DNA of 64,000 nucleotides from a virus (Duplodnaviria > Caudoviricetes): positions 64,001-128,000 of IMG/VR virus record IMGVR_UViG_3300033067_001757. One strand, written 5' to 3'. Shown here piece after piece: positions 1-64,000 of this stretch. The position numbers and the translations under genes are program-made. The first letter of the stretch is position 1. Each line of letters starts with the position of its first letter. The notes under the pieces are model-generated. The model saw only the letters and a list, made by a program, of their open reading frames with translations, did no database searches and was not told the origin of the DNA.

Positions 1-7
1 TTTATTT

Positions 8-1591
8 TCATTTAGCTAAGCGTTGACGGATCATGTCGAGGGTTTCTTCTATGATCATTTTACTGTCTTTGAATACAGTTCGTAAAGCCCCACCTTGCTC
101 TTCTTCTTTGGTACATTGATCTTTCAACTGATAAGTAGAGTGATGTAGTTTACCGAGACTGTCTGCATTTAATATTTCATTAACGCGGAGTAAGCCTTTG
201 GCGCTTTTCTTGGTACCATCATCTGTAATAGGATCCTTAAATATTTCACGGCCAACTGATACCATTTGATTGTGTACAGCACCATCTGCAGATGCTACTA
301 CTGATACCGGTTCAAGTACTTCACCGTATGTAGCTTTTACAGCGAAGCCAAACAAGTCCCTGGTGATCCAATATTGGTTTCCCGGAGATGTTTCACCACC
401 AGTATATGTCATACTACCAATACCAAGGACAATATTAGTAGAAGCGAAGCCTTTAGCTTTCAATCTTGCACATATTTCATCGGCTAAAACAAGGGTTATA
501 GAATCACCATAAATACCACCTATATGTGAATCAAGGACTTTATAACCTTTATCGTTTATAGTACCCCCGAATATTTCCCACAAACATTCAACCAATCCTT
601 TTTTATAGAATTCTGGATAATACGCCTGCTTTTCTCTTTCGGTCAATTCATCATCGTGACCACATATAATATCAGCAGGTGTTCGCTTGTTAGGACAGGA
701 ATCGGGTCTAATAACAAGTTTCCCATCTCGACTCATTATTTCGTTCTTTATTTGAAATAAGACACCATCCGATTCAGGTTTAGCTACTTTAGTTATATCC
801 CAGGTATCCATAACTTTTGAAATGATACCAGTCTTGTATAATCTAAATGCTTTTAGGATTGAATCTTTCTCATTTCCTTCTCCACCCATGCACTCCACGC
901 TATGTTCAGATGCTGGCACCGATGCACCGATCAAACCTGCCGCATTGTAGCTTTTTTTCAACTGATATATAGCTGGGATAACATCTGTACCAGTAAAGCT
1001 CAGAAGATGACCCATACCGGATAAAATAGAAGACTCTACTGATGACATACCTCGCATAGAGAAGTCATGACCTTGCCATTGTACACCATCTGCGTTACCA
1101 GTAGTCTCAATCGCATATTTTGTAAGTAATTTCTTGTACTCATATGCTATTGTAGCAGATGTGATCGGTTGCCAAAGGGTACAACTGATAAGTGTTTCAA
1201 GATAGTTTACGAGCCATGCAAACTCCGGATGAGTATTGGTAATGGTTAACAAAGGAACACCAATTGGACATCTTGATCCTTCTGGTAAAGCTTTGATTTC
1301 AATAGGTAAATATCCCAACTCGTGAAGTCTTTCAATATGACTGAGATCAATCTTTATCTCTTCGTAATATTCATCGCGAATCTTACTCCATGGTACATTG
1401 AAAAACTCTTTATCGAAAGCGTCGATAAGATAAGTTTTACATAAGTGTTGTATAGCGAATACAACAACCTTATCGACACCTTTCATCCTGCTTTTTCTCG
1501 GAGTGAGATTGGAATTGAGTTTTGTCATTCCATCCGGATACATCGGGTTGTGATGTGGCTTGTAAAAATCTACTAATAATAGTGGGTTCAT
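8..1591 (-). CDS. nadV: Nicotinamide phosphoribosyltransferase family protein (NAMPT/NadV; Namat-like)
   Basis: Motifs DFYK, HDFSMRG, SVPASEHS, LVIRPDS, GGIYGDSIT, RDLFGFAVKAT and KDPITDDGTKKSAKG are typical of the NAMPT family. Confidence 0.93.
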   Translation of the reverse strand: MNPLLLVDFYKPHHNPMYPDGMTKLNSNLTPRKSRMKGVDKVVVFAIQHLCKTYLIDAFDKEFFNVPWSKIRDEYYEEIKIDLSHIERLHELGYLPIEIKALPEGSRCPIGVPLLTITNTHPEFAWLVNYLETLISCTLWQPITSATIAYEYKKLLTKYAIETTGNADGVQWQGHDFSMRGMSSVESSILSGMGHLLSFTGTDVIPAIYQLKKSYNAAGLIGASVPASEHSVECMGGEGNEKDSILKAFRLYKTGIISKVMDTWDITKVAKPESDGVLFQIKNEIMSRDGKLVIRPDSCPNKRTPADIICGHDDELTEREKQAYYPEFYKKGLVECLWEIFGGTINDKGYKVLDSHIGGIYGDSITLVLADEICARLKAKGFASTNIVLGIGSMTYTGGETSPGNQYWITRDLFGFAVKATYGEVLEPVSVVASADGAVHNQMVSVGREIFKDPITDDGTKKSAKGLLRVNEILNADSLGKLHHSTYQLKDQCTKEEEQGGALRTVFKDSKMIIEETLDMIRQRLAK

Positions 1592-1600
1592 GACCTTTAT
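1589..1600 (-). promoter_or_regulatory. TAAAGGTC-ATG start-context motif, representative copy
   Basis: Also at 3008-3019, 6690-6700, 12278-12289, 15541-15552, 6458-6468 (with ACG) and 59244-59254 (TAAAGGTT-TTG). Confidence 0.6.
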
Positions 1601-1613
1601 TTTTTGTTGTTTA

Positions 1614-2081
1614 TTATGGTTGATATAATACGACTGTCACATCGCAGTCTTTAAATTCTTTTTGTATTATAAGCTTGATAGTATCCCAGTCACCACCGGC
1701 AAGGTGGCTTCCGATAGCCGGTAAACCAATATGCTTTCCTTTAAACGTATGATTCATCTTACGCATACAGAGAGTGAAAGCATCATAGTCAAATGGTTTT
1801 GTTTCTGTTGACCAATGGTATTGGGTGTAACAGTTCACCACAGCTAAGAAATTAGGTTTGCCCAGATTTGCAAACTGCTGCCAATCAATCTGACCGAGTT
1901 TATTAATATCACCCGCATACCTCGGTGCTTCTAATGGAAAATAATCAGTTCCAAAAGCTTTAACCATTTGTGGTGCCAGGCCACGTTTTTGACGACACAT
2001 ACAATTACATCCATGAGCGATTACGTCGAATGCTCCAGACTTGGCGAGTGTAATCAAATTACCTTCAATTTCTTTATACAT
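1614..2081 (-). CDS. Macrodomain protein (ADP-ribose binding/hydrolase, T4 Tk.4-like)
   Basis: IEGNL..., IAHGCNC...GLA, VNCYTQY and IGLPAIGSHLAGGDW macrodomain signature. Confidence 0.88.
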   Translation of the reverse strand: MYKEIEGNLITLAKSGAFDVIAHGCNCMCRQKRGLAPQMVKAFGTDYFPLEAPRYAGDINKLGQIDWQQFANLGKPNFLAVVNCYTQYHWSTETKPFDYDAFTLCMRKMNHTFKGKHIGLPAIGSHLAGGDWDTIKLIIQKEFKDCDVTVVLYQP

Positions 2082-3010
2082 TAGAATACATTTAACTGTT
2101 TAACAAATCCTACTTTACTCATAGTAAGCATCACACCATTGTTGACATTATCATGACCAATAAAAGCAGCATCAATGTCTTTCACTGAATTAGTGCAGAA
2201 TATATTATCAAACCATTCATCCAATACTTTCAATCCACCTGAGAATATTCCGTGTGTGATAATGAGATAAATCTTAGCTTGTGGACGCATTGATTTAATA
2301 ACCTTAGATATCTCAATAAACGTTCGACCACCATCACAGATGTCATCAATGATTATAAATGTATCGTGAGTATGTTCACCTGCAACAAGAGGTACCTGTG
2401 TTGATAATATTTTTCCAGTAGAAATATCACGATGCTTTGATGCTACGATAACATCATTTTTATAATCTATAGCCTGGGCTACATCGTATATTTTTTTAAG
2501 TGCTCCGGCATCCGGAGATATCAACGCAAATTGATCTGAAGTATATCCTTCACAATCGCAATTGTCTGATTCATAACATCCAAGATTCAGTGCTTCCAAA
2601 GCAAATGTTACAAGTGAAGTATTGTCTCGTTTGATAAGATTATTTATCACCGCTTCAGAGACGTCACTGTGTGGATCAATAACTTCTACTGAGGAATAGT
2701 TTTGTGCGTTTATAATAGGAGCAACGACATCGCGGAGATAGCTGGTGCCACCTTTCTGGAATTTGCGGTCTGACCTGGCACCAAGGATATTAGGAATGAA
2801 TAGATGGATTTGTGTAACACCATTATTTTTAAGCGCTTTAGTGGCACAGATGATAAGTTCCAAATCTCTGAAATTGTTAAATCTGGAGCTTATCTGTACC
2901 GGGCCAACCCAATCGGTTTTAATTATGATATCCTGTTGTCCGTCTGGATAACTTCTCTTCTCATAATTAATAGATGAATTTTCACTATCTAATAGATTGA
3001 GTACTTTCAT
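2081..3010 (-). CDS. prs: Ribose-phosphate pyrophosphokinase family protein (PRS; Adps-like)
   Basis: YPDGQ, GARSDR, DPHS, ISPDAGA, PRPP-binding IIDDICDGGRTF and THGIFS. Confidence 0.92.
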   Translation of the reverse strand: MKVLNLLDSENSSINYEKRSYPDGQQDIIIKTDWVGPVQISSRFNNFRDLELIICATKALKNNGVTQIHLFIPNILGARSDRKFQKGGTSYLRDVVAPIINAQNYSSVEVIDPHSDVSEAVINNLIKRDNTSLVTFALEALNLGCYESDNCDCEGYTSDQFALISPDAGALKKIYDVAQAIDYKNDVIVASKHRDISTGKILSTQVPLVAGEHTHDTFIIIDDICDGGRTFIEISKVIKSMRPQAKIYLIITHGIFSGGLKVLDEWFDNIFCTNSVKDIDAAFIGHDNVNNGVMLTMSKVGFVKQLNVF

Positions 3011-3033
3011 GACCTTTATTTGTATATTTCATG

Positions 3034-3065
3034 CAAAGCTAAGACAAGTTCTCTAATAAAACAAA
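3034..3065 (-). promoter_or_regulatory. Bacteroidota sigma-A type promoter for the NAD module
   Basis: Minus strand TTTG-N20-TAGCTTTG matches the -33/-7 consensus TTTG-N19-21-TAnnTTTG. Confidence 0.8.
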
Positions 3066-3078
3066 TATTTGTAGAACT

Positions 3079-4983
3079 TTATTTTATTGGGCAGGCACCA
3101 GAACTACAATCTTCCAGTTGAAAATCATCTTCTTTAACCTCTACAGAAGTTATAGGTCTTACTTTAGATATGATATCTAAATATTGTTCTTCTGAAATGG
3201 TTTCATATGGAGCTTGGTCAAAACCGTGTCCATGATACAATAGAAATGATACAGTTTTAAGACCTTCTCTATAATTATCTGTCAACCATTCTTTAATGCC
3301 TGGTAGTTCTTCCTTCTTATATGTAACAGTAACTGATACAGCATTGTCTGACCATATTTGCTGAACATTCTTAATCATATTTAACTGATCTATAGCAGAT
3401 ATGTTTTCAGCAACCGGTGTATAAGATGGAATACGACATGGAAATTCTACAACAACAGTAGTTCTATCCTCACTACCATCAAATCTCCGCTGGAATTCTA
3501 CCTTATAACCATTTTTACGACATATCTCTACAAGAGGTGAACCTGATGATATACGGATTCTTCTGATGAAACACGGGCCTGCAGGTGAAACATTGGAGCC
3601 GGGTGTAACTCCTCTGAGTAAACTGAGGGTTCCAGATGGTTTGCTTGTAGTAATTTTAATACTCGGAGGAAATCCGTTTGCTTCGCTGTATTGCTTGTCA
3701 AACTCTCTCAAATAAACGTAACATTCCTCAAGCCATGACCTTTGTTCGTCTGTTGCCTGCCAAACACCGGTGATTCCTATACCCATTCTCATATTCTTAT
3801 TGACGATTACCTCTGTCTCTTTATTATGACAAGGTAAAGCCAGTGAATGCTTACATATACGATACAGATATTTCGCTACTTTGAACAATTCTTCTTTTGA
3901 TTCTATAGCATTGAGATATATCTCAGCCAAACAACATGTTTCAAAGTTGTTGAGACTCTGTTCAGCACATGGATTATACCCTATCACATCCGGATCGGGA
4001 TATTGAGTTTCTCCGAGTCTACCGACAAGTCTGCTGAGTCTTAAATTGATAAGACCATATGGTTCACCCTGATTATATGTTTCCCAAAACTCTTCTGGTA
4101 AGTCCTGTATATTTTCACATACAACCGAGTTATTACTCATAGAACGCCAATTAGGGATGCTTCCCAAATCCCAACGCTTCGCTTTCAAAAACTTAATATC
4201 ATCACTGTCACCTATAGCTATCTGTGCAGACCTGCGAACATTACCGGCAACAACAATCTGACCAATAATATTCATGATATCAAGACAGTCAATTGGTTCG
4301 AGTTTCTTATTAGCTTTAGCGTTAAGTATCTTGTGTATTTCATTTATACCCCAACACAGTTCTTCAGGCCCAGATGCCGTACCACCAAACCCCTTAATAG
4401 TAGCACCTTTACCACGAACACACATAGTGGAATATGTAAAGCTTTCTCCACTATAGAAATGAGCCTTCAATACTTTACCCAAGAGTTTCACCCACCCTTC
4501 CCGGCTGTCAGGTACTATAAAATCAGCATCTGCTACATCCTTTCTTTCAATCTTTATCTTACCCTTTACCTTCGGTAACTGATATACATTTTCTTTCTGA
4601 ATATTATAACCAACACCGCTGCCAAGCATCAGCATGTCGAAAGCCCAGGTAAATGGTCTGATTGGACTATCTACTACTACTGTAGCACAATTTTGTAATG
4701 AGGGTAATCCCAATTTCTTAACAGTAGACGTTCCCAATTGCCATAAGAATCTACCGGCCACCATACCCTTCAGGTTCATCAATATATCACCTAACTCTTG
4801 TTCTTCAGTTTCGGTAAATCCTACTTTTAATTGTGTCTTACATGCTTTTATTACTCTCTCTATCGTCTCATTAAATTCTTCCGTTCTCGAATTGATATCG
4901 TTATCATTTATTCTTCTTGCGTATGTCCTTTTGTATGTTATATAACCGATTTCTCCCCATGGAGTTTTGATATCCTTATACAT
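3079..4983 (-). CDS. nrdJ: Class II (adenosylcobalamin-dependent) ribonucleotide reductase, monomeric RTPR-like
   Basis: YKRTYAR, AGRFLW, NCA, GNVRRSA, NPCAEQ, KPSGTLS and C-terminal CSSGACPIK. Confidence 0.93.
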   Translation of the reverse strand: MYKDIKTPWGEIGYITYKRTYARRINDNDINSRTEEFNETIERVIKACKTQLKVGFTETEEQELGDILMNLKGMVAGRFLWQLGTSTVKKLGLPSLQNCATVVVDSPIRPFTWAFDMLMLGSGVGYNIQKENVYQLPKVKGKIKIERKDVADADFIVPDSREGWVKLLGKVLKAHFYSGESFTYSTMCVRGKGATIKGFGGTASGPEELCWGINEIHKILNAKANKKLEPIDCLDIMNIIGQIVVAGNVRRSAQIAIGDSDDIKFLKAKRWDLGSIPNWRSMSNNSVVCENIQDLPEEFWETYNQGEPYGLINLRLSRLVGRLGETQYPDPDVIGYNPCAEQSLNNFETCCLAEIYLNAIESKEELFKVAKYLYRICKHSLALPCHNKETEVIVNKNMRMGIGITGVWQATDEQRSWLEECYVYLREFDKQYSEANGFPPSIKITTSKPSGTLSLLRGVTPGSNVSPAGPCFIRRIRISSGSPLVEICRKNGYKVEFQRRFDGSEDRTTVVVEFPCRIPSYTPVAENISAIDQLNMIKNVQQIWSDNAVSVTVTYKKEELPGIKEWLTDNYREGLKTVSFLLYHGHGFDQAPYETISEEQYLDIISKVRPITSVEVKEDDFQLEDCSSGACPIK

Positions 4984-5008
4984 CCTGTAAAAGCGTAGTT
5001 TATAGTGT

Positions 5009-5044
5009 TAAAAATACCCCGACGAAGTATCTTGCCGGGTATAT
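5009..5044 (-). terminator. Hairpin with U-tract between helicase and nrdJ
   Basis: Minus strand ATACCCGGC-AAGATACTTC-GTCGGGGTAT followed by TTTT. Confidence 0.5.
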
Positions 5045-5114
5045 AAATAGTGTGAAATGTTTGAAAGAAAAATGTTTGTTGGTAACTTTTTTCGATGGTA
5101 TATATGATATGCTA

Positions 5115-6434
5115 TTATTGATTTATACGCATGAACTTTCCTTTAACTTCTTTTTTAAATTCTTCTTCTTCCTCTTCCATAGCATTCTCATCGTATGGTT
5201 TCGAATCGATTACAATGTGACCATTCCTACGGTTAAAAGAAGATTTAAATGCAACACCATCATCACCGTAACGGTTGCCCATCATATACCAAATATTGGT
5301 CTTCTTCGAAACTGTCATGATAATATCTGCTATCATAAATTTTTCGTAGGTACCAGCCAAATGGTTATCCTTAATAATATCAATATCCGAGGCGGTTCTG
5401 TTAGCCTGTGCAGGCGAAACAATCGGTACGTTTAATACCTCAGCCAATCCTTTAGCATCTGTAAATACGTCACCAGCATCCTCGTTTTTATCTTTCCTGT
5501 CTTTTACATTACGAAGTTTTTCGAGATAATCTATGATAATAAGACCTGGTTCCCAGCCATCCTGGTTCTTCTGCTTACGCAAATGTTTCTCAATAGTTGT
5601 CAGTGTGGTCCTGCCGGGTGGATATTTCTTAATACGTATACGTTCAGAGAATTCCGATACAGTTCGTTTAACTTCATCAACATTTTTGTCAAGTTCATCA
5701 ACTTCTATACCGGTAAAGTAAGCATCGTATCTCTTTGCTGTATATGCTTCAGATAACTCTAAGGAGTAATGCATTACATTTTTACCTAGTTTGGCTGCAT
5801 GAGCACCCATAGCCACACATCCCCAGGATTTTCCACCTTTAGGATTCGAGACTATAATTACAAGATCACCACCACCCGGTCCACCCTGAGTAATATTGGT
5901 AAGAGTTGGCCATGGAAATGGAATAGGATTCCTGGCATCGTCCGTATAGCGCGATTCTACATCTCTTTCGTAATAGTAAACCTCTTCCTTTTGTTCACCG
6001 GACTTTAATGCGTTTCCGATCAATCTGAATATATCTTCGTATTCACCGTTCTGTTCAAGGATATCTGCAGACATCAGGATCGCATCTTTCATCACCTGAT
6101 TTCTACAAAAGTTAGCAAATTCCTCTTTCACATATTCGATATCATCTTCAGTAGATGTATATGCTTGTTTAAGCTCAAGCTTGATTGCTTCTTTTAATAC
6201 AGCATTCTTCTCTTTCTTCATCTCAACTTTCAATACTTCCATAGTTGGATTAGTATGATATTGACTGAAGTAATTTATAATAACATCAACAATCCATTTA
6301 TGTGCTGCGTTATCAAAGTATTCAGATGTTAATGAATCCGATATTGATTGCAGAAACAGTTTATCGTTGAGTAATGAATATAAAATCTTAATCTGGAATG
6401 AGTGTCCGAACTCGCTCAGTTTGTTCATCGTCAT
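5115..6434 (-). CDS. Replicative DnaB-like helicase (T4 gp41-like)
   Basis: Walker A SNPKGGKS, YSLELSE, Walker B IIIDY, SPAQANR and NRYG. Confidence 0.9.
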   Translation of the reverse strand: MTMNKLSEFGHSFQIKILYSLLNDKLFLQSISDSLTSEYFDNAAHKWIVDVIINYFSQYHTNPTMEVLKVEMKKEKNAVLKEAIKLELKQAYTSTEDDIEYVKEEFANFCRNQVMKDAILMSADILEQNGEYEDIFRLIGNALKSGEQKEEVYYYERDVESRYTDDARNPIPFPWPTLTNITQGGPGGGDLVIIVSNPKGGKSWGCVAMGAHAAKLGKNVMHYSLELSEAYTAKRYDAYFTGIEVDELDKNVDEVKRTVSEFSERIRIKKYPPGRTTLTTIEKHLRKQKNQDGWEPGLIIIDYLEKLRNVKDRKDKNEDAGDVFTDAKGLAEVLNVPIVSPAQANRTASDIDIIKDNHLAGTYEKFMIADIIMTVSKKTNIWYMMGNRYGDDGVAFKSSFNRRNGHIVIDSKPYDENAMEEEEEEFKKEVKGKFMRINQ

Positions 6435-6467
6435 GTTATATATCCTATCTTTTTTTCGTGACCTTTA

Positions 6468-6692
6468 TTAAAATAATTCCCATTGATCAATATAATCCCA
6501 TTGTGATTCTTTGGCTTTATCTTCAATAGCTTCTTTCACCAGCTTTAGAACCTTCTTATTAACATGAAAATCCTCCACCGTATCTATAGCCCAACCGAGA
6601 TATTTCGGATCAATATCAAGTACAGTTTTAATGGTCTGTCGTTTATACTTTCCGAAAGTGAATTTATCCCCGAGACCCAAAGATTTTGTCAT
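6468..6692 (-). CDS. Small protein with FGKYK...YLxW motif (exonuclease X C-terminal/DUF3820-like)
   Basis: FTFGKYKRQTIKTVLDIDPKYLGWA; TAAGGTC-ATG start context. Confidence 0.6.
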   Translation of the reverse strand: MTKSLGLGDKFTFGKYKRQTIKTVLDIDPKYLGWAIDTVEDFHVNKKVLKLVKEAIEDKAKESQWDYIDQWELF

Positions 6693-6700
6693 GACCTTAA

Positions 6701-6904
6701 TTATTTCCTGTTATACAGCCTGTGTGCGTATAGATGCTCATACCATCTGGTAGATGCTTTCTCTATATCTTTCTTCTTGAATGGATTCTTCTTACCGGCT
6801 GTCGTGTAAGTATTGTACCAGTAAACAGGATCCTCCCGGCACCGTATGAATTCATCGTAGTGATGGTCGAAGAGTTTTGTGTTGTTGTTCATATTATTGT
6901 ACAA
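6701..6904 (-). CDS. Small hypothetical protein resembling the terminase N-terminal helix
   Basis: EFIRCREDPVYWYNTY resembles IYLRCASDPIFFLKNF in this phage's terminase. Confidence 0.5.
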   Translation of the reverse strand: MYNNMNNNTKLFDHHYDEFIRCREDPVYWYNTYTTAGKKNPFKKKDIEKASTRWYEHLYAHRLYNRK

Positions 6905-7160
6905 TCAGTTTTACTTCCATCCCGGTAATCTCCTTAATGGAATTGATAATATTATCTTGCACATCAACCGCTATTTGTTTCGGTATCGCGTCATCTTCGG
7001 GAACTATTATAGACGCTTCCAGTTGAGGCTTATTAAATAATATATCAGGAAGTTCAAGATTAATCTTTATACTGACCTCATCCCAGGCAAGATCGGGTTT
7101 TCCTTTTGATACGCGAACGCTACCATTCTTATTTACAGTTAAATGACATTGAAGTTTCAT
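6894..7160 (-). CDS. Hypothetical protein
   Basis: 88-aa ORF tightly packed in the operon. Confidence 0.65.
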   Translation of the reverse strand: MKLQCHLTVNKNGSVRVSKGKPDLAWDEVSIKINLELPDILFNKPQLEASIIVPEDDAIPKQIAVDVQDNIINSIKEITGMEVKLIVQ

Positions 7161-7169
7161 AGTAATATT

Positions 7170-8207
7170 TTAATAATTATTAAGCACTGAAAAAAGTTCT
7201 ATCCAATGCGATGCATAAGGAAGAGTATCTCCAAGCCGATCAATCTCACATAACTTTAAGAAGTCATACTTCTGCAGCTTTGGTATCTCCCGGTTAAATT
7301 GATGATGTATTTCTTCGAGGTCAACATTTGAGATATTGGGCTCATGAAGATTCATGATCTGATAGTTAATGGCCAGTTTACGCTTATCTTCAAGCAACCG
7401 TGTAAATAGTTTACCATAGTCCTGGTTATATTCAGCATGATCAAAGACTTCATCGAGCATCATTCTGTTGGGTTCAACAAATTGAGGAAACATCTTAGAA
7501 ATCTTCTTCTCACCAATACCATGAACACCTTTCACATTGTCCGATGAGTCGCCGAGTATAGCTTTATATAAAAGGAAATTTGCAGGATGTACACCAAACT
7601 CTTCAAGTACCTGCTGAGTATTGTAATGGATATGTTTTATAGGACTCCATACTGATATACGATCATTCACAAGTTGAAAGAAATCTCTGTCTGATGACAT
7701 GATCGTTATTTCGCAGTCTGGTTCCTCACGGTATAGCTTTCCGCTTAGGTATCCGATTATATCATCGGCCTCCAATTTGTCAACACACATACAGTTGACT
7801 GGTAATAACTTCAAATAGTCCATCAACCTGGTAATCTCATTCAGCTTAGCATCGTCTTCATCTTTCTTTGTTTCGAAAGACTTATAATTCATCACCTTTT
7901 GATTGTTCCTGTTACTCTTATATTCTGGTAACAGATACTTGCGATTTTGAGACCCAGCCTCGCCATCAAATACAATTATGACACGAGTGGGCATCAGTTG
8001 TTTTATAACGCTGCCGAGGCTCTTTAAGAAGCCTGTGAGACCACCTATGTGGTTACCGGCAAGATTGATATGATTTATTACTGCAAAATTCCGGATGAAG
8101 GTGTTCATTCCATCGATGAATAGTACACGACTATTGAACTGCAGGTTCAACGGTTTGGTTTCTTCCGTGATGGAATTAAAGAGGTTAAGGAGATTGAGTT
8201 TGGTCAC
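7170..8207 (-). CDS. 5'-3' exonuclease / flap endonuclease (T4 RNase H, PolI N-terminal family)
   Basis: FIDGMN, VFDG, YKSNR, LEADDIIG, SSDRDFFQL and GDSSDNVKGVHGIGEK. Confidence 0.92.
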   Translation of the reverse strand: MTKLNLLNLFNSITEETKPLNLQFNSRVLFIDGMNTFIRNFAVINHINLAGNHIGGLTGFLKSLGSVIKQLMPTRVIIVFDGEAGSQNRKYLLPEYKSNRNNQKVMNYKSFETKKDEDDAKLNEITRLMDYLKLLPVNCMCVDKLEADDIIGYLSGKLYREEPDCEITIMSSDRDFFQLVNDRISVWSPIKHIHYNTQQVLEEFGVHPANFLLYKAILGDSSDNVKGVHGIGEKKISKMFPQFVEPNRMMLDEVFDHAEYNQDYGKLFTRLLEDKRKLAINYQIMNLHEPNISNVDLEEIHHQFNREIPKLQKYDFLKLCEIDRLGDTLPYASHWIELFSVLNNY

Positions 8208-8566
8208 TTACCTTCAGAAAGTTTTGTGTTATCAATCATGTAAGTGAAACGTGGACATATAAGAGTAACTTTATATTGTTGCAACTCATCCGCAAGCGTC
8301 TCGCCTAATATGAGAGCTCTTTCCCATATAACTATTTCATCACGTATAAACCTTGGATACTGAATAAATTCAATGATCACACCCGGTTCATTACCATTTG
8401 TATATAAGTATTCAGTGGGAGTAAACGATACACATTCACCTTTCTCATCTACAAACTTTTGACATATAGCTCTCGCTTTGTCTATACTTTGTATCTCACC
8501 GGTATCACGGATTTTTAATCCAACATGGATGGTCGCTTTAAACGTAATTGCGTATTTTACTTGCAT
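8204..8566 (-). CDS. Hypothetical protein
   Basis: 120-aa ORF overlapping its neighbour by 4 nt; no family recognised. Confidence 0.65.
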   Translation of the reverse strand: MQVKYAITFKATIHVGLKIRDTGEIQSIDKARAICQKFVDEKGECVSFTPTEYLYTNGNEPGVIIEFIQYPRFIRDEIVIWERALILGETLADELQQYKVTLICPRFTYMIDNTKLSEGK

Positions 8567-8575
8567 ATCAATAAT

Positions 8576-9418
8576 TTAAACAAAGCATTCACATGGTTTT
8601 GCTTCGTCGAGTGATTCAATTTTATATTTCTTTAAATACTTACCGAATTCTCCTTTCGGTATATGTTCGGATGCTGGTATGCCTGCACATTTCATCCTTT
8701 CAAATATTGGTTCCAGTTCGGATAATGGTGATGGATGCATGACACCCTTCTTCATCATTCTGAGGATTGAGTAGCCCAGGTATTCTTCGGTCTCTTTAGC
8801 CTTCTTAAAGATGTCGTACCTGGTACAATATGTGACATACCAGTGTTGCATTCCACCCTTGAGACAGCCTGTACAATTAGCATGTTTGAATTGGCTATAT
8901 GTATTAGGCTTTCTGATACCGATTTCTTCTGTGCTGAATATGGTTCTTTCATCCCACAAAGCGAGTGGATAATCTGTTTGATATCCCATCGCTCCTAATA
9001 TTGATTGACGTCGAGCAACTCTGTTCATTTCATTAGCATCAAAACCATAGTATATGATACAATCTTCATCAGGAAAATATCTTTGCAGAAAAATATTAAA
9101 TGGTCTTGTTTTTAGTCTGCTCGTACAAATAGCTTCACCTGAATTCGGCGCTTTAAAACCACTTTCTTTTACAGCAATATCAAATTGATCCGGTATATCA
9201 TTTGGATTGGTAACATCTTTATAGTTGGCATATGTAATTGGTATTCCTAAGTATTCAGATACTTCATTACCAAATCTTTTGATATCAGCTTCTTCTTTAT
9301 CAGGATGAATATCATGGTTAAGTAATATGACATTTTCTTTACCGAACTTCCTGGTGACTTCTATCGCAACCAACGCTGATGAATGACCCTTACTGAAACA
9401 TACGATGTGTTTATTCAT
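8576..9418 (-). CDS. PP-loop (PAPS reductase/DndC-like) protein with conserved cysteines, probably Fe-S binding
   Basis: N-terminal CFSKGHSSA (variant of SGGxDS), AICTSRLK, YGFDANE, HANCTGCLKGG and C-terminal PCEC. Confidence 0.72.
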   Translation of the reverse strand: MNKHIVCFSKGHSSALVAIEVTRKFGKENVILLNHDIHPDKEEADIKRFGNEVSEYLGIPITYANYKDVTNPNDIPDQFDIAVKESGFKAPNSGEAICTSRLKTRPFNIFLQRYFPDEDCIIYYGFDANEMNRVARRQSILGAMGYQTDYPLALWDERTIFSTEEIGIRKPNTYSQFKHANCTGCLKGGMQHWYVTYCTRYDIFKKAKETEEYLGYSILRMMKKGVMHPSPLSELEPIFERMKCAGIPASEHIPKGEFGKYLKKYKIESLDEAKPCECFV

Positions 9419-9623
9419 TCATTCTCTCCTTCACTAACGCTATTATTTTTTCAACGGTATCCAGGCCATCCATTTCATCGTCGTTGATTATGACTGAAAA
9501 CAATTTTTCTATTTGCATAATCATATCAAAAAAATACCATACATCAATCATCTGATCTGTTCCTACATAATTCAGAATATTTGATTCATATTCATTATAT
9601 AATTCTCTTATTTTTTCTTCCAT
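9411..9623 (-). CDS. Acyl-carrier-protein-like small acidic protein lacking the DSL serine
   Basis: DMIMQIEKLFSVIINDDEMDGLDTVEKIIALV matches the ACP helix II-IV pattern; DVW occupies the DSL position. Confidence 0.6.
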   Translation of the reverse strand: MEEKIRELYNEYESNILNYVGTDQMIDVWYFFDMIMQIEKLFSVIINDDEMDGLDTVEKIIALVKERMNE

Positions 9624-10096
9624 CTGATAAGTTTTAATCCATCTTCATCTGGTACATTTTCTTCAGACCTTTCGTAACCGGTAAAATATTTATTTATATA
9701 ATAATTATAAATCTTATCTCTCGTGGAACCATGTAAATCATATTCAATTCCTTTCACATCATATTTATCAACATAGTATTTTAAAAACCCAAATACAGTC
9801 GGGACTATTACTTTGGAAGAAGGATCATTCAATAATTTAGTAACATTAGTTACTCTATGTCCATCTACATCCTCTATATTTCCAAAAGAAACATTGTGAT
9901 ATTCCGGATCAAGAACATTACTAAAATATATTTCATATTCTTTACCCTTATAGGTTAAAAACACTTGCATCACTTTTGAAGTCTCCCTCTTTATAACATA
10001 CTCAACACCTTTACTTTTAAGTTCATCGAGTTGATACAAGTCAATCATTTCCAATAAAACTTCGGCCAATATTGTATTTAATCTCATGTTATTCAT
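9608..10096 (-). CDS. Hypothetical protein, paralog of 59252..59812
   Basis: Shares YxVxF/Y...TV...F/Y...R/N..Y architecture with 59252..59812; N-terminal MRLNTILAEVLLE. Confidence 0.6.
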   Translation of the reverse strand: MNNMRLNTILAEVLLEMIDLYQLDELKSKGVEYVIKRETSKVMQVFLTYKGKEYEIYFSNVLDPEYHNVSFGNIEDVDGHRVTNVTKLLNDPSSKVIVPTVFGFLKYYVDKYDVKGIEYDLHGSTRDKIYNYYINKYFTGYERSEENVPDEDGLKLIRWKKK

Positions 10097-11060
10097 TTAC
10101 ATATTTCCATTTAAATCCACCAGCTGTTATTCCCCGACCATTACATACTCCTGTAATGTTCTGCCTGGATATACCGAGTGTCTCGACGGCTTTTGAAATA
10201 GTATCCCATATCTTAATCACTTCGTCTGTCTTATGATTGATCTGCATTAATGATTCTCGTTTATCTGGTTTGGGTGCATATTTGAAGCGATGGTTTTTCA
10301 CCACTTTGGTACCGCTCTTACATGATACACATATGTTAGCTGGACTATCGTTTAAAAAATCAGCAGCTTCTCTCATGCTGTCGAATGTTTTAATATAATT
10401 CCAGTTAATATCAAACATATCAATCGGAGTTTTTTGCTTATTAGAAGCTTTCTTTATATTGGCAACCGACGTAGGATATTTTTTACCTGAATGAATCTTG
10501 GAAACCTTCTCACTATATTCAACAGTTCGCGGTGGCATTATTCTACCGGTTGATGTCACTCTTACTTTTTCTTTAGTTTCATCCGATGATTTCCTACCAG
10601 TTAATGCTTCGCTTAATAATTGTTTCGTCTTCTCCGATAAAGGTTTACCAAACGATGGATTGTTCTTACCGGAAAATTTAATACTCATACTTTTCCGTCT
10701 CTCATCAGTCCAACAATTTCTGGCTATCTGTAATCGTTCTTCAGAATAAAGAACAGGCACATCATCATAACCTGGCAGGGATAGATTCAAACCTTTGTGT
10801 TTATCTAATACTTCATACAAATCACCGAATGTTCGTTCCATTTTGAACATATCTTCAATCAATCCCCTCCAGATACATTCAAAAACATGATTCTCCGGGC
10901 CATATTTCTTCAGTGAACGGTATAACTTTGATTGAGATTTACACTGTAATGTCTTATAACTGTACCATCGTTGATATAGAGTTTGATATGTACTACCGAT
11001 ATAAATTCTACCTGTTGGACTTGTAATTTTATAGACTTTTCCTTTTCTTTTTGCTTTCAT
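10089..11060 (-). mobile_element. Free-standing GIY-YIG homing endonuclease with NUMOD3/NUMOD1 repeats
   Basis: KVYKITSPTGRIYIGST, LYRSLKKYG, NPSFGKPLSEKTK and TAGGFKWKY. Confidence 0.88.
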
Positions 11061-11112
11061 CTATAATAAATATCATAGACGAACAATAATATGTGGAGTT
11101 ATCTAAATATAT

Positions 11113-12255
11113 TTACTCATCGTCAGCTTCAATACTGTTAAAAACATCTCTGATGTCTTCCTTTACATCTTGCTCTTCCACAATATCAAACTCGCCGGTA
11201 CCAAGTATCTCCAACCACTCATGACGATGATCTTTCTTGTACTTTTCAACGTCTTTTTTATCATCTTTGATAAAGCCATGTGGAGTAACAAGTATCTTCG
11301 CAGATGCTGTTATACCGTTGATATGATTCTTCTCAATTGACACCTTGGTACGCTTAGCGAATTCTACCTCTCGACCGTTCTTCTGAGCCTTAATTTTTGA
11401 TGTGCCTGCATTGGTTACATTACCGAATAATATACAAAGGCTACAGTCTGAATAGAGAGCGTTTCCACCCTTGCTTTTAATTGTAGGTAGCGCACCATAA
11501 GTTGCCGGCTTATCAATCCAGATCTTATTAACGACGATGAATGTATTAGTGTAAGGTCTTGATAATTTACGTGATACTATTATCTGTTGATCAATATAGT
11601 TACCAAAATTTCTACTCATCGCAGCCGCTGCCCATTCATTATTAGAGGTTTTTGAATCGAGTGACTGTTGGCAGACTACAGTTCCAGCACAGTCCCAAAA
11701 AAATACCAGGTCATATGGAAGTTTGCCTTTCTTCTGTTCATCTAATAGATCACCCATGAACCCTGCTATCTTTTCGATAGTTCCGACCTGTTCAATATCA
11801 ACATAAATGAAATTACCTTCATACCGCATCTCACCTGTTTCCTTGTCTGGAACTTCGTCGAATTCAAGACCCATGAGCCTCATATGATTCCAATCTATTT
11901 TCATCTCTGTTATTATAAGAACCGGTAGCTTCCCTGCTTTCTGCGCAGCTACGATAGCTTCGATACCCAAGGCGCTTTTACCTGTGTCACTATGGCCGCG
12001 TATAACAACCACATGTCCTACCGGTATACCGGGTAGTCCTGTTGCTTCCTGGAATGCTTCAGACACCTTTAACCATTCTTGATCTTTAAACCCGGATGAT
12101 TGATTAAGATTCTTAGACTTCTTGAAATCATTTAAATCAAAACCCTTCTTAGGAACTATTGCCGTTCCTACAGCTTTCTTCATATTATTACCAGTAGCAG
12201 CCTTCGCAGATTTCTCTTCTGCGCTGGCAACTTTAATTGTTGCTTTCTTTGCCAT
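11113..12255 (-). CDS. uvsX: RecA/UvsX-like recombinase
   Basis: GIPVGHVVVIRGHSDTGKS Walker A, ITEMK, FFWDC, KGGNALY and IEKNHING. Confidence 0.88.
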   Translation of the reverse strand: MAKKATIKVASAEEKSAKAATGNNMKKAVGTAIVPKKGFDLNDFKKSKNLNQSSGFKDQEWLKVSEAFQEATGLPGIPVGHVVVIRGHSDTGKSALGIEAIVAAQKAGKLPVLIITEMKIDWNHMRLMGLEFDEVPDKETGEMRYEGNFIYVDIEQVGTIEKIAGFMGDLLDEQKKGKLPYDLVFFWDCAGTVVCQQSLDSKTSNNEWAAAAMSRNFGNYIDQQIIVSRKLSRPYTNTFIVVNKIWIDKPATYGALPTIKSKGGNALYSDCSLCILFGNVTNAGTSKIKAQKNGREVEFAKRTKVSIEKNHINGITASAKILVTPHGFIKDDKKDVEKYKKDHRHEWLEILGTGEFDIVEEQDVKEDIRDVFNSIEADDE

Positions 12256-12293
12256 ACTCTGTTTAAGTGAATTGATACATGACCTTTATTAAA

Positions 12294-12352
12294 GCACCCG
12301 GACGGGTGTAATTCTATCTGTTTACACATGAGATATACCCTTGCGGGTATAC
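12294..12352 (-). other. Intergenic tandem hairpins
   Basis: Minus strand TATACCC-GCAA-GGGTATA (GNRA loop) and CACCC-GTCC-GGGTG. Confidence 0.5.
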
Positions 12353-12355
12353 CTA

Positions 12356-13381
12356 CTATTCATCATCGTCAAACACGGCGCTAAACTTATCAGCAACAGA
12401 TACTGCTTTACTTGGTGCCTTGGGTGCTACTTTTACTTCGGACTTAACAGTCGGAGCCTTAGCAGGAGCTTTTGGAGCAGCCTTCTTTACAGGTGGTGGA
12501 GGTGGGGGTAATTCCTCTTCCTCGGGGTCTTCTTCAAATGGTTGATCTGGCACCAAATCAGTAACATCGTCCTCATCATCTTCGGGTTCTGGTGGAGCGG
12601 GTGCAAACTTCTTCACAGCGGCTGATGTAGGTTTGGGTGCCGGTGCTGGTTGTTTCTCTGCTTCTGCAGCCTCTGGATCGAGGTACTTCGCGAACATTTC
12701 TTTGATCTCTGCGAACGTATATTTCTTATGAACTTCCAACGGATCCTTCTGATCATCCAACCATTTCTTAACCAGGTTAGCATCTTCAGATAACGGAGAT
12801 GTTACTGAATCCGGAAGAATGTTTACTTCAATATAGTTAATATTCTTAGCACCCTGTTGCATAGTTGCTTTCACACCTTCTACTTCGAGATCACGTCCTT
12901 CCATTACATCTGTGATATCCCCCAACTTTTTCTTACCAAGCAAAGCCAGAATTTTTGTCTCAGTCTGAGAACCAAATTCCCATAATAAAACTCCTTTATC
13001 TTCTTGGCCACGAACGATCACCGGCATAAAGAATCTCTCTTTTATCTTGATCTTTTTAGCTAAGTTCTCACTTTCCAACGCTGTTTCTGAACCGGATTTA
13101 GCATCTTCATAGAGTCCTTTTCTAAATTGTTCAACAGGATCTTTCTCTCCCCAGTTCTTCAATGCGTAAACTGTACGCTTGAATATGTTATTGTCGTGGA
13201 AGAAAACATTTTTAATGGGATAATCCCGGTTCCATTTGGCTGGAACAATGCGGATAATTTGTTCCCCCTCTTTAGGTTTGAAGAAAATTTTAGACCAATC
13301 GGTTTTTTCGAAGGTGTTACCGTTACCTTTCTGCGTCTTCTGTTCCAGACGCTGCTTTACAATAGACATGTCTAATGCCAT
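12356..13381 (-). CDS. Single-stranded DNA-binding protein (T4 gp32-like)
   Basis: FFKPKEGEQIIRIVP, PVIVRGQEDKGVLLWEFG, GDITDVMEGRDL, Pro/Ala/Lys linker and acidic tail FDDDE. Confidence 0.85.
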   Translation of the reverse strand: MALDMSIVKQRLEQKTQKGNGNTFEKTDWSKIFFKPKEGEQIIRIVPAKWNRDYPIKNVFFHDNNIFKRTVYALKNWGEKDPVEQFRKGLYEDAKSGSETALESENLAKKIKIKERFFMPVIVRGQEDKGVLLWEFGSQTETKILALLGKKKLGDITDVMEGRDLEVEGVKATMQQGAKNINYIEVNILPDSVTSPLSEDANLVKKWLDDQKDPLEVHKKYTFAEIKEMFAKYLDPEAAEAEKQPAPAPKPTSAAVKKFAPAPPEPEDDEDDVTDLVPDQPFEEDPEEEELPPPPPPVKKAAPKAPAKAPTVKSEVKVAPKAPSKAVSVADKFSAVFDDDE

Positions 13382-13425
13382 AAAATACTGGATTGTTTAA
13401 TGATAGAATATTGAATTGTAGAGTG

Positions 13426-13457
13426 CAAAGGTATAGAACTTATTTGAGATCACCAAA
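13426..13457 (-). promoter_or_regulatory. Bacteroidota sigma-A type promoter upstream of SSB
   Basis: TTTG-N20-TACCTTTG on the minus strand. Confidence 0.8.
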
Positions 13458-13484
13458 TAAAAGTTCTATAATAGAGAAGTTATT

Positions 13485-13922
13485 TTATTTACGGATATGT
13501 ATTACGTCGTAGATTTTGGTAGCGAGATGGCAAAGTTCACCGCCTCTGGTAATCAGGATAGAATTCTTGTAATTGTTCCAGTTGATTCGGAAGTGTGGAT
13601 CCAATACTCCGTTATTAAAAGCGGTAATAAGTGCGTTCAGGGCCTTAACCGTGTAGAATGTATTGGTATCTTTTTTACGTTGAATGATCAGGGTATCAGG
13701 AATAATGTGTGTGGATAAAATATTAGAAGTATCGATATTATATGTACATAACAATTCCTGGGATTCGGCTACTGAAAACACAAATATCTTATCGAACAAT
13801 ATTTCGTATGTACGATTTATTAATCGAATGGTGTCATCCAAATTTGACTGATATGTGAAAGTGCAAAATAATTTATTTGACAAACCTTTTATTTCTTCTG
13901 GTAAAATAGAGTAGCGGTACAT
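13485..13922 (-). CDS. Hypothetical phage protein
   Basis: 145-aa ORF with a GATATTTAT motif directly upstream. Confidence 0.7.
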   Translation of the reverse strand: MYRYSILPEEIKGLSNKLFCTFTYQSNLDDTIRLINRTYEILFDKIFVFSVAESQELLCTYNIDTSNILSTHIIPDTLIIQRKKDTNTFYTVKALNALITAFNNGVLDPHFRINWNNYKNSILITRGGELCHLATKIYDVIHIRK

Positions 13923-13945
13923 AAATAAATATCAAATAAAGTTTG

Positions 13946-15286
13946 TCAAACAGATTTCATATTAGCATAATTGCTCCCATAAGTACAAGATGTTTTATAT
14001 CCACCATGTTCCAGAATTTCTTCGATATCATTTAACACCGCTTTTGAGTCATCTTTACTGTAGTCAAATAAAAATGAATCATAAGTATAAAGTATCAGCT
14101 TGGTTTTTTTAGTTTGCAAATATGCTATCAAATCATTTAATATCAGAATATTGCGCTCTGTTTCATAGTTCTGTAACAAATATGGTAATATCTGGGTTTT
14201 ATTAGAAATATTTGTAATAGGTCGACCTGATATCCACGATTTTACATAACCATTCTCCTGAAAGTTTTCCCAATATTGATTTTTAAATTCTCTGATCTTG
14301 GAAATAAATGGAATTTTTTCAAAATCGTTGAAAGGAGCATCTGTATATATAATTTTAAATGTTATTCCTTTACTGGATTCATATTGTTCATCAGTAATAA
14401 CATCGGTATTGAAATAAAGTTTAGCCAGGCTAGTGTGTATGTCATCATCTTCGAATTCAAAACCAATAATCTCACATAATATTCTTAAGTGATATGAAGA
14501 ATAATCAAACTCTACTAATACATTGTTACCCGGTACAATAAACTCCCGACTACTATTACTCTTATCCATGCCGGCGAAATTAATACCGTTGAATTTGTTA
14601 CTGGGTCTGCCAGTCTGGGTAAAGAGATTGTACTGAGTATAAATCTTACCATTATCGTCTATAGAAAATGATTCATTCTTCAGTTTAAAGTGCTCATCCA
14701 GCTTAGCTTTATCTATTGTAATACCCTGTCTTTCTATTTCACTGAATACATAGTTTCCAATATGATTATAGAATCTGAAATACTTCGACTTAAACCATTC
14801 ATCTTTCAGCTTTATATCCTTAAACATATTCTCACATTTCTCATAATGCTTGGAAATGGGAATAAGTCTGTTTATGTCTTGTCTTAGCGGGTACCGTTGA
14901 TAGAAATATGAATGAGCAGCAGTATTGTACTTACTTTCATCCAATATATCTTCAGACATGAGGTATTTGGCTGTTTTAAGGCAAAATACGCGGTCATGTG
15001 GTAACGGATAAGTAAACGCTTTCTTACCGTCATTGACAAAAATTTGATTGGTTTTCTTTGATATTAGCGACCAGACTAAATTGATGTCCAGTTTAAACCC
15101 TTCCGTATGATCAATACAGAATATGAAGCCAGCCCTGGATCTAAATGGTTTTAAATAGACCAGACTCACAGGGGAAATAAGATGATGACACTGAGGATTG
15201 AAATGAATGACTTCTAAAAAACACCGGTCTAAATTATACTCGGAAAATTTATCCAGTTGATCCTTCGTCTCAATTAAGTAGAACAA
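13946..15286 (-). CDS. Compact family-A DNA polymerase-like protein (TTG start)
   Basis: YNLFTQTGRPSN, motif A EFDYSSYHLRI, DIHT, motif B KGITFKIIY and motif C LYTYDSFLFD. Confidence 0.8.
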   Translation of the reverse strand: MFYLIETKDQLDKFSEYNLDRCFLEVIHFNPQCHHLISPVSLVYLKPFRSRAGFIFCIDHTEGFKLDINLVWSLISKKTNQIFVNDGKKAFTYPLPHDRVFCLKTAKYLMSEDILDESKYNTAAHSYFYQRYPLRQDINRLIPISKHYEKCENMFKDIKLKDEWFKSKYFRFYNHIGNYVFSEIERQGITIDKAKLDEHFKLKNESFSIDDNGKIYTQYNLFTQTGRPSNKFNGINFAGMDKSNSSREFIVPGNNVLVEFDYSSYHLRILCEIIGFEFEDDDIHTSLAKLYFNTDVITDEQYESSKGITFKIIYTDAPFNDFEKIPFISKIREFKNQYWENFQENGYVKSWISGRPITNISNKTQILPYLLQNYETERNILILNDLIAYLQTKKTKLILYTYDSFLFDYSKDDSKAVLNDIEEILEHGGYKTSCTYGSNYANMKSV

Positions 15287-15345
15287 AATTATTCATTGTT
15301 TTGAGTATTCCAAATTAAATTTTTATTATCCGATAACAATCGCGA

Positions 15346-15543
15346 TTACTCAGACGATATCAACCATATTACAAAACGAAATATAAGCATAATCAATACA
15401 CATGTACTGTACATTACCAATACCCCAATGAACCCTGTCTCCCTAAATACCATAAACGGAGGTATGAATACCATTAAAAATAAAATTGTATAACCTATGA
15501 ATTTTTTAACATAGCTTAAGTACTTTGCAGAATATTTTTTCAT
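15346..15543 (-). CDS. Small two-TM membrane protein
   Basis: Two hydrophobic stretches; has its own host-type promoter and TAAAGGTC-ATG context. Confidence 0.7.
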   Translation of the reverse strand: MKKYSAKYLSYVKKFIGYTILFLMVFIPPFMVFRETGFIGVLVMYSTCVLIMLIFRFVIWLISSE

Positions 15544-15559
15544 GACCTTTATTTGACAG

Positions 15560-15590
15560 CAAAACTACGGAAAAATATCGAGACTACAAA
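15560..15590 (-). promoter_or_regulatory. Bacteroidota sigma-A type promoter
   Basis: TTTG-N19-TAGTTTTG on the minus strand. Confidence 0.75.
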
Positions 15591-16111
15591 TTCTGATTAG
15601 AGAACTCAGCAAGATTAACTAAATATATAGAGAGACCTGGAACTATCGTTTCTTTAGATTTCACTGTACGCATATTAGTATCGATGATACCGTGTACCGG
15701 TATTTTGGAGTCCTTATTATCGTAGAGCGGTCCAGTAATCTTCCACTCCAGATTTACACCGACATACAGTGGATTGCTCTTGAATTTATTGTAATCAGTA
15801 ATAGAGACCTCTTTAATCGTGTCTACACCGCTGTTAACGCGTTTAATGAAGTATCTGGTGATAAATCCCCGCTTCATATCTTCCACGGTCACGGTCGGTC
15901 TGAAATACATTGATTTCGTAGTACCTGGAGTATTATTGACAATCAGCTTCTGCAGTTCTGACGGATTACTGTCTGTTGGGCTCCCTGAAAAATACCGGTT
16001 ATCAAACGTAGCATAGTATTTTCCTTTATACGGCTTCTTCGTCGACAGCATGACGAACTGGTTTCCGGATGTATACTGATCTTCGCTTATTTTGGATTTA
16101 GGGTAGTACAT
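15584..16111 (-). CDS. Hypothetical protein, probably baseplate-associated
   Basis: Start overlaps the stop of the upstream 943-aa gene in the tail/baseplate block. Confidence 0.6.
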   Translation of the reverse strand: MYYPKSKISEDQYTSGNQFVMLSTKKPYKGKYYATFDNRYFSGSPTDSNPSELQKLIVNNTPGTTKSMYFRPTVTVEDMKRGFITRYFIKRVNSGVDTIKEVSITDYNKFKSNPLYVGVNLEWKITGPLYDNKDSKIPVHGIIDTNMRTVKSKETIVPGLSIYLVNLAEFSNQNL

Positions 16112-18942
16112 TAAAGCGTAGTTAAATAAATTGAGAAACGTAAATTATTAGCATCAAATATTGATTTTTTCAACGTACCACCTGTTAATACGGAGTTAGG
16201 AGCGATTAATGGAAAATGATAAGGTGATACTATTCCATTACCGGCTTTTATTTCTGATATCATATCCGCGTATTGAGTATCAAATTTATTTTTGATTTCA
16301 TCAACCATATTGATGTAACTATCCGAGTAATGTATCGCAAAATCTAATGCTTGAATACGGAACTCTGTATCGAAATTCCCTATATTCAAACTATTAAAAT
16401 CACTCAATCCAGAAGCATTTCCTGTTTTTTTACTATAGTATGGAGCTAAGCTTTTACCGAAATCACCTAACTGTAAATTGATAAGTTTAGATGATTGAAT
16501 TGAAGTAGCTAATAATTGTTTAGGAGTACCGCGATATGCAGCCTGAGTTAACCGATTTTCATCATAGTGTAAATCTGCTATTCCATTAAACTGACTTATC
16601 TGGTAAACATTTTGACAGTAATCCATTATGAATGATGCCAATATATTATAATAGTCTATTGATCTGTTAAGCGCTGAAAATTCATTGCTTATAATGGATG
16701 CTATCTCAGATTTAAATGATGTTTTATCGATACCTAAATTATTTTTATAAAGATCATCCTGATCTAATAAGCAGACTTGTGTAGTCAATGATGTTTTCCA
16801 TTCCGAACGGACTATATCCTGCGATATTCCGGTTACAATAAAACCAATATTCTTATTATTATATTCCTTCGGCAGAGCGTCTGGATTGATAGTAAAAATC
16901 TCACCAATCGTAATACCACCAATACCGTCTAAACCCACTTCTAAAGAAATAGGAACAACCGCTCTGTTATTGGCATCGGTATTTATCTTAAGGATCAGGC
17001 TATTTAAAGCACTGTTTAACGATGCTTTTACATTACCATCGACCAATACTCTTTTCATTACATATTCATTGACATACGAGACAAGATTTTGGATATTATT
17101 TATTAATATATTTTTCTTCTGAGTTAACTCATCGACATTATTCTGATTGGAATATTCAACTTTATCTTTTATTAATCGACTGCTGATGTTATTATTCAGA
17201 TATGAATTTGTAGAAGACTGGATACCGGCTATATTATCACGGTTTTGAGCGGCTATTGCGATCATAGTGGTTTGAGATGCAAAAATCTTTGAAACAACAC
17301 TCATATTTTTAATCACAGAATTATTACCTATGAGATTCAGTTGAAACTTTGATTTATAACTTGAATCAGCGCCGAATTCGGTGTAATGTTTATCTATAAT
17401 AACTGCAGTATTATCTGATACATATATATCAAAATCATTGATGGAACCTAATGCGAAACTCATTTGATTTGTAATAGCTGATATCAATCTCGCTAAAATA
17501 ACAGAACCATTATTATCCAGAGCCATATCGTTATAAATGGATATTACTTTATCAATCGATACATATATATTTCCAATAACACCCAATGTAGTATCATCGT
17601 ATAAAAAAGAATTTAATGGATTGGTATCAGCGAGACCATAATTACTGACTCTGAAATTATCTGGGAAAATAGCTCTGTTATCCTTAAAATCATTATATAA
17701 ATCAAATCCGTCTTTGACCAGAAATGTAGCATTTGGATTTTTAATTATGCAGACTTCAGGATCGATGCTGATTGAATCAACACTGGCTAAACACAAACCA
17801 TTACCTTTATTCTCTTTAGAATAAACTGGACATTCAATATTTATGTATTTATTCTTGTCACTATCAAACAAATTATACCGTTCATTTAAGATGTGTATCA
17901 GATAAGCAAACTGAATATAATAAATATTACTACCAGCATCATCATTTGCATTTTGTGCTTGCTTTACAAATGGTAAATGGTGTATATTAGTGTCCAACCC
18001 TTTTAATTTACCGCTCAGTATTAAATCACCAGACGCACTGAATACCTCGTTGGTTTTCAATCCGGTTAACAATAATTCAAATTCAGTCTTGTAATCCTTA
18101 TTCTTTTGTGATATTATTTCTAAGCCGGTGGAAGAGTTAATCTTTAGAGAATCAAGCACATCACCAATACTGATTAAAATAGTTGTACACTCATACCCAC
18201 CGTTAGGTAACAGGTTCCAGGAGAAGTTTACAATCTTACCGAGTGTTGCGTCGTAGTTTCCGCTGAATTTATGTTGGTATCGTTTGATTCTATCGTAAAT
18301 ATCGTCTTGGGTAATTCCGGACTGGAATGCGTTGATCGTCGGAGAATCAAAGGATTTGATCAATCCACGTCCAAATCTGTCGTTTATATTGACCTTTTGA
18401 ATCACACTACCCTGATCAGGTCTTGCGTCGTAAGATTCACCGGAAACAGATGAATCGATATACATTGACCATCCCCATTCCAACAATACTTCGTAACCAG
18501 GTCTCATGAACAGAATTTCCAATTCTTCCAGTTGCTTTTTATCCCAACACATGAACTTGATAGTAGCCTCTCGTAAGGATCCGTAAGCGCTCTTTGATCT
18601 GATGTTTACTGATGTAATACCGGGCATCGGCATAAGCCCATAATCCCTGTTTCCGAGATTACTACCATAAGCAGCATTCGCTGCACCGATACCATATCTC
18701 ATAGAATACTGAGTATTATCATCCGGTGATGGAATAAGTGTACCAGCTTCCAGTACATATTTACGGGCCAATGCGTCGCTTCCATTGTGATTCACAAAGG
18801 ATTGCATCCTTACCCAAGGAGATTTTGCGGTAGTATATTGGTGGAATTCAGACGGCCTGGTGCCAGCAATACTCATCAGGTCTTGACGTGCATTGATCTG
18901 ACGACATAAAAACGGCTTGAATGTTTGCTTGAAAATCGACAT
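16111..18942 (-). CDS. Large virion protein, putative baseplate hub
   Basis: 943 aa in the baseplate block after the LysM-like gene; PMPGITS...GSLREATI...LLEWGW; late motif upstream. Confidence 0.5.
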   Translation of the reverse strand: MSIFKQTFKPFLCRQINARQDLMSIAGTRPSEFHQYTTAKSPWVRMQSFVNHNGSDALARKYVLEAGTLIPSPDDNTQYSMRYGIGAANAAYGSNLGNRDYGLMPMPGITSVNIRSKSAYGSLREATIKFMCWDKKQLEELEILFMRPGYEVLLEWGWSMYIDSSVSGESYDARPDQGSVIQKVNINDRFGRGLIKSFDSPTINAFQSGITQDDIYDRIKRYQHKFSGNYDATLGKIVNFSWNLLPNGGYECTTILISIGDVLDSLKINSSTGLEIISQKNKDYKTEFELLLTGLKTNEVFSASGDLILSGKLKGLDTNIHHLPFVKQAQNANDDAGSNIYYIQFAYLIHILNERYNLFDSDKNKYINIECPVYSKENKGNGLCLASVDSISIDPEVCIIKNPNATFLVKDGFDLYNDFKDNRAIFPDNFRVSNYGLADTNPLNSFLYDDTTLGVIGNIYVSIDKVISIYNDMALDNNGSVILARLISAITNQMSFALGSINDFDIYVSDNTAVIIDKHYTEFGADSSYKSKFQLNLIGNNSVIKNMSVVSKIFASQTTMIAIAAQNRDNIAGIQSSTNSYLNNNISSRLIKDKVEYSNQNNVDELTQKKNILINNIQNLVSYVNEYVMKRVLVDGNVKASLNSALNSLILKINTDANNRAVVPISLEVGLDGIGGITIGEIFTINPDALPKEYNNKNIGFIVTGISQDIVRSEWKTSLTTQVCLLDQDDLYKNNLGIDKTSFKSEIASIISNEFSALNRSIDYYNILASFIMDYCQNVYQISQFNGIADLHYDENRLTQAAYRGTPKQLLATSIQSSKLINLQLGDFGKSLAPYYSKKTGNASGLSDFNSLNIGNFDTEFRIQALDFAIHYSDSYINMVDEIKNKFDTQYADMISEIKAGNGIVSPYHFPLIAPNSVLTGGTLKKSIFDANNLRFSIYLTTL

Positions 18943-18967
18943 TGTATATATAAATATCTTCTAAATG

Positions 18968-18997
18968 AAAAAGCCCTCGTCTTGCTCCGAGGGACTT
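18968..18997 (-). terminator. Intrinsic terminator
   Basis: Minus strand AGTCCCTCG-GAGCAAGA-CGAGGGCT followed by TTTT. Confidence 0.7.
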
Positions 18998-19025
18998 CTT
19001 CTTACGTAATAGAACATGAGGAATA

Positions 19026-19057
19026 CAAAGATATGTAGAACTTATGAGATAACCAAA
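19026..19057 (-). promoter_or_regulatory. Bacteroidota sigma-A type promoter directly upstream of a terminator
   Basis: TTTG-N20-TATCTTTG on the minus strand. Confidence 0.7.
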
Positions 19058-19062
19058 TATAT

Positions 19063-19365
19063 TTAGAGAACTCCGTTGATCCGGTTAAATTCAGCTTTGA
19101 TAGAAGTAATATCTTGTGGTACGCGTACCTGTGTCCCTACTGGAATGAACCTGCTGTCACATCTCAATCCATTGGCAATAGCTATGATCCAGTAATCATC
19201 TGCATTTTTATAATAATCATATGCAATGATGTCAAGGCTATCCCCGTAAACAGATATAAAATACAGGTCATTATCTGTTGCCGGTATGTCCGGGTACCGG
19301 GTACCTTTTAGATATCTCTTGCCAGTTGAATCGTTTTTAATATTAATACCGTCGTATCTGGACAT
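19063..19365 (-). CDS. LysM-like baseplate wedge / tail protein X family
   Basis: GDSLDIIAYDYY...WIIAIANGL...IPVGTQVRVP. Confidence 0.8.
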   Translation of the reverse strand: MSRYDGINIKNDSTGKRYLKGTRYPDIPATDNDLYFISVYGDSLDIIAYDYYKNADDYWIIAIANGLRCDSRFIPVGTQVRVPQDITSIKAEFNRINGVL

Positions 19366-21029
19366 TATTGTTTTTTACTTTTAATGAGAGCATCCAAACC
19401 AGTGAGCCAGTCGTTGGCTTTACCCTTATCGCCATCAATACCGAAGAAAGGAGCTTCTGCTGACTTGTGCGGAAGGAAGTTCCATAGGGGTATGAAGTTC
19501 ATGCCAATTCTGAGCATCATTGGTAAGGTGTTCATATCAGCATCTCTGATCGGATCGGCTTTTATTTCCCAGTTGGCTTCTTCAGGTATACCGAAGTACA
19601 GTGAAGTGATAATACCGGGTTGTTGTTTGATATAATCTCCAATAGTCAACTCGTGCAGGTTTCCACGCATTTTATTATTCTTATAATCGGGTGTCAATGT
19701 AGAACGCAGATAATTAAGTTTCTGATACATGGGTTTCATCTCACTTCTTGACAAAGCAATTATGGTATACTCAAGTGACAATACATTCGAAAAACCGTCG
19801 TAGGTATAAAATGATTCACCCCTGCCTACGTATGCATATTGGTTCCATTTAGCGTCTGTACGGCTGTCTACATTCGTTATGAATGCCCTGAATATCATGT
19901 AAACCCCTGAGCCTGGATGGTCGTTATCGATGGCTTTGATGCGGAATTTAACCATGTCTGAATTGAGGTCGGTTTCTTCCAGTTGATTATTATACTGGAG
20001 ACTGGTTAGATTGATTCTATCTGCAGCATCTTTTACAACAACAGTGTAATCTGGTGTATATTCTGATTTCTTTCTTGATCTCGCAATACCAATACGTTTT
20101 TCAAGATTCAGATTCTCATAATCGGTCGATGGTAGTTCAGTTTGACCTGGTTTAAGCATTAGATTTTTATACTCTCTGAAATCACGTTTACTGAAATCGT
20201 ATGTACCGGGATCAACACCATTTGAGGGAGCAGTGGTTGGAATTTGAGGTGTTTCAATTTTACCCTCGTCACTAATCAATAAAAGCTTCTGTACCGGGAT
20301 GGGAATGAAACCATTCAGAACCTTCCTTTTACCTTCAGTGTTGTCAATTTTGGCGATAGTATTTACTGAAATACCACCATCTTTAGCTTTATTGATTGTG
20401 GTTTCACCTATACCAAGTATTGATCCGGGGCCACCCTTATATTTGTCGATGTAATCAATTTCAATTGGTAGATAGGGGTCAGCAAATTTCTCAAGGAGGT
20501 TTACCAGTCGGTTATTACCGTTATCATTATTTTCACGAACGATCGTTTCATACTTATCAGAATCTTCCATTACAGGAAGTAACCCATGACGAACAAAATG
20601 TTGACCGAAACCCACTACGCCTATCTCAGCAAGTGTATTTGTTGGAGTGTAAATACGTGTAGTACCGAGATCATTCTGAATACGGTTGGCTACATTGAGT
20701 AGACTATTACCGACATTATTGAAAACTCCTTGACCGGTAGTACTATTGTCTGTCTTCCTATCAGAACGATGTTCCAGCTTGACGTTGGTCAACTGTAGAC
20801 CGACCTGTTTAGCTACGAATGGAATACCATGTTTAGGATCAACAAGGAATTTAGTTATACGCAATACATCAGTAGCAGATGCCGCAGCTTCTGTTATGAG
20901 ACCAGTGAAATCAGCATGTGTATCAAGATTCTGCTTGATATACGGTTGGCCACTGTCACCACCACCTGGTGTATCTTTACCAAATGATAGGTTGCTTAGA
21001 TTACTATGCAGATCACGTAGACTCGGCAT
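19365..21029 (-). CDS. Putative baseplate / tail-tube initiator protein
   Basis: C-terminal FRAFI...W....YVGRGE.FY.Y.GF...LTIGD...PG.I.SL tube-like fold; lies between tape measure and LysM-like genes. Confidence 0.6.
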   Translation of the reverse strand: MPSLRDLHSNLSNLSFGKDTPGGGDSGQPYIKQNLDTHADFTGLITEAAASATDVLRITKFLVDPKHGIPFVAKQVGLQLTNVKLEHRSDRKTDNSTTGQGVFNNVGNSLLNVANRIQNDLGTTRIYTPTNTLAEIGVVGFGQHFVRHGLLPVMEDSDKYETIVRENNDNGNNRLVNLLEKFADPYLPIEIDYIDKYKGGPGSILGIGETTINKAKDGGISVNTIAKIDNTEGKRKVLNGFIPIPVQKLLLISDEGKIETPQIPTTAPSNGVDPGTYDFSKRDFREYKNLMLKPGQTELPSTDYENLNLEKRIGIARSRKKSEYTPDYTVVVKDAADRINLTSLQYNNQLEETDLNSDMVKFRIKAIDNDHPGSGVYMIFRAFITNVDSRTDAKWNQYAYVGRGESFYTYDGFSNVLSLEYTIIALSRSEMKPMYQKLNYLRSTLTPDYKNNKMRGNLHELTIGDYIKQQPGIITSLYFGIPEEANWEIKADPIRDADMNTLPMMLRIGMNFIPLWNFLPHKSAEAPFFGIDGDKGKANDWLTGLDALIKSKKQ

Positions 21030-21256
21030 TATTTAGGAGGATGATCCAGATATTTTACAGGATTCAACGTACCAGGTCCCAGTTTGGTAGGTTGTAAACC
21101 TCTCAGGTAAGGATCTTTATATGTACCGAAAGCAGGATTGTTATCCAGGCTGGAATGATAGTGTAAAGTGGAATTGGGGCCGAGGTCGAAAGGTGCAGGT
21201 TGACCACCGTGATAACCAAGATTGGTTAAAGGAAGGAGTTCTAATATTGTTGGCAT
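21029..21256 (-). CDS. Small hypothetical virion-region protein
   Basis: 75-aa Pro-rich ORF with a late motif upstream. Confidence 0.6.
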   Translation of the reverse strand: MPTILELLPLTNLGYHGGQPAPFDLGPNSTLHYHSSLDNNPAFGTYKDPYLRGLQPTKLGPGTLNPVKYLDHPPK

Positions 21257-21279
21257 TGTGTTATTGTTTTATATAAATA

Positions 21280-21311
21280 TTTGATTTGGATATGAGAAAA
21301 AGCTACTTTTG
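21280..21311 (+). promoter_or_regulatory. Bacteroidota sigma-A type promoter (plus strand)
   Basis: TTTG-N20-TACTTTTG, 17 nt upstream of the ATG at 21329. Confidence 0.7.
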
Positions 21312-21328
21312 GTTTAAACTATCATTGT

Positions 21329-21523
21329 ATGTTGTACGTGATTGCAGTTATACTTGTTGTTCTTGGGCTCATATCATATGGAATGAGTTCGTTGAAACAG
21401 GCATTTATAAACACAACCAATGCGATAAATGGTAAAGAGAAAATCAAACAGGAGTCAATTATGTCTTGGATGAATTTCGTTACAATCCTGATTATAATTG
21501 GAATCATTCTGTACTACGCGTAA
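21329..21523 (+). CDS. Small two-TM membrane protein, the only credible plus-strand gene
   Basis: Fills an intergenic gap, has two hydrophobic helices and its own promoter. Confidence 0.7.
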   Translation: MLYVIAVILVVLGLISYGMSSLKQAFINTTNAINGKEKIKQESIMSWMNFVTILIIIGIILYYA

Positions 21524-23883
21524 CCATTGTAAGCAATACCCTGAGCTGTTCCTACCTTCATAGAATCTAAATATACATTTCCAGGTCTTTTCATACCATC
21601 TCTGATTTCAGATAATATTGCAATCATTTCACTATTATTTCCACCACCAGATAACATTCCTTTAGGGTCGGTTGTTGTTATGATTGAATCTTTTCTATTA
21701 GGTACGATCTGACCTTCTGGTGTTGATATTACAATTCCACCTTGAGGATTGATAACAGAGTCATTTACCGCTACACCAGTAGCTGTACCTGCGGCTATCG
21801 CTGCTGCTAATGGTACAGCACCTGCAACAGCCCCAACCCAGTTACCCATGGCAAATGCTGCTGCAATAGATGCTCCGGCAGTTACGATTGCTTTAGTGGC
21901 CATAAACGCTAAAGCTGCTCCAGATGCTATCAATAATCCTTTCAATAATTCAGTATGTTCAAGCATCTTTGCAAGGCCATTGAGAATAGTTATTAACGGC
22001 CCAGATGCCACACTTACAAATACTTCCTTAATCCTTTCCATGCTCTCTTCGAACTTCTGTTGAAGTGATGCCTGAGAAATATTCTTTAATAGGATATCAC
22101 CGTTTGTTTTTGATAGTATATCAGCCTGCAGATTCTGTAAAGCTATTGAGTCACCAGTCTTCTTGTATAATTCTAGTTTATCAGCAATAAGTTGCTTATC
22201 CTGAACACCCAGTTCTTTCAATGTCTGTTGTTCGCGTAATGAATTAGTCAACTCATCAGTAGTCATACCAACGGCTTTTGCAAGAGATTCTTGTTGAATA
22301 ACATTCAGCTTCTGAAAATCTGCAAACTGTCCTACTTGAGATAACATCTCTTTAGCAGCATCAGCACTTTTACCATCCAACGCTAATGATCTTGCTTTCT
22401 CTAAATTCAATGCTTTACCGGTAACCAGTTCAGCTTCCAATTCTGCTGATATAGATGACTCAAAATTCAACAAGAACTCAGATGACTTCTTAGCCTGTTC
22501 TAATGTAATACCGAGCTTCTGTGCTTGCACTACAGCCTTGGCTAATTCTTCTGGATTATTCTTATATTGAGCCAGTAACTGACCACTTATTTTGGTAACC
22601 TCTGATAATACTTTTTTGTATGAAAGCGTACCATCATTCTGTTTGAGAATATTCTTGAGTATGTCGCTGGTAGTTGACTTGTTATTCAACGCCAGCTTCT
22701 CCAAAGCATTAGCTTCATCAACAGACATCCCCATCTGCTTTGTCAACATGATCTGGCTCTGTACTTGTTCATTTGTAAATAGAACAGAAGTACCGAATCC
22801 GTCATTCAGTTGATTTAATGCATTTCCCTGATTGGTAATAGAGATGAACGCGGCGTCCAGGTTCTCAACAACCTTCTTTCCTTGTACTGTTACATCCTGG
22901 AATCCTTTGTATAAATCTTGTGTGGTAGACTTTGATAATGCGAGACTGTTAGCAGTATCGGTTATATTCTTTTCAAATTTGAAGGCTTCCTTTACCAATG
23001 ATGCAAAGAGACCTACCAGCACTACACCAATGATAAGAGGATCGCTTGCGATTCTATCTAGTTCGTTTAAAGTAGCACTTATGCCAGCATCAAAAGCTTT
23101 CCATCTTGAACCACCCTTCTTAATACTATCTTCCATCTGATCCAGTATCTTTTCAGTCTGAATAAGATTACCAAGTATCGGTATTTTGGATATACCTTTT
23201 ACTATAGCGCCGAGTGAGCCAAGCTTATTGTTTTGAATATCGAGACGCTTGTTCGTCTCTTTTTGACTGACCTTCTGTGATTCAAGATGTGTAGCGTTCT
23301 CTTCTGCTAGTATTTTTTGGTATCCGAGGAAAGCTAGTTGACGAGCGTTGTCATCCTGTTTAAGATGATTCTCAAGACGAGTCTTTGCCGCAGCTTCCTG
23401 GAAATATAATTGTTGTAAATCAGCTTGCTTTTGTTGAAGTATAGTACCGGAATATAATCCTTCGTTTATTTCGGTGGATAATTCAGCTATCTTCTTATTC
23501 CAACCGTCAACAGCTTTATAATCCTGAACAGCTTCATCGGCAAGATTAAGTATCTGAGTCTGATTCCCTGCAATACCCGCTGTAAATGATTGAATTCTGG
23601 CTTGTATCTGAGCAGCCTGTTCATTATATTTCAGTATCTCTTTATCAATAGAACTGATCTTGATATATTCTTTACCGATACGAGATTGCAAAGTGATAGT
23701 ATCTTTCATCAGATTATTGGACCTGGTACTAAGGCTGATAATGTTTTCAACCTCTTTGCCAGTAAGACCGGCATTAAGATTTAATTGCTTAAAATCGTCG
23801 GTAGAATCAGCTAATGATTTCTGAAATAGTGCAGACTCCCTGAGTGCTTTTTCTAAAGCTATATCCTGTGCGTTCTTTGCCAT
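21514..23883 (-). CDS. Tail tape measure protein
   Basis: 789-aa helical Ala/Leu/Gln-rich protein with LLNFESSISAELEAELVTG, a hydrophobic C-terminal segment, and a position downstream of the chaperones. Confidence 0.82.
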   Translation of the reverse strand: MAKNAQDIALEKALRESALFQKSLADSTDDFKQLNLNAGLTGKEVENIISLSTRSNNLMKDTITLQSRIGKEYIKISSIDKEILKYNEQAAQIQARIQSFTAGIAGNQTQILNLADEAVQDYKAVDGWNKKIAELSTEINEGLYSGTILQQKQADLQQLYFQEAAAKTRLENHLKQDDNARQLAFLGYQKILAEENATHLESQKVSQKETNKRLDIQNNKLGSLGAIVKGISKIPILGNLIQTEKILDQMEDSIKKGGSRWKAFDAGISATLNELDRIASDPLIIGVVLVGLFASLVKEAFKFEKNITDTANSLALSKSTTQDLYKGFQDVTVQGKKVVENLDAAFISITNQGNALNQLNDGFGTSVLFTNEQVQSQIMLTKQMGMSVDEANALEKLALNNKSTTSDILKNILKQNDGTLSYKKVLSEVTKISGQLLAQYKNNPEELAKAVVQAQKLGITLEQAKKSSEFLLNFESSISAELEAELVTGKALNLEKARSLALDGKSADAAKEMLSQVGQFADFQKLNVIQQESLAKAVGMTTDELTNSLREQQTLKELGVQDKQLIADKLELYKKTGDSIALQNLQADILSKTNGDILLKNISQASLQQKFEESMERIKEVFVSVASGPLITILNGLAKMLEHTELLKGLLIASGAALAFMATKAIVTAGASIAAAFAMGNWVGAVAGAVPLAAAIAAGTATGVAVNDSVINPQGGIVISTPEGQIVPNRKDSIITTTDPKGMLSGGGNNSEMIAILSEIRDGMKRPGNVYLDSMKVGTAQGIAYNGYA

Positions 23884-23888
23884 TGTAT

Positions 23889-23897
23889 ATAAATATC
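23889..23897 (-). promoter_or_regulatory. Phage late-promoter-like motif GATATTTAT, representative of 22 copies
   Basis: Same or near-identical motif starts at 5042, 11066, 13925, 18950, 21273, 24925, 25890, 26557, 27107, 29410, 31320, 41362, 42085, 45650, 49938, 52854, 54895, 56049, 56337, 57534 and 60310, each just upstream of a minus-strand gene. Confidence 0.8.
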
Positions 23898-23905
23898 AAA
23901 AACCC

Positions 23906-24178
23906 CTACTTTTTGATAGGGGCTTTAGCTATGTAGTCTGGAACCATCGGTTTCTTACCGATCATATCCTTCATGGTCATATTTCCTTTCTGCTTATCGA
24001 CTGCTTCATTTTGTTTTTCAATACGGTTTGACAACCATTTAACAACGAATCGTCTGGTAGCTATTGGAATATTCCACGCTTCTGAGAAAGTAATACCACC
24101 ATTGCTATTGACAACAATACTGAGTATCTGCTCTCTGAACTGATCACGATAATTTTTACTTAGGCCAAAAGAAATCAA
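23906..24178 (-). CDS. Tail assembly chaperone second frame (gpGT / T4 gp51-like), probably reached by frameshift
   Basis: No ATG for the N-terminal part; GGITFSEAWNIPIATRRF; overlaps the upstream gene at TTC TTT TGG. Confidence 0.65.
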   Translation of the reverse strand: MISFGLSKNYRDQFREQILSIVVNSNGGITFSEAWNIPIATRRFVVKWLSNRIEKQNEAVDKQKGNMTMKDMIGKKPMVPDYIAKAPIKK

Positions 24179-24902
24179 CCGTCATCGGTATGTCGATGTC
24201 CTCCACTACATCGCCGGTTGGTCGGGTATAGTTAAACTTCATATTATATCCAGGAGTAATAGTATTAATGAAAGCACGTAGTGCACGGGAATCTCTTATC
24301 GGCATTCTGTCAACATATTCGCGGATCGTTTTGGTACTGCGGTCACCATTGACTGATGTTATGGTATGTTTTAGTCTGGTAGTTACGTCGCCAGCTAAAG
24401 CAGAAGCAACTTTATTAGAACCTTCTATCTCAGAGGTTATTGCTCTTTCATCTTTACGAGTAAGCAGTTTGAATGTGAGACTAGCTTTAGATAATTCTGC
24501 GAAGAATGGGAATTCATTCTCACCGCGTATGAATATAGCCGGATCAATTACTTTCTCGTCTAATTTGGAAAGGTCACATGGGAATACTTCACCGTCTTTC
24601 TTCACAGCGTATTCGCCACCGAAAGCCAGCACTCTGAATGCAACAAATATTGCATCCTGATCACCCATCAACATATCATCAATATCAATGCTTTTATTGA
24701 CAATAACGGCCTTTAATAATTTGTCGAATACAATACCTTGCTTTAGATAAGCAGCGTTTGTAAGAATATCCTCGTGGACTGCAGAAGGCATTACGATATC
24801 TATCTGTCCAGATGCCAGGGGATGGCTTTCGGGATAAAGAAGACCTTTGGAAGGTAAATCTAAGACTTGGGTGGGAAAATCGAACTGATTTTTCTCTGAC
24901 AT
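24156..24902 (-). CDS. Tail/baseplate hub assembly chaperone (T4 gp26-like)
   Basis: LDLPSKGLLYP, EDILT, GDQDAIFVAFR and C-terminal IPMTVDFFWP. Confidence 0.75.
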   Translation of the reverse strand: MSEKNQFDFPTQVLDLPSKGLLYPESHPLASGQIDIVMPSAVHEDILTNAAYLKQGIVFDKLLKAVIVNKSIDIDDMLMGDQDAIFVAFRVLAFGGEYAVKKDGEVFPCDLSKLDEKVIDPAIFIRGENEFPFFAELSKASLTFKLLTRKDERAITSEIEGSNKVASALAGDVTTRLKHTITSVNGDRSTKTIREYVDRMPIRDSRALRAFINTITPGYNMKFNYTRPTGDVVEDIDIPMTVDFFWPK

Positions 24903-24954
24903 ATACTTTATTTGTTTTGTATATATAAATATATAAGCAGAGACTTTTTGAAAT

Positions 24955-24986
24955 AAAAAACCACACCCGGTCTAAAGATGTGGTTG
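24955..24986 (-). terminator. Intrinsic terminator
   Basis: Minus strand AACCACATC-TTTAGACC-GGGTGTGGTT followed by TTTT. Confidence 0.7.
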
Positions 24987-25018
24987 AAGGTTTAGGGTGT
25001 TCCTACGGTAGCAGGTCG

Positions 25019-25870
25019 TTATATATCTTTGTTTTCCTTTAGGATATGCTTCCAAAGTGCGTCCGCTGTCTTTACAGGGTCTTTTGTAACTGATGATAAT
25101 TTCTTTGCCACTTTATGATATTTGGACATGATTGGTTCCAAATCTTTTTTATCTTTTATTTTCTTACCGATATGTTTCTTCACTTGTTCAACGTGTTTAT
25201 CAGAATCTTTCTCTTCATCCAGAGACATTTTCTCTGCAAGCTTGGAGTATGCTTCTTTAGCGGTATTGAGTATACGGAGAGTTTTTTCTGCTAAGCGTTT
25301 GTATGTTGCGTTTTCAGTTGATTCTGAAGTCTGAGATAATGATGATATCGCGGAATCGATTGCTTCCGCTACGTTGATTTCGGTTGGTTGGCCTGGCTCA
25401 ATTTCATTCTCGGACAGCGGCATACCGCGTTTTTTGATCTGTACAGTGTCACCCCCGTCTGCGGCCATCTGAACCTTTTTCTTCTGGTCTGAGGTTAATG
25501 TTTTTTCTGTACCATCTGTTGATGAGATGACTGTTTTTTCGTCGAGATCACTTGCCCTACCCCAGTTATTTGTATCAAACGGATCAATACCTTTTTGCTT
25601 ACAACCTTTAACTGTTAGTACGCTGACTTCACTCGGCTTCAAATCCATGTCTTTCAAATCTCCTTTTGCATAATATGCGATACTTTCTTTATCCATATCC
25701 TTGCCATATTCAAATCCATTAACAATCTTGTTGGTAGATTTCAATAAAAAGAAATGAGTATATTTTGGATTTACCTTCCAAGGTTTCTTTGGAGTTTCTT
25801 CCAGTTTTTTTTCTGCTATCACCTCATCGGTAAGAGACTCTATAAGTTTTTTAAGAGTGGATTTGTTCAT
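25019..25870 (-). CDS. Hypothetical Lys/Glu-rich protein, probably an internal head protein (start revised to ATG 25870)
   Basis: The late motif at 25890-25898 lies inside the longer ORF call; MNKSTLKKLIESLTDE start; several [LIV]xE sites. Confidence 0.6.
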   Translation of the reverse strand: MNKSTLKKLIESLTDEVIAEKKLEETPKKPWKVNPKYTHFFLLKSTNKIVNGFEYGKDMDKESIAYYAKGDLKDMDLKPSEVSVLTVKGCKQKGIDPFDTNNWGRASDLDEKTVISSTDGTEKTLTSDQKKKVQMAADGGDTVQIKKRGMPLSENEIEPGQPTEINVAEAIDSAISSLSQTSESTENATYKRLAEKTLRILNTAKEAYSKLAEKMSLDEEKDSDKHVEQVKKHIGKKIKDKKDLEPIMSKYHKVAKKLSSVTKDPVKTADALWKHILKENKDI

Positions 25871-25912
25871 TATTTGTTGATTAGTATATATAAATATCAA
25901 AGAGAACCATCG

Positions 25913-26535
25913 TTAAATGATGTAGTGTTCAAACGCTTTATACATTTGAGCAGGTATAGTATTATAACTTCTTTGGAAACGATCCGGAGCCAATGACCAT
26001 ATTTCATATTTGGAATATATGCGATTATACCATTTTCGCTTTAGTTCACAGTACATAATTCCATAGAAATATGTATTAGATTTCTTTTTGTATCGGTATA
26101 TGTCTACCGGGAGTTTATATTTATGTATTTTTTTTATCGCTCTTTTTCACAATCAAGTTCCAAAGCAACTACTAATTCCCTACTCTTTTTAATTTGACCC
26201 GGTGTTAATTCTACTCTATGGTCAAGCCATTCAAAAAAATTATTTAAACCATGTCCACATCTGTTCCAAAAAGTTTTATCTTCCAGGAATTGATCCATAT
26301 GACACGATTCATGTATCAATAGACCCATCCATTTTGTAATGTCTTTATCGTATACAGAAATAGCCATTTCTCTTAAATCTGATGAAAAATACCCAACACT
26401 ACCAATAAGGTCCGAAGGATCACTATAAACCAGAGATTGATCTGTAACTCGTATGTTTATATTGTTATCTGATGCCTTTTTTATTGTATCATCAACAAAC
26501 TTTGTATATGATTTAGGATAAGTTGGTAACTGCAT
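25913..26535 (-). pseudogene. HExxH metallopeptidase-like gene broken by a 1-nt frameshift in an A-run
   Basis: LLIHESCHMDQ...ELDCEK, then an open -1 frame RAIKKIHKYKLPVDIYRY...FEHYII* that fills the gap to 25913. Confidence 0.65.
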
Positions 26536-26537
26536 AA

Positions 26538-26573
26538 ATAAAAAAGTTCTACATATATAAATATTGTAGAACT
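26538..26573 (-). terminator. Terminator-like hairpin after the tail tube gene, with the late motif in its loop
   Basis: Inverted repeat AGTTCTACA (26545-26553) / TGTAGAACT (26565-26573), followed on the minus strand by a T-run. Confidence 0.6.
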
Positions 26574-26597
26574 CTTAAATAAAAATTTGGAAATGTC

Positions 26598-27086
26598 TTA
26601 GAAATTGTTTATTTGACCACTATTTGCAATAGTCAATTCCATCGTACTAAAAGCATCTGCAGACCAATCAAATTCAGGCCCGAATGCAAATGTTTTAACA
26701 TACGCTTTTTTAATAATCCATTCGCCGACCACTGAACCTACGGGATCAAGTACTCTGAAAGTTAAATCTTTCCAGTAAAAATCGGCGTAACCAGCACGAC
26801 CTGTAACAACTTCATATCCTAACCGTGCCCACTCCATAACCGCCTGGGCACCAGATGGTGCAACCGGGTTATATAGACTAAGGGTAATATCGTTCCAGCG
26901 CCTTTTAGCTCTGGTTTTGAAGTAAGTATTAATATGATCTATAACTACCTCACCGTCATCAAAACCAATACCTCCGACTTTCTTAATAAGGTAAGAAGGT
27001 ATCCCATCAATATACATGATGAACCTGTGTTGAAGAATTGGATCAAATACTGTGTTGTCTAATTCATTAGGGTCTAATATCGGCAT
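26598..27086 (-). CDS. Tail tube protein (T4 gp19-like)
   Basis: RFIMYIDGIP, WNDITLSLY.P..PSGAQAVMEW, TGRAGYADFY and LDPVG.VV.EW; directly downstream of the sheath gene. Confidence 0.9.
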   Translation of the reverse strand: MPILDPNELDNTVFDPILQHRFIMYIDGIPSYLIKKVGGIGFDDGEVVIDHINTYFKTRAKRRWNDITLSLYNPVAPSGAQAVMEWARLGYEVVTGRAGYADFYWKDLTFRVLDPVGSVVGEWIIKKAYVKTFAFGPEFDWSADAFSTMELTIANSGQINNF

Positions 27087-27119
27087 TCTATTGTGTTTGT
27101 ACTATTATAAATATCAATC

Positions 27120-29366
27120 TTAATTAAAAGTCACTCCGCTACCGTTGATAGAGAAACTCAACAGTATAAACTCAATCGTTTTAGTCGGTGACAGGTAAAT
27201 GTTTACCACCAGTTGGTTACGATCTATCACGTCCGAAGTATTGTTTGAATCGTCGACCTGAACACGGTAAGCGTACAGACCTTGCTTCTGTTTTACATTC
27301 TCCATGAATGGATTCAGTATGTTTCTCAGCTTGATCTGTGTATTGTTGGTATTCTGTTCGAAAACGAACGCATTAGAAGCGTTTACAACGAATGATCTCA
27401 GCGCGATGAGTAAACGGCGTACATTGATACGGTTAAGCGCTGTATCAGCCACTTGCAATGTCTTCTGACCAAATATTGATACACCATTGTTATTGGATTT
27501 GATCAACGGATTGATACGGGCTTGGTAAAGAGTATCTCTATCAGCTTTGTACAATCTGTATTTGGTATCAATAGCTCCACCAAGACCACCACGACCTATG
27601 CCTGCAGGTGCAAACCAAGGTTCGGCCACTGCATCATTGTATGCATATGCCTGTGGAACGATAACTGAAGGTGGAATAAAGATTGATTTATTACTTCCAA
27701 TGTCTTTAACGAGTACCCACGGATGATATGTTGCACTATAATTAGAATCAAGACCAGCAGCAGTAGCCACAGCGGTAGCGATTGTCTCATTAGGCCCGGT
27801 TAAATCTCTGATATAAACAGCATCGGTACGATTTTCACACATTGTTTCTGCAAGAGCAGTTACAGCAGAGTGATATTGTTCAATTATACCTGGTAAAGTC
27901 AGCAACCCGAATGAATATGCTTCCGGATTAGATAATATATTGATTGCTTTTTGATATGCTGCGGTTCCACCTGTTGTACTTGTCGATAAATCGAATCCAA
28001 ATACGTTAGTACCATTAGCCAGTATCTTTTCACCAATCTTTTTGATCACCGCGAAGTTTGTACCATCTGTACCACCCTGGAACGGTATAGTAAATTTGTT
28101 CTCATTCGTTGTTTTGGTGAAAGGAACGTTACTACCGGTACCCGCTTCGGTTGGGATTGGGTTAAGATAGTTTGTATTGTCGCTATTAGCGAAATTGAAA
28201 CCTGAATATGTTGTTGAGCTCGTTGTACTGAATACAAATGAAGCACTTGGTAGTGTGTATCCTGAAAAACCAGCAATAGGTTCATATATAGCTTCGAAAC
28301 CAACCGGAATAAGGTTAGGAGTCACGGAACCAGCTTCTACTCCACCGTCTATTTCTACACGAACGTATTTAGAGATGTTTGGATAGTAACCGTGATCAAG
28401 AACTCTTAACAGAGTCTCATCATAGTCGCTATATTTGTCACCGATTTTCTTACCGATGTAATTAGCAGCATCCGGATCAAGACTCACACCTGAATATTGT
28501 TCAATTACAGAAGGAGTTCGATCTGTATCGTTCCATGCTCTTACGAGAATATCGAATGTTGAGTAAATACTTGAGTCAGTATTCTTTGAAATATTTGCAA
28601 TGGATATCTTAATATCCTTATTTGTCTTAAACCCATGTGAACGGTGTACAAATCTGAATAATCTTACACCGCTATCGGATAATATCCACGGAGTTTTAGC
28701 AGCATCGTAACCTTCAGCGTATGAACTGGTGAACGTTATAGCTGAACCATTGAATATCAATGATCCGCTGGCAGAAGCTGCCGGTGTAACGGATCCTGTG
28801 AAGTAATTTGCAAAATGTATGTAAGGATATGCGCTTGAAGTAGCATAATTCTCATCAGTACCAATCATTTTCAACAAATAGTTGTTATCTGTCGGTGACA
28901 ATGACGCTGAAATAATCCTTGTAGTAATCTGACTACCACTTAATGTGAGTACGAAGTTATTGAAAGCACTTGCTGATGGTATAGATGAACTATTCAGTGC
29001 AGCGGTTGCAGCATTGTCGTTCTTTGAAGGGAATAAAACAGATATAATCTTAGAACCGCTTACAATTGCTGCTACTTTACGGGTAGTATTGAATACAAAC
29101 CCACCGTTACCCAATACTCTGGTAACTTTTGCAGTGCTGCCAGCTTGTAAATAATTATAAACAGCCTGTGGAACATAAGTTTCACCGGTATTTGTACCAA
29201 ACTTAGACACGAAATCGGCATAAGATGTCACATCCGTAGGAACGTATGCTGCACCTTTTTCAGTTGGGCCAACGATAGCCAAACCTGTAGCGACCTGACC
29301 TGGTGGTATATATGATTGGTCAATTTCTGATGAATAGACACCCGGGCTTAAGATTTGTTCTGTCAT
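27120..29366 (-). CDS. Tail sheath protein (T4 gp18-like)
   Basis: SPGVYSSEID, WFAPAG..RG, INP, FGQKTLQ..TALNRINVRRLL and FEQN. Confidence 0.93.
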   Translation of the reverse strand: MTEQILSPGVYSSEIDQSYIPPGQVATGLAIVGPTEKGAAYVPTDVTSYADFVSKFGTNTGETYVPQAVYNYLQAGSTAKVTRVLGNGGFVFNTTRKVAAIVSGSKIISVLFPSKNDNAATAALNSSSIPSASAFNNFVLTLSGSQITTRIISASLSPTDNNYLLKMIGTDENYATSSAYPYIHFANYFTGSVTPAASASGSLIFNGSAITFTSSYAEGYDAAKTPWILSDSGVRLFRFVHRSHGFKTNKDIKISIANISKNTDSSIYSTFDILVRAWNDTDRTPSVIEQYSGVSLDPDAANYIGKKIGDKYSDYDETLLRVLDHGYYPNISKYVRVEIDGGVEAGSVTPNLIPVGFEAIYEPIAGFSGYTLPSASFVFSTTSSTTYSGFNFANSDNTNYLNPIPTEAGTGSNVPFTKTTNENKFTIPFQGGTDGTNFAVIKKIGEKILANGTNVFGFDLSTSTTGGTAAYQKAINILSNPEAYSFGLLTLPGIIEQYHSAVTALAETMCENRTDAVYIRDLTGPNETIATAVATAAGLDSNYSATYHPWVLVKDIGSNKSIFIPPSVIVPQAYAYNDAVAEPWFAPAGIGRGGLGGAIDTKYRLYKADRDTLYQARINPLIKSNNNGVSIFGQKTLQVADTALNRINVRRLLIALRSFVVNASNAFVFEQNTNNTQIKLRNILNPFMENVKQKQGLYAYRVQVDDSNNTSDVIDRNQLVVNIYLSPTKTIEFILLSFSINGSGVTFN

Positions 29367-29460
29367 TTGATTATTAAAAAATTATGAGGAAAAGTGTATT
29401 TAACTATAAATAAATATCATGTGGTATGTGTAGAAAAATATCGTTATTGATAGCTTACGA

Positions 29461-31302
29461 TTAAAAAAATGCTGCCCAGGATGATCCATTATGAAAATAT
29501 GGCTTAGCTGTACCCGAACTTCCAGATACCGCAATCATCCCTAATCGTCCTGTTGGTAATGGATTTGAAGGTTTCAATAATAAGAAACTTGCTATTTCGG
29601 CAGAACCACTGATACTTAAACTTCCACTTATAAAAGATGATCCTGATATACTAAAACTGGCTGATTGAATAGCAGATGATTGATTTCTGATGGTAACAGA
29701 AGGATTATCTGACACAAGAGTAGAAACAGTTGACGAACCTATATAAAATTTATAGGAGCTCCCGGCTATCGGTTTAAAATTACTTCCACCGAGTTTAAAA
29801 TTTACAGAATCAACAAGAGTAGTATTTGCGGTGTTGAAATTAGCGATTATTTCCTGGCCACCGATACCGTTTAAAAATCCTGTAAAATTTGTAGCAGATG
29901 TATCATTAAAAGATATCACATTAGAACCGCTGACATCTTGTGTTGTTGCACCGTCAATTTTAGATGCTATTGAGTTCACAAATGGAATACCGACAGGCTT
30001 AAACTGCAACGATGATAACACAGCATAATGATCATCATCAGCATGGAATCTCAAACCAGGTGAAGAAGTATTTAATCTGGTAATTAAACTACCGCTATGA
30101 TCAAAAGAACTATTAGAAAATACTATATTTGTCAACGGTTGGAACAAAACATCCTCAGCAAATTCTGCAATTACTTTTCTATAATTATGAGTAGGTACAT
30201 CATCACCATAATCTCCGAATATCACTCTGGGTCTATATCTCAGATTATTATTATTTGAAGGGGCCATATTCTCAAGAAATGACCAGCTAACTCCACCGTC
30301 TGTTTGAATGCTGGAAGTATGAACAGGGCGAGTCGCACCGGTAGTTCCTGTGGTAGTAGCTCTGTAATATGAATACTCATTTACAATGATTTCACCGGTA
30401 GTAGTTGGACGCCCCGAATACCAATAACATAGATCTGCCCCACTCATACTATAAAATAATCCACCGTTATGATCAACAGGTACATTAAAATTCTGAGGTT
30501 GTAGATTGGCAATAGTCATTGCCTTATAAGTATTGTTCAGGAACGTGAACTCTATAGGTTGCCACGCTCCGGCAAAGTTTCCTTGATTTTTTGAATTTAT
30601 ACGATATACACCGGTACCGTTGTAACCACCATCATTCGCATAAAAACCACCGTCTCTATAATCTAATTGTCCTTCAGCGATCGTACTCTCAATATCATCC
30701 ATCCCAATTTTTAATGCTGAATATTGACCACCTGGATAAGGAGTGTTTGGATATTTACCTTTAGGCATGATATACAACGCCGCGTTCTTTGCATTCTTAA
30801 ATCCTCTCATTGTAATATGAGAATCACCTAAACCTGATGGTAGTTCTATTGTTGTGGATGTACCATAAGAAAAACTACCACTATTACCATCAAATATAAT
30901 CACATCATCAAGTTTATTATCGGCTATACTTTCTCTGTCATACATAACTCCTGAAGGAATATATATGGACTTCTTACCGTTGTCAAGTACTGTACTGAGT
31001 ATATTTGTATTCTGTAGAGAAGTTTTTCCGATACCAGCCCCCGAAAGTCTTAGATCATAAAATACTGCTTCGGTAGCATAAGTAGCTGAACCTGATACTG
31101 ATCCTGTAATTCCTCCGGCAACATTCAAATTCCTCTTGATATATACCTGATCAGTTCCTTGTACACTTCCTGTACCGATTGTCAATGATCCTGATACTAA
31201 AAGATCAACACTGGAACTATGAGTAAAAGCATTTATCAATTGAGAAACGTCTGAAGCTAAAACAACGTTACCAGTAACTATATTGGATTTATTTAAAGGC
31301 AT
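29461..31302 (-). CDS. Tail fibre / tailspike-like protein
   Basis: Virion-type N-terminus, SGS-rich segments and a YRATTTGTTG..P.H.....DGGV.W module. Confidence 0.6.
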   Translation of the reverse strand: MPLNKSNIVTGNVVLASDVSQLINAFTHSSSVDLLVSGSLTIGTGSVQGTDQVYIKRNLNVAGGITGSVSGSATYATEAVFYDLRLSGAGIGKTSLQNTNILSTVLDNGKKSIYIPSGVMYDRESIADNKLDDVIIFDGNSGSFSYGTSTTIELPSGLGDSHITMRGFKNAKNAALYIMPKGKYPNTPYPGGQYSALKIGMDDIESTIAEGQLDYRDGGFYANDGGYNGTGVYRINSKNQGNFAGAWQPIEFTFLNNTYKAMTIANLQPQNFNVPVDHNGGLFYSMSGADLCYWYSGRPTTTGEIIVNEYSYYRATTTGTTGATRPVHTSSIQTDGGVSWSFLENMAPSNNNNLRYRPRVIFGDYGDDVPTHNYRKVIAEFAEDVLFQPLTNIVFSNSSFDHSGSLITRLNTSSPGLRFHADDDHYAVLSSLQFKPVGIPFVNSIASKIDGATTQDVSGSNVISFNDTSATNFTGFLNGIGGQEIIANFNTANTTLVDSVNFKLGGSNFKPIAGSSYKFYIGSSTVSTLVSDNPSVTIRNQSSAIQSASFSISGSSFISGSLSISGSAEIASFLLLKPSNPLPTGRLGMIAVSGSSGTAKPYFHNGSSWAAFF

Positions 31303-31326
31303 TTATTGAGTATTTGTATATAAATA

Positions 31327-32292
31327 TCATGGAAGAACAATAGGAGTCGATGTTGGGTAAGTGATAGTACCATAAAATGCTACCGCATTTGTGCTTGCTC
31401 CGGATATAAGAATCACATATCCGTTATCAGCCGAATTTACAGCTATTGCCACCTTTGAGTTATTTGCTACGGGATTAGTAACATTTGATGTAAAACCACC
31501 TGCTCCATAAAACAATACTTCATTGGCGGTACCAAAACCTGCTGGCTCATAAGGTACAGGACTACCGGATGGTAATGGTATTGACGCAAGTGTTACACCG
31601 ATTCCTGGTCCCGAATATCTTAAATTAAAAACCAAAGATGACATATTACCAACTCTTGTCCACTGAAAAGTATTATTCGTACTACCGCTGGGAGCAGCCG
31701 TGGCAGTATATGCAATTGTTCCGCTGTAAGCAGATGATGATACTTCAGAGAAAACTAATCCGGCAATCGAGGCACTGACTGATCTGAGACTGGAGCTTGT
31801 TGATAATATTCGAGTATCAAGTGATGAACTTGCTATGTAATAAGATGATGTGAAAATATTATAGCTGGAACTCAACCAAAACAAAGAAGAAGAGTCGTTG
31901 GATATTCTGGAATTAAATGAGGCCGAATCAGTTAAATATGATGATGTAAGCAAATATTTCGATTCGCTTTGGTAAACATTATTGATACGTAGATCAAATG
32001 AAGCAGAATCCGTCTTATAACTACCGGTTGATGTATTAAAGTTTATTATCTGAACGAGACTCGACGTATTAAAATATGATGCAGTAAGAGCATAGCTTGC
32101 TGATAATGCGTATGACGCTGACTGAGCATAAGAACTACTTAATGAACTGGTATTATTTATACCAGTAAGTCCCGAACCATCCCCGTAATAAGTCATGGCC
32201 CTAACGACAGAAGCCGAAACAAATGTTTCAGCTTTTACCGATTTATAATATGCGTCAGCATCCCTTCTGTTTAATCCTGTGAATCCGGACAT
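31327..32292 (-). CDS. Tail fibre protein with SASYA / DSASF repeats
   Basis: YYGDGSGLTGI, repeated SASYA and DSASFxxRI, and a C-terminal WTRVGN..LP head domain. Confidence 0.65.
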   Translation of the reverse strand: MSGFTGLNRRDADAYYKSVKAETFVSASVVRAMTYYGDGSGLTGINNTSSLSSSYAQSASYALSASYALTASYFNTSSLVQIINFNTSTGSYKTDSASFDLRINNVYQSESKYLLTSSYLTDSASFNSRISNDSSSLFWLSSSYNIFTSSYYIASSSLDTRILSTSSSLRSVSASIAGLVFSEVSSSAYSGTIAYTATAAPSGSTNNTFQWTRVGNMSSLVFNLRYSGPGIGVTLASIPLPSGSPVPYEPAGFGTANEVLFYGAGGFTSNVTNPVANNSKVAIAVNSADNGYVILISGASTNAVAFYGTITYPTSTPIVLP

Positions 32293-32298
32293 CTGATA

Positions 32299-34146
32299 TT
32301 AGTTTGTTTCCAATATTACCACTTTCAATGTACTGTTTATAGTGAATGATGTTCCGGTTACTTTGATATCCTTGATAACAAATTTCTTTGTGTTACCACC
32401 GGTTATCGTAGTGTTTCCGATAGTGATAGTACCCGATTCATCATAATACGTAACAGTAACCGTTGTAAACGGATTCTCGGCTACGAACATTGCGTTCTTG
32501 AAAGTCTTGGCCCATTGACCATAACTGTCTGTTCTATTCCCAACTCTCCAGTATGATTGTTGAGCATCTGGATTAACCAGGTGTAATCTTCTTTCATATG
32601 GCCCTGCAAGCAAATCAACTCCGTAATCGTCTTTATTAAGACTATCGGGTATGTTGAGCGCACCCTGTGGTGCCATGAAAGCTTCTATTGCTTTCTGCCG
32701 GGCCGGGTTGATATTCTTCGCTAATAACTGAGATTTAAGAAATTGTCCATTAGCATTATTAGGTAAAAGCTTTATCTGTGCATTGTAATTGACCAACGTT
32801 ACAGGGTTTACTACCACTCCATATTTTGCGACAGGAAACCTTATAGTATCAGCAACATCTATGGCATCATGTATATAGGAGATTCCACCGGTGCCGACAG
32901 TATATTTATTGAATAATCTCATTGAGATAATGTTTCCATCATTGATGCTGGTGCAAAAAATATCTATACCGAGACCCATTGATTTCATAGGCAACGCAGC
33001 ATTTGTTCGCTGATCGTATGAAGAGTAACGTTGCATCATGGAGCCATCAGTCTCAGTACGAGACCAGGGTTTTTTGATTGTAGCAGTCACTTTACTACCG
33101 TCATAGTCTATTGGCGTGTGACCACCATTACCCTCTTTGATCCCGTCGTTTGGATAATTCTTCATTACATAATCCAGGTCTGAATAATCATTCCCCACAT
33201 TGAAAATGATCGGCCATGGGGAAATACTCTTTATCAACGCCCACAATTTATATCTAAAAGTTTTCCACTGATCGTCTGAAATATTATATTTTGGATCAAG
33301 CGGATCAGCTTTATATGGTTTAATATCACCCGTTGATCCCTCAGCCATATTCCAATACACAACAATATCACCATAGCCAGCATCAATTATATGCTGCTTT
33401 ATTTTCCTGTAAGCAGTATCCATCAACTTCATATAGATTGGATTCATATAGTCTGGATATAATGTCTCCTGGAACGCAGAATTAGTACCGGTAGGTTTTT
33501 TGGTATTTACTTTTGCTATGTTATATGGTGCCAGATAAAAGAAATCAGGTACACTCGGGCCTGTGAATATTTGTATACCAGCTTTTATACCACCTGTTTT
33601 ACAAGCAGCAAGTTCCTCATCGAGTGATGTCCAGTTCCACATTTCAGGTGTAATCCATATTTCAGATAAGTCCGTTGAAATGTTTGCACCTTTCAGATCG
33701 GGAAAAAGAGTCTGTACATTCTTTAGTGTTGTACGTCCATAGTTAAAGTATCCTACTGATGTTGGTTGAGAGATTATTACTTTTGGTATGATAGAATCGC
33801 ACCAACCTTTAGTGATATCATAGTGTGATGAAAACGATGTGTCTATACTAAAAAGAATATAAACAGGAGTATAAACCGTATCAAATTTTATATACCACTG
33901 ATATTTTCCGATTCGCGGATTTATCTCTGCTCTCGGTCTTTCTGTAAGCTTTCCATTTATTAATAATGGTTTCTGAACAGTATCAAAATTGTATTTGTAT
34001 GACGTATCGGGAACCGTTATCTGAACTGTGCATGGTACTTTAACTGTGTCGGATTGTGATATAGGAATTATGTTCCCTTTTGTGGTAGTTTGAGCAAAAG
34101 TTACTGTGCTGAATATAAGCATCAGTATGAAAAATATATTTTTCAT
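32299..34146 (-). CDS. Secreted glycoside-hydrolase-like (TIM-barrel) protein with Sec signal peptide
   Basis: MKNIFFILMLIFSTVTFA|Q signal; WNWTSLD...G...P, YPDY and AEGSTGD; paralog of 60611..62497. Confidence 0.6.
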   Translation of the reverse strand: MKNIFFILMLIFSTVTFAQTTTKGNIIPISQSDTVKVPCTVQITVPDTSYKYNFDTVQKPLLINGKLTERPRAEINPRIGKYQWYIKFDTVYTPVYILFSIDTSFSSHYDITKGWCDSIIPKVIISQPTSVGYFNYGRTTLKNVQTLFPDLKGANISTDLSEIWITPEMWNWTSLDEELAACKTGGIKAGIQIFTGPSVPDFFYLAPYNIAKVNTKKPTGTNSAFQETLYPDYMNPIYMKLMDTAYRKIKQHIIDAGYGDIVVYWNMAEGSTGDIKPYKADPLDPKYNISDDQWKTFRYKLWALIKSISPWPIIFNVGNDYSDLDYVMKNYPNDGIKEGNGGHTPIDYDGSKVTATIKKPWSRTETDGSMMQRYSSYDQRTNAALPMKSMGLGIDIFCTSINDGNIISMRLFNKYTVGTGGISYIHDAIDVADTIRFPVAKYGVVVNPVTLVNYNAQIKLLPNNANGQFLKSQLLAKNINPARQKAIEAFMAPQGALNIPDSLNKDDYGVDLLAGPYERRLHLVNPDAQQSYWRVGNRTDSYGQWAKTFKNAMFVAENPFTTVTVTYYDESGTITIGNTTITGGNTKKFVIKDIKVTGTSFTINSTLKVVILETN

Positions 34147-34168
34147 ATTATAAATTCTAATTTTATAT

Positions 34169-35722
34169 TTATAAACTTGTTATTGTTTCCCACACAGCTC
34201 CGGTATAGATACATAACTTATGTAATGTTAAATCGTACACAATTAGTCCCTCGGCTGGAGAGGTAATTGCATTTTTTTGCGTAGTTGTCATCCGTGGAAA
34301 CAGAAATCCTTGGGTAGTACTTGTAACATCAACGATTGATGTGGCTGCAGGTGTTGGTGTACCAAAACCTACTCGACCATCCGCTTTAAATGTTACTCTA
34401 TCTAATTCTGTTGCTAATGTTGTTCCTGTAGAACCGGTATTTGCTCCTCTTATCACAACATCTCCTGTACTTCCGGTACCTGTACCAAGACCACCTACCA
34501 GATATAAGTTACTTCCAGAAATATCTGTACCACTTCCGATTACCGCCCTAATTGTTCCTGGTATTGTTGTTGCCAACGCATTACCATAAGCGGTGGGTAA
34601 GTTGTTATTTATAACCGTTAAACCATTTGTAGTCGCTGAAATGTTTGTAAAAAAAGTAACGTTCGGATAATTTCTCCCATATATCATACCTCCACCTCCA
34701 TTCATTCCAACTGATATGGAAGCGGCAACTAAACCAGGAAATCCAGTACCATTGTTAGAAGCTATAGTTATTGTTCCACCATTTCCGGTTATAACAGCGG
34801 TAGGTGCCGATCCTAAACCGGCTGCTGTAACTTTAAATCCAGAAATACCTGCAACTTGTGCATCAATCAAATTACCAGTAAATCCACTAGCCGCATTTAC
34901 ACCAAAACCTGATCCAGACGGATTCCATCCTGTTGATGTTGTACCCGCTGGTTCTATTAGAAATAATGGCTTTGTAGTAGTAGATGAACCACTTGAATAC
35001 CATGATCCTGAGAATACTGCTACAGGAGTACTAACTCTACCGTTCCCAGTCGATATCAATGTTCCATCAAATCGCGATGAACCAGACACAAGTAATGCAT
35101 AACTTGAACTCACACTACCAGATGGAACACCATCAATATAAACAGTCGCACATAAAGATGCTGTACCAGCCGTTTCTACTATGGTAAATGGCTTAAACGC
35201 TGCTGATGCAACTATAGGACATTGACCCGGTGTAGTGATTGTAATTGATGAAGTGGCCACCATAAATAATGCCCCGGCGGAACCACCGCCTAAAGTCACA
35301 GTCCGGCTTCCTATACTCATATTGAAAGCTGTAGCATTTGTGCTTCCACACATTTGATATCCTAAAACTGCGGTTGATGCAAAACCTGTATTAAATGGGT
35401 GTGTTACAGTACCGTAAGTAAACGTACCCGCTGAAGTAATTGTTAAATTAGCAGCAACTGTTACCAACTGATTGAAGTTAAATCCACCACCGATAGTTAA
35501 TGTTGATGAAACTCCTGTAAGAGTTATTCCAATACCGTTAGACACAGTCAATCTCCCGGTCGAATCAACAGTAAACTGTGTAGGGCTATTAGGTTTATTC
35601 GGATTGAATATTCGCAATTGCTCAGTGAGACCAGTAAGCGTTACCCTCTGATTAAATGTCTTTCGCCCCTGAACTAGCTCGTATCCTGATGGAACACCAT
35701 TAAATAATTCACTATGTGTCAT
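34169..35722 (-). CDS. Tail fibre protein
   Basis: G/T/S-rich beta-repeats, GRVGFGT.TP and TTQGFLFPRMTTTQKNAI.SPAEGLIVYD module. Confidence 0.7.
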   Translation of the reverse strand: MTHSELFNGVPSGYELVQGRKTFNQRVTLTGLTEQLRIFNPNKPNSPTQFTVDSTGRLTVSNGIGITLTGVSSTLTIGGGFNFNQLVTVAANLTITSAGTFTYGTVTHPFNTGFASTAVLGYQMCGSTNATAFNMSIGSRTVTLGGGSAGALFMVATSSITITTPGQCPIVASAAFKPFTIVETAGTASLCATVYIDGVPSGSVSSSYALLVSGSSRFDGTLISTGNGRVSTPVAVFSGSWYSSGSSTTTKPLFLIEPAGTTSTGWNPSGSGFGVNAASGFTGNLIDAQVAGISGFKVTAAGLGSAPTAVITGNGGTITIASNNGTGFPGLVAASISVGMNGGGGMIYGRNYPNVTFFTNISATTNGLTVINNNLPTAYGNALATTIPGTIRAVIGSGTDISGSNLYLVGGLGTGTGSTGDVVIRGANTGSTGTTLATELDRVTFKADGRVGFGTPTPAATSIVDVTSTTQGFLFPRMTTTQKNAITSPAEGLIVYDLTLHKLCIYTGAVWETITSL

Positions 35723-36195
35723 TAAAAATCTCCTGCTTTTGTAACAACACTCATTCTATCTTGTACACCAGCGAATATAGATTGAGTAACCTTTATTTTA
35801 TAACCAGCATTTACTATCAAACCACCATTATTACCAATTGATACTACTGTACCGGCGGTATTCGTATAAGTTCCATTGACAAAATCAAAAAATCCATATG
35901 CACCCGCTACAGTATTAGAAGCTGCCACACTTGTGATAACACCTTCCGCAATTAAACCTATATTAGCATCCGATGCATCTGTTACCCATATCCTGGCAAC
36001 CATGGTACCCGATAAAGCCGCAGCTGTAGCCTGAGCTGAGGTCCATCTGATCCAATCTACACGGGTACCATTAGTACCTGCGGTAAGTAATGTAACTAAT
36101 GTTCCAGAACCATCTCTGGCTGTATTAGCTGCTGCAATAACTGCGGCTGGACAATTGGGTACTAATGGAAATATTGGTGAAGTATTCGCGGCCAT
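35722..36195 (-). CDS. Tail fibre-associated structural protein
   Basis: MAANTSPIF...ANTARDGSGT...AGTNGTRVD; lies in the fibre cluster. Confidence 0.55.
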   Translation of the reverse strand: MAANTSPIFPLVPNCPAAVIAAANTARDGSGTLVTLLTAGTNGTRVDWIRWTSAQATAAALSGTMVARIWVTDASDANIGLIAEGVITSVAASNTVAGAYGFFDFVNGTYTNTAGTVVSIGNNGGLIVNAGYKIKVTQSIFAGVQDRMSVVTKAGDF

Positions 36196-36197
36196 TC

Positions 36198-36425
36198 TTA
36201 GCTAGCTTTTAATTGAAAGAATAATAATATGCACATCAACGCGTTATCGACACTTACTCCTTTAGCTGTTGCTGATTGAATATATTGATCAATCGACTCA
36301 TAGGTAGAATTGACCATTGTAAGTAGTCCTTCTTTGGTTTTTTGGCATTCAGGAGTATTAGCATACATTTCACATGCTATCGATGTCAACAGATTATCAA
36401 TCTGACTTTGGTATTGTAGTTCCAT
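36198..36425 (-). CDS. Hypothetical protein
   Basis: 75-aa ORF packed in the fibre cluster. Confidence 0.55.
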   Translation of the reverse strand: MELQYQSQIDNLLTSIACEMYANTPECQKTKEGLLTMVNSTYESIDQYIQSATAKGVSVDNALMCILLFFQLKAS

Positions 36426-36430
36426 TATGA

Positions 36431-38467
36431 TTAAAATAAATTGTAATAACTATATAATTTGTTTCCAGAAGAATTATTATCTACATATGTCTTTACAGCA
36501 TTCTGAGAAGGATACAATGTATTGGAAGTACCAAGAGTTGTAGTGGTACTCTTATTACTAACATCTTCCTTCAACGCAAGTGAGGCTGATACCGAACCCG
36601 ATAATAAATATATACTCGATGAAGTATTTGTAATCCTAAGATCGAATGAAGTACTTGCCGCATAATAAGACGAAGTGAACGTATTATAACTCGAACTCAG
36701 AGAAAATAATGACGAAGAATCATTTGATATTCTGGAATTGAATGAAGCAGAATCGTTATTAATACTTGAACTAAGTGTATTAAAAGAACTCGTGAGTGTA
36801 TAATAGGGAGCATATGAAGCGGTGTATGCATAGCTGGAACTAAACGCCCATGAAGCACTTACTGAAGCACTGGATGATACTGCATACGAAGCACTCAAAG
36901 CTTGTGATGCATATGACGAGGTACCGAGTAAACTTCCAGTAAATGATTGCGCTGTTACGCTACCTGTGACATACAATGATCCGGAAACATATACAGATCC
37001 GGTGATCACCTCATCTCCAAAAAATCTATTACTACCTGTAGTAACAAACGATGCGGTATCTATAGATTGACCGGTGCTTCCTGTTGGAATTGTTATGCTG
37101 CCACTATTATCAGCAAATATTCCATTAACCGATGCTACTAATACCGCTGTGGCGTCTGGTAAATAAATAGTATGATTAGATGTTGTAACTTCATTAGTCA
37201 AGAATGTTTTTATGCTACCACTACGAACATAAATACCTTTAGTGGATATTCTACCATTAGCATCGAGACCAAAAACATAACCGTCCGGATCATTAGTCTT
37301 TAAAAACGCATCTGCTTCTATGCTCGCAGTAGTAGTGTTACCAATGTTAGTAACGCTTTGTAAATCTTGCAGAGAACCGGTTGCAGATGATGTAAAATTT
37401 CTTATACGGTCATCGAAAGATGCTGAATCAATATTATATGATGCAGTTGTTACAAATGAAGATGTATCAAATGAAACGCTGCCACCCGAACCTGTAACAA
37501 CCCATGATAATACACCGTTAGTATTTTGTATAGTTGTGGTACCACTTCCGGAAGCATTTGGCCAAACATATGACAATCCTGCTATCGTAAACGTCCTAGT
37601 ACCTGGTACATATTTAAATTGTGCGGAGCCTTTAGATAATTCTTTAGGATTTGCAGTATATAAAGGAATCTGATTTACCCTTTGGATACCGCTGACTTTC
37701 TGTGTTATATAATAGTTAGAACCTGAAATAGATTCATATACAATATCGTCCGTACCCATTACCGGTGTTTCGGTTTGCTGTCCGAATAATAATCCTTTAT
37801 TAATTGAACCTGTTACAGGAATAACAATCTGAGGATCAAACTCAGCAGTTTCATTGGCATCACTCGTTCTCGTTAAAATAACAGGTGCTGTGGAAGAACC
37901 TGTTTGTGATAGTGAATACGGTCCGTTCTGCAAAGAAGATGTTTGATTCTTTACAAGTACACGATCATTTAGTGACAATACAGCACCGTCGACAGACGGG
38001 AAAACAAAATTTAAAACACTCGTCAGCGTGGCTCCGATACCTGAAGAACCATTATTGTATATGTAACCACTCAGCGACGATGTTGTTGCTGCTACAACCG
38101 TAATAGGTGTAATACCATACGATGAAGTATTGATATTATTGATCCTATCATTAAACGATGCAGAATCAGAATAATATGAAGCAGTTAGAAGATAATTAGA
38201 TTCACTGGTAAATACATTACGTATCTGTAACAGAAACGATGATGAATCAATATAGTACGACGACGTTAAAAGATACTTAGATTCGCTTTGGAATACATTA
38301 TTGATACGAACATCAAAGGAAGAACTATCCGTTCTGTATGAGGCTGTAAACGCATTAAATGATGAGGTAGAGGTATAACCAATCACATTACCCTGGAAAC
38401 TTCCTGAGAAACTCCCGGTAAACGACCCTGATAACGGTTGCTCTAACTGTGATGAATTGATTAACAT
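36431..38467 (-). CDS. Tail fibre protein with DSASF / ASYA repeats
   Basis: DG..L..NDRVLVKNQT...QNG.Y...LTR..DA fibre module, LQSVTNIGNTT and KEDVSNKS...YPSQNAVKTYVD. Confidence 0.72.
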   Translation of the reverse strand: MLINSSQLEQPLSGSFTGSFSGSFQGNVIGYTSTSSFNAFTASYRTDSSSFDVRINNVFQSESKYLLTSSYYIDSSSFLLQIRNVFTSESNYLLTASYYSDSASFNDRINNINTSSYGITPITVVAATTSSLSGYIYNNGSSGIGATLTSVLNFVFPSVDGAVLSLNDRVLVKNQTSSLQNGPYSLSQTGSSTAPVILTRTSDANETAEFDPQIVIPVTGSINKGLLFGQQTETPVMGTDDIVYESISGSNYYITQKVSGIQRVNQIPLYTANPKELSKGSAQFKYVPGTRTFTIAGLSYVWPNASGSGTTTIQNTNGVLSWVVTGSGGSVSFDTSSFVTTASYNIDSASFDDRIRNFTSSATGSLQDLQSVTNIGNTTTASIEADAFLKTNDPDGYVFGLDANGRISTKGIYVRSGSIKTFLTNEVTTSNHTIYLPDATAVLVASVNGIFADNSGSITIPTGSTGQSIDTASFVTTGSNRFFGDEVITGSVYVSGSLYVTGSVTAQSFTGSLLGTSSYASQALSASYAVSSSASVSASWAFSSSYAYTASYAPYYTLTSSFNTLSSSINNDSASFNSRISNDSSSLFSLSSSYNTFTSSYYAASTSFDLRITNTSSSIYLLSGSVSASLALKEDVSNKSTTTTLGTSNTLYPSQNAVKTYVDNNSSGNKLYSYYNLF

Positions 38468-38468
38468 A

Positions 38469-39692
38469 TTATGCGAACTTGCCTACGGCGTATACTTCCC
38501 AGGTTGATATAAATGAAAATCCTACTTCTGCAGGATTGATAACAAGAGTGCAGGTGTTGTCACCGTTATCAACGAAACTTACAATACCATTTGGCTCCAG
38601 TAATTGTCCATTAACAAAGAATTCAAACTTACTAACATCGGTAGGAGGTAAACTCGGAGTCGGTGATGGTAAGAATGATGCTGGGAATATAGCAGTTGTC
38701 GTAGTAACAGTAGTTGCCAATACCATTTTATTAGTATTAAGATATGTAAGAATATTAGGATCAATAGTACCACTACCACCACCTGCCGATCTCGTTGGTA
38801 TGGGATATGAAACAACACTACTTGCTTTACCGATATTTGCAGTAGTGATATCAATACCACCTACCACCTCTGTTTTGAATACGACCTGAGCTTTTGAAAA
38901 GAATCTTTTATAGTCCGTGGTTAAGAATTTATTTATTGAGTCTGGAATAACATATCCATTCAGGACGATATTAAACTGAGACATAAACTTTCTATCATCA
39001 CCTTGCTCTATTTGTTGTGTAATTGGCATTGCATCTATACGGGCCTGGTAAGTGAATTTATTAGGTTGGCCCCAGTAGGAATCTGAACGATAAAAAATAT
39101 CTTCGATGATGCGTAAGATATCTTCCATCATATTGGTATAAATCACACATGTGAATGTAAGCTTATGGTAATCCGGTACAATGAACGATCCGTATTCTTC
39201 TACCGGTACCCGATTGGTGAGTACTGAGAAAGTGTCATAAAAATTTTTATTTGAATAACGCTTTTTATATATCTGATAATTATGAACTTTATTACCGTCA
39301 AGTTTATTACCCAGTTCCCGGTTCTTTTCAATGTTATCAAGCTTCACCGATATTACCGGGAATAATACCTGACCTTCTTTATCTCTGAAAGCACCATCTC
39401 GTTGAGCGGATTTCCAACGCTCAGGTGCCGCATAGATAACAGGGATATTAATCCTTGTACCTTCTTCTATAACCGAACATTTTATTACCTCTTTGAAGTA
39501 ATACATAATCCCATCAACAATATCCTGGAATCCGTTAGAAATATCCTTTATGTCTTCTCCTCGTAACGACACATCATTACCCCTCTTAGATACATCAACC
39601 GGTGGTTTACCTAGTTCTGGTATATAAGGATGGATATTGTTATTGGTTATCTCAGCTTGAGATTTAGGGATGTTCTTTATCGTTTCGGGCAT
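38469..39692 (-). CDS. Tail completion / sheath stabilizer (T4 gp15-like)
   Basis: IPVIYAAPERW, PVIS and VPDY..LTF; follows the neck genes. Confidence 0.65.
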   Translation of the reverse strand: MPETIKNIPKSQAEITNNNIHPYIPELGKPPVDVSKRGNDVSLRGEDIKDISNGFQDIVDGIMYYFKEVIKCSVIEEGTRINIPVIYAAPERWKSAQRDGAFRDKEGQVLFPVISVKLDNIEKNRELGNKLDGNKVHNYQIYKKRYSNKNFYDTFSVLTNRVPVEEYGSFIVPDYHKLTFTCVIYTNMMEDILRIIEDIFYRSDSYWGQPNKFTYQARIDAMPITQQIEQGDDRKFMSQFNIVLNGYVIPDSINKFLTTDYKRFFSKAQVVFKTEVVGGIDITTANIGKASSVVSYPIPTRSAGGGSGTIDPNILTYLNTNKMVLATTVTTTTAIFPASFLPSPTPSLPPTDVSKFEFFVNGQLLEPNGIVSFVDNGDNTCTLVINPAEVGFSFISTWEVYAVGKFA

Positions 39693-40180
39693 TATCTGCT
39701 CTTAATTATATTTAATTTGTTGTGTTTAGTTAAGTGTGACTTGCATATTATTGACCATGACTCACCATATAATTGACTATCTTCTTCCAATGAATAGTCT
39801 GGATTTTTACCCATTATTCGTTGATTAACTATAGTATTATCAACTTCAAAATAATTTTCTTCCCACAGGATTATATCCCCCTTCTCTGGTACCAGATTAA
39901 GTTCAATGAGATCTGCTTGTAAGAAACGAAAATCTACCTGTTGTGTTGTAGTTAAACCAGTTTCAATGTATGGTGAATCTGGATCTTCCGGTACAATTGA
40001 ACATACGAGAAGAATAGGCTGATGATAAATTTTATTCTTTGATTCACCGAATACATTTACGTTTGTTTCTCTTAGAGACAGTTTATAATAAATAACTTCT
40101 TGAGAGATTATTTTACGCATCACCTGGCGGTTATGATGACGAAAAAAACTTTTTGCTTTAGGTCCTGTATATAGTGGCAT
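39692..40180 (-). CDS. Head closure / neck protein (T4 gp14-like)
   Basis: VIYYK...N.FGES and PEKGDII.W...YFEV; lies between gp13-like and gp15-like genes. Confidence 0.7.
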   Translation of the reverse strand: MPLYTGPKAKSFFRHHNRQVMRKIISQEVIYYKLSLRETNVNVFGESKNKIYHQPILLVCSIVPEDPDSPYIETGLTTTQQVDFRFLQADLIELNLVPEKGDIILWEENYFEVDNTIVNQRIMGKNPDYSLEEDSQLYGESWSIICKSHLTKHNKLNIIKSR

Positions 40181-40186
40181 ATTAAA

Positions 40187-41356
40187 TTATCCAATTATTA
40201 TAGGCATCGGAAAATTTACCAAAGTATCTTTCATATTAGACGCCTCCTGAGCCTTCATTTCCATTTGTTTTTGTCTACTCGTACTGTCTAATGTTTCACG
40301 CAAACTTGTAATCAGTTTTTCCTGATCGTTAGATGCCTGAGTTAAAAGATCAGTACCGTTGACATTTATTTCCGTTCCGGGAAATGGTGTACCTGAATAT
40401 GTATTTCTAATGTTACCGAGTATTTCTTTAGCAACGGCCAAACCATAATCGAATATCCATTTACGCCCAGGTGAATTAATCTGTGAATAATTAATTTCAT
40501 CATAAGGAACATTACTAATGTTAGTAACGAGACTTGTACCAGAATTTCTCACCAGACTACTTCTTTCCGATTGTTTAATATAAGTAAACCAAAGTTTCTT
40601 ATCGTCATATATCGGCACCGGAAATATCCTGAGCTTATTGTTTATTAGTTCAAATGTAAATGCGGACTTGCGTATCTGATCATTAAATTCAATAGCTTGC
40701 ACACGAAGTACATCAGCATACGCCGGCATCAACATAAAATTAATAGCCGGTGACAAGTTACCAAATCCGAACGATTGCATCAAATCCTGCAGTCCTATAC
40801 CAGTACCAGCATAAGGATCACCAAATCTATTTACAGCAGGCGTACCTTCATAGAAGATTCTTTTTATCTCAATAGTGTCACCCGGTTGTAAAGATGCTGA
40901 TTGACTGGCCCAAAAATCAAGATCGTAAAACTGTTGACCAGGTATCATCTGCAATGAACCTGAATAGTAATTTATATTACCTCCGGAACCGACCTCTGAA
41001 CCATAATCTTTCGCAATACGAAGTAAATTTGCAAAGTTGGGCTGGATTAATGTGGTATTCAGATTGCTGCCGGTTGAACTACCTTCCATAGAAAGATAAT
41101 TCTCACGAATCTTATACTCATATAATTCTTTACCATATACAGTAACAGCATCTTCTAAAGCTGCATAGAAATTGATATCCTGCAACTCCACTTCCATGAT
41201 AGGATAACCTAATCTTCTTGCTCCGAATTTAGCAAACTTCTGACCAGCAATCTGAAATTGAGGATCATCATCATAGTACCCAAAAGGAGTATTCCCACTT
41301 ACTGGTAAGAGGGATACATCTTCATTATAATAAAGTATTTCTGTTATCGCTGCCAT
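40187..41356 (-). CDS. Neck / head-tail adaptor protein (T4 gp13-like)
   Basis: RRLGYPIMEVEL, WIFDY.LA.AKEILG.IR..Y and NG..L. Confidence 0.8.
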   Translation of the reverse strand: MAAITEILYYNEDVSLLPVSGNTPFGYYDDDPQFQIAGQKFAKFGARRLGYPIMEVELQDINFYAALEDAVTVYGKELYEYKIRENYLSMEGSSTGSNLNTTLIQPNFANLLRIAKDYGSEVGSGGNINYYSGSLQMIPGQQFYDLDFWASQSASLQPGDTIEIKRIFYEGTPAVNRFGDPYAGTGIGLQDLMQSFGFGNLSPAINFMLMPAYADVLRVQAIEFNDQIRKSAFTFELINNKLRIFPVPIYDDKKLWFTYIKQSERSSLVRNSGTSLVTNISNVPYDEINYSQINSPGRKWIFDYGLAVAKEILGNIRNTYSGTPFPGTEINVNGTDLLTQASNDQEKLITSLRETLDSTSRQKQMEMKAQEASNMKDTLVNFPMPIIIG

Positions 41357-41372
41357 TGTATATAAATATCAG

Positions 41373-42068
41373 TTAGGCTCTCAATTCAGAAAATACCTTA
41401 AGGATGTCTTCTACTATTGGATGACGATGATTAGTTTGGAGTGATACTGTTGCGAATCCGGGAATATCCTTCATATGCTTGTAAAGTATGTCAAAACCAG
41501 AATCGGCCTTTTTCTTCAAATCTATCTGGGCTGAGTCACCACAGATAACAATCTTCGATCCGATGCATAAACGACCCAGAATAAGCTCTAATTGATTCTG
41601 TGTAGCATTTTGCGCCTCATCGACTATTACGAATACTTTTGAAAAGTTCCATCCACGAAGAAAACCGATAGGAATAACTTCGATGAGACCATCTGAAATA
41701 AGCTTATCGATATTTTGCTTGGTATCAAGACGATACATATTTGCATATACAGGGTCGCTAAATGGTGCCATTTTATCATCTTTACTACCTGGTAGAAATC
41801 CGATGTCTTCTCCTGCTGTGATTGCGGGTCTTGCGATGATAACTTTTTCAATACCGTCTGAATGTTTATGTAAACAATCGAGTGCTACCTGCGCGGCAAG
41901 TAAGGATTTACCGGAGCCGGCTTTACCTTTTATAACTGTGACAGTATTGTTGAGAATTATGTCTTTGGCTACTTTTTGTTCTTCGTTAAGAGAGAGATTA
42001 AATTTACGTGGAGTCTTTGGTATTTTCTTTTCTTTATAAACCTGGTCACTATGTGGTTTAGAACTCAT
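41373..42068 (-). CDS. phoH: PhoH-like ATPase (start revised to ATG 42068)
   Basis: GKAGSGKS, RPA...E.IGFLPG, FLRG..F, IVDEAQN, GDSAQID and RHPIV. Confidence 0.93.
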   Translation of the reverse strand: MSSKPHSDQVYKEKKIPKTPRKFNLSLNEEQKVAKDIILNNTVTVIKGKAGSGKSLLAAQVALDCLHKHSDGIEKVIIARPAITAGEDIGFLPGSKDDKMAPFSDPVYANMYRLDTKQNIDKLISDGLIEVIPIGFLRGWNFSKVFVIVDEAQNATQNQLELILGRLCIGSKIVICGDSAQIDLKKKADSGFDILYKHMKDIPGFATVSLQTNHRHPIVEDILKVFSELRA

Positions 42069-42105
42069 GAAATATTGGTTTGATATAAATATCAATCACG
42101 AGACA

Positions 42106-42684
42106 TCAAGCTAAAACTTTTCTATATCGTCCATCGGAACCTTTCTCAATATCCTTTCTTTTACGGAGATTATCACACCTTTCCTGATACTTATCTCGAC
42201 CTTCTTCACCGTAACGTTCAATAAACCAATCCAAAGAAAAGCGACCCTTGGCCTTTTGTTTTTGTAATTCTATAGATTCCGGTCTATGTTTCTTCCCATA
42301 CATTGCATTATTTTCACCACTGCTTAATATACTTTGATTCTTAACGAACTCATAATACTTATCGGTATCGCGTAATCCATCCCAAATATCTCCACCATCT
42401 TCTGTTTGATACATACTATTATATCCTTCTAACACTGAATTATATTCTAATATATATTTCAATTCTTTCGTTATTGCTTCTTCAATTGTATCAGCTTCAT
42501 CAATTATTTCTTTGATCATATTGTCCCAGCCATATTTTCGAATAGCATTATATAAATGCCATTTTACATCTTTGGTAGATCGATATTTATGTGATTTCAT
42601 TCTGTCGTAGAAATCGTTTGTTCTACCGATGTATACCTTACCGTTGGGAGATGTTATCTTATAAATTACAAAATTTGGATTCAT
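42106..42684 (-). mobile_element. Free-standing GIY-YIG homing endonuclease
   Basis: VIYKITSPNGKVYIGRT, LYNAIRKYGW, GYN and a NUMOD3-like N.MYGKKH..ES. Confidence 0.85.
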
Positions 42685-42728
42685 AGAATTCGGATTTTTA
42701 TTTTAATTGAGTTTTTAGGAAGAGAGAT

Positions 42729-42760
42729 AAAAAAGAGCAAGACGTAATGCTTGCTCTTAA
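42729..42760 (-). terminator. Intrinsic terminator after the major capsid gene
   Basis: Minus strand AAGAGCAAG-CATTACGT-CTTGCTCTT followed by TTTT. Confidence 0.8.
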
Positions 42761-42780
42761 TTTTATAAGGAAAATTAGGG

Positions 42781-44418
42781 TTATAGTTTGTCCAAATCGG
42801 CAACGTAAACAGCCCCAAAAAATTCCGCGCGGGTTACCTTCTTAGCGTAACGAGTTGACAACCCTTTACGTGGAGTGAAAGTTTCAGGATCAAACAATGT
42901 CGGTGTCATCACCAGCGGTACATACGTTAAGTATGAAGCTCCACATTCAAGGAACGATCCACCTTTGTAACCCATTAATATGGTGTTTGAAGTCATATAA
43001 GGGTTGATTATAACGTCCCATTTGTTTGCGATGTTACCTGCTTTGTAAGCGCCCATTGCGTACTTATCGCTCTTTCCATCAGTGCTTGCTGCATATCCAG
43101 AGATAGACTCAAGGATTACAGAAACCTCCGGTGAAATCATCACTTTATTCGCCTGACCACGTACAGTCTTCTTTAAGATCTGACGAGATACTGTCTGCAT
43201 CTTGGTACCAAGTGTTTTGAACCACTCACCCTGGGTGTTGTAGTAACCACCTGCACCTGCTGCGGCCTGAGACCATGTAGCTGTATTCTTGTTATAGAAT
43301 ACGTTAGATACACATGACCAGATTTCATAAGTATTAACAGACGCTTCGATCATATCAAGAATCTCAAGGTCAATCTCCATAGAGATGTATTCGCTTAACA
43401 CCGAAGTGATTTCAGCTTCTACATCAATACTTTGATAAGCGTTGATATCCTGCGCACCTTCTGCAGTCCATTTACCTTTTACTTTTCTGGTTTTAGCGGC
43501 CACAGCTTCTGAACGGAATTCCATGTTGAATTCTGGAATAGAGTTAGAACCAGTTAAACCTCTTGTAGCGGTATCTTCAAAATCACCACGAGCATTATCG
43601 GTAGGTTGTTTTGAGTAGTAAATAGTCGCTGAACCTGATCCAAGACCCAACTGACCAGCAGTACCTGAAACGATGAACGTTAAGGTATCGGTTGTTGTGT
43701 TATAAGAAGAGAATTCTGCGAACAAGTTAGATTCAGATACACCTGAGCCGGTAAGTACAAATGAACGCGCTCCTACAGTATCCATACCAGGTACAGCAGC
43801 GGCAGCGGCAGTAACACTTAACTTCCTTAAGAAACCAGCTTGTGCAGATGCACTGTAGTTACCATTGAAGTTGATGTCAGCAGCAGAAGCTGTTGTAGTA
43901 GTGAAAGATATTGACGAGGTATATTCGTTGATAGAGAATCCCCAACGGCCAGCGCCATATAAACCACCGAAAGCTGGTACGTTCTTAGTAGTGGTAGTAC
44001 CATAAACACTATCACTCGAGTTGAAACGTGAGTTACCACTTAAAGATGGTTGGTTAGTACCATACTTAAATTCAAGATAGAATACCATACCTGTTGGTAA
44101 TGGCATCGGCTGTAACGATACAAATTCTTTTGAAGGAATGTCAGCGAATACTTTACGCACCAACGGTAACGCAACGCCTGCCCATTGTTCACCAGAACCT
44201 ACTGTGAATGTACCACCGGTACCAGTCTGGGTCTGTTCAACGAACAATTGTTTTGCTTGATTCTCAAGCATGAGAACCATGTTCTCTTTAGCATATTTTT
44301 CCTGAAGGTCTTTACCTTTCAAAAGGCCGGTCTTTTCCCATTTGGGCATAAGCTCCTTAGCTCTTTTTAACTGATCCTGGAATGCTGATTCCGGATTATA
44401 TAATTTTTCTATACTCAT
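42781..44418 (-). CDS. Major capsid protein (T4 gp23-like)
   Basis: KW..TGLL, LENQ, LPLVRKVF, VSLQPM..PTG.VFYL, AKTRK.K..WT.E.AQD, EID.EI, YVPL and F.P..G..TRYA. Confidence 0.95.
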   Translation of the reverse strand: MSIEKLYNPESAFQDQLKRAKELMPKWEKTGLLKGKDLQEKYAKENMVLMLENQAKQLFVEQTQTGTGGTFTVGSGEQWAGVALPLVRKVFADIPSKEFVSLQPMPLPTGMVFYLEFKYGTNQPSLSGNSRFNSSDSVYGTTTTKNVPAFGGLYGAGRWGFSINEYTSSISFTTTTASAADINFNGNYSASAQAGFLRKLSVTAAAAAVPGMDTVGARSFVLTGSGVSESNLFAEFSSYNTTTDTLTFIVSGTAGQLGLGSGSATIYYSKQPTDNARGDFEDTATRGLTGSNSIPEFNMEFRSEAVAAKTRKVKGKWTAEGAQDINAYQSIDVEAEITSVLSEYISMEIDLEILDMIEASVNTYEIWSCVSNVFYNKNTATWSQAAAGAGGYYNTQGEWFKTLGTKMQTVSRQILKKTVRGQANKVMISPEVSVILESISGYAASTDGKSDKYAMGAYKAGNIANKWDVIINPYMTSNTILMGYKGGSFLECGASYLTYVPLVMTPTLFDPETFTPRKGLSTRYAKKVTRAEFFGAVYVADLDKL

Positions 44419-44454
44419 TGTTTTTTATTGTTTTTTTTTTTGGGTTGTTTGTTT

Positions 44455-45531
44455 TTAGTTTAGTCCCGCCAGTTCTGCCCATCTTGCGATCTGCGATTCA
44501 TTTAAGATTCCACCGGTTGCTACCTTAGCGCTCTTAGTTGAAGTGCCTGCAGATTTAGATGCCATTCCTAACGCTTCTTTGATATTGGTTTTTTTGTTTG
44601 TTTTTGCTTTGTAAGCTCCTGATAATGCTTCGTGAATAACTTTCGCTTCTTTCACTGTTGTAGCTTTATCGAACGCTTTGATTACTTTGATTTTTTCAGA
44701 CTTGTCAAGGTTGCACTCTTTAAGAATTTTGTTCATATAAAGAAGCTGTGCAGTAAGAAGGTTACCCTCGTTTACTTTTTTAACCAACGTGGTTACAAGT
44801 TTTTTTGATTCTTGTAATTCGGCTTTAATTTCTTCGTTCTCTTCCTGCATATTGGTAGGTAACGTATCGTGTTTACCGAAATGTTTACCACCAGGTTTAA
44901 CAGATGAAGGAGAGATTTCATCCTTGTAGAACTTCATGAATGCATTGAACTTGTCACCAAGTAAAGTCTTCAATTTGTCCAACTTAGATTTGTCGAGTTT
45001 GATATCTTCAGCCTCATCAACTTCTTCAGCATCTTCTTCGGGTGCTTCTTCTTCATCTTCACCTTCAGATAATTCACTTAACAATTGATTGATGGTAGCA
45101 TCTTCGTCAAGATCAGAATCGTCTTCAACTTCTTCCGAACCGTCTTCCTGGTGATCAGCGTTTTTCTTTTTTGCTTCATCCATGTCTTCGGTATCGTCAT
45201 CATCACCTTTTTCTTCTTTTTCGATCTCGGCCAGGATAGCATCAATGTCAATTGATTCATCCATATCATCTTCATCACCATCTGGTGCAGGTTCGTCATC
45301 ACAATCGTCAGCAGCAGCTTTTTTCTTTTCGTCGATTTCAGTTTCGTTCAAATCTGTTGATTCTTCCATGTCTTCTTCCTCATCGGCATCTTCTGCTAAC
45401 TGAGAGTTCAAAAGGTTATTCAATTCAGGTTCAAAAGTTTCCAAAAGAGATGCTCTTGCGTTTTCGAGTGCGATTTTTTTAATACTGTCAGCGTCAGCGA
45501 TGGCGCTTTTTAATAATTCGTGTTTAGCCAT
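44455..45531 (-). CDS. Prohead core scaffolding protein (start revised to ATG 45531)
   Basis: MAKHELLKSAIADA...A...L.E.F.P, highly acidic middle, ends RWAELAGL; lies between protease and capsid genes. Confidence 0.8.
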   Translation of the reverse strand: MAKHELLKSAIADADSIKKIALENARASLLETFEPELNNLLNSQLAEDADEEEDMEESTDLNETEIDEKKKAAADDCDDEPAPDGDEDDMDESIDIDAILAEIEKEEKGDDDDTEDMDEAKKKNADHQEDGSEEVEDDSDLDEDATINQLLSELSEGEDEEEAPEEDAEEVDEAEDIKLDKSKLDKLKTLLGDKFNAFMKFYKDEISPSSVKPGGKHFGKHDTLPTNMQEENEEIKAELQESKKLVTTLVKKVNEGNLLTAQLLYMNKILKECNLDKSEKIKVIKAFDKATTVKEAKVIHEALSGAYKAKTNKKTNIKEALGMASKSAGTSTKSAKVATGGILNESQIARWAELAGLN

Positions 45532-45698
45532 TTTCCTTAATAAGTTTTTAGGAATATCTACGCCTATTAGAGAGGTGTAATGTGGGATTATGTGTCTTTC
45601 GAGCAAGTGATTCTTTATAGACAAAGAATATTGTAGTTCTTACTCTTTAATAAATATCATGTACATATATGAAAAATATGAATTTTCCAAATATTTTT

Positions 45699-46364
45699 TT
45701 AAGCAGTCTTTTTCTTATCACCAAACATACATGAGCAGGCACCTGAATTCTCACAGATAAGATCATGTATGATTTCATCGATTCTATTGAAGTGGTGTAA
45801 TGAAGTATTGATGAGGGTATGATCTAATCCTTCCATCAAAGACATATTACTGCCTTGCGTACTCTCAAAACTCACGAGATCCCAAGTTAACAAGGCATAA
45901 TCGTCTTGTACTTCCATGGTATTCTCATCAAGCTGTTCTACAGTACCCATACCACGAGAGGAGATGCCAACCGGTATCTTTCTGCGAAGTAAGCCGGCGG
46001 CAATACGGCCAGCGGGAAATTCAGGTCCATCAAGTATCTCAATATCACCGTATACATCGTCGCCTTCCCAGAAAATATTCTTGATATTATGTGATACGTT
46101 TTTAAGATTTACAACATTTTCGTTGCTATGATCAAGCTCACCAAGTGCTCTGTTGGCCTGCACCATCGTCTCAGCATATTTACCGACTTCTCGTTCAAGT
46201 ATAGGACGTGGATAAATACGACCGTTACGGTTCTTCGCATTGGCTCGTTGAAGCAATACTTTCTTTAAGATCATTGGTTGACCTTCACGCGATGTAGCTT
46301 CAGTCAACTGTTGAGGACTTAATACTAATTCGTAATATTCTTTAAGGGGTTGGAGTTGTTTCAT
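45699..46364 (-). CDS. Prohead maturation protease (T4 gp21-like)
   Basis: NRNGRIYP..IL..EV, ALGELDH, VSH.I, GISSRG.G and WD.VS. Confidence 0.93.
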   Translation of the reverse strand: MKQLQPLKEYYELVLSPQQLTEATSREGQPMILKKVLLQRANAKNRNGRIYPRPILEREVGKYAETMVQANRALGELDHSNENVVNLKNVSHNIKNIFWEGDDVYGDIEILDGPEFPAGRIAAGLLRRKIPVGISSRGMGTVEQLDENTMEVQDDYALLTWDLVSFESTQGSNMSLMEGLDHTLINTSLHHFNRIDEIIHDLICENSGACSCMFGDKKKTA

Positions 46365-46376
46365 TGTTGTTTTTTA

Positions 46377-48545
46377 TTAGGAAGTCTTTTCTAATTTGTC
46401 TCCCAGCTTATCAAATAAATCTTGGTCAACCCTATTTTGTGTATGTGTATCAAATTTTTCTCCATTTTTTCTAACGGTAGTGAATGAATGTTTTCCTACA
46501 CTATTTCCTTTTGTTTTTTTACCCCAATAAATAATATCTACAATAGGATTGCTACCTTTTTTAGAATCAATATCTGAATCATATTTATTCAAGAAATCAA
46601 TAATTTCTTTTTTAGCCGGTTTCACTTCAACATTTGATTCTTCATTTACAACCGGTTTAATATCCTGTATGCTATCAATTTTTACTTCCTTACCCATTTT
46701 ATCTTTACCGAAAGCATGATCGTTACCAACACTGGTTAGAGTAAGTTCACCATACTTTTTATGCATTACTTTAGTTCCCGCTGATAGATTCTGAAAATAG
46801 AATCCTGATTTAAGTTGAAGTTCTTCATTAGTCTTACTTATCTTACAGTCATCAGGTGCATATGAATTGAATACTTCAATACCGGTATCACCAAGCTGGT
46901 TTACCAGGTCCATAACTTTATCATGTGTCTCCTGGCCGCGTTTCTTCAATGAATCATTATCACTGGTCTCATAGTACCAATCATAACGCTTCATTAAGTC
47001 ATTCAATTCATTTTTTTTTACCGTGGGGCCTTTGATGTCCTGCTCGTAGAGTTTCTTACGGATTATTTTCTTGAGTGATTCGCGGAGAGCTTCAGATGGT
47101 TTACTTTGATTATCAATCTCACCAGCAAGTTTATCGACATCAATTCCTCTGAGATCAATGATCATTTCCTGGCTTTGTCTGAAAGCTTTGGCAATAGTTT
47201 TAAGTGAGTGCGCTGCTACTTTACCATCTCTCGATGATGCTTTAGCTGCTGAATAATGATTTTTTACATCAGCATCTACAAGAAATGTAACGCGACCATA
47301 AGTACCTTGATTGAAATGTAATATTTCATCACCGCGTTGTTTTAGAGTTTTTAGTTTATCTAATGAGAAAGGATATACTTTTGGTTTTATACTCAGTGCT
47401 TCTGAAATGTTTGATTCATCTACAGCTTTCTCCTTCGGAAATATCTTATCAGCAAGTGTAGCAAGACCTTTATCCAAATCAACTACTCTATCATGAGTCT
47501 TTGCATCAGATGGATTCTCGAAATATAATGATGTAACACCCTGATTAGTTTTTGTCATGGTAAGTTTATCGCCTTCGGTAAATGACAGTTCGAATGTTCC
47601 ATCTTTTGATTTCTTACCGGATTTTACAGTCTTCTTTATCTGTAATTTCTTATTTGGATCACTATGGTCTTCGACGGTAAATGATACCTCTTTACCTTTA
47701 ACGGGTTTGTCAACTGATGAGAAGATGGATTCATCTATACCAGTCTTATCTAGTTCTGAATAATACTTTGGATTTTCTGCAAGATGATCAAGTGCTATTT
47801 CAGCAGCAATCTTCGGATCGGACGTATGTTCCATTTCATGTTTCACACCTTTCTTGAACTCATCTCTATCAACATCGTTGATACTAAGTTTATCACCCTT
47901 ACCACCTTTAAGTTTATTTCCCGGAAAAGGTTTTTTACCCTCACTAACAACCTTCATCTCACCGGGTCCACCTTTCATCATCTTAACACCTTTAGGCTTT
48001 GTGGCCTTCTCTGCAGATCCTTTAGGCGTCTTCTTATCTTTCTCAATACCTTTAACCGGCTTAACAGCATTGTCCTTATCAACAACGTTTGTCTTGCTTG
48101 CGTTTATCTCAATCGGTTGATCGGTACGCTTGGTTGGTTTCTTTGTTTTCAACAACAGAAGCCTGGTATAATAGATAGGATCAGATTCAATATTTTTTAG
48201 CGCTTTAGCACGAGCTTTATCGATATCAGGTTCTTTCATATCATCAAGCTCATGTCTCCATCCTTGCTGAAATTCGTAATCATTAGCATGATCCTGGTCA
48301 AGCTTTGGTTTCTTTGTAGCTTCTGTCAACACCTTTATAGAGCCAAGCAAATCAAATGATTCTTCTTTGGCTTCGTTGATATCGAATATATGACCACGGT
48401 TTTTCAACTGAACTATAGTCTGGTCATAAGTATTGGTATTGGTAATAAATGACGATAACTCTTCATCCCTTCTTATTTGAAATAAGAATTGACTCTGAGA
48501 CATTTCTTCGTTTAATACTTTCTGATATAGTTGTTGTGGTGTCAT
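46377..48545 (-). CDS. Large mosaic Lys-rich protein with DUF5661-like domains, probably an internal head protein
   Basis: EFKKGVKHEMEH......A.EIALDHL.E.P.YY plus a degenerate second copy; many [LIV]xE sites. Confidence 0.6.
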   Translation of the reverse strand: MTPQQLYQKVLNEEMSQSQFLFQIRRDEELSSFITNTNTYDQTIVQLKNRGHIFDINEAKEESFDLLGSIKVLTEATKKPKLDQDHANDYEFQQGWRHELDDMKEPDIDKARAKALKNIESDPIYYTRLLLLKTKKPTKRTDQPIEINASKTNVVDKDNAVKPVKGIEKDKKTPKGSAEKATKPKGVKMMKGGPGEMKVVSEGKKPFPGNKLKGGKGDKLSINDVDRDEFKKGVKHEMEHTSDPKIAAEIALDHLAENPKYYSELDKTGIDESIFSSVDKPVKGKEVSFTVEDHSDPNKKLQIKKTVKSGKKSKDGTFELSFTEGDKLTMTKTNQGVTSLYFENPSDAKTHDRVVDLDKGLATLADKIFPKEKAVDESNISEALSIKPKVYPFSLDKLKTLKQRGDEILHFNQGTYGRVTFLVDADVKNHYSAAKASSRDGKVAAHSLKTIAKAFRQSQEMIIDLRGIDVDKLAGEIDNQSKPSEALRESLKKIIRKKLYEQDIKGPTVKKNELNDLMKRYDWYYETSDNDSLKKRGQETHDKVMDLVNQLGDTGIEVFNSYAPDDCKISKTNEELQLKSGFYFQNLSAGTKVMHKKYGELTLTSVGNDHAFGKDKMGKEVKIDSIQDIKPVVNEESNVEVKPAKKEIIDFLNKYDSDIDSKKGSNPIVDIIYWGKKTKGNSVGKHSFTTVRKNGEKFDTHTQNRVDQDLFDKLGDKLEKTS

Positions 48546-48548
48546 TGT

Positions 48549-49091
48549 TTATTTAAATAATTTTGCTATTAGTTCTTGTTTGTCTTCTCTAAAATCATCG
48601 ATCTTATATTCAATATCCTGGATCAATGTTGACGCATCAGATGCGTCTCTTTCTATAACCTGATATTTATCTGACAGATCGCTGAATTTATCAGATGATT
48701 GTTTATCTCCTTCGTCATCGTAATCAGCAGACATATCATCAAGCTGGTTATACATTTTACTGGTGATATCATCGAGTTTTTCACCGGTTAATATTATGTT
48801 CTTGATCTTCTGAGGATTCATAATAATATCTTCCAGGGTCAAATTAGATATAATATTCATATACTTCTGCAGACTATCTTGATAACCTTTCAGTTTAGCC
48901 TCGGCGTCCTTATAAATAGATTCTCGTTTCTCCGGAGTATACGATACTGATTCCTTAATCCGCTTCTTCTTTTTCTTATGTCCACCAACAAAGTTCGCTG
49001 GGCCATAATTCTGTTCACCGGTACCGGGTGTAAATGAAGCTCCACCAACACCTGTTCCAGTCATCTCACTAATCTTTTTTCTCTGCATCAA
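48549..49091 (-). CDS. Hypothetical head-region protein
   Basis: ISE|MTGTGVGG N-terminal segment and a helical C-terminus. Confidence 0.6.
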   Translation of the reverse strand: MMQRKKISEMTGTGVGGASFTPGTGEQNYGPANFVGGHKKKKKRIKESVSYTPEKRESIYKDAEAKLKGYQDSLQKYMNIISNLTLEDIIMNPQKIKNIILTGEKLDDITSKMYNQLDDMSADYDDEGDKQSSDKFSDLSDKYQVIERDASDASTLIQDIEYKIDDFREDKQELIAKLFK

Positions 49092-49920
49092 ACTCTTTTA
49101 AAAGCTCGTAATAACTTAAAAGATTATGTACTTCCTTATCGGTAACGTTCTTACCAGGTTGTATTTCTTTAATGAATGATAATACTTCATTAAGTTTAAC
49201 TTTCCTTACCTCATCTTGCATATCTTTAATATGTTTCTTCAATTGTTTTTTGACAGTGACAAACTCAGTATTTACATACTCCTTCAGTTTGTCAGTTGAA
49301 GACATATTATTAATATACTCTGCAAGTAGTGATTTTTGTTTAGTATCAAAGTCCTGGTACTTCTCGTTGAATTTCTTCAACATTATTTTATAAACCAGTG
49401 CTCTGGTACCTTTATCATAAGTGGAAAAAGCTTCCAATAGTTCGTCTTTCAATTCGGTAGATACCGGAGCTGATATGGCTTCGAGGATTGTTATCTTACA
49501 ATCTGAATATTTTTGAGGATCGACATATTCCGGTTGATCCATCTCAAATAACATATAAATAGATGCCAACATCTTGTAATTACTTACATTAGCTTTGAAG
49601 AATTCATCAATATTATAGTGCTCTTTAATAGCGGCCACCAGATCATATTTCTGCTTTTTTAAAGCGGCTTTATTTAACTTCCGGTATGATTCAACAGATG
49701 CATTTATTAAAATATCTGCTTTCTGCTCGGTCAAATGTTTGGCTGAGGTTAATGCATTATAAATCCTGTACTCTTTACATATCTCAGTGTTATTGAAATA
49801 CTTCTTGAGTATACCGACAGCTTTCGACTCTTGGTTTTTCAGTGTATCAGATGTGATCTGTCTTACCAGGAGTTCAAACAGAATAGCGGAATTTTTTAGC
49901 TTGTTGTGCTTGGGCTTCAT
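49069..49920 (-). CDS. Hypothetical head-morphogenesis protein
   Basis: KHNKLKNSAILFELLVRQITSD; directly downstream of the portal gene. Confidence 0.65.
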   Translation of the reverse strand: MKPKHNKLKNSAILFELLVRQITSDTLKNQESKAVGILKKYFNNTEICKEYRIYNALTSAKHLTEQKADILINASVESYRKLNKAALKKQKYDLVAAIKEHYNIDEFFKANVSNYKMLASIYMLFEMDQPEYVDPQKYSDCKITILEAISAPVSTELKDELLEAFSTYDKGTRALVYKIMLKKFNEKYQDFDTKQKSLLAEYINNMSSTDKLKEYVNTEFVTVKKQLKKHIKDMQDEVRKVKLNEVLSFIKEIQPGKNVTDKEVHNLLSYYELLKEFDAEKKD

Positions 49921-49945
49921 TTAGTTTATTATCTATTATAAATAT

Positions 49946-51826
49946 CTATATGATGACATCATCCTGAATTAATCGCTCGTCAAGCAGTCCTTCATCCTCT
50001 TTTAAATGTTCATACAGAACAATTTTCCTCGGTTTAAAGATGCTGGATAACATTTCTTTATGTGTATCCTTAGCGTTTTCCAATGCCATAGACTTTGGTG
50101 TATTCTTGAATGTTATACCTTTCTCACCTTTATCATGTGTACCTTTCTTTCCTGTTGGATCACGTCCAAATGCTGATTTATCGGTTGTATAAATTGATGC
50201 TTTCTCTTTAGGTCTGCCGGGGCCGGGTATATTTTCTTTTTCATCATACCCATCAGGTACTTCGCCAGTATTACCTAAAGAATTTTGTTTGTAGATGGAC
50301 GCCAAATCATGCTTGGTACCATAAGAAACACCTGATGCTGCAGGATCATTACCTTCTTCTTTAATCTGAGAGTATCTAAATCTTCTTGAGGCATCTTCGT
50401 TAATAAGATCGCGTTGCTCATTAAGCTCGTCTTCACTCATGTTAAGAATCTTATCAGCTAACCAATCGGTTGATACCATCTGGTAGTCACCTTCGGTAAT
50501 ATTTTTGATCAGATCAAACTTCTCTTTAAGGAGTGCAATCTTTTCCTGTTCGTATATAATTGACGGATTATTAAGAGAAAGTTCGAAGTTCAAACAACCA
50601 TCTTCGAAGCCTTGAGTATACAAATGTGTGATACCGATTTTCTTCAGTTCACTTACAATGGTTCTTTGTATCTGTTCTACAGTACGACTAAAACGAACAT
50701 CAAGTGATGATATGGTTGATTTACCATTCAGTTCGTCTGAATAATTAAGGAACGCTTTAGGTACCTTCAATGCGGCCAGCATCTTATCGCGGATATATTC
50801 AACGTCTTCTATGCCGGCATATTCTAAGCCCTTGGCCGTATCAATTTTAGTAGTATTATCACCCGGACGGATAGGAATATAATAATCCTCCAGCATGTTC
50901 TGCACATTAAACTTCAGATTGTAGTCACCTGTTTGAGGATCTACAAACGGAGTCTTCTTCATTTGATTAATGGAGTTCTGTACGAATGCGTTTACTTCGG
51001 AAGGTGGGATATTACCAACGTTAATATAGAATACACGTCTTTCGGGTGCTCTCATGATTCTGTGGAGCAACATAGCGTCTTCGAGTAGACACAACTGTTT
51101 ATAAAGCTTCCTGGCCGGTTCAATATACGCACGACCATATGGTAGATAATTGGTATCTTTCAGCAGTCTGAAGTGTGCAATTTCATATTGTTCGAACGTG
51201 ATACTGTTCCTGCCGGTAGCAGTAGTTCCTCCGGAAAGAGAAATAGGATCATATCTGAACCTGGTATAATAAGGGTTATCCGGGTCCATTCCTTCTTCGC
51301 GTACCATATCATATACCGAGAGAGGTTTACAATTGGATATCCCTAGTAGTTCGGTGATTTTGAGATGCATGTAAAAATCTCCATATTTACACATGGAGCG
51401 AATCCACATAGGAAGGTTGAATTCTATGTTCAGGATATTGTAATAGAGATCGTATAATATTTTCTGAATCTTATCATCGCTGCTGCGAATAGATAACATC
51501 TCATCAGATTCACCCTTTAAAGTACATTCCTCGGATAATATATCCAGAACTGACGAAATGATACCATCGGTGTCCATGTTCTCGTAATCAGCATATAATT
51601 GCAATCTGAGCGTCTGGTAATTGAGCATAGGATTGAACTGTTGGTTCGATCCCATACGATACATTCTTGTAAACCTGTCGACTAAAGAGTTTGTTTGGAG
51701 ATTACCGAATGCCTGGATATTTTCAACGTCGGCAACCTTTAATTGTTTACCTCCGATATTGCGAATTATTGTACCAGTTGCGAACAATCTGCGTAAACGT
51801 GGGAAAAATGTTTTATCGATCGCCAT
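49946..51826 (-). CDS. Portal protein (T4 gp20-like)
   Basis: EIAHFRL, PYG...IE.AR, EDAMLLHRIMRAPERRVFYI.VGN.P, EDYYIP and ALKVPK. Confidence 0.95.
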   Translation of the reverse strand: MAIDKTFFPRLRRLFATGTIIRNIGGKQLKVADVENIQAFGNLQTNSLVDRFTRMYRMGSNQQFNPMLNYQTLRLQLYADYENMDTDGIISSVLDILSEECTLKGESDEMLSIRSSDDKIQKILYDLYYNILNIEFNLPMWIRSMCKYGDFYMHLKITELLGISNCKPLSVYDMVREEGMDPDNPYYTRFRYDPISLSGGTTATGRNSITFEQYEIAHFRLLKDTNYLPYGRAYIEPARKLYKQLCLLEDAMLLHRIMRAPERRVFYINVGNIPPSEVNAFVQNSINQMKKTPFVDPQTGDYNLKFNVQNMLEDYYIPIRPGDNTTKIDTAKGLEYAGIEDVEYIRDKMLAALKVPKAFLNYSDELNGKSTISSLDVRFSRTVEQIQRTIVSELKKIGITHLYTQGFEDGCLNFELSLNNPSIIYEQEKIALLKEKFDLIKNITEGDYQMVSTDWLADKILNMSEDELNEQRDLINEDASRRFRYSQIKEEGNDPAASGVSYGTKHDLASIYKQNSLGNTGEVPDGYDEKENIPGPGRPKEKASIYTTDKSAFGRDPTGKKGTHDKGEKGITFKNTPKSMALENAKDTHKEMLSSIFKPRKIVLYEHLKEDEGLLDERLIQDDVII

Positions 51827-52833
51827 TAAATTATTTTATTTTTATATTTCCAAACATATCCGTAGGCTTGTTTGTATTCACCTTTACACGATTTGATAAT
51901 AGCGCTTGTATGAAAATTCAATTCCTTTTTTACTTCAGCCATTGAATTCCATTCTTTAATATAATCACCTGTGATAGAATACTGTAACACCGGCTTCATC
52001 TTGACCTTGTGTCCATTTTTATAAGCCTCACTATGATAATTTGTTTCAGTATAAGATGGTGGGAACCACTTGAGTGGATCGGAATATCTCCACAGATATT
52101 TCTTGAATGATTTTTCTTTTCCTCTACAACATTTCAATATTGTTGATGCCGAGATATCTAATTCAACTTCAACATCGCTTGCCGATGTCCATTCCTTTAT
52201 AAATTCACCGGATAAACTATATTGTTTGATCGGATTCTTTTGTGATTGAGATCGTTGTTTAGTGAATTCCTTATCATACCATTTATTATCGTATGATGGT
52301 TCAAACCATAATTCAGGTGATTTATATCTCCATACATATCCATATACAGCAGGTGTTTTACCTCTACAACAACGCGTTATTCTACTATCAACAGAATCAA
52401 AACCTCTGAAATATATATTAGCATCTGAAGCTGATTCCCACTCCTTAATCAATTTACCACTCTTAGAATATTGTAGAACAGGTTTTTTACGAGTTTTTGA
52501 CCTTCTTGCTATTATCTCGGGTGTATGAGCCTTAGCTATTGATTCTTTAGATAGATTCTCCATTCCATCTCCTCCATCAGTCATATTAACTAGAGGTCCG
52601 GTACCAATATCATCTCTTCCCCATAATCTTATCATAGAAATTTCACGTCTCCGTGCTTCATCATATGATATATTTTCAAGAAGGAGTTCTACTCTATATC
52701 CAACCTTATTTACTATCTTACGCCAATGATCATTTCTATTATGTTTAGAATAAGCTCTCGAAATGTTCTTCGCTATTCCAACATAAAATACCGTTTGGGT
52801 GTCTAATCGTATGTGTTGATATAAAAATGCCAA
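51826..52833 (-). mobile_element. GIY-YIG-variant homing endonuclease with three NUMOD1-like repeats (TTG start)
   Basis: LYQH...FYVG, LVNMTDGGDG, and three copies of PxxQYS.SG..IKEW.S...I..CC.G.....Y.W.Y. Confidence 0.8.
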
Positions 52834-52886
52834 TTGTACTGTTTAGTGTATATATAAATATATTAGAGAGGTTCAGAAAAACGCTA

Positions 52887-54479
52887 TTAAAGAAGCCATG
52901 AGATATCTTCCATTTTTCCATTAACATTTTGAAGATATGGATTAACAAAGTTCTTCTGTAACATAGGTGCTGACATGGGTGTAAACTTTTGAATACCGGC
53001 CATGGTAGCCCTAGTCATATCGACACTATTATTACGCTTTTCAATAGCGCTATCGCGTAAATACATACCAATAGCATATGGCATAATCAAGTCATCATTG
53101 AAGCCCTGACGGGCCTGTGGTTTAGCATTCTTCCATATAAATGTCTTCATTTCGGAATGTATCCTGCGAGACCTTAATTTAATAGAACGATCCATTGTGT
53201 ACTGCCTGAATGAATGTAATACCAAGGGCCTGGTTTTGGTACTCATTGTAAAGCCTGCTGTCATTTTAGAGATGTCGTTCTCATAATTCTTAGCCAGGTA
53301 AGCAGTTATATCAGTGCTTTCACCTTTTGGAGAATAAAATATATTTGAATATTGGAGATCAACTACCTCGGTAGTAGTAGTTTCACCGATGCCGGTATTT
53401 TCACTTATTAATAAAGCGCTGTTATAATCAATAGCCACTGATACAGCGAACTTGGCCAGCAATTTTGGTGGCATATCACCTTTATACTCAGCCACCTGGT
53501 CTCCTGTAAATATATCTACAACCTGTATAGTCGAGGAATCGTTACCATCTCCCCGGGCAGTATCAAGTATAACCATATAACTTCTGTTTGGAATAGGAAA
53601 CTCCCATATCCAGAAGTCTTTGGAAGGCCCCCTGGTCTCTATCGGGTCTTCGATTAAGTCTTTATAGTAATCGACATCATCAGGTTCAAAATAACCATCT
53701 CCAGATTGATTGAATTCACAATCGCACTCCTGAGCAGCCATCCTTTTACCAAGTTCTTTATCTTGTTCATCCCTCCATTTTTGATCGTGACTCGGATGTA
53801 CATTCCATGGTAACGTTACCGGTACAAAAGCGTTCTCATTTTGTTCAGCTTCTTCCCACTTTTCATGGAAATATCCACCTGCGCCGTTCGGTGTCGACAG
53901 CATTACGCACTTACCACCAGTAGCCAGAATCTGCAATGCTGAAGCACATGTCTCATCAGCATCCTTAATGAACGCTGCTTCATCTATGATCAGGAAGTTG
54001 GCCGTTTTGGAACGCGTAGCATCTTTACTTCCAGCCACAGCTTCGGCTTTAGAACCGTTACTAAGCCTGAGCATTGACTTATTATGTTCCACATCAGCAC
54101 ATCCTTCTTTTAACCACGCCGGCAGGTTATCATATGCGAATTGTATTTTTAAGATTACGGCTTTGGCCTTATCTCTATCCGGAGCCACGGTAAGAACAGA
54201 GAAATCCTTCTGGAATATCATCTTCCATAAAGAATATGCTGCTAATAAAGTGGTGATACCAAGCTGTCTGGACTTTAATATTATTGTACGGTCATGTCGA
54301 TTAACAACATGGAGTAATTTGTCCTGATATAGGTAAACGTTAAACAGTACTCGTCCAAAATCTGTTGTTTGGATGAATACGAAGTTTTTTAAGAAGAATA
54401 TCGGGTCAGATGCACAACGTAGATATATACTTCTTTGTAGTTCTTTCGCAGTAGGGGGTTGTTTCTTTACTTCAGGCAT
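52887..54479 (-). CDS. terL: Terminase large subunit (T4 gp17-like)
   Basis: LKSRQLGITT Walker A, LIIDEAAFI Walker B, STPNG, QEC.C.F, DTARGDG.D.S and NDDLIM. Confidence 0.95.
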   Translation of the reverse strand: MPEVKKQPPTAKELQRSIYLRCASDPIFFLKNFVFIQTTDFGRVLFNVYLYQDKLLHVVNRHDRTIILKSRQLGITTLLAAYSLWKMIFQKDFSVLTVAPDRDKAKAVILKIQFAYDNLPAWLKEGCADVEHNKSMLRLSNGSKAEAVAGSKDATRSKTANFLIIDEAAFIKDADETCASALQILATGGKCVMLSTPNGAGGYFHEKWEEAEQNENAFVPVTLPWNVHPSHDQKWRDEQDKELGKRMAAQECDCEFNQSGDGYFEPDDVDYYKDLIEDPIETRGPSKDFWIWEFPIPNRSYMVILDTARGDGNDSSTIQVVDIFTGDQVAEYKGDMPPKLLAKFAVSVAIDYNSALLISENTGIGETTTTEVVDLQYSNIFYSPKGESTDITAYLAKNYENDISKMTAGFTMSTKTRPLVLHSFRQYTMDRSIKLRSRRIHSEMKTFIWKNAKPQARQGFNDDLIMPYAIGMYLRDSAIEKRNNSVDMTRATMAGIQKFTPMSAPMLQKNFVNPYLQNVNGKMEDISWLL

Positions 54480-54877
54480 TACTTACTTTGTAGTGACTCA
54501 GTATAGCGACGGAGTAGGATGTTTCCTTTGGCATAGGCTTCTATCTCCATCTTCTTTAAATGATCGGAACCTTCTGAATATGATGAAGATTCTCCGAGTT
54601 TTTCGGGATCAAGGTCTCCACGTCTGTCCTGATGAGAATGAATAAATTCGTGGGCTGCTGTGCGAAGTACGTCTTTGGGATGCCGACCATTGCAGTATAG
54701 TGTAACTACATTATCGTCTGGAGAATAGTGACCTGTTTTATCAAGGATATCATCTGGATCATTGTCTTCCGACAAAACCACCTTCGGATATGGCTTAATA
54801 TCCATACCATTTTCATGGATGAACCTCGCTAATTCAACAATATGTTTTGTAAGTGATTTTTTATTCTCCGGACTCAT
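54479..54877 (-). CDS. HExxH zinc-metallopeptidase-like protein
   Basis: TGHY, RHPKDVLRTAAHEFIH and E.EAY..G. Confidence 0.65.
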   Translation of the reverse strand: MSPENKKSLTKHIVELARFIHENGMDIKPYPKVVLSEDNDPDDILDKTGHYSPDDNVVTLYCNGRHPKDVLRTAAHEFIHSHQDRRGDLDPEKLGESSSYSEGSDHLKKMEIEAYAKGNILLRRYTESLQSK

Positions 54878-54920
54878 TGATAATATTTGTATATATAAAT
54901 ATCAATGGGATAGTGAAAGG

Positions 54921-55433
54921 TTACTGATCCTCTTCCTGATCGTCTGGTTGGTCTTCCTGTGGAGTTTCTTCGTCACCAGATGGTGCTTCTTCTTCGGGAG
55001 GTGTATTACCCTGGCCGGCAGGCTGTGTTTTAAGTAGATTATTGATATAATCCAGCGCTTGTTGGTATTCAGACTCGGTACCGATATCGTATTTCTTACC
55101 AGATATCAATACAGTAAATGCATCGATAGGTTTGAACTGATCGGGAAACCTTAACTGTAATGGTGAAGGGTTATATTTGAGATCAAAAAAGGATCCGTTC
55201 TTCATTACAATGCGAAACGTTGTAGGTTTCATGCTAATAATCTTAATATCAGTCACAACTTGTCTCAATTCTTCTTTAGCTGCATCTGAAGAACCTTGTT
55301 TACTCGTCAATAAATCTGTCAATATACCGGTTACTTTAGGCGAACCAGACATAATCTTCTCCATATCAGATTCAGATTCGATCTCTTTTACTTCTTCCTG
55401 GAGAATTTTTTTAAATATTGACAACAGTTTCAT
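54921..55433 (-). CDS. Hypothetical protein with acidic tail
   Basis: MKLLSIFKKILQEE N-terminus; KPTTFRI. Confidence 0.65.
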   Translation of the reverse strand: MKLLSIFKKILQEEVKEIESESDMEKIMSGSPKVTGILTDLLTSKQGSSDAAKEELRQVVTDIKIISMKPTTFRIVMKNGSFFDLKYNPSPLQLRFPDQFKPIDAFTVLISGKKYDIGTESEYQQALDYINNLLKTQPAGQGNTPPEEEAPSGDEETPQEDQPDDQEEDQ

Positions 55434-56044
55434 TACGTTGTTTTAAGGTAATTCATCAATACACCGCTTATTGTAGCGATATCTATATCGATTTGTTTGA
55501 GATGTTCTTCACTGAGGTTACGGCTATTTTTAAAATCAATACCTACAATACCAATAAACGTATCTTTTATAGTGATTATAGGGAACATATAACTATCAGT
55601 TACACTACCGTCTGACAGAATGTTAGTAATACCATACTTTGAATTTGTATCATTATGAGTATTACTATTTATGTGATTTCCATCGTACAATTTGTTTATA
55701 GTACGACTACATAAGCTTACCGGTAAACCTTGAAACTGATACTGACATGAAGGAAATCCCTCTTTCAATTGTTCATAAACCATGGTAAACTTCTGTATCG
55801 ACTTACCGGTAGGGTAAAAATACCCACCATTATGAAACTGTATAAGCCATACACGGTCAGCATTGTATGAATCTTTGATGTTTTCAAGCTTGTCTATGAC
55901 AAGACTGTTAATTTCCAAAGATTCCTTAAGAGGATCATTTTTCTTATTCTTCTTGGCTTCAAGTCTATTTTTAAATAAATCAATAGAAATAGGGCCAATA
56001 ATTGATGTGATAATGACAACTATTACACTAACAACTAATTCCAT
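55433..56044 (-). CDS. N-terminal TM plus GAF-like domain protein, possible T4 T-type holin
   Basis: Single hydrophobic N-terminal helix, then ADRVWLIQFHNG...SYMFPI......IGIVGIDF GAF-like pattern; late motif upstream. Confidence 0.55.
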   Translation of the reverse strand: MELVVSVIVVIITSIIGPISIDLFKNRLEAKKNKKNDPLKESLEINSLVIDKLENIKDSYNADRVWLIQFHNGGYFYPTGKSIQKFTMVYEQLKEGFPSCQYQFQGLPVSLCSRTINKLYDGNHINSNTHNDTNSKYGITNILSDGSVTDSYMFPIITIKDTFIGIVGIDFKNSRNLSEEHLKQIDIDIATISGVLMNYLKTT

Positions 56045-56090
56045 GCTAATAAATATCTTTCAAAGATTAAAAATTAATAAATAAAAATAT

Positions 56091-56318
56091 TTATTTCTTC
56101 TTAGTCTCTGCTATTTTTTTAGATTTTACTTTAATGTTAGGTTTAGCACGATCAATTTTAGCAGCGAACTGCTTCTTTGCTGTCTTACCGCGACCCTTAT
56201 CGAGTACTGCAGGCTTGGGTTTTTTGGCTTTAGAGTCAGTAAATTTTTGAGCTACACCGGATTTAGCAGCTTCTTTTAGAGCTTCTTCGAATATTTCTTT
56301 CGCGATTTGTTTTAACAT
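56091..56318 (-). CDS. Small very basic protein, possibly DNA-binding internal protein (start revised to ATG 56318)
   Basis: MLKQIAKEIFEEALKE followed by a Lys/Ala-rich tail; late motif at 56337-56345. Confidence 0.6.
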   Translation of the reverse strand: MLKQIAKEIFEEALKEAAKSGVAQKFTDSKAKKPKPAVLDKGRGKTAKKQFAAKIDRAKPNIKVKSKKIAETKKK

Positions 56319-56343
56319 TATGTATAAGTTGTATGTATAAATA

Positions 56344-56922
56344 TCATGCAAGGAACCGTTCCTTAACTTCTTGCAGTTCTTTTTTCATAGATTCTACCAA
56401 TTTCTCCATATTAATATCACCATCCAGATCCTGGATATCTCCATTTTCGCATATAACCTGCTCTTTTTGAGATGAAGCCATCGCTTCGATAAATTGCTCC
56501 GCTTCGTAGAAATCAGTCCGCATATTGGCTCTAATGATGTTCTGCATGTATGCTTCATACTTACCTTCACGTTTAAGCTGAGATTCATACTCGGTAACAC
56601 AGTTAAAACAACGCTTATGTATAGGATACATGATTTTATCAAACCTGGTCTTCATAGATCCTTTACATACCGGGCAGGATAATGGTATTCTGAGTAATGC
56701 TTTAACATCATCAAGCTTTGTGAAGGTTTCTTTTAAACCATCTTTGATGGTCCAGGTTCTACCATCTTCTTCCCAGACATCACCTTCGTTGTGATCCGAT
56801 GTGGTTCGCTGGTAACCCACTTGTGAAATAGTAGCATCACCATATTTCTTGGCAACGATATTTCGTATACGTTGTACGTCAGACTCTTTGAAGGTCTTCT
56901 TGAGTAAGGTTTCTTTAGGCAT
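56344..56922 (-). CDS. Hypothetical protein with CxxC...CxxC zinc finger
   Basis: EGDVWEEDGRTWTIKDG and CPVC...CFNC. Confidence 0.7.
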   Translation of the reverse strand: MPKETLLKKTFKESDVQRIRNIVAKKYGDATISQVGYQRTTSDHNEGDVWEEDGRTWTIKDGLKETFTKLDDVKALLRIPLSCPVCKGSMKTRFDKIMYPIHKRCFNCVTEYESQLKREGKYEAYMQNIIRANMRTDFYEAEQFIEAMASSQKEQVICENGDIQDLDGDINMEKLVESMKKELQEVKERFLA

Positions 56923-56926
56923 GGTT

Positions 56927-57526
56927 CTATACTATATCGAGGTTATGTTTCCAGTAATCCTTATCAAATGATTTGATCACTCTTTCCATTAATTGATTGG
57001 AAGATTCTAGTGGTCCTTCCGCATCAGGTTTTAATATCTCAATTACTGAATTGATTTGATCAGGAGTAAAGCTGGCTGGTAGAAATTTCTTAATTGAGGA
57101 TTCATCTTCCTCAGCTATGGCTTTCAATAAGCCTTTAGAGGATGATTCAAATTGAGAAGGAATTAATTCTATCTTTAAATTGATAAACTTGTCGAAATGC
57201 TTTGTGAATGATTCTTTTCTACCAGAAGCCTCATCAATAGCAATGTAGTATTCATCGGTGGGATGTTTCAACATCTTATTATAAACATACATCAAGGCCG
57301 TGGTATCTTCCGATTGTTCAATGTGTATGTTTGTAGCGAACTCGGAGCTTAATAACATTTTCCATAGATCAGCCTTATCATCCTGTGATATCTGATCAGT
57401 TTGATCTTTACCGAGCACAATAACCACTTCGTAAATATTTTCACGCCTGGTAAGATATTGAGCAGTATTGAGATGTTGAACAACTGGGGGATTAAATTTC
57501 CCGGGAAAAAAACATATACCTTTCAT
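56927..57526 (-). CDS. Nucleotidyltransferase-fold (cytidylyltransferase/NMNAT-like) protein with degenerate HxGH motif
   Basis: FFPGKFNPPVVQH where GxFxPxHxGH is expected; C-terminal SS...LP. Confidence 0.6.
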   Translation of the reverse strand: MKGICFFPGKFNPPVVQHLNTAQYLTRRENIYEVVIVLGKDQTDQISQDDKADLWKMLLSSEFATNIHIEQSEDTTALMYVYNKMLKHPTDEYYIAIDEASGRKESFTKHFDKFINLKIELIPSQFESSSKGLLKAIAEEDESSIKKFLPASFTPDQINSVIEILKPDAEGPLESSNQLMERVIKSFDKDYWKHNLDIV

Positions 57527-57540
57527 AGTATATATAAATA

Positions 57541-57771
57541 TCAGGATACAGTCTTAACTAACTCATACCCAAAACGAACAGTATTACGCAACTGTTTAAG
57601 TAAATCATTAGTAAGTATTATGACCCCTGTTTTCTCATCATTTCCAAGTACTGTCTGATGTACTTCAATATAATGAATAATTTGTTCCAGACTACCAAAA
57701 TGATATGAATCCGGATCGGTATACATATATTGAGAGGAAGTGGCTCCTTCTGGATATAAATCGTTGATCAT
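57541..57771 (-). CDS. Hypothetical protein
   Basis: 76-aa ORF in the primase operon. Confidence 0.55.
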   Translation of the reverse strand: MINDLYPEGATSSQYMYTDPDSYHFGSLEQIIHYIEVHQTVLGNDEKTGVIILTNDLLKQLRNTVRFGYELVKTVS

Positions 57772-57774
57772 GTG

Positions 57775-58305
57775 TTAATCCTTTAAAAGTTCGGCCTTAA
57801 AACTTGAAATCGATGTCTTGATACACGGTAATATCTCAACCACTTCACCGGTACTTTCGTCCAGAACCTTCACCGGCTTCTTGATAGTTTTTAGATAATC
57901 TTCCCGATCTTTTATTTGATCCTTCAGATCACTCAATTTATGTTGAAAATCATTCCATACAGTATCGTTGCAGGCTGAATAATCATATGTCGTTCCAGTC
58001 TCGGCCAATGTAAATACAGTACCGTTCTTACTGGAATACTTTTTACCATCATCAGCATTCTTTTGAATTTCGTCGCGTACCAATGATGAAAAACCATTCT
58101 TACCCATATCATCAGTACAGGATTTCAAAGCTTTATAAGTATCTTCTACATATTTGAATGCTTCAACGATATCGACAGCATTTACCTCACCATCCATTAT
58201 TTTCTGATAGAAATTAGCGGCTGTTTGAGCTGCACCTTGTTTTGATACGACTACCGGTGCGGAGTATTTTGTTTTGTCGAGACTGAATATTAAATCTTGT
58301 GTCAT
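57775..58305 (-). CDS. Hypothetical phage protein
   Basis: 176 aa, overlaps the primase stop; YDYSAC.D..W followed by a coiled coil. Confidence 0.65.
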   Translation of the reverse strand: MTQDLIFSLDKTKYSAPVVVSKQGAAQTAANFYQKIMDGEVNAVDIVEAFKYVEDTYKALKSCTDDMGKNGFSSLVRDEIQKNADDGKKYSSKNGTVFTLAETGTTYDYSACNDTVWNDFQHKLSDLKDQIKDREDYLKTIKKPVKVLDESTGEVVEILPCIKTSISSFKAELLKD

Positions 58306-59246
58306 AATGATAATTTTAATTGCATGATCTTGGTCAGAGACAGCTTCTCTGCTGTATGTATATTATTTGTAAAATTCTCGAAGCCCATCTCTCCTGGATC
58401 CTTATATCCTTTTAAGTCTACCAGATATACCTGTTTACCATAAGTAATAAAAGTCTCACAATGTTTAAGAGCCATCTTAATGGCATCTGGATCGAGTGCT
58501 ATATAGAGTTTTTTGACCTTGGAATTAATGAGCTTCTTCATCAGGTTCTGAGTAATGGATTTACCCAGCAACGGTATAGCATTCCGTTTAATTGAAAACA
58601 TATCGAATACTCCTTCACATAATACAATAGGAGCATCCCAGTTAATGTTCATCTCGTTAAAAACGATATCACGGCTTACTTGTGGATATTTGTATTTTAA
58701 CCAGGTGGTTTCATCAAATGATCTTCCTACAAAGAAGTTCATCTTACCGTTACAATCGTATGAAGGAATGATTATTCTTTCGGCATACGGACCGTCATCA
58801 CAGTATCCTATCTGATACTTTACAATGTCTTCCGATGTAATACCACGTCTTTTTAAATACACCCGGGCATGTTTGGCCAGTATATCGGATGATTTGGCTT
58901 CAGGTAAGAAAACATACTCCGCTGGTAACAAGCCATCAAAAACCTTATAATCAGCTTCATTAAGGTCAGTTCGTACAATAAGCTTATCAAGCTTATCAAC
59001 TACCTCTCTCGAGGCCCCCATACGCCTTAAAAGGCTGCGAACCTTTTTACCGGAAGCATTACAAGCCCAACAGTGCCATTTATTCTGTCCTTCTGAATCC
59101 GTAACAATATCAACTTCAAGACGTTTGTTACCATTTCTGGAAGAATTACAATCTGTAAAAGGACAGAAGTACTTTCTGTTGGTTTTTGTAGATTTCTCAC
59201 CACCGCGTAGAACTGTATCGAGGAGACCGGATAGGATGTTTTCCAA
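58302..59246 (-). CDS. DNA primase (zinc finger plus TOPRIM; TTG start)
   Basis: CPF..C...WHCWAC, YLKRRGI, RIIIP, FVGR, LCEGVFD, ALDPDA and KDPGE. Confidence 0.92.
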   Translation of the reverse strand: MENILSGLLDTVLRGGEKSTKTNRKYFCPFTDCNSSRNGNKRLEVDIVTDSEGQNKWHCWACNASGKKVRSLLRRMGASREVVDKLDKLIVRTDLNEADYKVFDGLLPAEYVFLPEAKSSDILAKHARVYLKRRGITSEDIVKYQIGYCDDGPYAERIIIPSYDCNGKMNFFVGRSFDETTWLKYKYPQVSRDIVFNEMNINWDAPIVLCEGVFDMFSIKRNAIPLLGKSITQNLMKKLINSKVKKLYIALDPDAIKMALKHCETFITYGKQVYLVDLKGYKDPGEMGFENFTNNIHTAEKLSLTKIMQLKLSL

Positions 59247-59251
59247 AACCT

Positions 59252-59812
59252 TTATTTAATTATAAGTCCTCTACCAACAAGATAATCAAACCATTCTTGT
59301 AATTTTTCATTAACCTTATCTTCAGCATCATGATCTCTCTTTTCGATGTATAATTTGTCAGCGGCTAAAGACATTTTATATTTTGTATCATCTATATTGT
59401 GAGTAAGAATAGTAAAATACATTCTATTCTTTTGACCATCAAAATCTCTTTTATCTGTAGGTACCTTATCATCACCAAACACTTCAAGTCTATCAGGATC
59501 TTTTTCTTTAAGAAACTGATTAACTGCTGCTATTACAGTATAAATGATTTTCATTAAGTGACTGAGTGGAACTGTCTTATGCTTTTTAGTATTATTATCA
59601 CTATATGAATATCCAACGTTATACACTTTACGAGAGGCTTTTTCAAACTTTATCTGTACCTTGTCACCGTCTATATCATCAAAATAAGCTACAAAATCAA
59701 ATACTTTCGGTATAAATTCAAATTCGGTTTGAAGAGGTTGATACCTTTCTCCTATCTCGGTAATAATTTTGCCATATCTCTGTTTGGAGATTTCTAAATT
59801 CCATATTGCCAT
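59252..59812 (-). CDS. Hypothetical protein, paralog of 9608..10096
   Basis: YNVGY...LMKIIYTV...FL....PD.L...QKNRMY. Confidence 0.6.
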   Translation of the reverse strand: MAIWNLEISKQRYGKIITEIGERYQPLQTEFEFIPKVFDFVAYFDDIDGDKVQIKFEKASRKVYNVGYSYSDNNTKKHKTVPLSHLMKIIYTVIAAVNQFLKEKDPDRLEVFGDDKVPTDKRDFDGQKNRMYFTILTHNIDDTKYKMSLAADKLYIEKRDHDAEDKVNEKLQEWFDYLVGRGLIIK

Positions 59813-59820
59813 AAGTTCTA

Positions 59821-59852
59821 CAAATATATGACAAGTTCTCTAAACTACCAAA
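59821..59852 (-). promoter_or_regulatory. Bacteroidota sigma-A type promoter for the primase operon
   Basis: TTTG-N20-TATATTTG on the minus strand. Confidence 0.75.
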
Positions 59853-60295
59853 TCCTTTTTAAAAAAATGGCCAGATATGTTATTATTATATGAGTTATCA
59901 GATTCAAGTACTCGGTGAAGTATCTGATATTTTATCTCAAAATAGGTGAGCTGCTTTTTTGAGAATGCTATTTCGAGTATCTCTCGTTTGAATAAAGAAG
60001 GTCCTAAAGACTTGACTTCCTCTTTGAGAACTGGTTCGCTTGAATAATATGTTTTCCAGTCACTCTCCTTTACTACCTTTTTCTTGGAAAGTTTCTTCCC
60101 AGGCTTCTTGAGAGCAGCCTGAGCTTCAAGTTCTTTCTTACCAAGTTTGATGTTTCGTGTCGAATGAATATTCTTCTTACCAATGTAGAACTTACCATCG
60201 GGACTATCTAACGATGTAATCTTATACACAAAACCTATTGCACCTTCTGGGAACTGATCAATATGATCTACAATGGATCCGCTGTAATGCCACAT
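59840..60295 (-). CDS. GIY-YIG family nuclease (short, no NUMOD tail)
   Basis: GFVYKIT...KFYIGKK, ESDWKTYYSS, FKREIL and YN.NI.G. Confidence 0.75.
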   Translation of the reverse strand: MWHYSGSIVDHIDQFPEGAIGFVYKITSLDSPDGKFYIGKKNIHSTRNIKLGKKELEAQAALKKPGKKLSKKKVVKESDWKTYYSSEPVLKEEVKSLGPSLFKREILEIAFSKKQLTYFEIKYQILHRVLESDNSYNNNISGHFFKKDLVV

Positions 60296-60323
60296 AAACT
60301 TTATTTCTAATAAATATCAGAGA

Positions 60324-60611
60324 CTACATGTCCCAGCGAATAAGGAAATTACTATCGGTATCCTGAGAGAGTGGAATTGGTTGAGAGAACTTAGCAATAG
60401 CCAGTAGTTCTTGTGCATCATTATAGAGACCTACGGTGGTAACATAAGGAGTAAATTCTGAACCTGTTACGAATTCTTTTACCTGACCGTTACTACCTGA
60501 ATAAATAGCAGATTTATTGTACGTATAATTAAACTCATATTCTTTGACAGAACATTTTATATTCTGCTCATAAAGAACCTGTTCGTTTTGAAAGCTTATA
60601 GTGAAGTCCAT
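60324..60611 (-). CDS. Baseplate/virion structural protein, C-terminal-type domain
   Basis: EFNY..N...PYVTTVGLYND..ELLAIAK.SQP tail-collar-like motif. Confidence 0.6.
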   Translation of the reverse strand: MDFTISFQNEQVLYEQNIKCSVKEYEFNYTYNKSAIYSGSNGQVKEFVTGSEFTPYVTTVGLYNDAQELLAIAKFSQPIPLSQDTDSNFLIRWDM

Positions 60612-62497
60612 TATTGTTTTGATGTATTTAGGAATTCAATCATCTGGAATATCGTATTACTACCACTTACATATTTAAGCGTAAAATCAGATCCAGATGT
60701 ATGTATACCACCCCAAGGGAAATTTGTTACATTGATACTGGCACTTACCCACGTTCCTGTATTTGAATTTACAAAACTCTGAGATGATCCTGAATATGTA
60801 AATGACCAGGCACCGCTTCCGGTATCACACCAAACGATTGACATTGAAACATTGTTTGAACCGGAAATAAACAAAGGATTCTCAAATCTAAAATACATCT
60901 CCCTGCTACCACTACCGACTAAATCAAACTTACGGGCATACCGACCATAAATACTTGAACTTACACCTACTCTATAAGCACCTAACGATGTAAAACTAGC
61001 GCTGATCTGAGTCATATTTAACTCGTAATTCTTCGGTACGTAATATCCAAAATCGTTATAATAAAGATTGTTATTTCCGAGCGAAGTATAATTAGCTCCT
61101 AATGAACCGGTAGCATATGTGTAAATCGCAGTTACCCGGGCTTGATTAAAGTATCCATTTATAAAGCGCTTATTGATAGTCCACTCTTTAAAATCGATAC
61201 TTTCACTTCCAGCAAGTACACTTGCTGTCATGTTATTATAACCAGTTACATCTGCCGGCGCTAATAAAACTCCATAACTCGCTGTTGGGAATCTTTCTTC
61301 ATCTGCATAATCGATTACATCCCTGAAAACCAATAATGCCCTGTTTGATATGTATGCATTTTTTGGTCCGGCATATAATCTAAATAAGTTTGCAGCTCGG
61401 TTACCAAGAGAAGTGGCCCACGGTTGAGGGAAATTAAACATACCGAGCCCACCTGCTATCGCATTTATAACAATCAACCAACTTTGTTGATTTGGTGCAT
61501 ATCCACTCGAAATATCTGTATCTCTATCTCCATACTCAGCACGACTTCTGAAATAATAATGTGGAGTATTTGCTATTTTCTTATTTCGATTATAATATAT
61601 AGTTTGCCCATCAAAAGTATAATCATGACCAAGATTACCTTGTTTGATAAAAGACCTCGGATATAATCCGGAAACATGTTCACTGTCACCTGCATCATTA
61701 CCTATATTTAGCATCAATCTCAAAGATGATGTAGCTTGAGTCAAATATTTTGACGCAGATGCCCATGACCGTTTTCTATAATCCTCCCAATCACTTCCAC
61801 TAATAGTAAAAGATGATATTACGGGAGTACCTTTATATGGATCTTCGTCGCCGGTTGTACCTTCTGCTATTTGCCAATACAAAAACTTATCTTTTACAGA
61901 TTGTGAATATGCTGCAAATTCAGCAGTTAAGTCTTGTAAAAATCCAATAAAATGATTCATATAATACGAAGATGTGTAAACAGGCCATGGTCCATTTATA
62001 CTACTACCTGTTGTATTAAATGTTCCAGAACCCGATAATACCCAATTCGGAGAATTCTGACCAACGTAAAACTCTAATCCAAAATAAATACTTGCAGATG
62101 TAAATACTGCAATTCTGTTTCTCAAATATGTCCAGTTATACGAACCTGAAACAGATGATACATCGCTCCAGTTAACTGTTAAATGAAACCCTGACAAAAT
62201 CAGACCGTTGTTTATAAACTGATTTATATTTGTAGATGGCATTGTACCAAATCCCCAACTTCCTAATACATTCGGATCGAAAGATGGAATTACCTGGTTC
62301 CATGTAGGCATATGACTATGACTTATATTTGGTTTTACCTGAACGTAAGAATATAAACTCGATGTATTCAGTACCCTATTTGAATAAGGTATAACCAAAT
62401 CTACACTCGTAGCACTAGATGATGCTACCAATTGACCAACTGATACTGATGAAGATATATCAGAAAAAGTAAATAGACTACCCGATCTTCTCATCAA
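60611..62497 (-). CDS. Virion-type glycoside-hydrolase-like protein (candidate depolymerase), paralog of 32299..34146
   Basis: Colinear blocks shared with the secreted paralog (YW..AEG.TGD..PYK..P, N.GND, IK.GN.GH, D.ID.AD..RFP...YG, YG..A..F); no signal peptide; SGS-rich. Confidence 0.62.
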   Translation of the reverse strand: MMRRSGSLFTFSDISSSVSVGQLVASSSATSVDLVIPYSNRVLNTSSLYSYVQVKPNISHSHMPTWNQVIPSFDPNVLGSWGFGTMPSTNINQFINNGLILSGFHLTVNWSDVSSVSGSYNWTYLRNRIAVFTSASIYFGLEFYVGQNSPNWVLSGSGTFNTTGSSINGPWPVYTSSYYMNHFIGFLQDLTAEFAAYSQSVKDKFLYWQIAEGTTGDEDPYKGTPVISSFTISGSDWEDYRKRSWASASKYLTQATSSLRLMLNIGNDAGDSEHVSGLYPRSFIKQGNLGHDYTFDGQTIYYNRNKKIANTPHYYFRSRAEYGDRDTDISSGYAPNQQSWLIVINAIAGGLGMFNFPQPWATSLGNRAANLFRLYAGPKNAYISNRALLVFRDVIDYADEERFPTASYGVLLAPADVTGYNNMTASVLAGSESIDFKEWTINKRFINGYFNQARVTAIYTYATGSLGANYTSLGNNNLYYNDFGYYVPKNYELNMTQISASFTSLGAYRVGVSSSIYGRYARKFDLVGSGSREMYFRFENPLFISGSNNVSMSIVWCDTGSGAWSFTYSGSSQSFVNSNTGTWVSASINVTNFPWGGIHTSGSDFTLKYVSGSNTIFQMIEFLNTSKQ

Positions 62498-63368
62498 TTA
62501 GTTTATATAGTTCTTGTACGGCTTTGAATAAAAGACCAATACTATTACTATTGTCCAGAACATTGTGATCCTTGGTAGCGATATATTCATGTGTATCATC
62601 TGCTATGATACCAATCTTAAATTGCCCCTGATGCTTCTTGTAATTATAACTGACAACATTAAGATTGTTAATGATATCAAGTGCGCTTGATGAAAATGGT
62701 AGAATGTTTTCTTTAAATTGTCTGGCTGATAGTTCATAAAAAGCCTGTGCTCTTACATCTCCGGTAAATGATCCTGAACCACTCACATTGAACGCCACGT
62801 TGTTTGACGAACCGCTTAGTACCAATACTACACCAGTCGGATATGTAGTCACAGATGTTGAACTACTGATAATCTGATATCCATTGGCCGTACTCGCCGA
62901 TATCTGGGCCAGTGTAACAAATTCATTAGATGATATCGCATTATTACCTGCAACTCTACCATTGAATGAACTGCTTCCAGATATAAGTAATGAAGCACTT
63001 ATTATTTGATTACCTGTAAATATATTTGACCCTGTACTTGCGAATGAAGCCGAGCTCACCAGATAGCTTGCAGTAAAAGAATTATAGTTGGATATTTGAG
63101 TTAAACTGGAAGTATTGAAGTAAGAGGCTGTTACTGCCAGATTTGCAGACGATGCACTTATCGCATATGAACTTGTAGTACTTCTGGAAGCTGATACAGC
63201 ATAACTCGCACTATAAGCATATGATGATGATATTAAAGATTGACTAACAAAAGCACCTAATCCGTTAAGCACATCATTCAGATGGCTTCCAGATATTGAT
63301 TTGTTACTATTTTGAATGATATATATGTTTATATCATCTATGACTTCCTGTAATGTAATGTATGACAT
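62478..63368 (-). CDS. Tail fibre protein with C-terminal intramolecular chaperone (peptidase S74-like)
   Basis: SARQFKENI...V.YNYK...IGIIA...L.KAVQEL; SASYA repeats. Confidence 0.78.
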   Translation of the reverse strand: MSYITLQEVIDDINIYIIQNSNKSISGSHLNDVLNGLGAFVSQSLISSSYAYSASYAVSASRSTTSSYAISASSANLAVTASYFNTSSLTQISNYNSFTASYLVSSASFASTGSNIFTGNQIISASLLISGSSSFNGRVAGNNAISSNEFVTLAQISASTANGYQIISSSTSVTTYPTGVVLVLSGSSNNVAFNVSGSGSFTGDVRAQAFYELSARQFKENILPFSSSALDIINNLNVVSYNYKKHQGQFKIGIIADDTHEYIATKDHNVLDNSNSIGLLFKAVQELYKLIDEKIG

Positions 63369-63384
63369 TTAAAAAATATTGTGC

Positions 63385-64000
63385 TTATGAAAATGAGTCA
63401 CCGAATGAATCACCAAAATCTCCTTGTTGAATGAAATTATTTCCAAATATATTTTGATAAAACTGGCTTGTTATTACCACCAAACCCTGACTATAAAATA
63501 TGTTTCCAACAAAATTATATGGTTCAGTAAAACGATCTACCAGGTTACCTTTACTATCGTCAATAATATCATACAATGACGACGATATGTTGAAGGTCCC
63601 TTTCTTAATAGCGTTGCCGTATATTCTTTTAGGAATCGAAACGACCTTTATAGTCTCCCCCGAACCGGTAGGAAAATACTTGCTCATATCATTCCACTTT
63701 CTATTATCATCATATGAACCAGATGCCCGGTAAACGGATGCTGATTCATAATTGTTACTTCTTAGTAAAGTGCTGTTATCAATAAATGATCCACTGAACT
63801 CCTGATAGAACATGTGATTGATCGTATTGAAAACAAGCTTGCTGTACTGATTGTTTTCTTGTGCATCATTATCAGGATCAAATAAAGATTGGTCTCTAAC
63901 CCCGGTATATACAAAAATATTATTCGTTGACAAAGAACCAGAGTCAAAAGACCAATGCTTATTAGCTGTATACGGTAGAACAAATACGTCTGATTTATTT
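63385..64000 (-). CDS. Virion/baseplate structural protein, 5'-truncated by the window edge
   Basis: The frame stays open upstream of the called TTG to the edge (NKSDVFVLPYTANKHWSFDSGSLSTNN); SIP...YG..IK.G.F, DDSKGNL and VGNIFY..G..VIT. Confidence 0.65.
   Translation of the reverse strand, partial: NKSDVFVLPYTANKHWSFDSGSLSTNNIFVYTGVRDQSLFDPDNDAQENNQYSKLVFNTINHMFYQEFSGSFIDNSTLLRSNNYESASVYRASGSYDDNRKWNDMSKYFPTGSGETIKVVSIPKRIYGNAIKKGTFNISSSLYDIIDDSKGNLVDRFTEPYNFVGNIFYSQGLVVITSQFYQNIFGNNFIQQGDFGDSFGDSFS

Follow-up and report, generated by a model that had tools for sequence, protein, structure and literature searches.

An [S/T]-[G/A]-S tripeptide enriched on outer virion proteins of a T4-like phage clade: a candidate O-glycosylation tag

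The outer virion proteins of an uncultured T4-like phage with a 187-kb genome (IMG/VR record IMGVR_UViG_3300033067_001757) and of its relatives carry a strong excess of a short tripeptide, [S/T]-[G/A]-S, with SGS its dominant form. We consider it a candidate O-glycosylation acceptor tag, read in the host cytoplasm by soluble phage-encoded glycosyltransferases (GTs), a reading to which we give an even chance of being correct. The window, i.e., the whole stretch analysed, spans 64,000 nucleotides (positions 64,001 to 128,000 of the record); positions below are those of the window unless the genome is named, and all window genes given with coordinates lie on the minus strand.

Expected motif counts were obtained from 1000 composition shuffles per protein, with shuffling inside 15-aa blocks as a local control. 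The preliminary description had proposed a broader motif, [S/T]-[G/A/S]-S, and all the counts it gave were reproduced by our recount. Relative to both types of shuffle, this motif is in 3- to 5-fold excess in the sheath, five fibre-like proteins, a GH42-like enzyme and neighbouring proteins past the window, and the excess is kept under local shuffling (z 3.2 to 10.3); composition does not explain it. As a test of directionality, [ST][GAS]T and permuted residue orders were counted and showed no enrichment, and the codons behind the motif copies are mixed. This excess is genuine and directional, and it is a feature of the protein sequence. When all tripeptides were ranked with no motif chosen beforehand, SGS came first in four independent nonrepetitive sets (4.8- to 8.9-fold), with TGS, SAS and TAS likewise high and SGT, NGS, DGS, SGN and SGD at or below about 1-fold. 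Of the broader definition, the [S/T]-[G/A]-S core was retained; SSS and TSS are strong mainly within fibre-shaft repeats.

The tail sheath (27120-29366; 748 aa; PHROG 23 and Pfam sheath domains) carries 13 sites against about 3.7 expected (z 4.9; local-shuffle z 4.4), all of them between residues 103 and 410, in extra domains outside the conserved core, and the conserved C-terminal core has none. The AF2 model of the sheath (pLDDT 84) matches T4-type sheaths at Z 30-35. Residues 6-86 and 535-747 are the only parts of the protein that align to the T4 gp18 core. Among the fibre-like proteins, the highest enrichment of the window belongs to a long fibre protein of 678 aa (36431-38467; Ser 19.8%), with 50 sites against 13.8 (z 10.3 under either shuffle). 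A fibre-shaft protein of 321 aa (31327-32292; Ser 20.6%) holds 21 against 7.2, carried in hexad and heptad repeats in which the distance between copies peaks at 6 and at 7 residues, and a 296-aa fibre protein (62478-63368) with a C-terminal intramolecular chaperone domain (Pfam Peptidase_S74, residues 214-262) holds 20 against 5.0 (z 7.2). These three share modules and are therefore not independent cases of enrichment. Two further fibre-like outer proteins are rich in the motif: one of 613 aa (29461-31302; 15 against 5.0, z 4.7), for which PHROG and Pfam searches gave nothing beyond weak PHROG matches, and a Thr/Gly-rich one of 517 aa (34169-35722; 11 against 4.5, z 3.2 under global and local shuffling alike). 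A small outer protein of 95 aa (60324-60611; 2 against 0.2) resembles the C-terminus of a 345-aa protein just past the window end. The outer protein crossing that end (63385-64000; 211 aa in the genome; 6 against 1.2) opens a further enriched block (genome 128022-136518), with counts for genes past the window of 11 against 2.3, 36 against 8.6 (a 1777-aa protein) and 8 against 2.2.

Internal components provide the contrast. As the preliminary description had noted, the tail tube (26598-27086; PHROG 4542) and, by PHROG annotation, the prohead protease (45699-46364) and portal (49946-51826) have 0 sites each, PHROG 207 and 213 being the assignments for the protease/portal stretch (45699-51826). 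An unannotated 722-aa protein within the same stretch has 0 sites, the terminase likewise has none, and two long unannotated ORFs, possibly encoding the tape measure, have 0 and 1. The neck or head-tail adaptor-like protein (40187-41356; 389 aa; PHROG 211), with 3 sites against 0.9 (z 1.9), and the gp23-like major capsid protein (MCP; 42781-44418; 545 aa; PHROG 138, with tblastn matches to MCPs of T4-like phages), with six sites all within residues 167-289 (z 2.2, local z 1.4), are not significant when taken singly. Enrichment had been suggested for both, and it becomes significant only after pooling of orthologs: 27 against 7.5 for the neck (3.6-fold, P 3e-8) and 444 against 174.5 for 79 MCPs (2.5-fold), where 90% of the sites fall within residues 160-280 and the central region reaches 2.9-fold against 1.2-fold for the control.

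The same distribution holds across the clade, the hosts of which belong to Bacteroidota, Cyanobacteria and Rhodothermus. In 80 sheath orthologs, 694 sites were observed against 263 expected (2.6-fold), restricted to residues 100-250 and 350-500 and using 136 alignment columns; in sheath and MCP orthologs alike, the motif keeps to insertion domains. Outer baseplate and fibre orthologs, including those of the 63385 block, reach 3.3- to 4.0-fold, and those of the 95-aa protein sum to 24 against 6.8. Ratios for portal, protease, terminase and gp15-like orthologs are at or below 1 (1 against 3.1 and 0 against 3.4 for the protease/portal stretch), and tail tube orthologs have 2 against 1.1. Sites turn over, with orthologs at 38% identity carrying 24 and 19 sites and sharing 9, and the Ser at motif position 3 is somewhat more conserved than the remaining Ser. 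The proposal of convergent gain in unrelated folds is supported for at least nine unrelated protein families, with the module-sharing fibre proteins falling short of separate instances.

An internal control is provided by a pair of paralogs (24% identity, E 2e-30). The virion-type GH42/GH35-like glycosidase (60611-62497; 628 aa) has 24 sites against 5.0 (z 8.8), whereas its paralog (32299-34146), the N-terminus of which resembles a signal peptide and which is thus predicted to be exported, has 0 against 1.0, confirming the comparison made previously. The virion-type enzyme lacks a signal peptide, and its N-terminal 70 residues are disordered and motif-rich; its AF2 model (pLDDT 87), a TIM barrel with a beta-sandwich, matches GH35/GH42 beta-galactosidases in Foldseek. 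Within this family, only 3 of 144 members are enriched, namely the virion-attached ones with 17-24 sites each; the remaining 141 pool at 0.87-fold, the signal-peptide paralog and bacterial homologs having 0-1 sites, and a bacterial TAT is replaced by TAS in both phage copies. The motif is not a property of the fold.

On the glycosidase model, the sites fall in coil (50%), helix (38%) and strand (12%). They include loops, hairpin turns and both the caps and the middle of helices, and they occupy family columns that are normally polar and variable. This placement indicates that the motif is defined by sequence; the sites are presumably surface-exposed. One alternative is that the tripeptide is an unmodified physicochemical or structural adaptation of the surface, in which small hydroxylated turns replace charged residues. 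Such turns would aid hydration, reduce stickiness, protect against proteases or ease packing into assemblies, and the GT island would be unrelated. Consistent with this, motifs often stand where homologs have Gly-containing polar turns (TGG, NGS, SGD and NGK), the motif flanks are hydrophobic or aromatic (V, I, L or F at position -1; Y, L or F at position +1), three sheath and four MCP columns retain the motif in 55-75% of orthologs, fibre shafts repeat it with a regular period of 6 or 7 residues, and one relative discussed below keeps the tag with no detectable GT pair. Yet a preference for polar turns would neither demand Ser over Thr at position 3 nor bar Asn and Asp from the ends (SGT, NGS, SGD and SGN are at most about 1-fold, against 5- to 9-fold for SGS), all classes of secondary structure hold sites, mid-helix included, and the classical T4-like control phage Aeh1, with the same folds, shows no excess (120 against 117). 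We thus regard this adaptation as unlikely, albeit the foremost of the alternatives.

Further evidence comes from proteins that do not form the outer virion, which mildly avoid the motif. In non-virion and internal proteins, [ST][GA]S is depleted (34 observed against 54 expected, P 0.002) and [ST][GA]T is raised (69 against 47), with a position-3 Ser share of 0.33 against 0.53 (p 2e-5); no Ser/Thr skew at position 3 was found in Aeh1 proteins. The avoidance is uneven across the clade, being clear in the window phage and in the cultured Flavobacterium phage immuto and absent in the cultured Microcystis phage Mel-JY01. A purely structural adaptation does not predict this shift from Ser to Thr. 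Nor do the avoidance in cytoplasmic proteins and the strict position-3 Ser find an explanation if unmodified hydroxyl arrays formed a surface that binds glycans weakly and multivalently, or one of ice-binding-like character, holding the particle in mucilage, capsule or mucus. Such a role would fit the concentration of the tag on fibres and outer domains, its presence on a virion-borne glycosidase and hosts that include mucilage-forming Microcystis and Flavobacterium; the sites are, however, single and scattered over globular surfaces rather than ordered in ladders, and we hold this explanation to be very improbable.

If the tag is instead an acceptor for glycosylation, as we favour, enzymes for the task could be supplied by the phage. 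The earlier expectation of a phage-encoded enzyme outside the window was borne out by a whole-genome search, which found ten GT and methyltransferase genes, all predicted to be soluble. Nine of them, seven GT-like and two encoding methyltransferases, lie at genome 30.4-48.5 kb, and the tenth, a GT2, at 148 kb. Conserved candidates are a tandem GT4 pair (genome 47030-48493 and 44098-45405), both with an intact E-x7-E signature, and the adjoining GT2 (genome 39828-40481); further GTs, together with both methyltransferases (one of them FkbM-type), lie at genome 30.4-39.4 kb. All five complete genomes of the clade, each of them enriched in the motif, contain a PD-(D/E)XK-GT4-GT4-GT2 block, located among replication genes with the nuclease adjoining. 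In the one clade contig whose sheath is unenriched (G006), the nuclease gene is found but no GT block adjoins it. Phages can also put soluble GT arrays to other uses. The proposed co-occurrence of GTs and motif is borne out among complete genomes and was not detected in the relative G003 (176 kb, about 92% complete), which has the strongest enrichment (517 against 208) and in which neither the GT4 pair nor the GT2 was detectable, apart from a 12- to 14-bit GT-B-like ORF at the contig edge. Moreover, among 50,697 phage records, this GT4 is confined to the lineage sharing the capsid and sheath; GT genes and motif have the same phylogenetic distribution, so that their co-occurrence is not independent evidence and may come from common descent. 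The sheath co-varies weakly with neighbouring genes (Spearman 0.33, p 0.04), and the GT4s match known protein glycosyltransferases (about 20 bits) no better than any GT4 does.

These observations leave some room, which we judge rather small, for modification of the tag by an enzyme or chemistry other than the GT4-GT4-GT2 core (another phage GT, a host enzyme, phosphorylation, acylation or phosphoglycosylation), with the core acting on host envelope glycans, a small molecule or DNA. Besides G003, RM378 is enriched (117 against 67) without the second GT4, the GT block sits among replication genes beside a nuclease, and relatives hold other sugar-related genes within structural modules, e.g., a 1227-aa FkbM-methyltransferase protein and a cytidylyltransferase-like protein adjoining a motif-rich structural protein in Mel-JY01. 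Against this stand the presence of the core in all complete clade genomes, the diversity of hosts, which makes a shared host enzyme unlikely, and the failure to find a candidate kinase or other transferase. GT arrays that hypermodify phage DNA (bioRxiv 10.1101/2023.12.21.572611; PMC13326640) likewise consist of several soluble GT genes grouped together in a large genome; in our phage the group lies near replication genes. However, no pathway to a glycosyl-acceptor base and no C5-methyltransferase were found in the genome, the ThyA homolog has equivalents of the canonical L143, D169 and N177, and DNA modification would leave the protein motif unexplained.

Glycosylation of the tag by the phage GTs would have several parallels. 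Flagellins undergo cytoplasmic O-glycosylation by enzymes of the Maf, GmaR and FgtA types, in which exposed Ser/Thr of a self-assembling extracellular structure are modified before assembly and buried parts spared, as proposed here, although the flagellin systems have no strict sequon. In Gram-positive bacteria, GtfA/GtfB prime serine-rich-repeat adhesins, and the putative likeness extends to cytoplasmic O-glycosylation of Ser in S-A-S-type sequences and to a GT4 enzyme of about 500 aa with an adjacent GT-B-type partner of about 440 aa, after which other GTs lengthen the glycan. PDB 4pqg and 5e9t, which we take to be structures of that system, are among the structural-database matches of the GT4s, but the similarity to GtfA amounts to the generic GT4 nucleotide-sugar motif (19.7 bits, equal to BshA or TreT). 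In addition, the phage GT4 partner is probably catalytic, judging from its intact E-x7-E, and the phage acceptors would be single tripeptides on folded domains rather than long disordered repeats.

Among viruses, virions of mycobacteriophages Che8, Corndog and Myrna are reported to be glycosylated by phage-encoded glycosyltransferases (Freeman et al. 2023, via PMC12619734, PMC10877033). There, as proposed here, phage GTs act on structural proteins in the infected cell, releasing glycan-bearing particles; methyltransferase genes accompany the GTs in our phage as well. In those accounts the siphovirus glycans lie at the C-termini of capsid and tail-tube subunits, whereas in our phage the tube lacks sites and the capsid sites are central, and in its clade of T4-like myoviruses the tripeptide, a candidate signal only, is spread across no fewer than nine families of outer proteins. 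Chlorovirus capsids are reported to be glycosylated by virus-encoded cytoplasmic glycosyltransferases (PMC5408694, PMC9614988), in large DNA viruses with their own soluble GTs and methyltransferase activities and an MCP decorated at noncanonical sites. The chlorovirus GT4 B736L (PDB 3oy2) is a weak structural-database match of the phage GT4; the likeness is one of GT family, with eukaryotic algal hosts, mostly N-linked glycans and other site motifs on the chlorovirus side.

Collectively, we infer that selection has repeatedly written an SGS-type tag onto presumed exposed parts of the outer virion proteins, i.e., the extra domains of the sheath, the capsid insertion region, the neck, the baseplate periphery, the fibres and the fibre-attached glycosidase. 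The GT4 pair and the adjoining GT2 would be the best candidates for the priming enzymes, and the other GTs with the two methyltransferases may lengthen the glycan and add methyl groups to it, so that the particle would exit the cell wearing a sugar coat.

The source record is a single IMG/VR phage record of 187,243 bp, rated complete, and the window corresponds to its bases 64001-128000. All long ORFs of the window lie on the minus strand and make up the structural module of a T4-like myovirus. A single block encodes a gp23-like major capsid protein (MCP), a sheath of gp18 type and a tube of gp19 type, together with the portal, prohead protease and large terminase. The neck and capsid genes are separated by a PhoH-like gene (41373-42095, minus strand), which lies at the same place in Microcystis phage Mel-JY01. 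The latter (MCP 46%, sheath 39%) and Flavobacterium phage vB_FspM_immuto (hereafter immuto; MCP 47%, sheath 36%) are the nearest cultured relatives. Uncultured LR756508 and Rhodothermus phage RM378 are more distant, and the same capsid and sheath recur in more than 580 contigs of the collection.

A preliminary description of this DNA proposed that the tripeptide [S/T]-[G/A/S]-S (here, the tag) is concentrated in outward-facing virion regions and could be a glycosylation sequon. Counted in the 60 translated ORFs and compared with 1000 composition-preserving shuffles, the tag was in excess in the sheath (27120-29366; 13 vs 3.7 expected, z 4.9) and in ORFs 29461-31302 (15 vs 5.0, z 4.7), 31327-32292 (21 vs 7.2, z 5.5), 34169-35722 (11 vs 4.5, z 3.2), 36431-38467 (50 vs 13.8, z 10.3), 60611-62497 (24 vs 5.0, z 8.8), 62478-63368 (20 vs 5.0, z 7.2) and 63385 onward (5 vs 0.8, z 4.6). 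This recount reproduced all of the earlier counts. The MCP has exactly the six sites cited, within residues 167-289 of 545, the neck protein has three, and the tube, portal, protease, terminase and the paralog 32299-34146 have zero each. With shuffling confined to 15-residue blocks, which keeps local Ser/Gly richness, the strong cases retained z values of 3.2-10.3, and composition alone is rejected by the global and local controls together. For the MCP and neck protein, the claimed enrichment was weak in this genome alone (local z 1.4 and 1.9) but held once orthologs were pooled. The tag is also directional, with [ST][GAS]T, [GAS][ST]S, S[ST][GAS] and [GAS]S[ST] all flat, and its sites use every synonymous choice among the Ser, Thr, Gly and Ala codons; it is thus a protein-level feature, and a DNA-level word is rejected.

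The enriched proteins lie in two genome blocks that extend past the window (genome 128022-136518), where a 1777-aa protein holds 36 sites vs 8.6 expected. Except for one small pair and the three fibre shafts, they are unrelated to each other, implying at least nine independent gains. Repeat expansion, which the preliminary description had discounted, is indeed rejected for the sheath, MCP, neck protein, the glycosidase 60611-62497 and the 1777-aa protein, but it does apply to the three module-sharing fibre shafts. These shafts (31327-32292, 36431-38467 and 62478-63368, minus strand) consist of 6-residue (S-A-S-Y-A-x) and 7-residue ([ST]-S-S-hydrophobic-x-x-hydrophobic) repeats, and the C-terminal end of 62478-63368 is a Peptidase_S74 intramolecular chaperone domain (residues 214-262). 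Ser makes up as much as 20% of the late fibre proteins, which contain SASY and SSSL repeats and place an unusual demand on Ser, Tyr and Leu. An HNH endonuclease gene between the portal and large terminase genes (51826-52833, minus strand) encodes three SAS sites from a repeated K-E-W-x-S-A-S-D module, and these are probably unrelated to the virion tag.

The tag was delimited by a composition-corrected scan of all tripeptides in four non-repetitive, mutually unrelated protein sets: the sheath outer domains (79 orthologs), the three glycosidases of virion type, and two sets of seven outer proteins each, from this phage and from Mel-JY01. The scan was confined to such sets because a pooled scan is dominated by tandem repeats in giant proteins. 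Two giant proteins, of 3529 and 2731 aa, are encoded in the relative G007 (61819-72408 and 73437-81632, L190 and L191 region), the larger with 22.7% Ser, 283 tag sites and long tandem repeats of T-P-S-I-T and S-G-S-G-T type. SGS came first or nearly so in all four sets (4.8, 7.9, 8.9 and 8.7 times expectation), followed by TGS, SAS and TAS; SSS and TSS were weak except in fibre shafts, and SGT, NGS, DGS, SGN and SGD did not exceed about 1x. This ranking defines the tag as [S/T]-[G/A]-S, in which the third position is strictly Ser; a hydrophobic residue usually precedes it, and Tyr, Leu or Phe follows.

Proteome-wide tests (observed vs expected) extend the signal from this phage (284 vs 139) to Mel-JY01 (242 vs 153), immuto (230 vs 134), RM378 (117 vs 67), LR756508 (335 vs 276), cyanomyovirus DSL-LC02 (198 vs 146) and two complete IMG/VR genomes, G018 (205 vs 114) and G019 (269 vs 126). 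The classical T4-like phage Aeh1 shows no excess (120 vs 117, no protein flagged), which rejects a general trait of fibres and sheaths. Across 80 sheath orthologs (35-59% identity) we counted 694 sites vs 263 (Thr-ending control, 1.3x), and across 79 MCP orthologs 444 vs 174.5, with 90% of sites in residues 160-280; against local composition the MCP orthologs reach 2.9x and the control 1.2x. A second pooling, by orthologs of each window protein with this phage excluded, gave 2.7x for the sheath (P 1e-11), 3.6x for the neck protein, 1.9x for the MCP and 3.3-4.0x for outer baseplate and fibre proteins, and at most 1 for the tube, portal, protease, terminase, gp15-like and inner baseplate proteins. 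The capsid and neck enrichment, weak in the single genome, thus holds clade-wide, and the contrast between inside and outside proteins is consistent. Over 39 loci, enrichment of the sheath and of neighbouring genes co-varied weakly (Spearman 0.33, p 0.04). A pattern search of viral contigs starting from a single protein gave no match.

Within the sheath, alignment to the gp18 core is limited to residues 6-86 and 535-747, and minimal sheaths, when superimposed, match just ~320 residues of the model. The 136 alignment columns that bear the tag at least once all fall in residues 100-250 and 350-500, and at three of them the tag is kept in about two-thirds of orthologs. The extra domains of contractile sheaths decorate the outside of the tail, and we infer a similar exposure for those of this sheath. 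The position-3 Ser is moderately better conserved than other nearby Ser residues: for the sheath the values are 0.44 against 0.30, for the MCP 0.52 against 0.25, with p from 0.01 to 0.15 depending on the reference sequence. In the sublineage G018-G029 (L282-L289) the sheaths are much shorter, at 571-627 aa, and part of the extra domains is absent; they are still enriched (e.g., 13 vs 2.3 in G019) and would help to map which domains need the tag.

The glycosidase family separates the tag from the fold that carries it. The AF2 model of 60611-62497 (pLDDT 87, N-terminal 70 residues disordered) is a TIM barrel with a beta-sandwich that Foldseek matches to GH35/GH42 beta-galactosidases with probability 1.0, and fold and family homology together place it in clan GH-A. 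E321, a candidate for one of the paired catalytic glutamates (acid/base and nucleophile), is invariant in 65 family members; Pfam GH42 is detected in the homologs P0003 and P0004, with no Pfam match in 60611-62497 itself, and homologs from bacteria combine Pfam GH42 with a T9SS sorting domain as well as a signal peptide. A tblastn search of cultured phages with the glycosidase returned no match. In an exhaustive search only 3 of 144 members were enriched, with 24, 19 and 17 sites; all three have a fibre-like N-terminal extension and no signal peptide, while the remaining 141 pooled give 178 vs 204 and the signal-peptide-bearing paralog 32299-34146 has no site at all. A property of the enzyme fold is thereby rejected. 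This GH42-like paralog, a glycosidase encoded on the minus strand within the fibre gene cluster, has a clear signal peptide at its N-terminus and appears to be an enzyme that the phage encodes for export, separate from the virion-attached 60611-62497. The best two phage orthologs (38% identity) have nine sites in common, of 24 and 19, and in both a bacterial TAT has become TAS.

The same model bears on whether the tag is a surface or turn adaptation that carries no modification. In the 62 members without enrichment, the columns that correspond to tag sites have a more hydrophilic character (Kyte-Doolittle -0.7 to -1.05 vs -0.43) and lower conservation. The sites themselves are distributed over coil, helix and strand at 50%, 38% and 12% (background 39/37/24), among them the N-caps and middles of helices as well as hairpin turns, which rejects a single beta-strand or turn element; we consider an unmodified surface or turn adaptation unlikely. 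A glycan-binding role for the tag we judge highly improbable.

If the tag were read in the cytoplasm, proteins remaining there might be expected to avoid it. In non-structural proteins, set by genome position and orthology independently of tag content, together with internal virion proteins, [ST][GA]S is rarer (34 vs 54, P 0.002) and [ST][GA]T commoner (69 vs 47, P 0.002), giving a Ser share of 0.33 vs 0.53 (p 2e-5); Aeh1 has no such skew. Avoidance is uneven by genome (this phage 0.72, immuto 0.57, G018 0.80, G019 0.90, G003 0.86, Mel-JY01 1.03) and, as a sign of a cytoplasmic reader, is suggestive only.

The preliminary description predicted a phage-encoded modifying enzyme outside the window, and candidates were found there: a GT17, three GT2-like and three GT1/GT4-like glycosyltransferases (GTs) and two methyltransferases. 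In genome coordinates these include a GT17-like protein (30395-31225), an FkbM methyltransferase (33015-33623), a second methyltransferase (33880-34467), a GT2-like protein (35463-36143), a Glyco_trans_1_2 protein (36712-37599), a GT1-like protein (38491-39420), two GT2s (39828-40481 and 148292-149221) and a 487-aa GT4 (47030-48493; Pfam Glycos_transf_1, 37 bits) in which E321 and E329 (E-x7-E) are invariant in six orthologs. Between this GT4 and the GT2 at 39828-40481 lies a 435-aa protein (44098-45405) without a Pfam match; its family has an invariant E299...E307 within EGYGRPxAE, also E-x7-E, and its ortholog in the relative G001 scores on the GT1 profile, and by both features it is another GT4-type enzyme. 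Signal peptides and transmembrane-like segments are absent from all ten GT and methyltransferase proteins.

The block of PD-(D/E)XK nuclease, GT4, GT4 and GT2 is syntenic in immuto, Mel-JY01 and the relatives G001, G007, G018 and G019. Among 50,697 cultured-phage records, the 487-aa GT4 was found only in immuto, Mel-JY01, LR756508 and RM378, and the second GT4 only in the first two. The expected co-occurrence of GTs and tag was borne out in all five complete clade genomes, but since the GT4s are confined to the capsid-sharing lineage it is not independent of descent. The sheath of the partial relative G006 (82 kb, 39% complete) shows no enrichment (2 vs 2.2), and its copy of the nuclease has no GT block beside it. 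Within the structural module of Mel-JY01 (L014:3065-13162), a tag-rich 'structural protein' (24 vs 7.6) precedes a protein of 1227 aa annotated as an FkbM methyltransferase, with a cytidylyltransferase-like protein of 639 aa further on; the same genome encodes a prolyl 4-hydroxylase (L016:46571-47170).

Another reader of the tag, or another chemistry, would be favoured by G003 (176 kb, ~92% complete), which has the strongest enrichment (517 vs 208) and only a GT-B-like ORF of 12-14 bits, at the very start of the linear contig beside a 20%-Ser protein. That contig start (L165:126-4249) encodes a RimK-like ATP-grasp ligase, a metallophosphoesterase, the marginal GT-B-like ORF and the 475-aa 20%-Ser protein, genes that could be part of another protein-modification cassette. 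G003 and this phage have the structural module in common; a search for an enzyme common to both returned, outside that module, just a metallophosphoesterase, ThyA and a 147-aa protein. The last (genome 153602-154045; L005:16602-17045, minus strand) is unusually conserved, with 69% identity to part of a 388-aa G003 ORF and 59% in G001. Set beside the conserved GT block of the complete clade genomes, another reader or chemistry appears quite improbable.

The GT array might instead modify DNA. Phage GT arrays can glycosylate hydroxymethyl- or hydroxy-pyrimidines, acceptors that are supplied either by thymidylate-synthase homologs or by a methyltransferase acting with a dioxygenase (PMC13326640). 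The 370-aa homolog in this phage, however, passes the thymidylate synthase equivalog model (299 bits) and, like the copies in its relatives, keeps Leu, Asp and Asn at the diagnostic positions L143, D169 and N177. No cytosine-C5 methyltransferase was found in the genome by a search whose positive controls matched; a search for TET/JBP dioxygenases found no match, its positive controls being silent too. DNA modification would, moreover, leave the protein motif unexplained, and its likelihood is lowered.

We regard the observation as robust, the tag being defined by sequence, under selection, specific to the lineage and restricted to outer parts of the virion. A phage-encoded O-glycosylation sequon is the best explanation, and one to which we give an even chance. 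More tentatively, at somewhat below even, we propose a 'glyco-code' in which the conserved tandem pair of soluble GT4s would read [S/T]-[G/A]-S in the cytoplasm and act with the GT2, extending GTs and methyltransferases to attach O-glycans to folded proteins of the outer virion, throughout a very large T4-like clade of aquatic phages with Bacteroidota and cyanobacterial hosts. Evolution would have written the sequon onto any protein joining the virion surface, the recruited glycosidase included, and erased it from those that remain within.

Only for a few mycobacteriophages is glycosylation of virions by phage GTs established, at least as PMC12619734 and PMC10877033 relate it, and there it falls on the C-termini of capsid and tail-tube proteins. 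Here, too, the GTs are encoded by the phage genome, but the tube has no sites and those of the capsid are central (residues 167-289 of 545), so this is not the mycobacteriophage system. The literature surveyed yielded nothing relevant on glycosylation of sheath or fibre proteins, on experimental detection of glycans in virions of this clade, or on sequons like [S/T]-[G/A]-S. In bacteria, GtfA/GtfB glycosylate serine-rich-repeat adhesins in the cytoplasm, with a GT4 enzyme, a GT-B neighbour and SAS-type acceptors. This is the closest analogue in logic to the proposed system, and the phage GT4 likewise keeps E-x7-E. The GtfA/GtfB partner is non-catalytic, whereas the 435-aa phage partner, with its invariant E299...E307, looks catalytic. 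The phage GT4 scores 19.7 bits against 4pqg and 11.7 bits against 5e9t, no better than BshA, TreT or chlorovirus B736L, and homology to GtfA/GtfB beyond the family level is not supported by these comparisons.

The question is directly testable, since two cultured relatives, immuto and Mel-JY01, have the same signal. Even without an attached sugar, the tag marks outward-facing proteins and domains and offers an unusually clean case of convergent motif gain. If it is a true sequon, glycosylation sites would be predictable from sequence, and the tag with its enzymes would provide a compact cytoplasmic O-glycosylation system for glyco-engineering. Virion glycosylation would then be widespread among T4-like phages that abound in the environment and infect freshwater and marine Bacteroidota and cyanobacteria, with a bearing on how stable the phages are, how they adsorb, how hosts and grazers recognise them, and how cryo-EM maps are interpreted.
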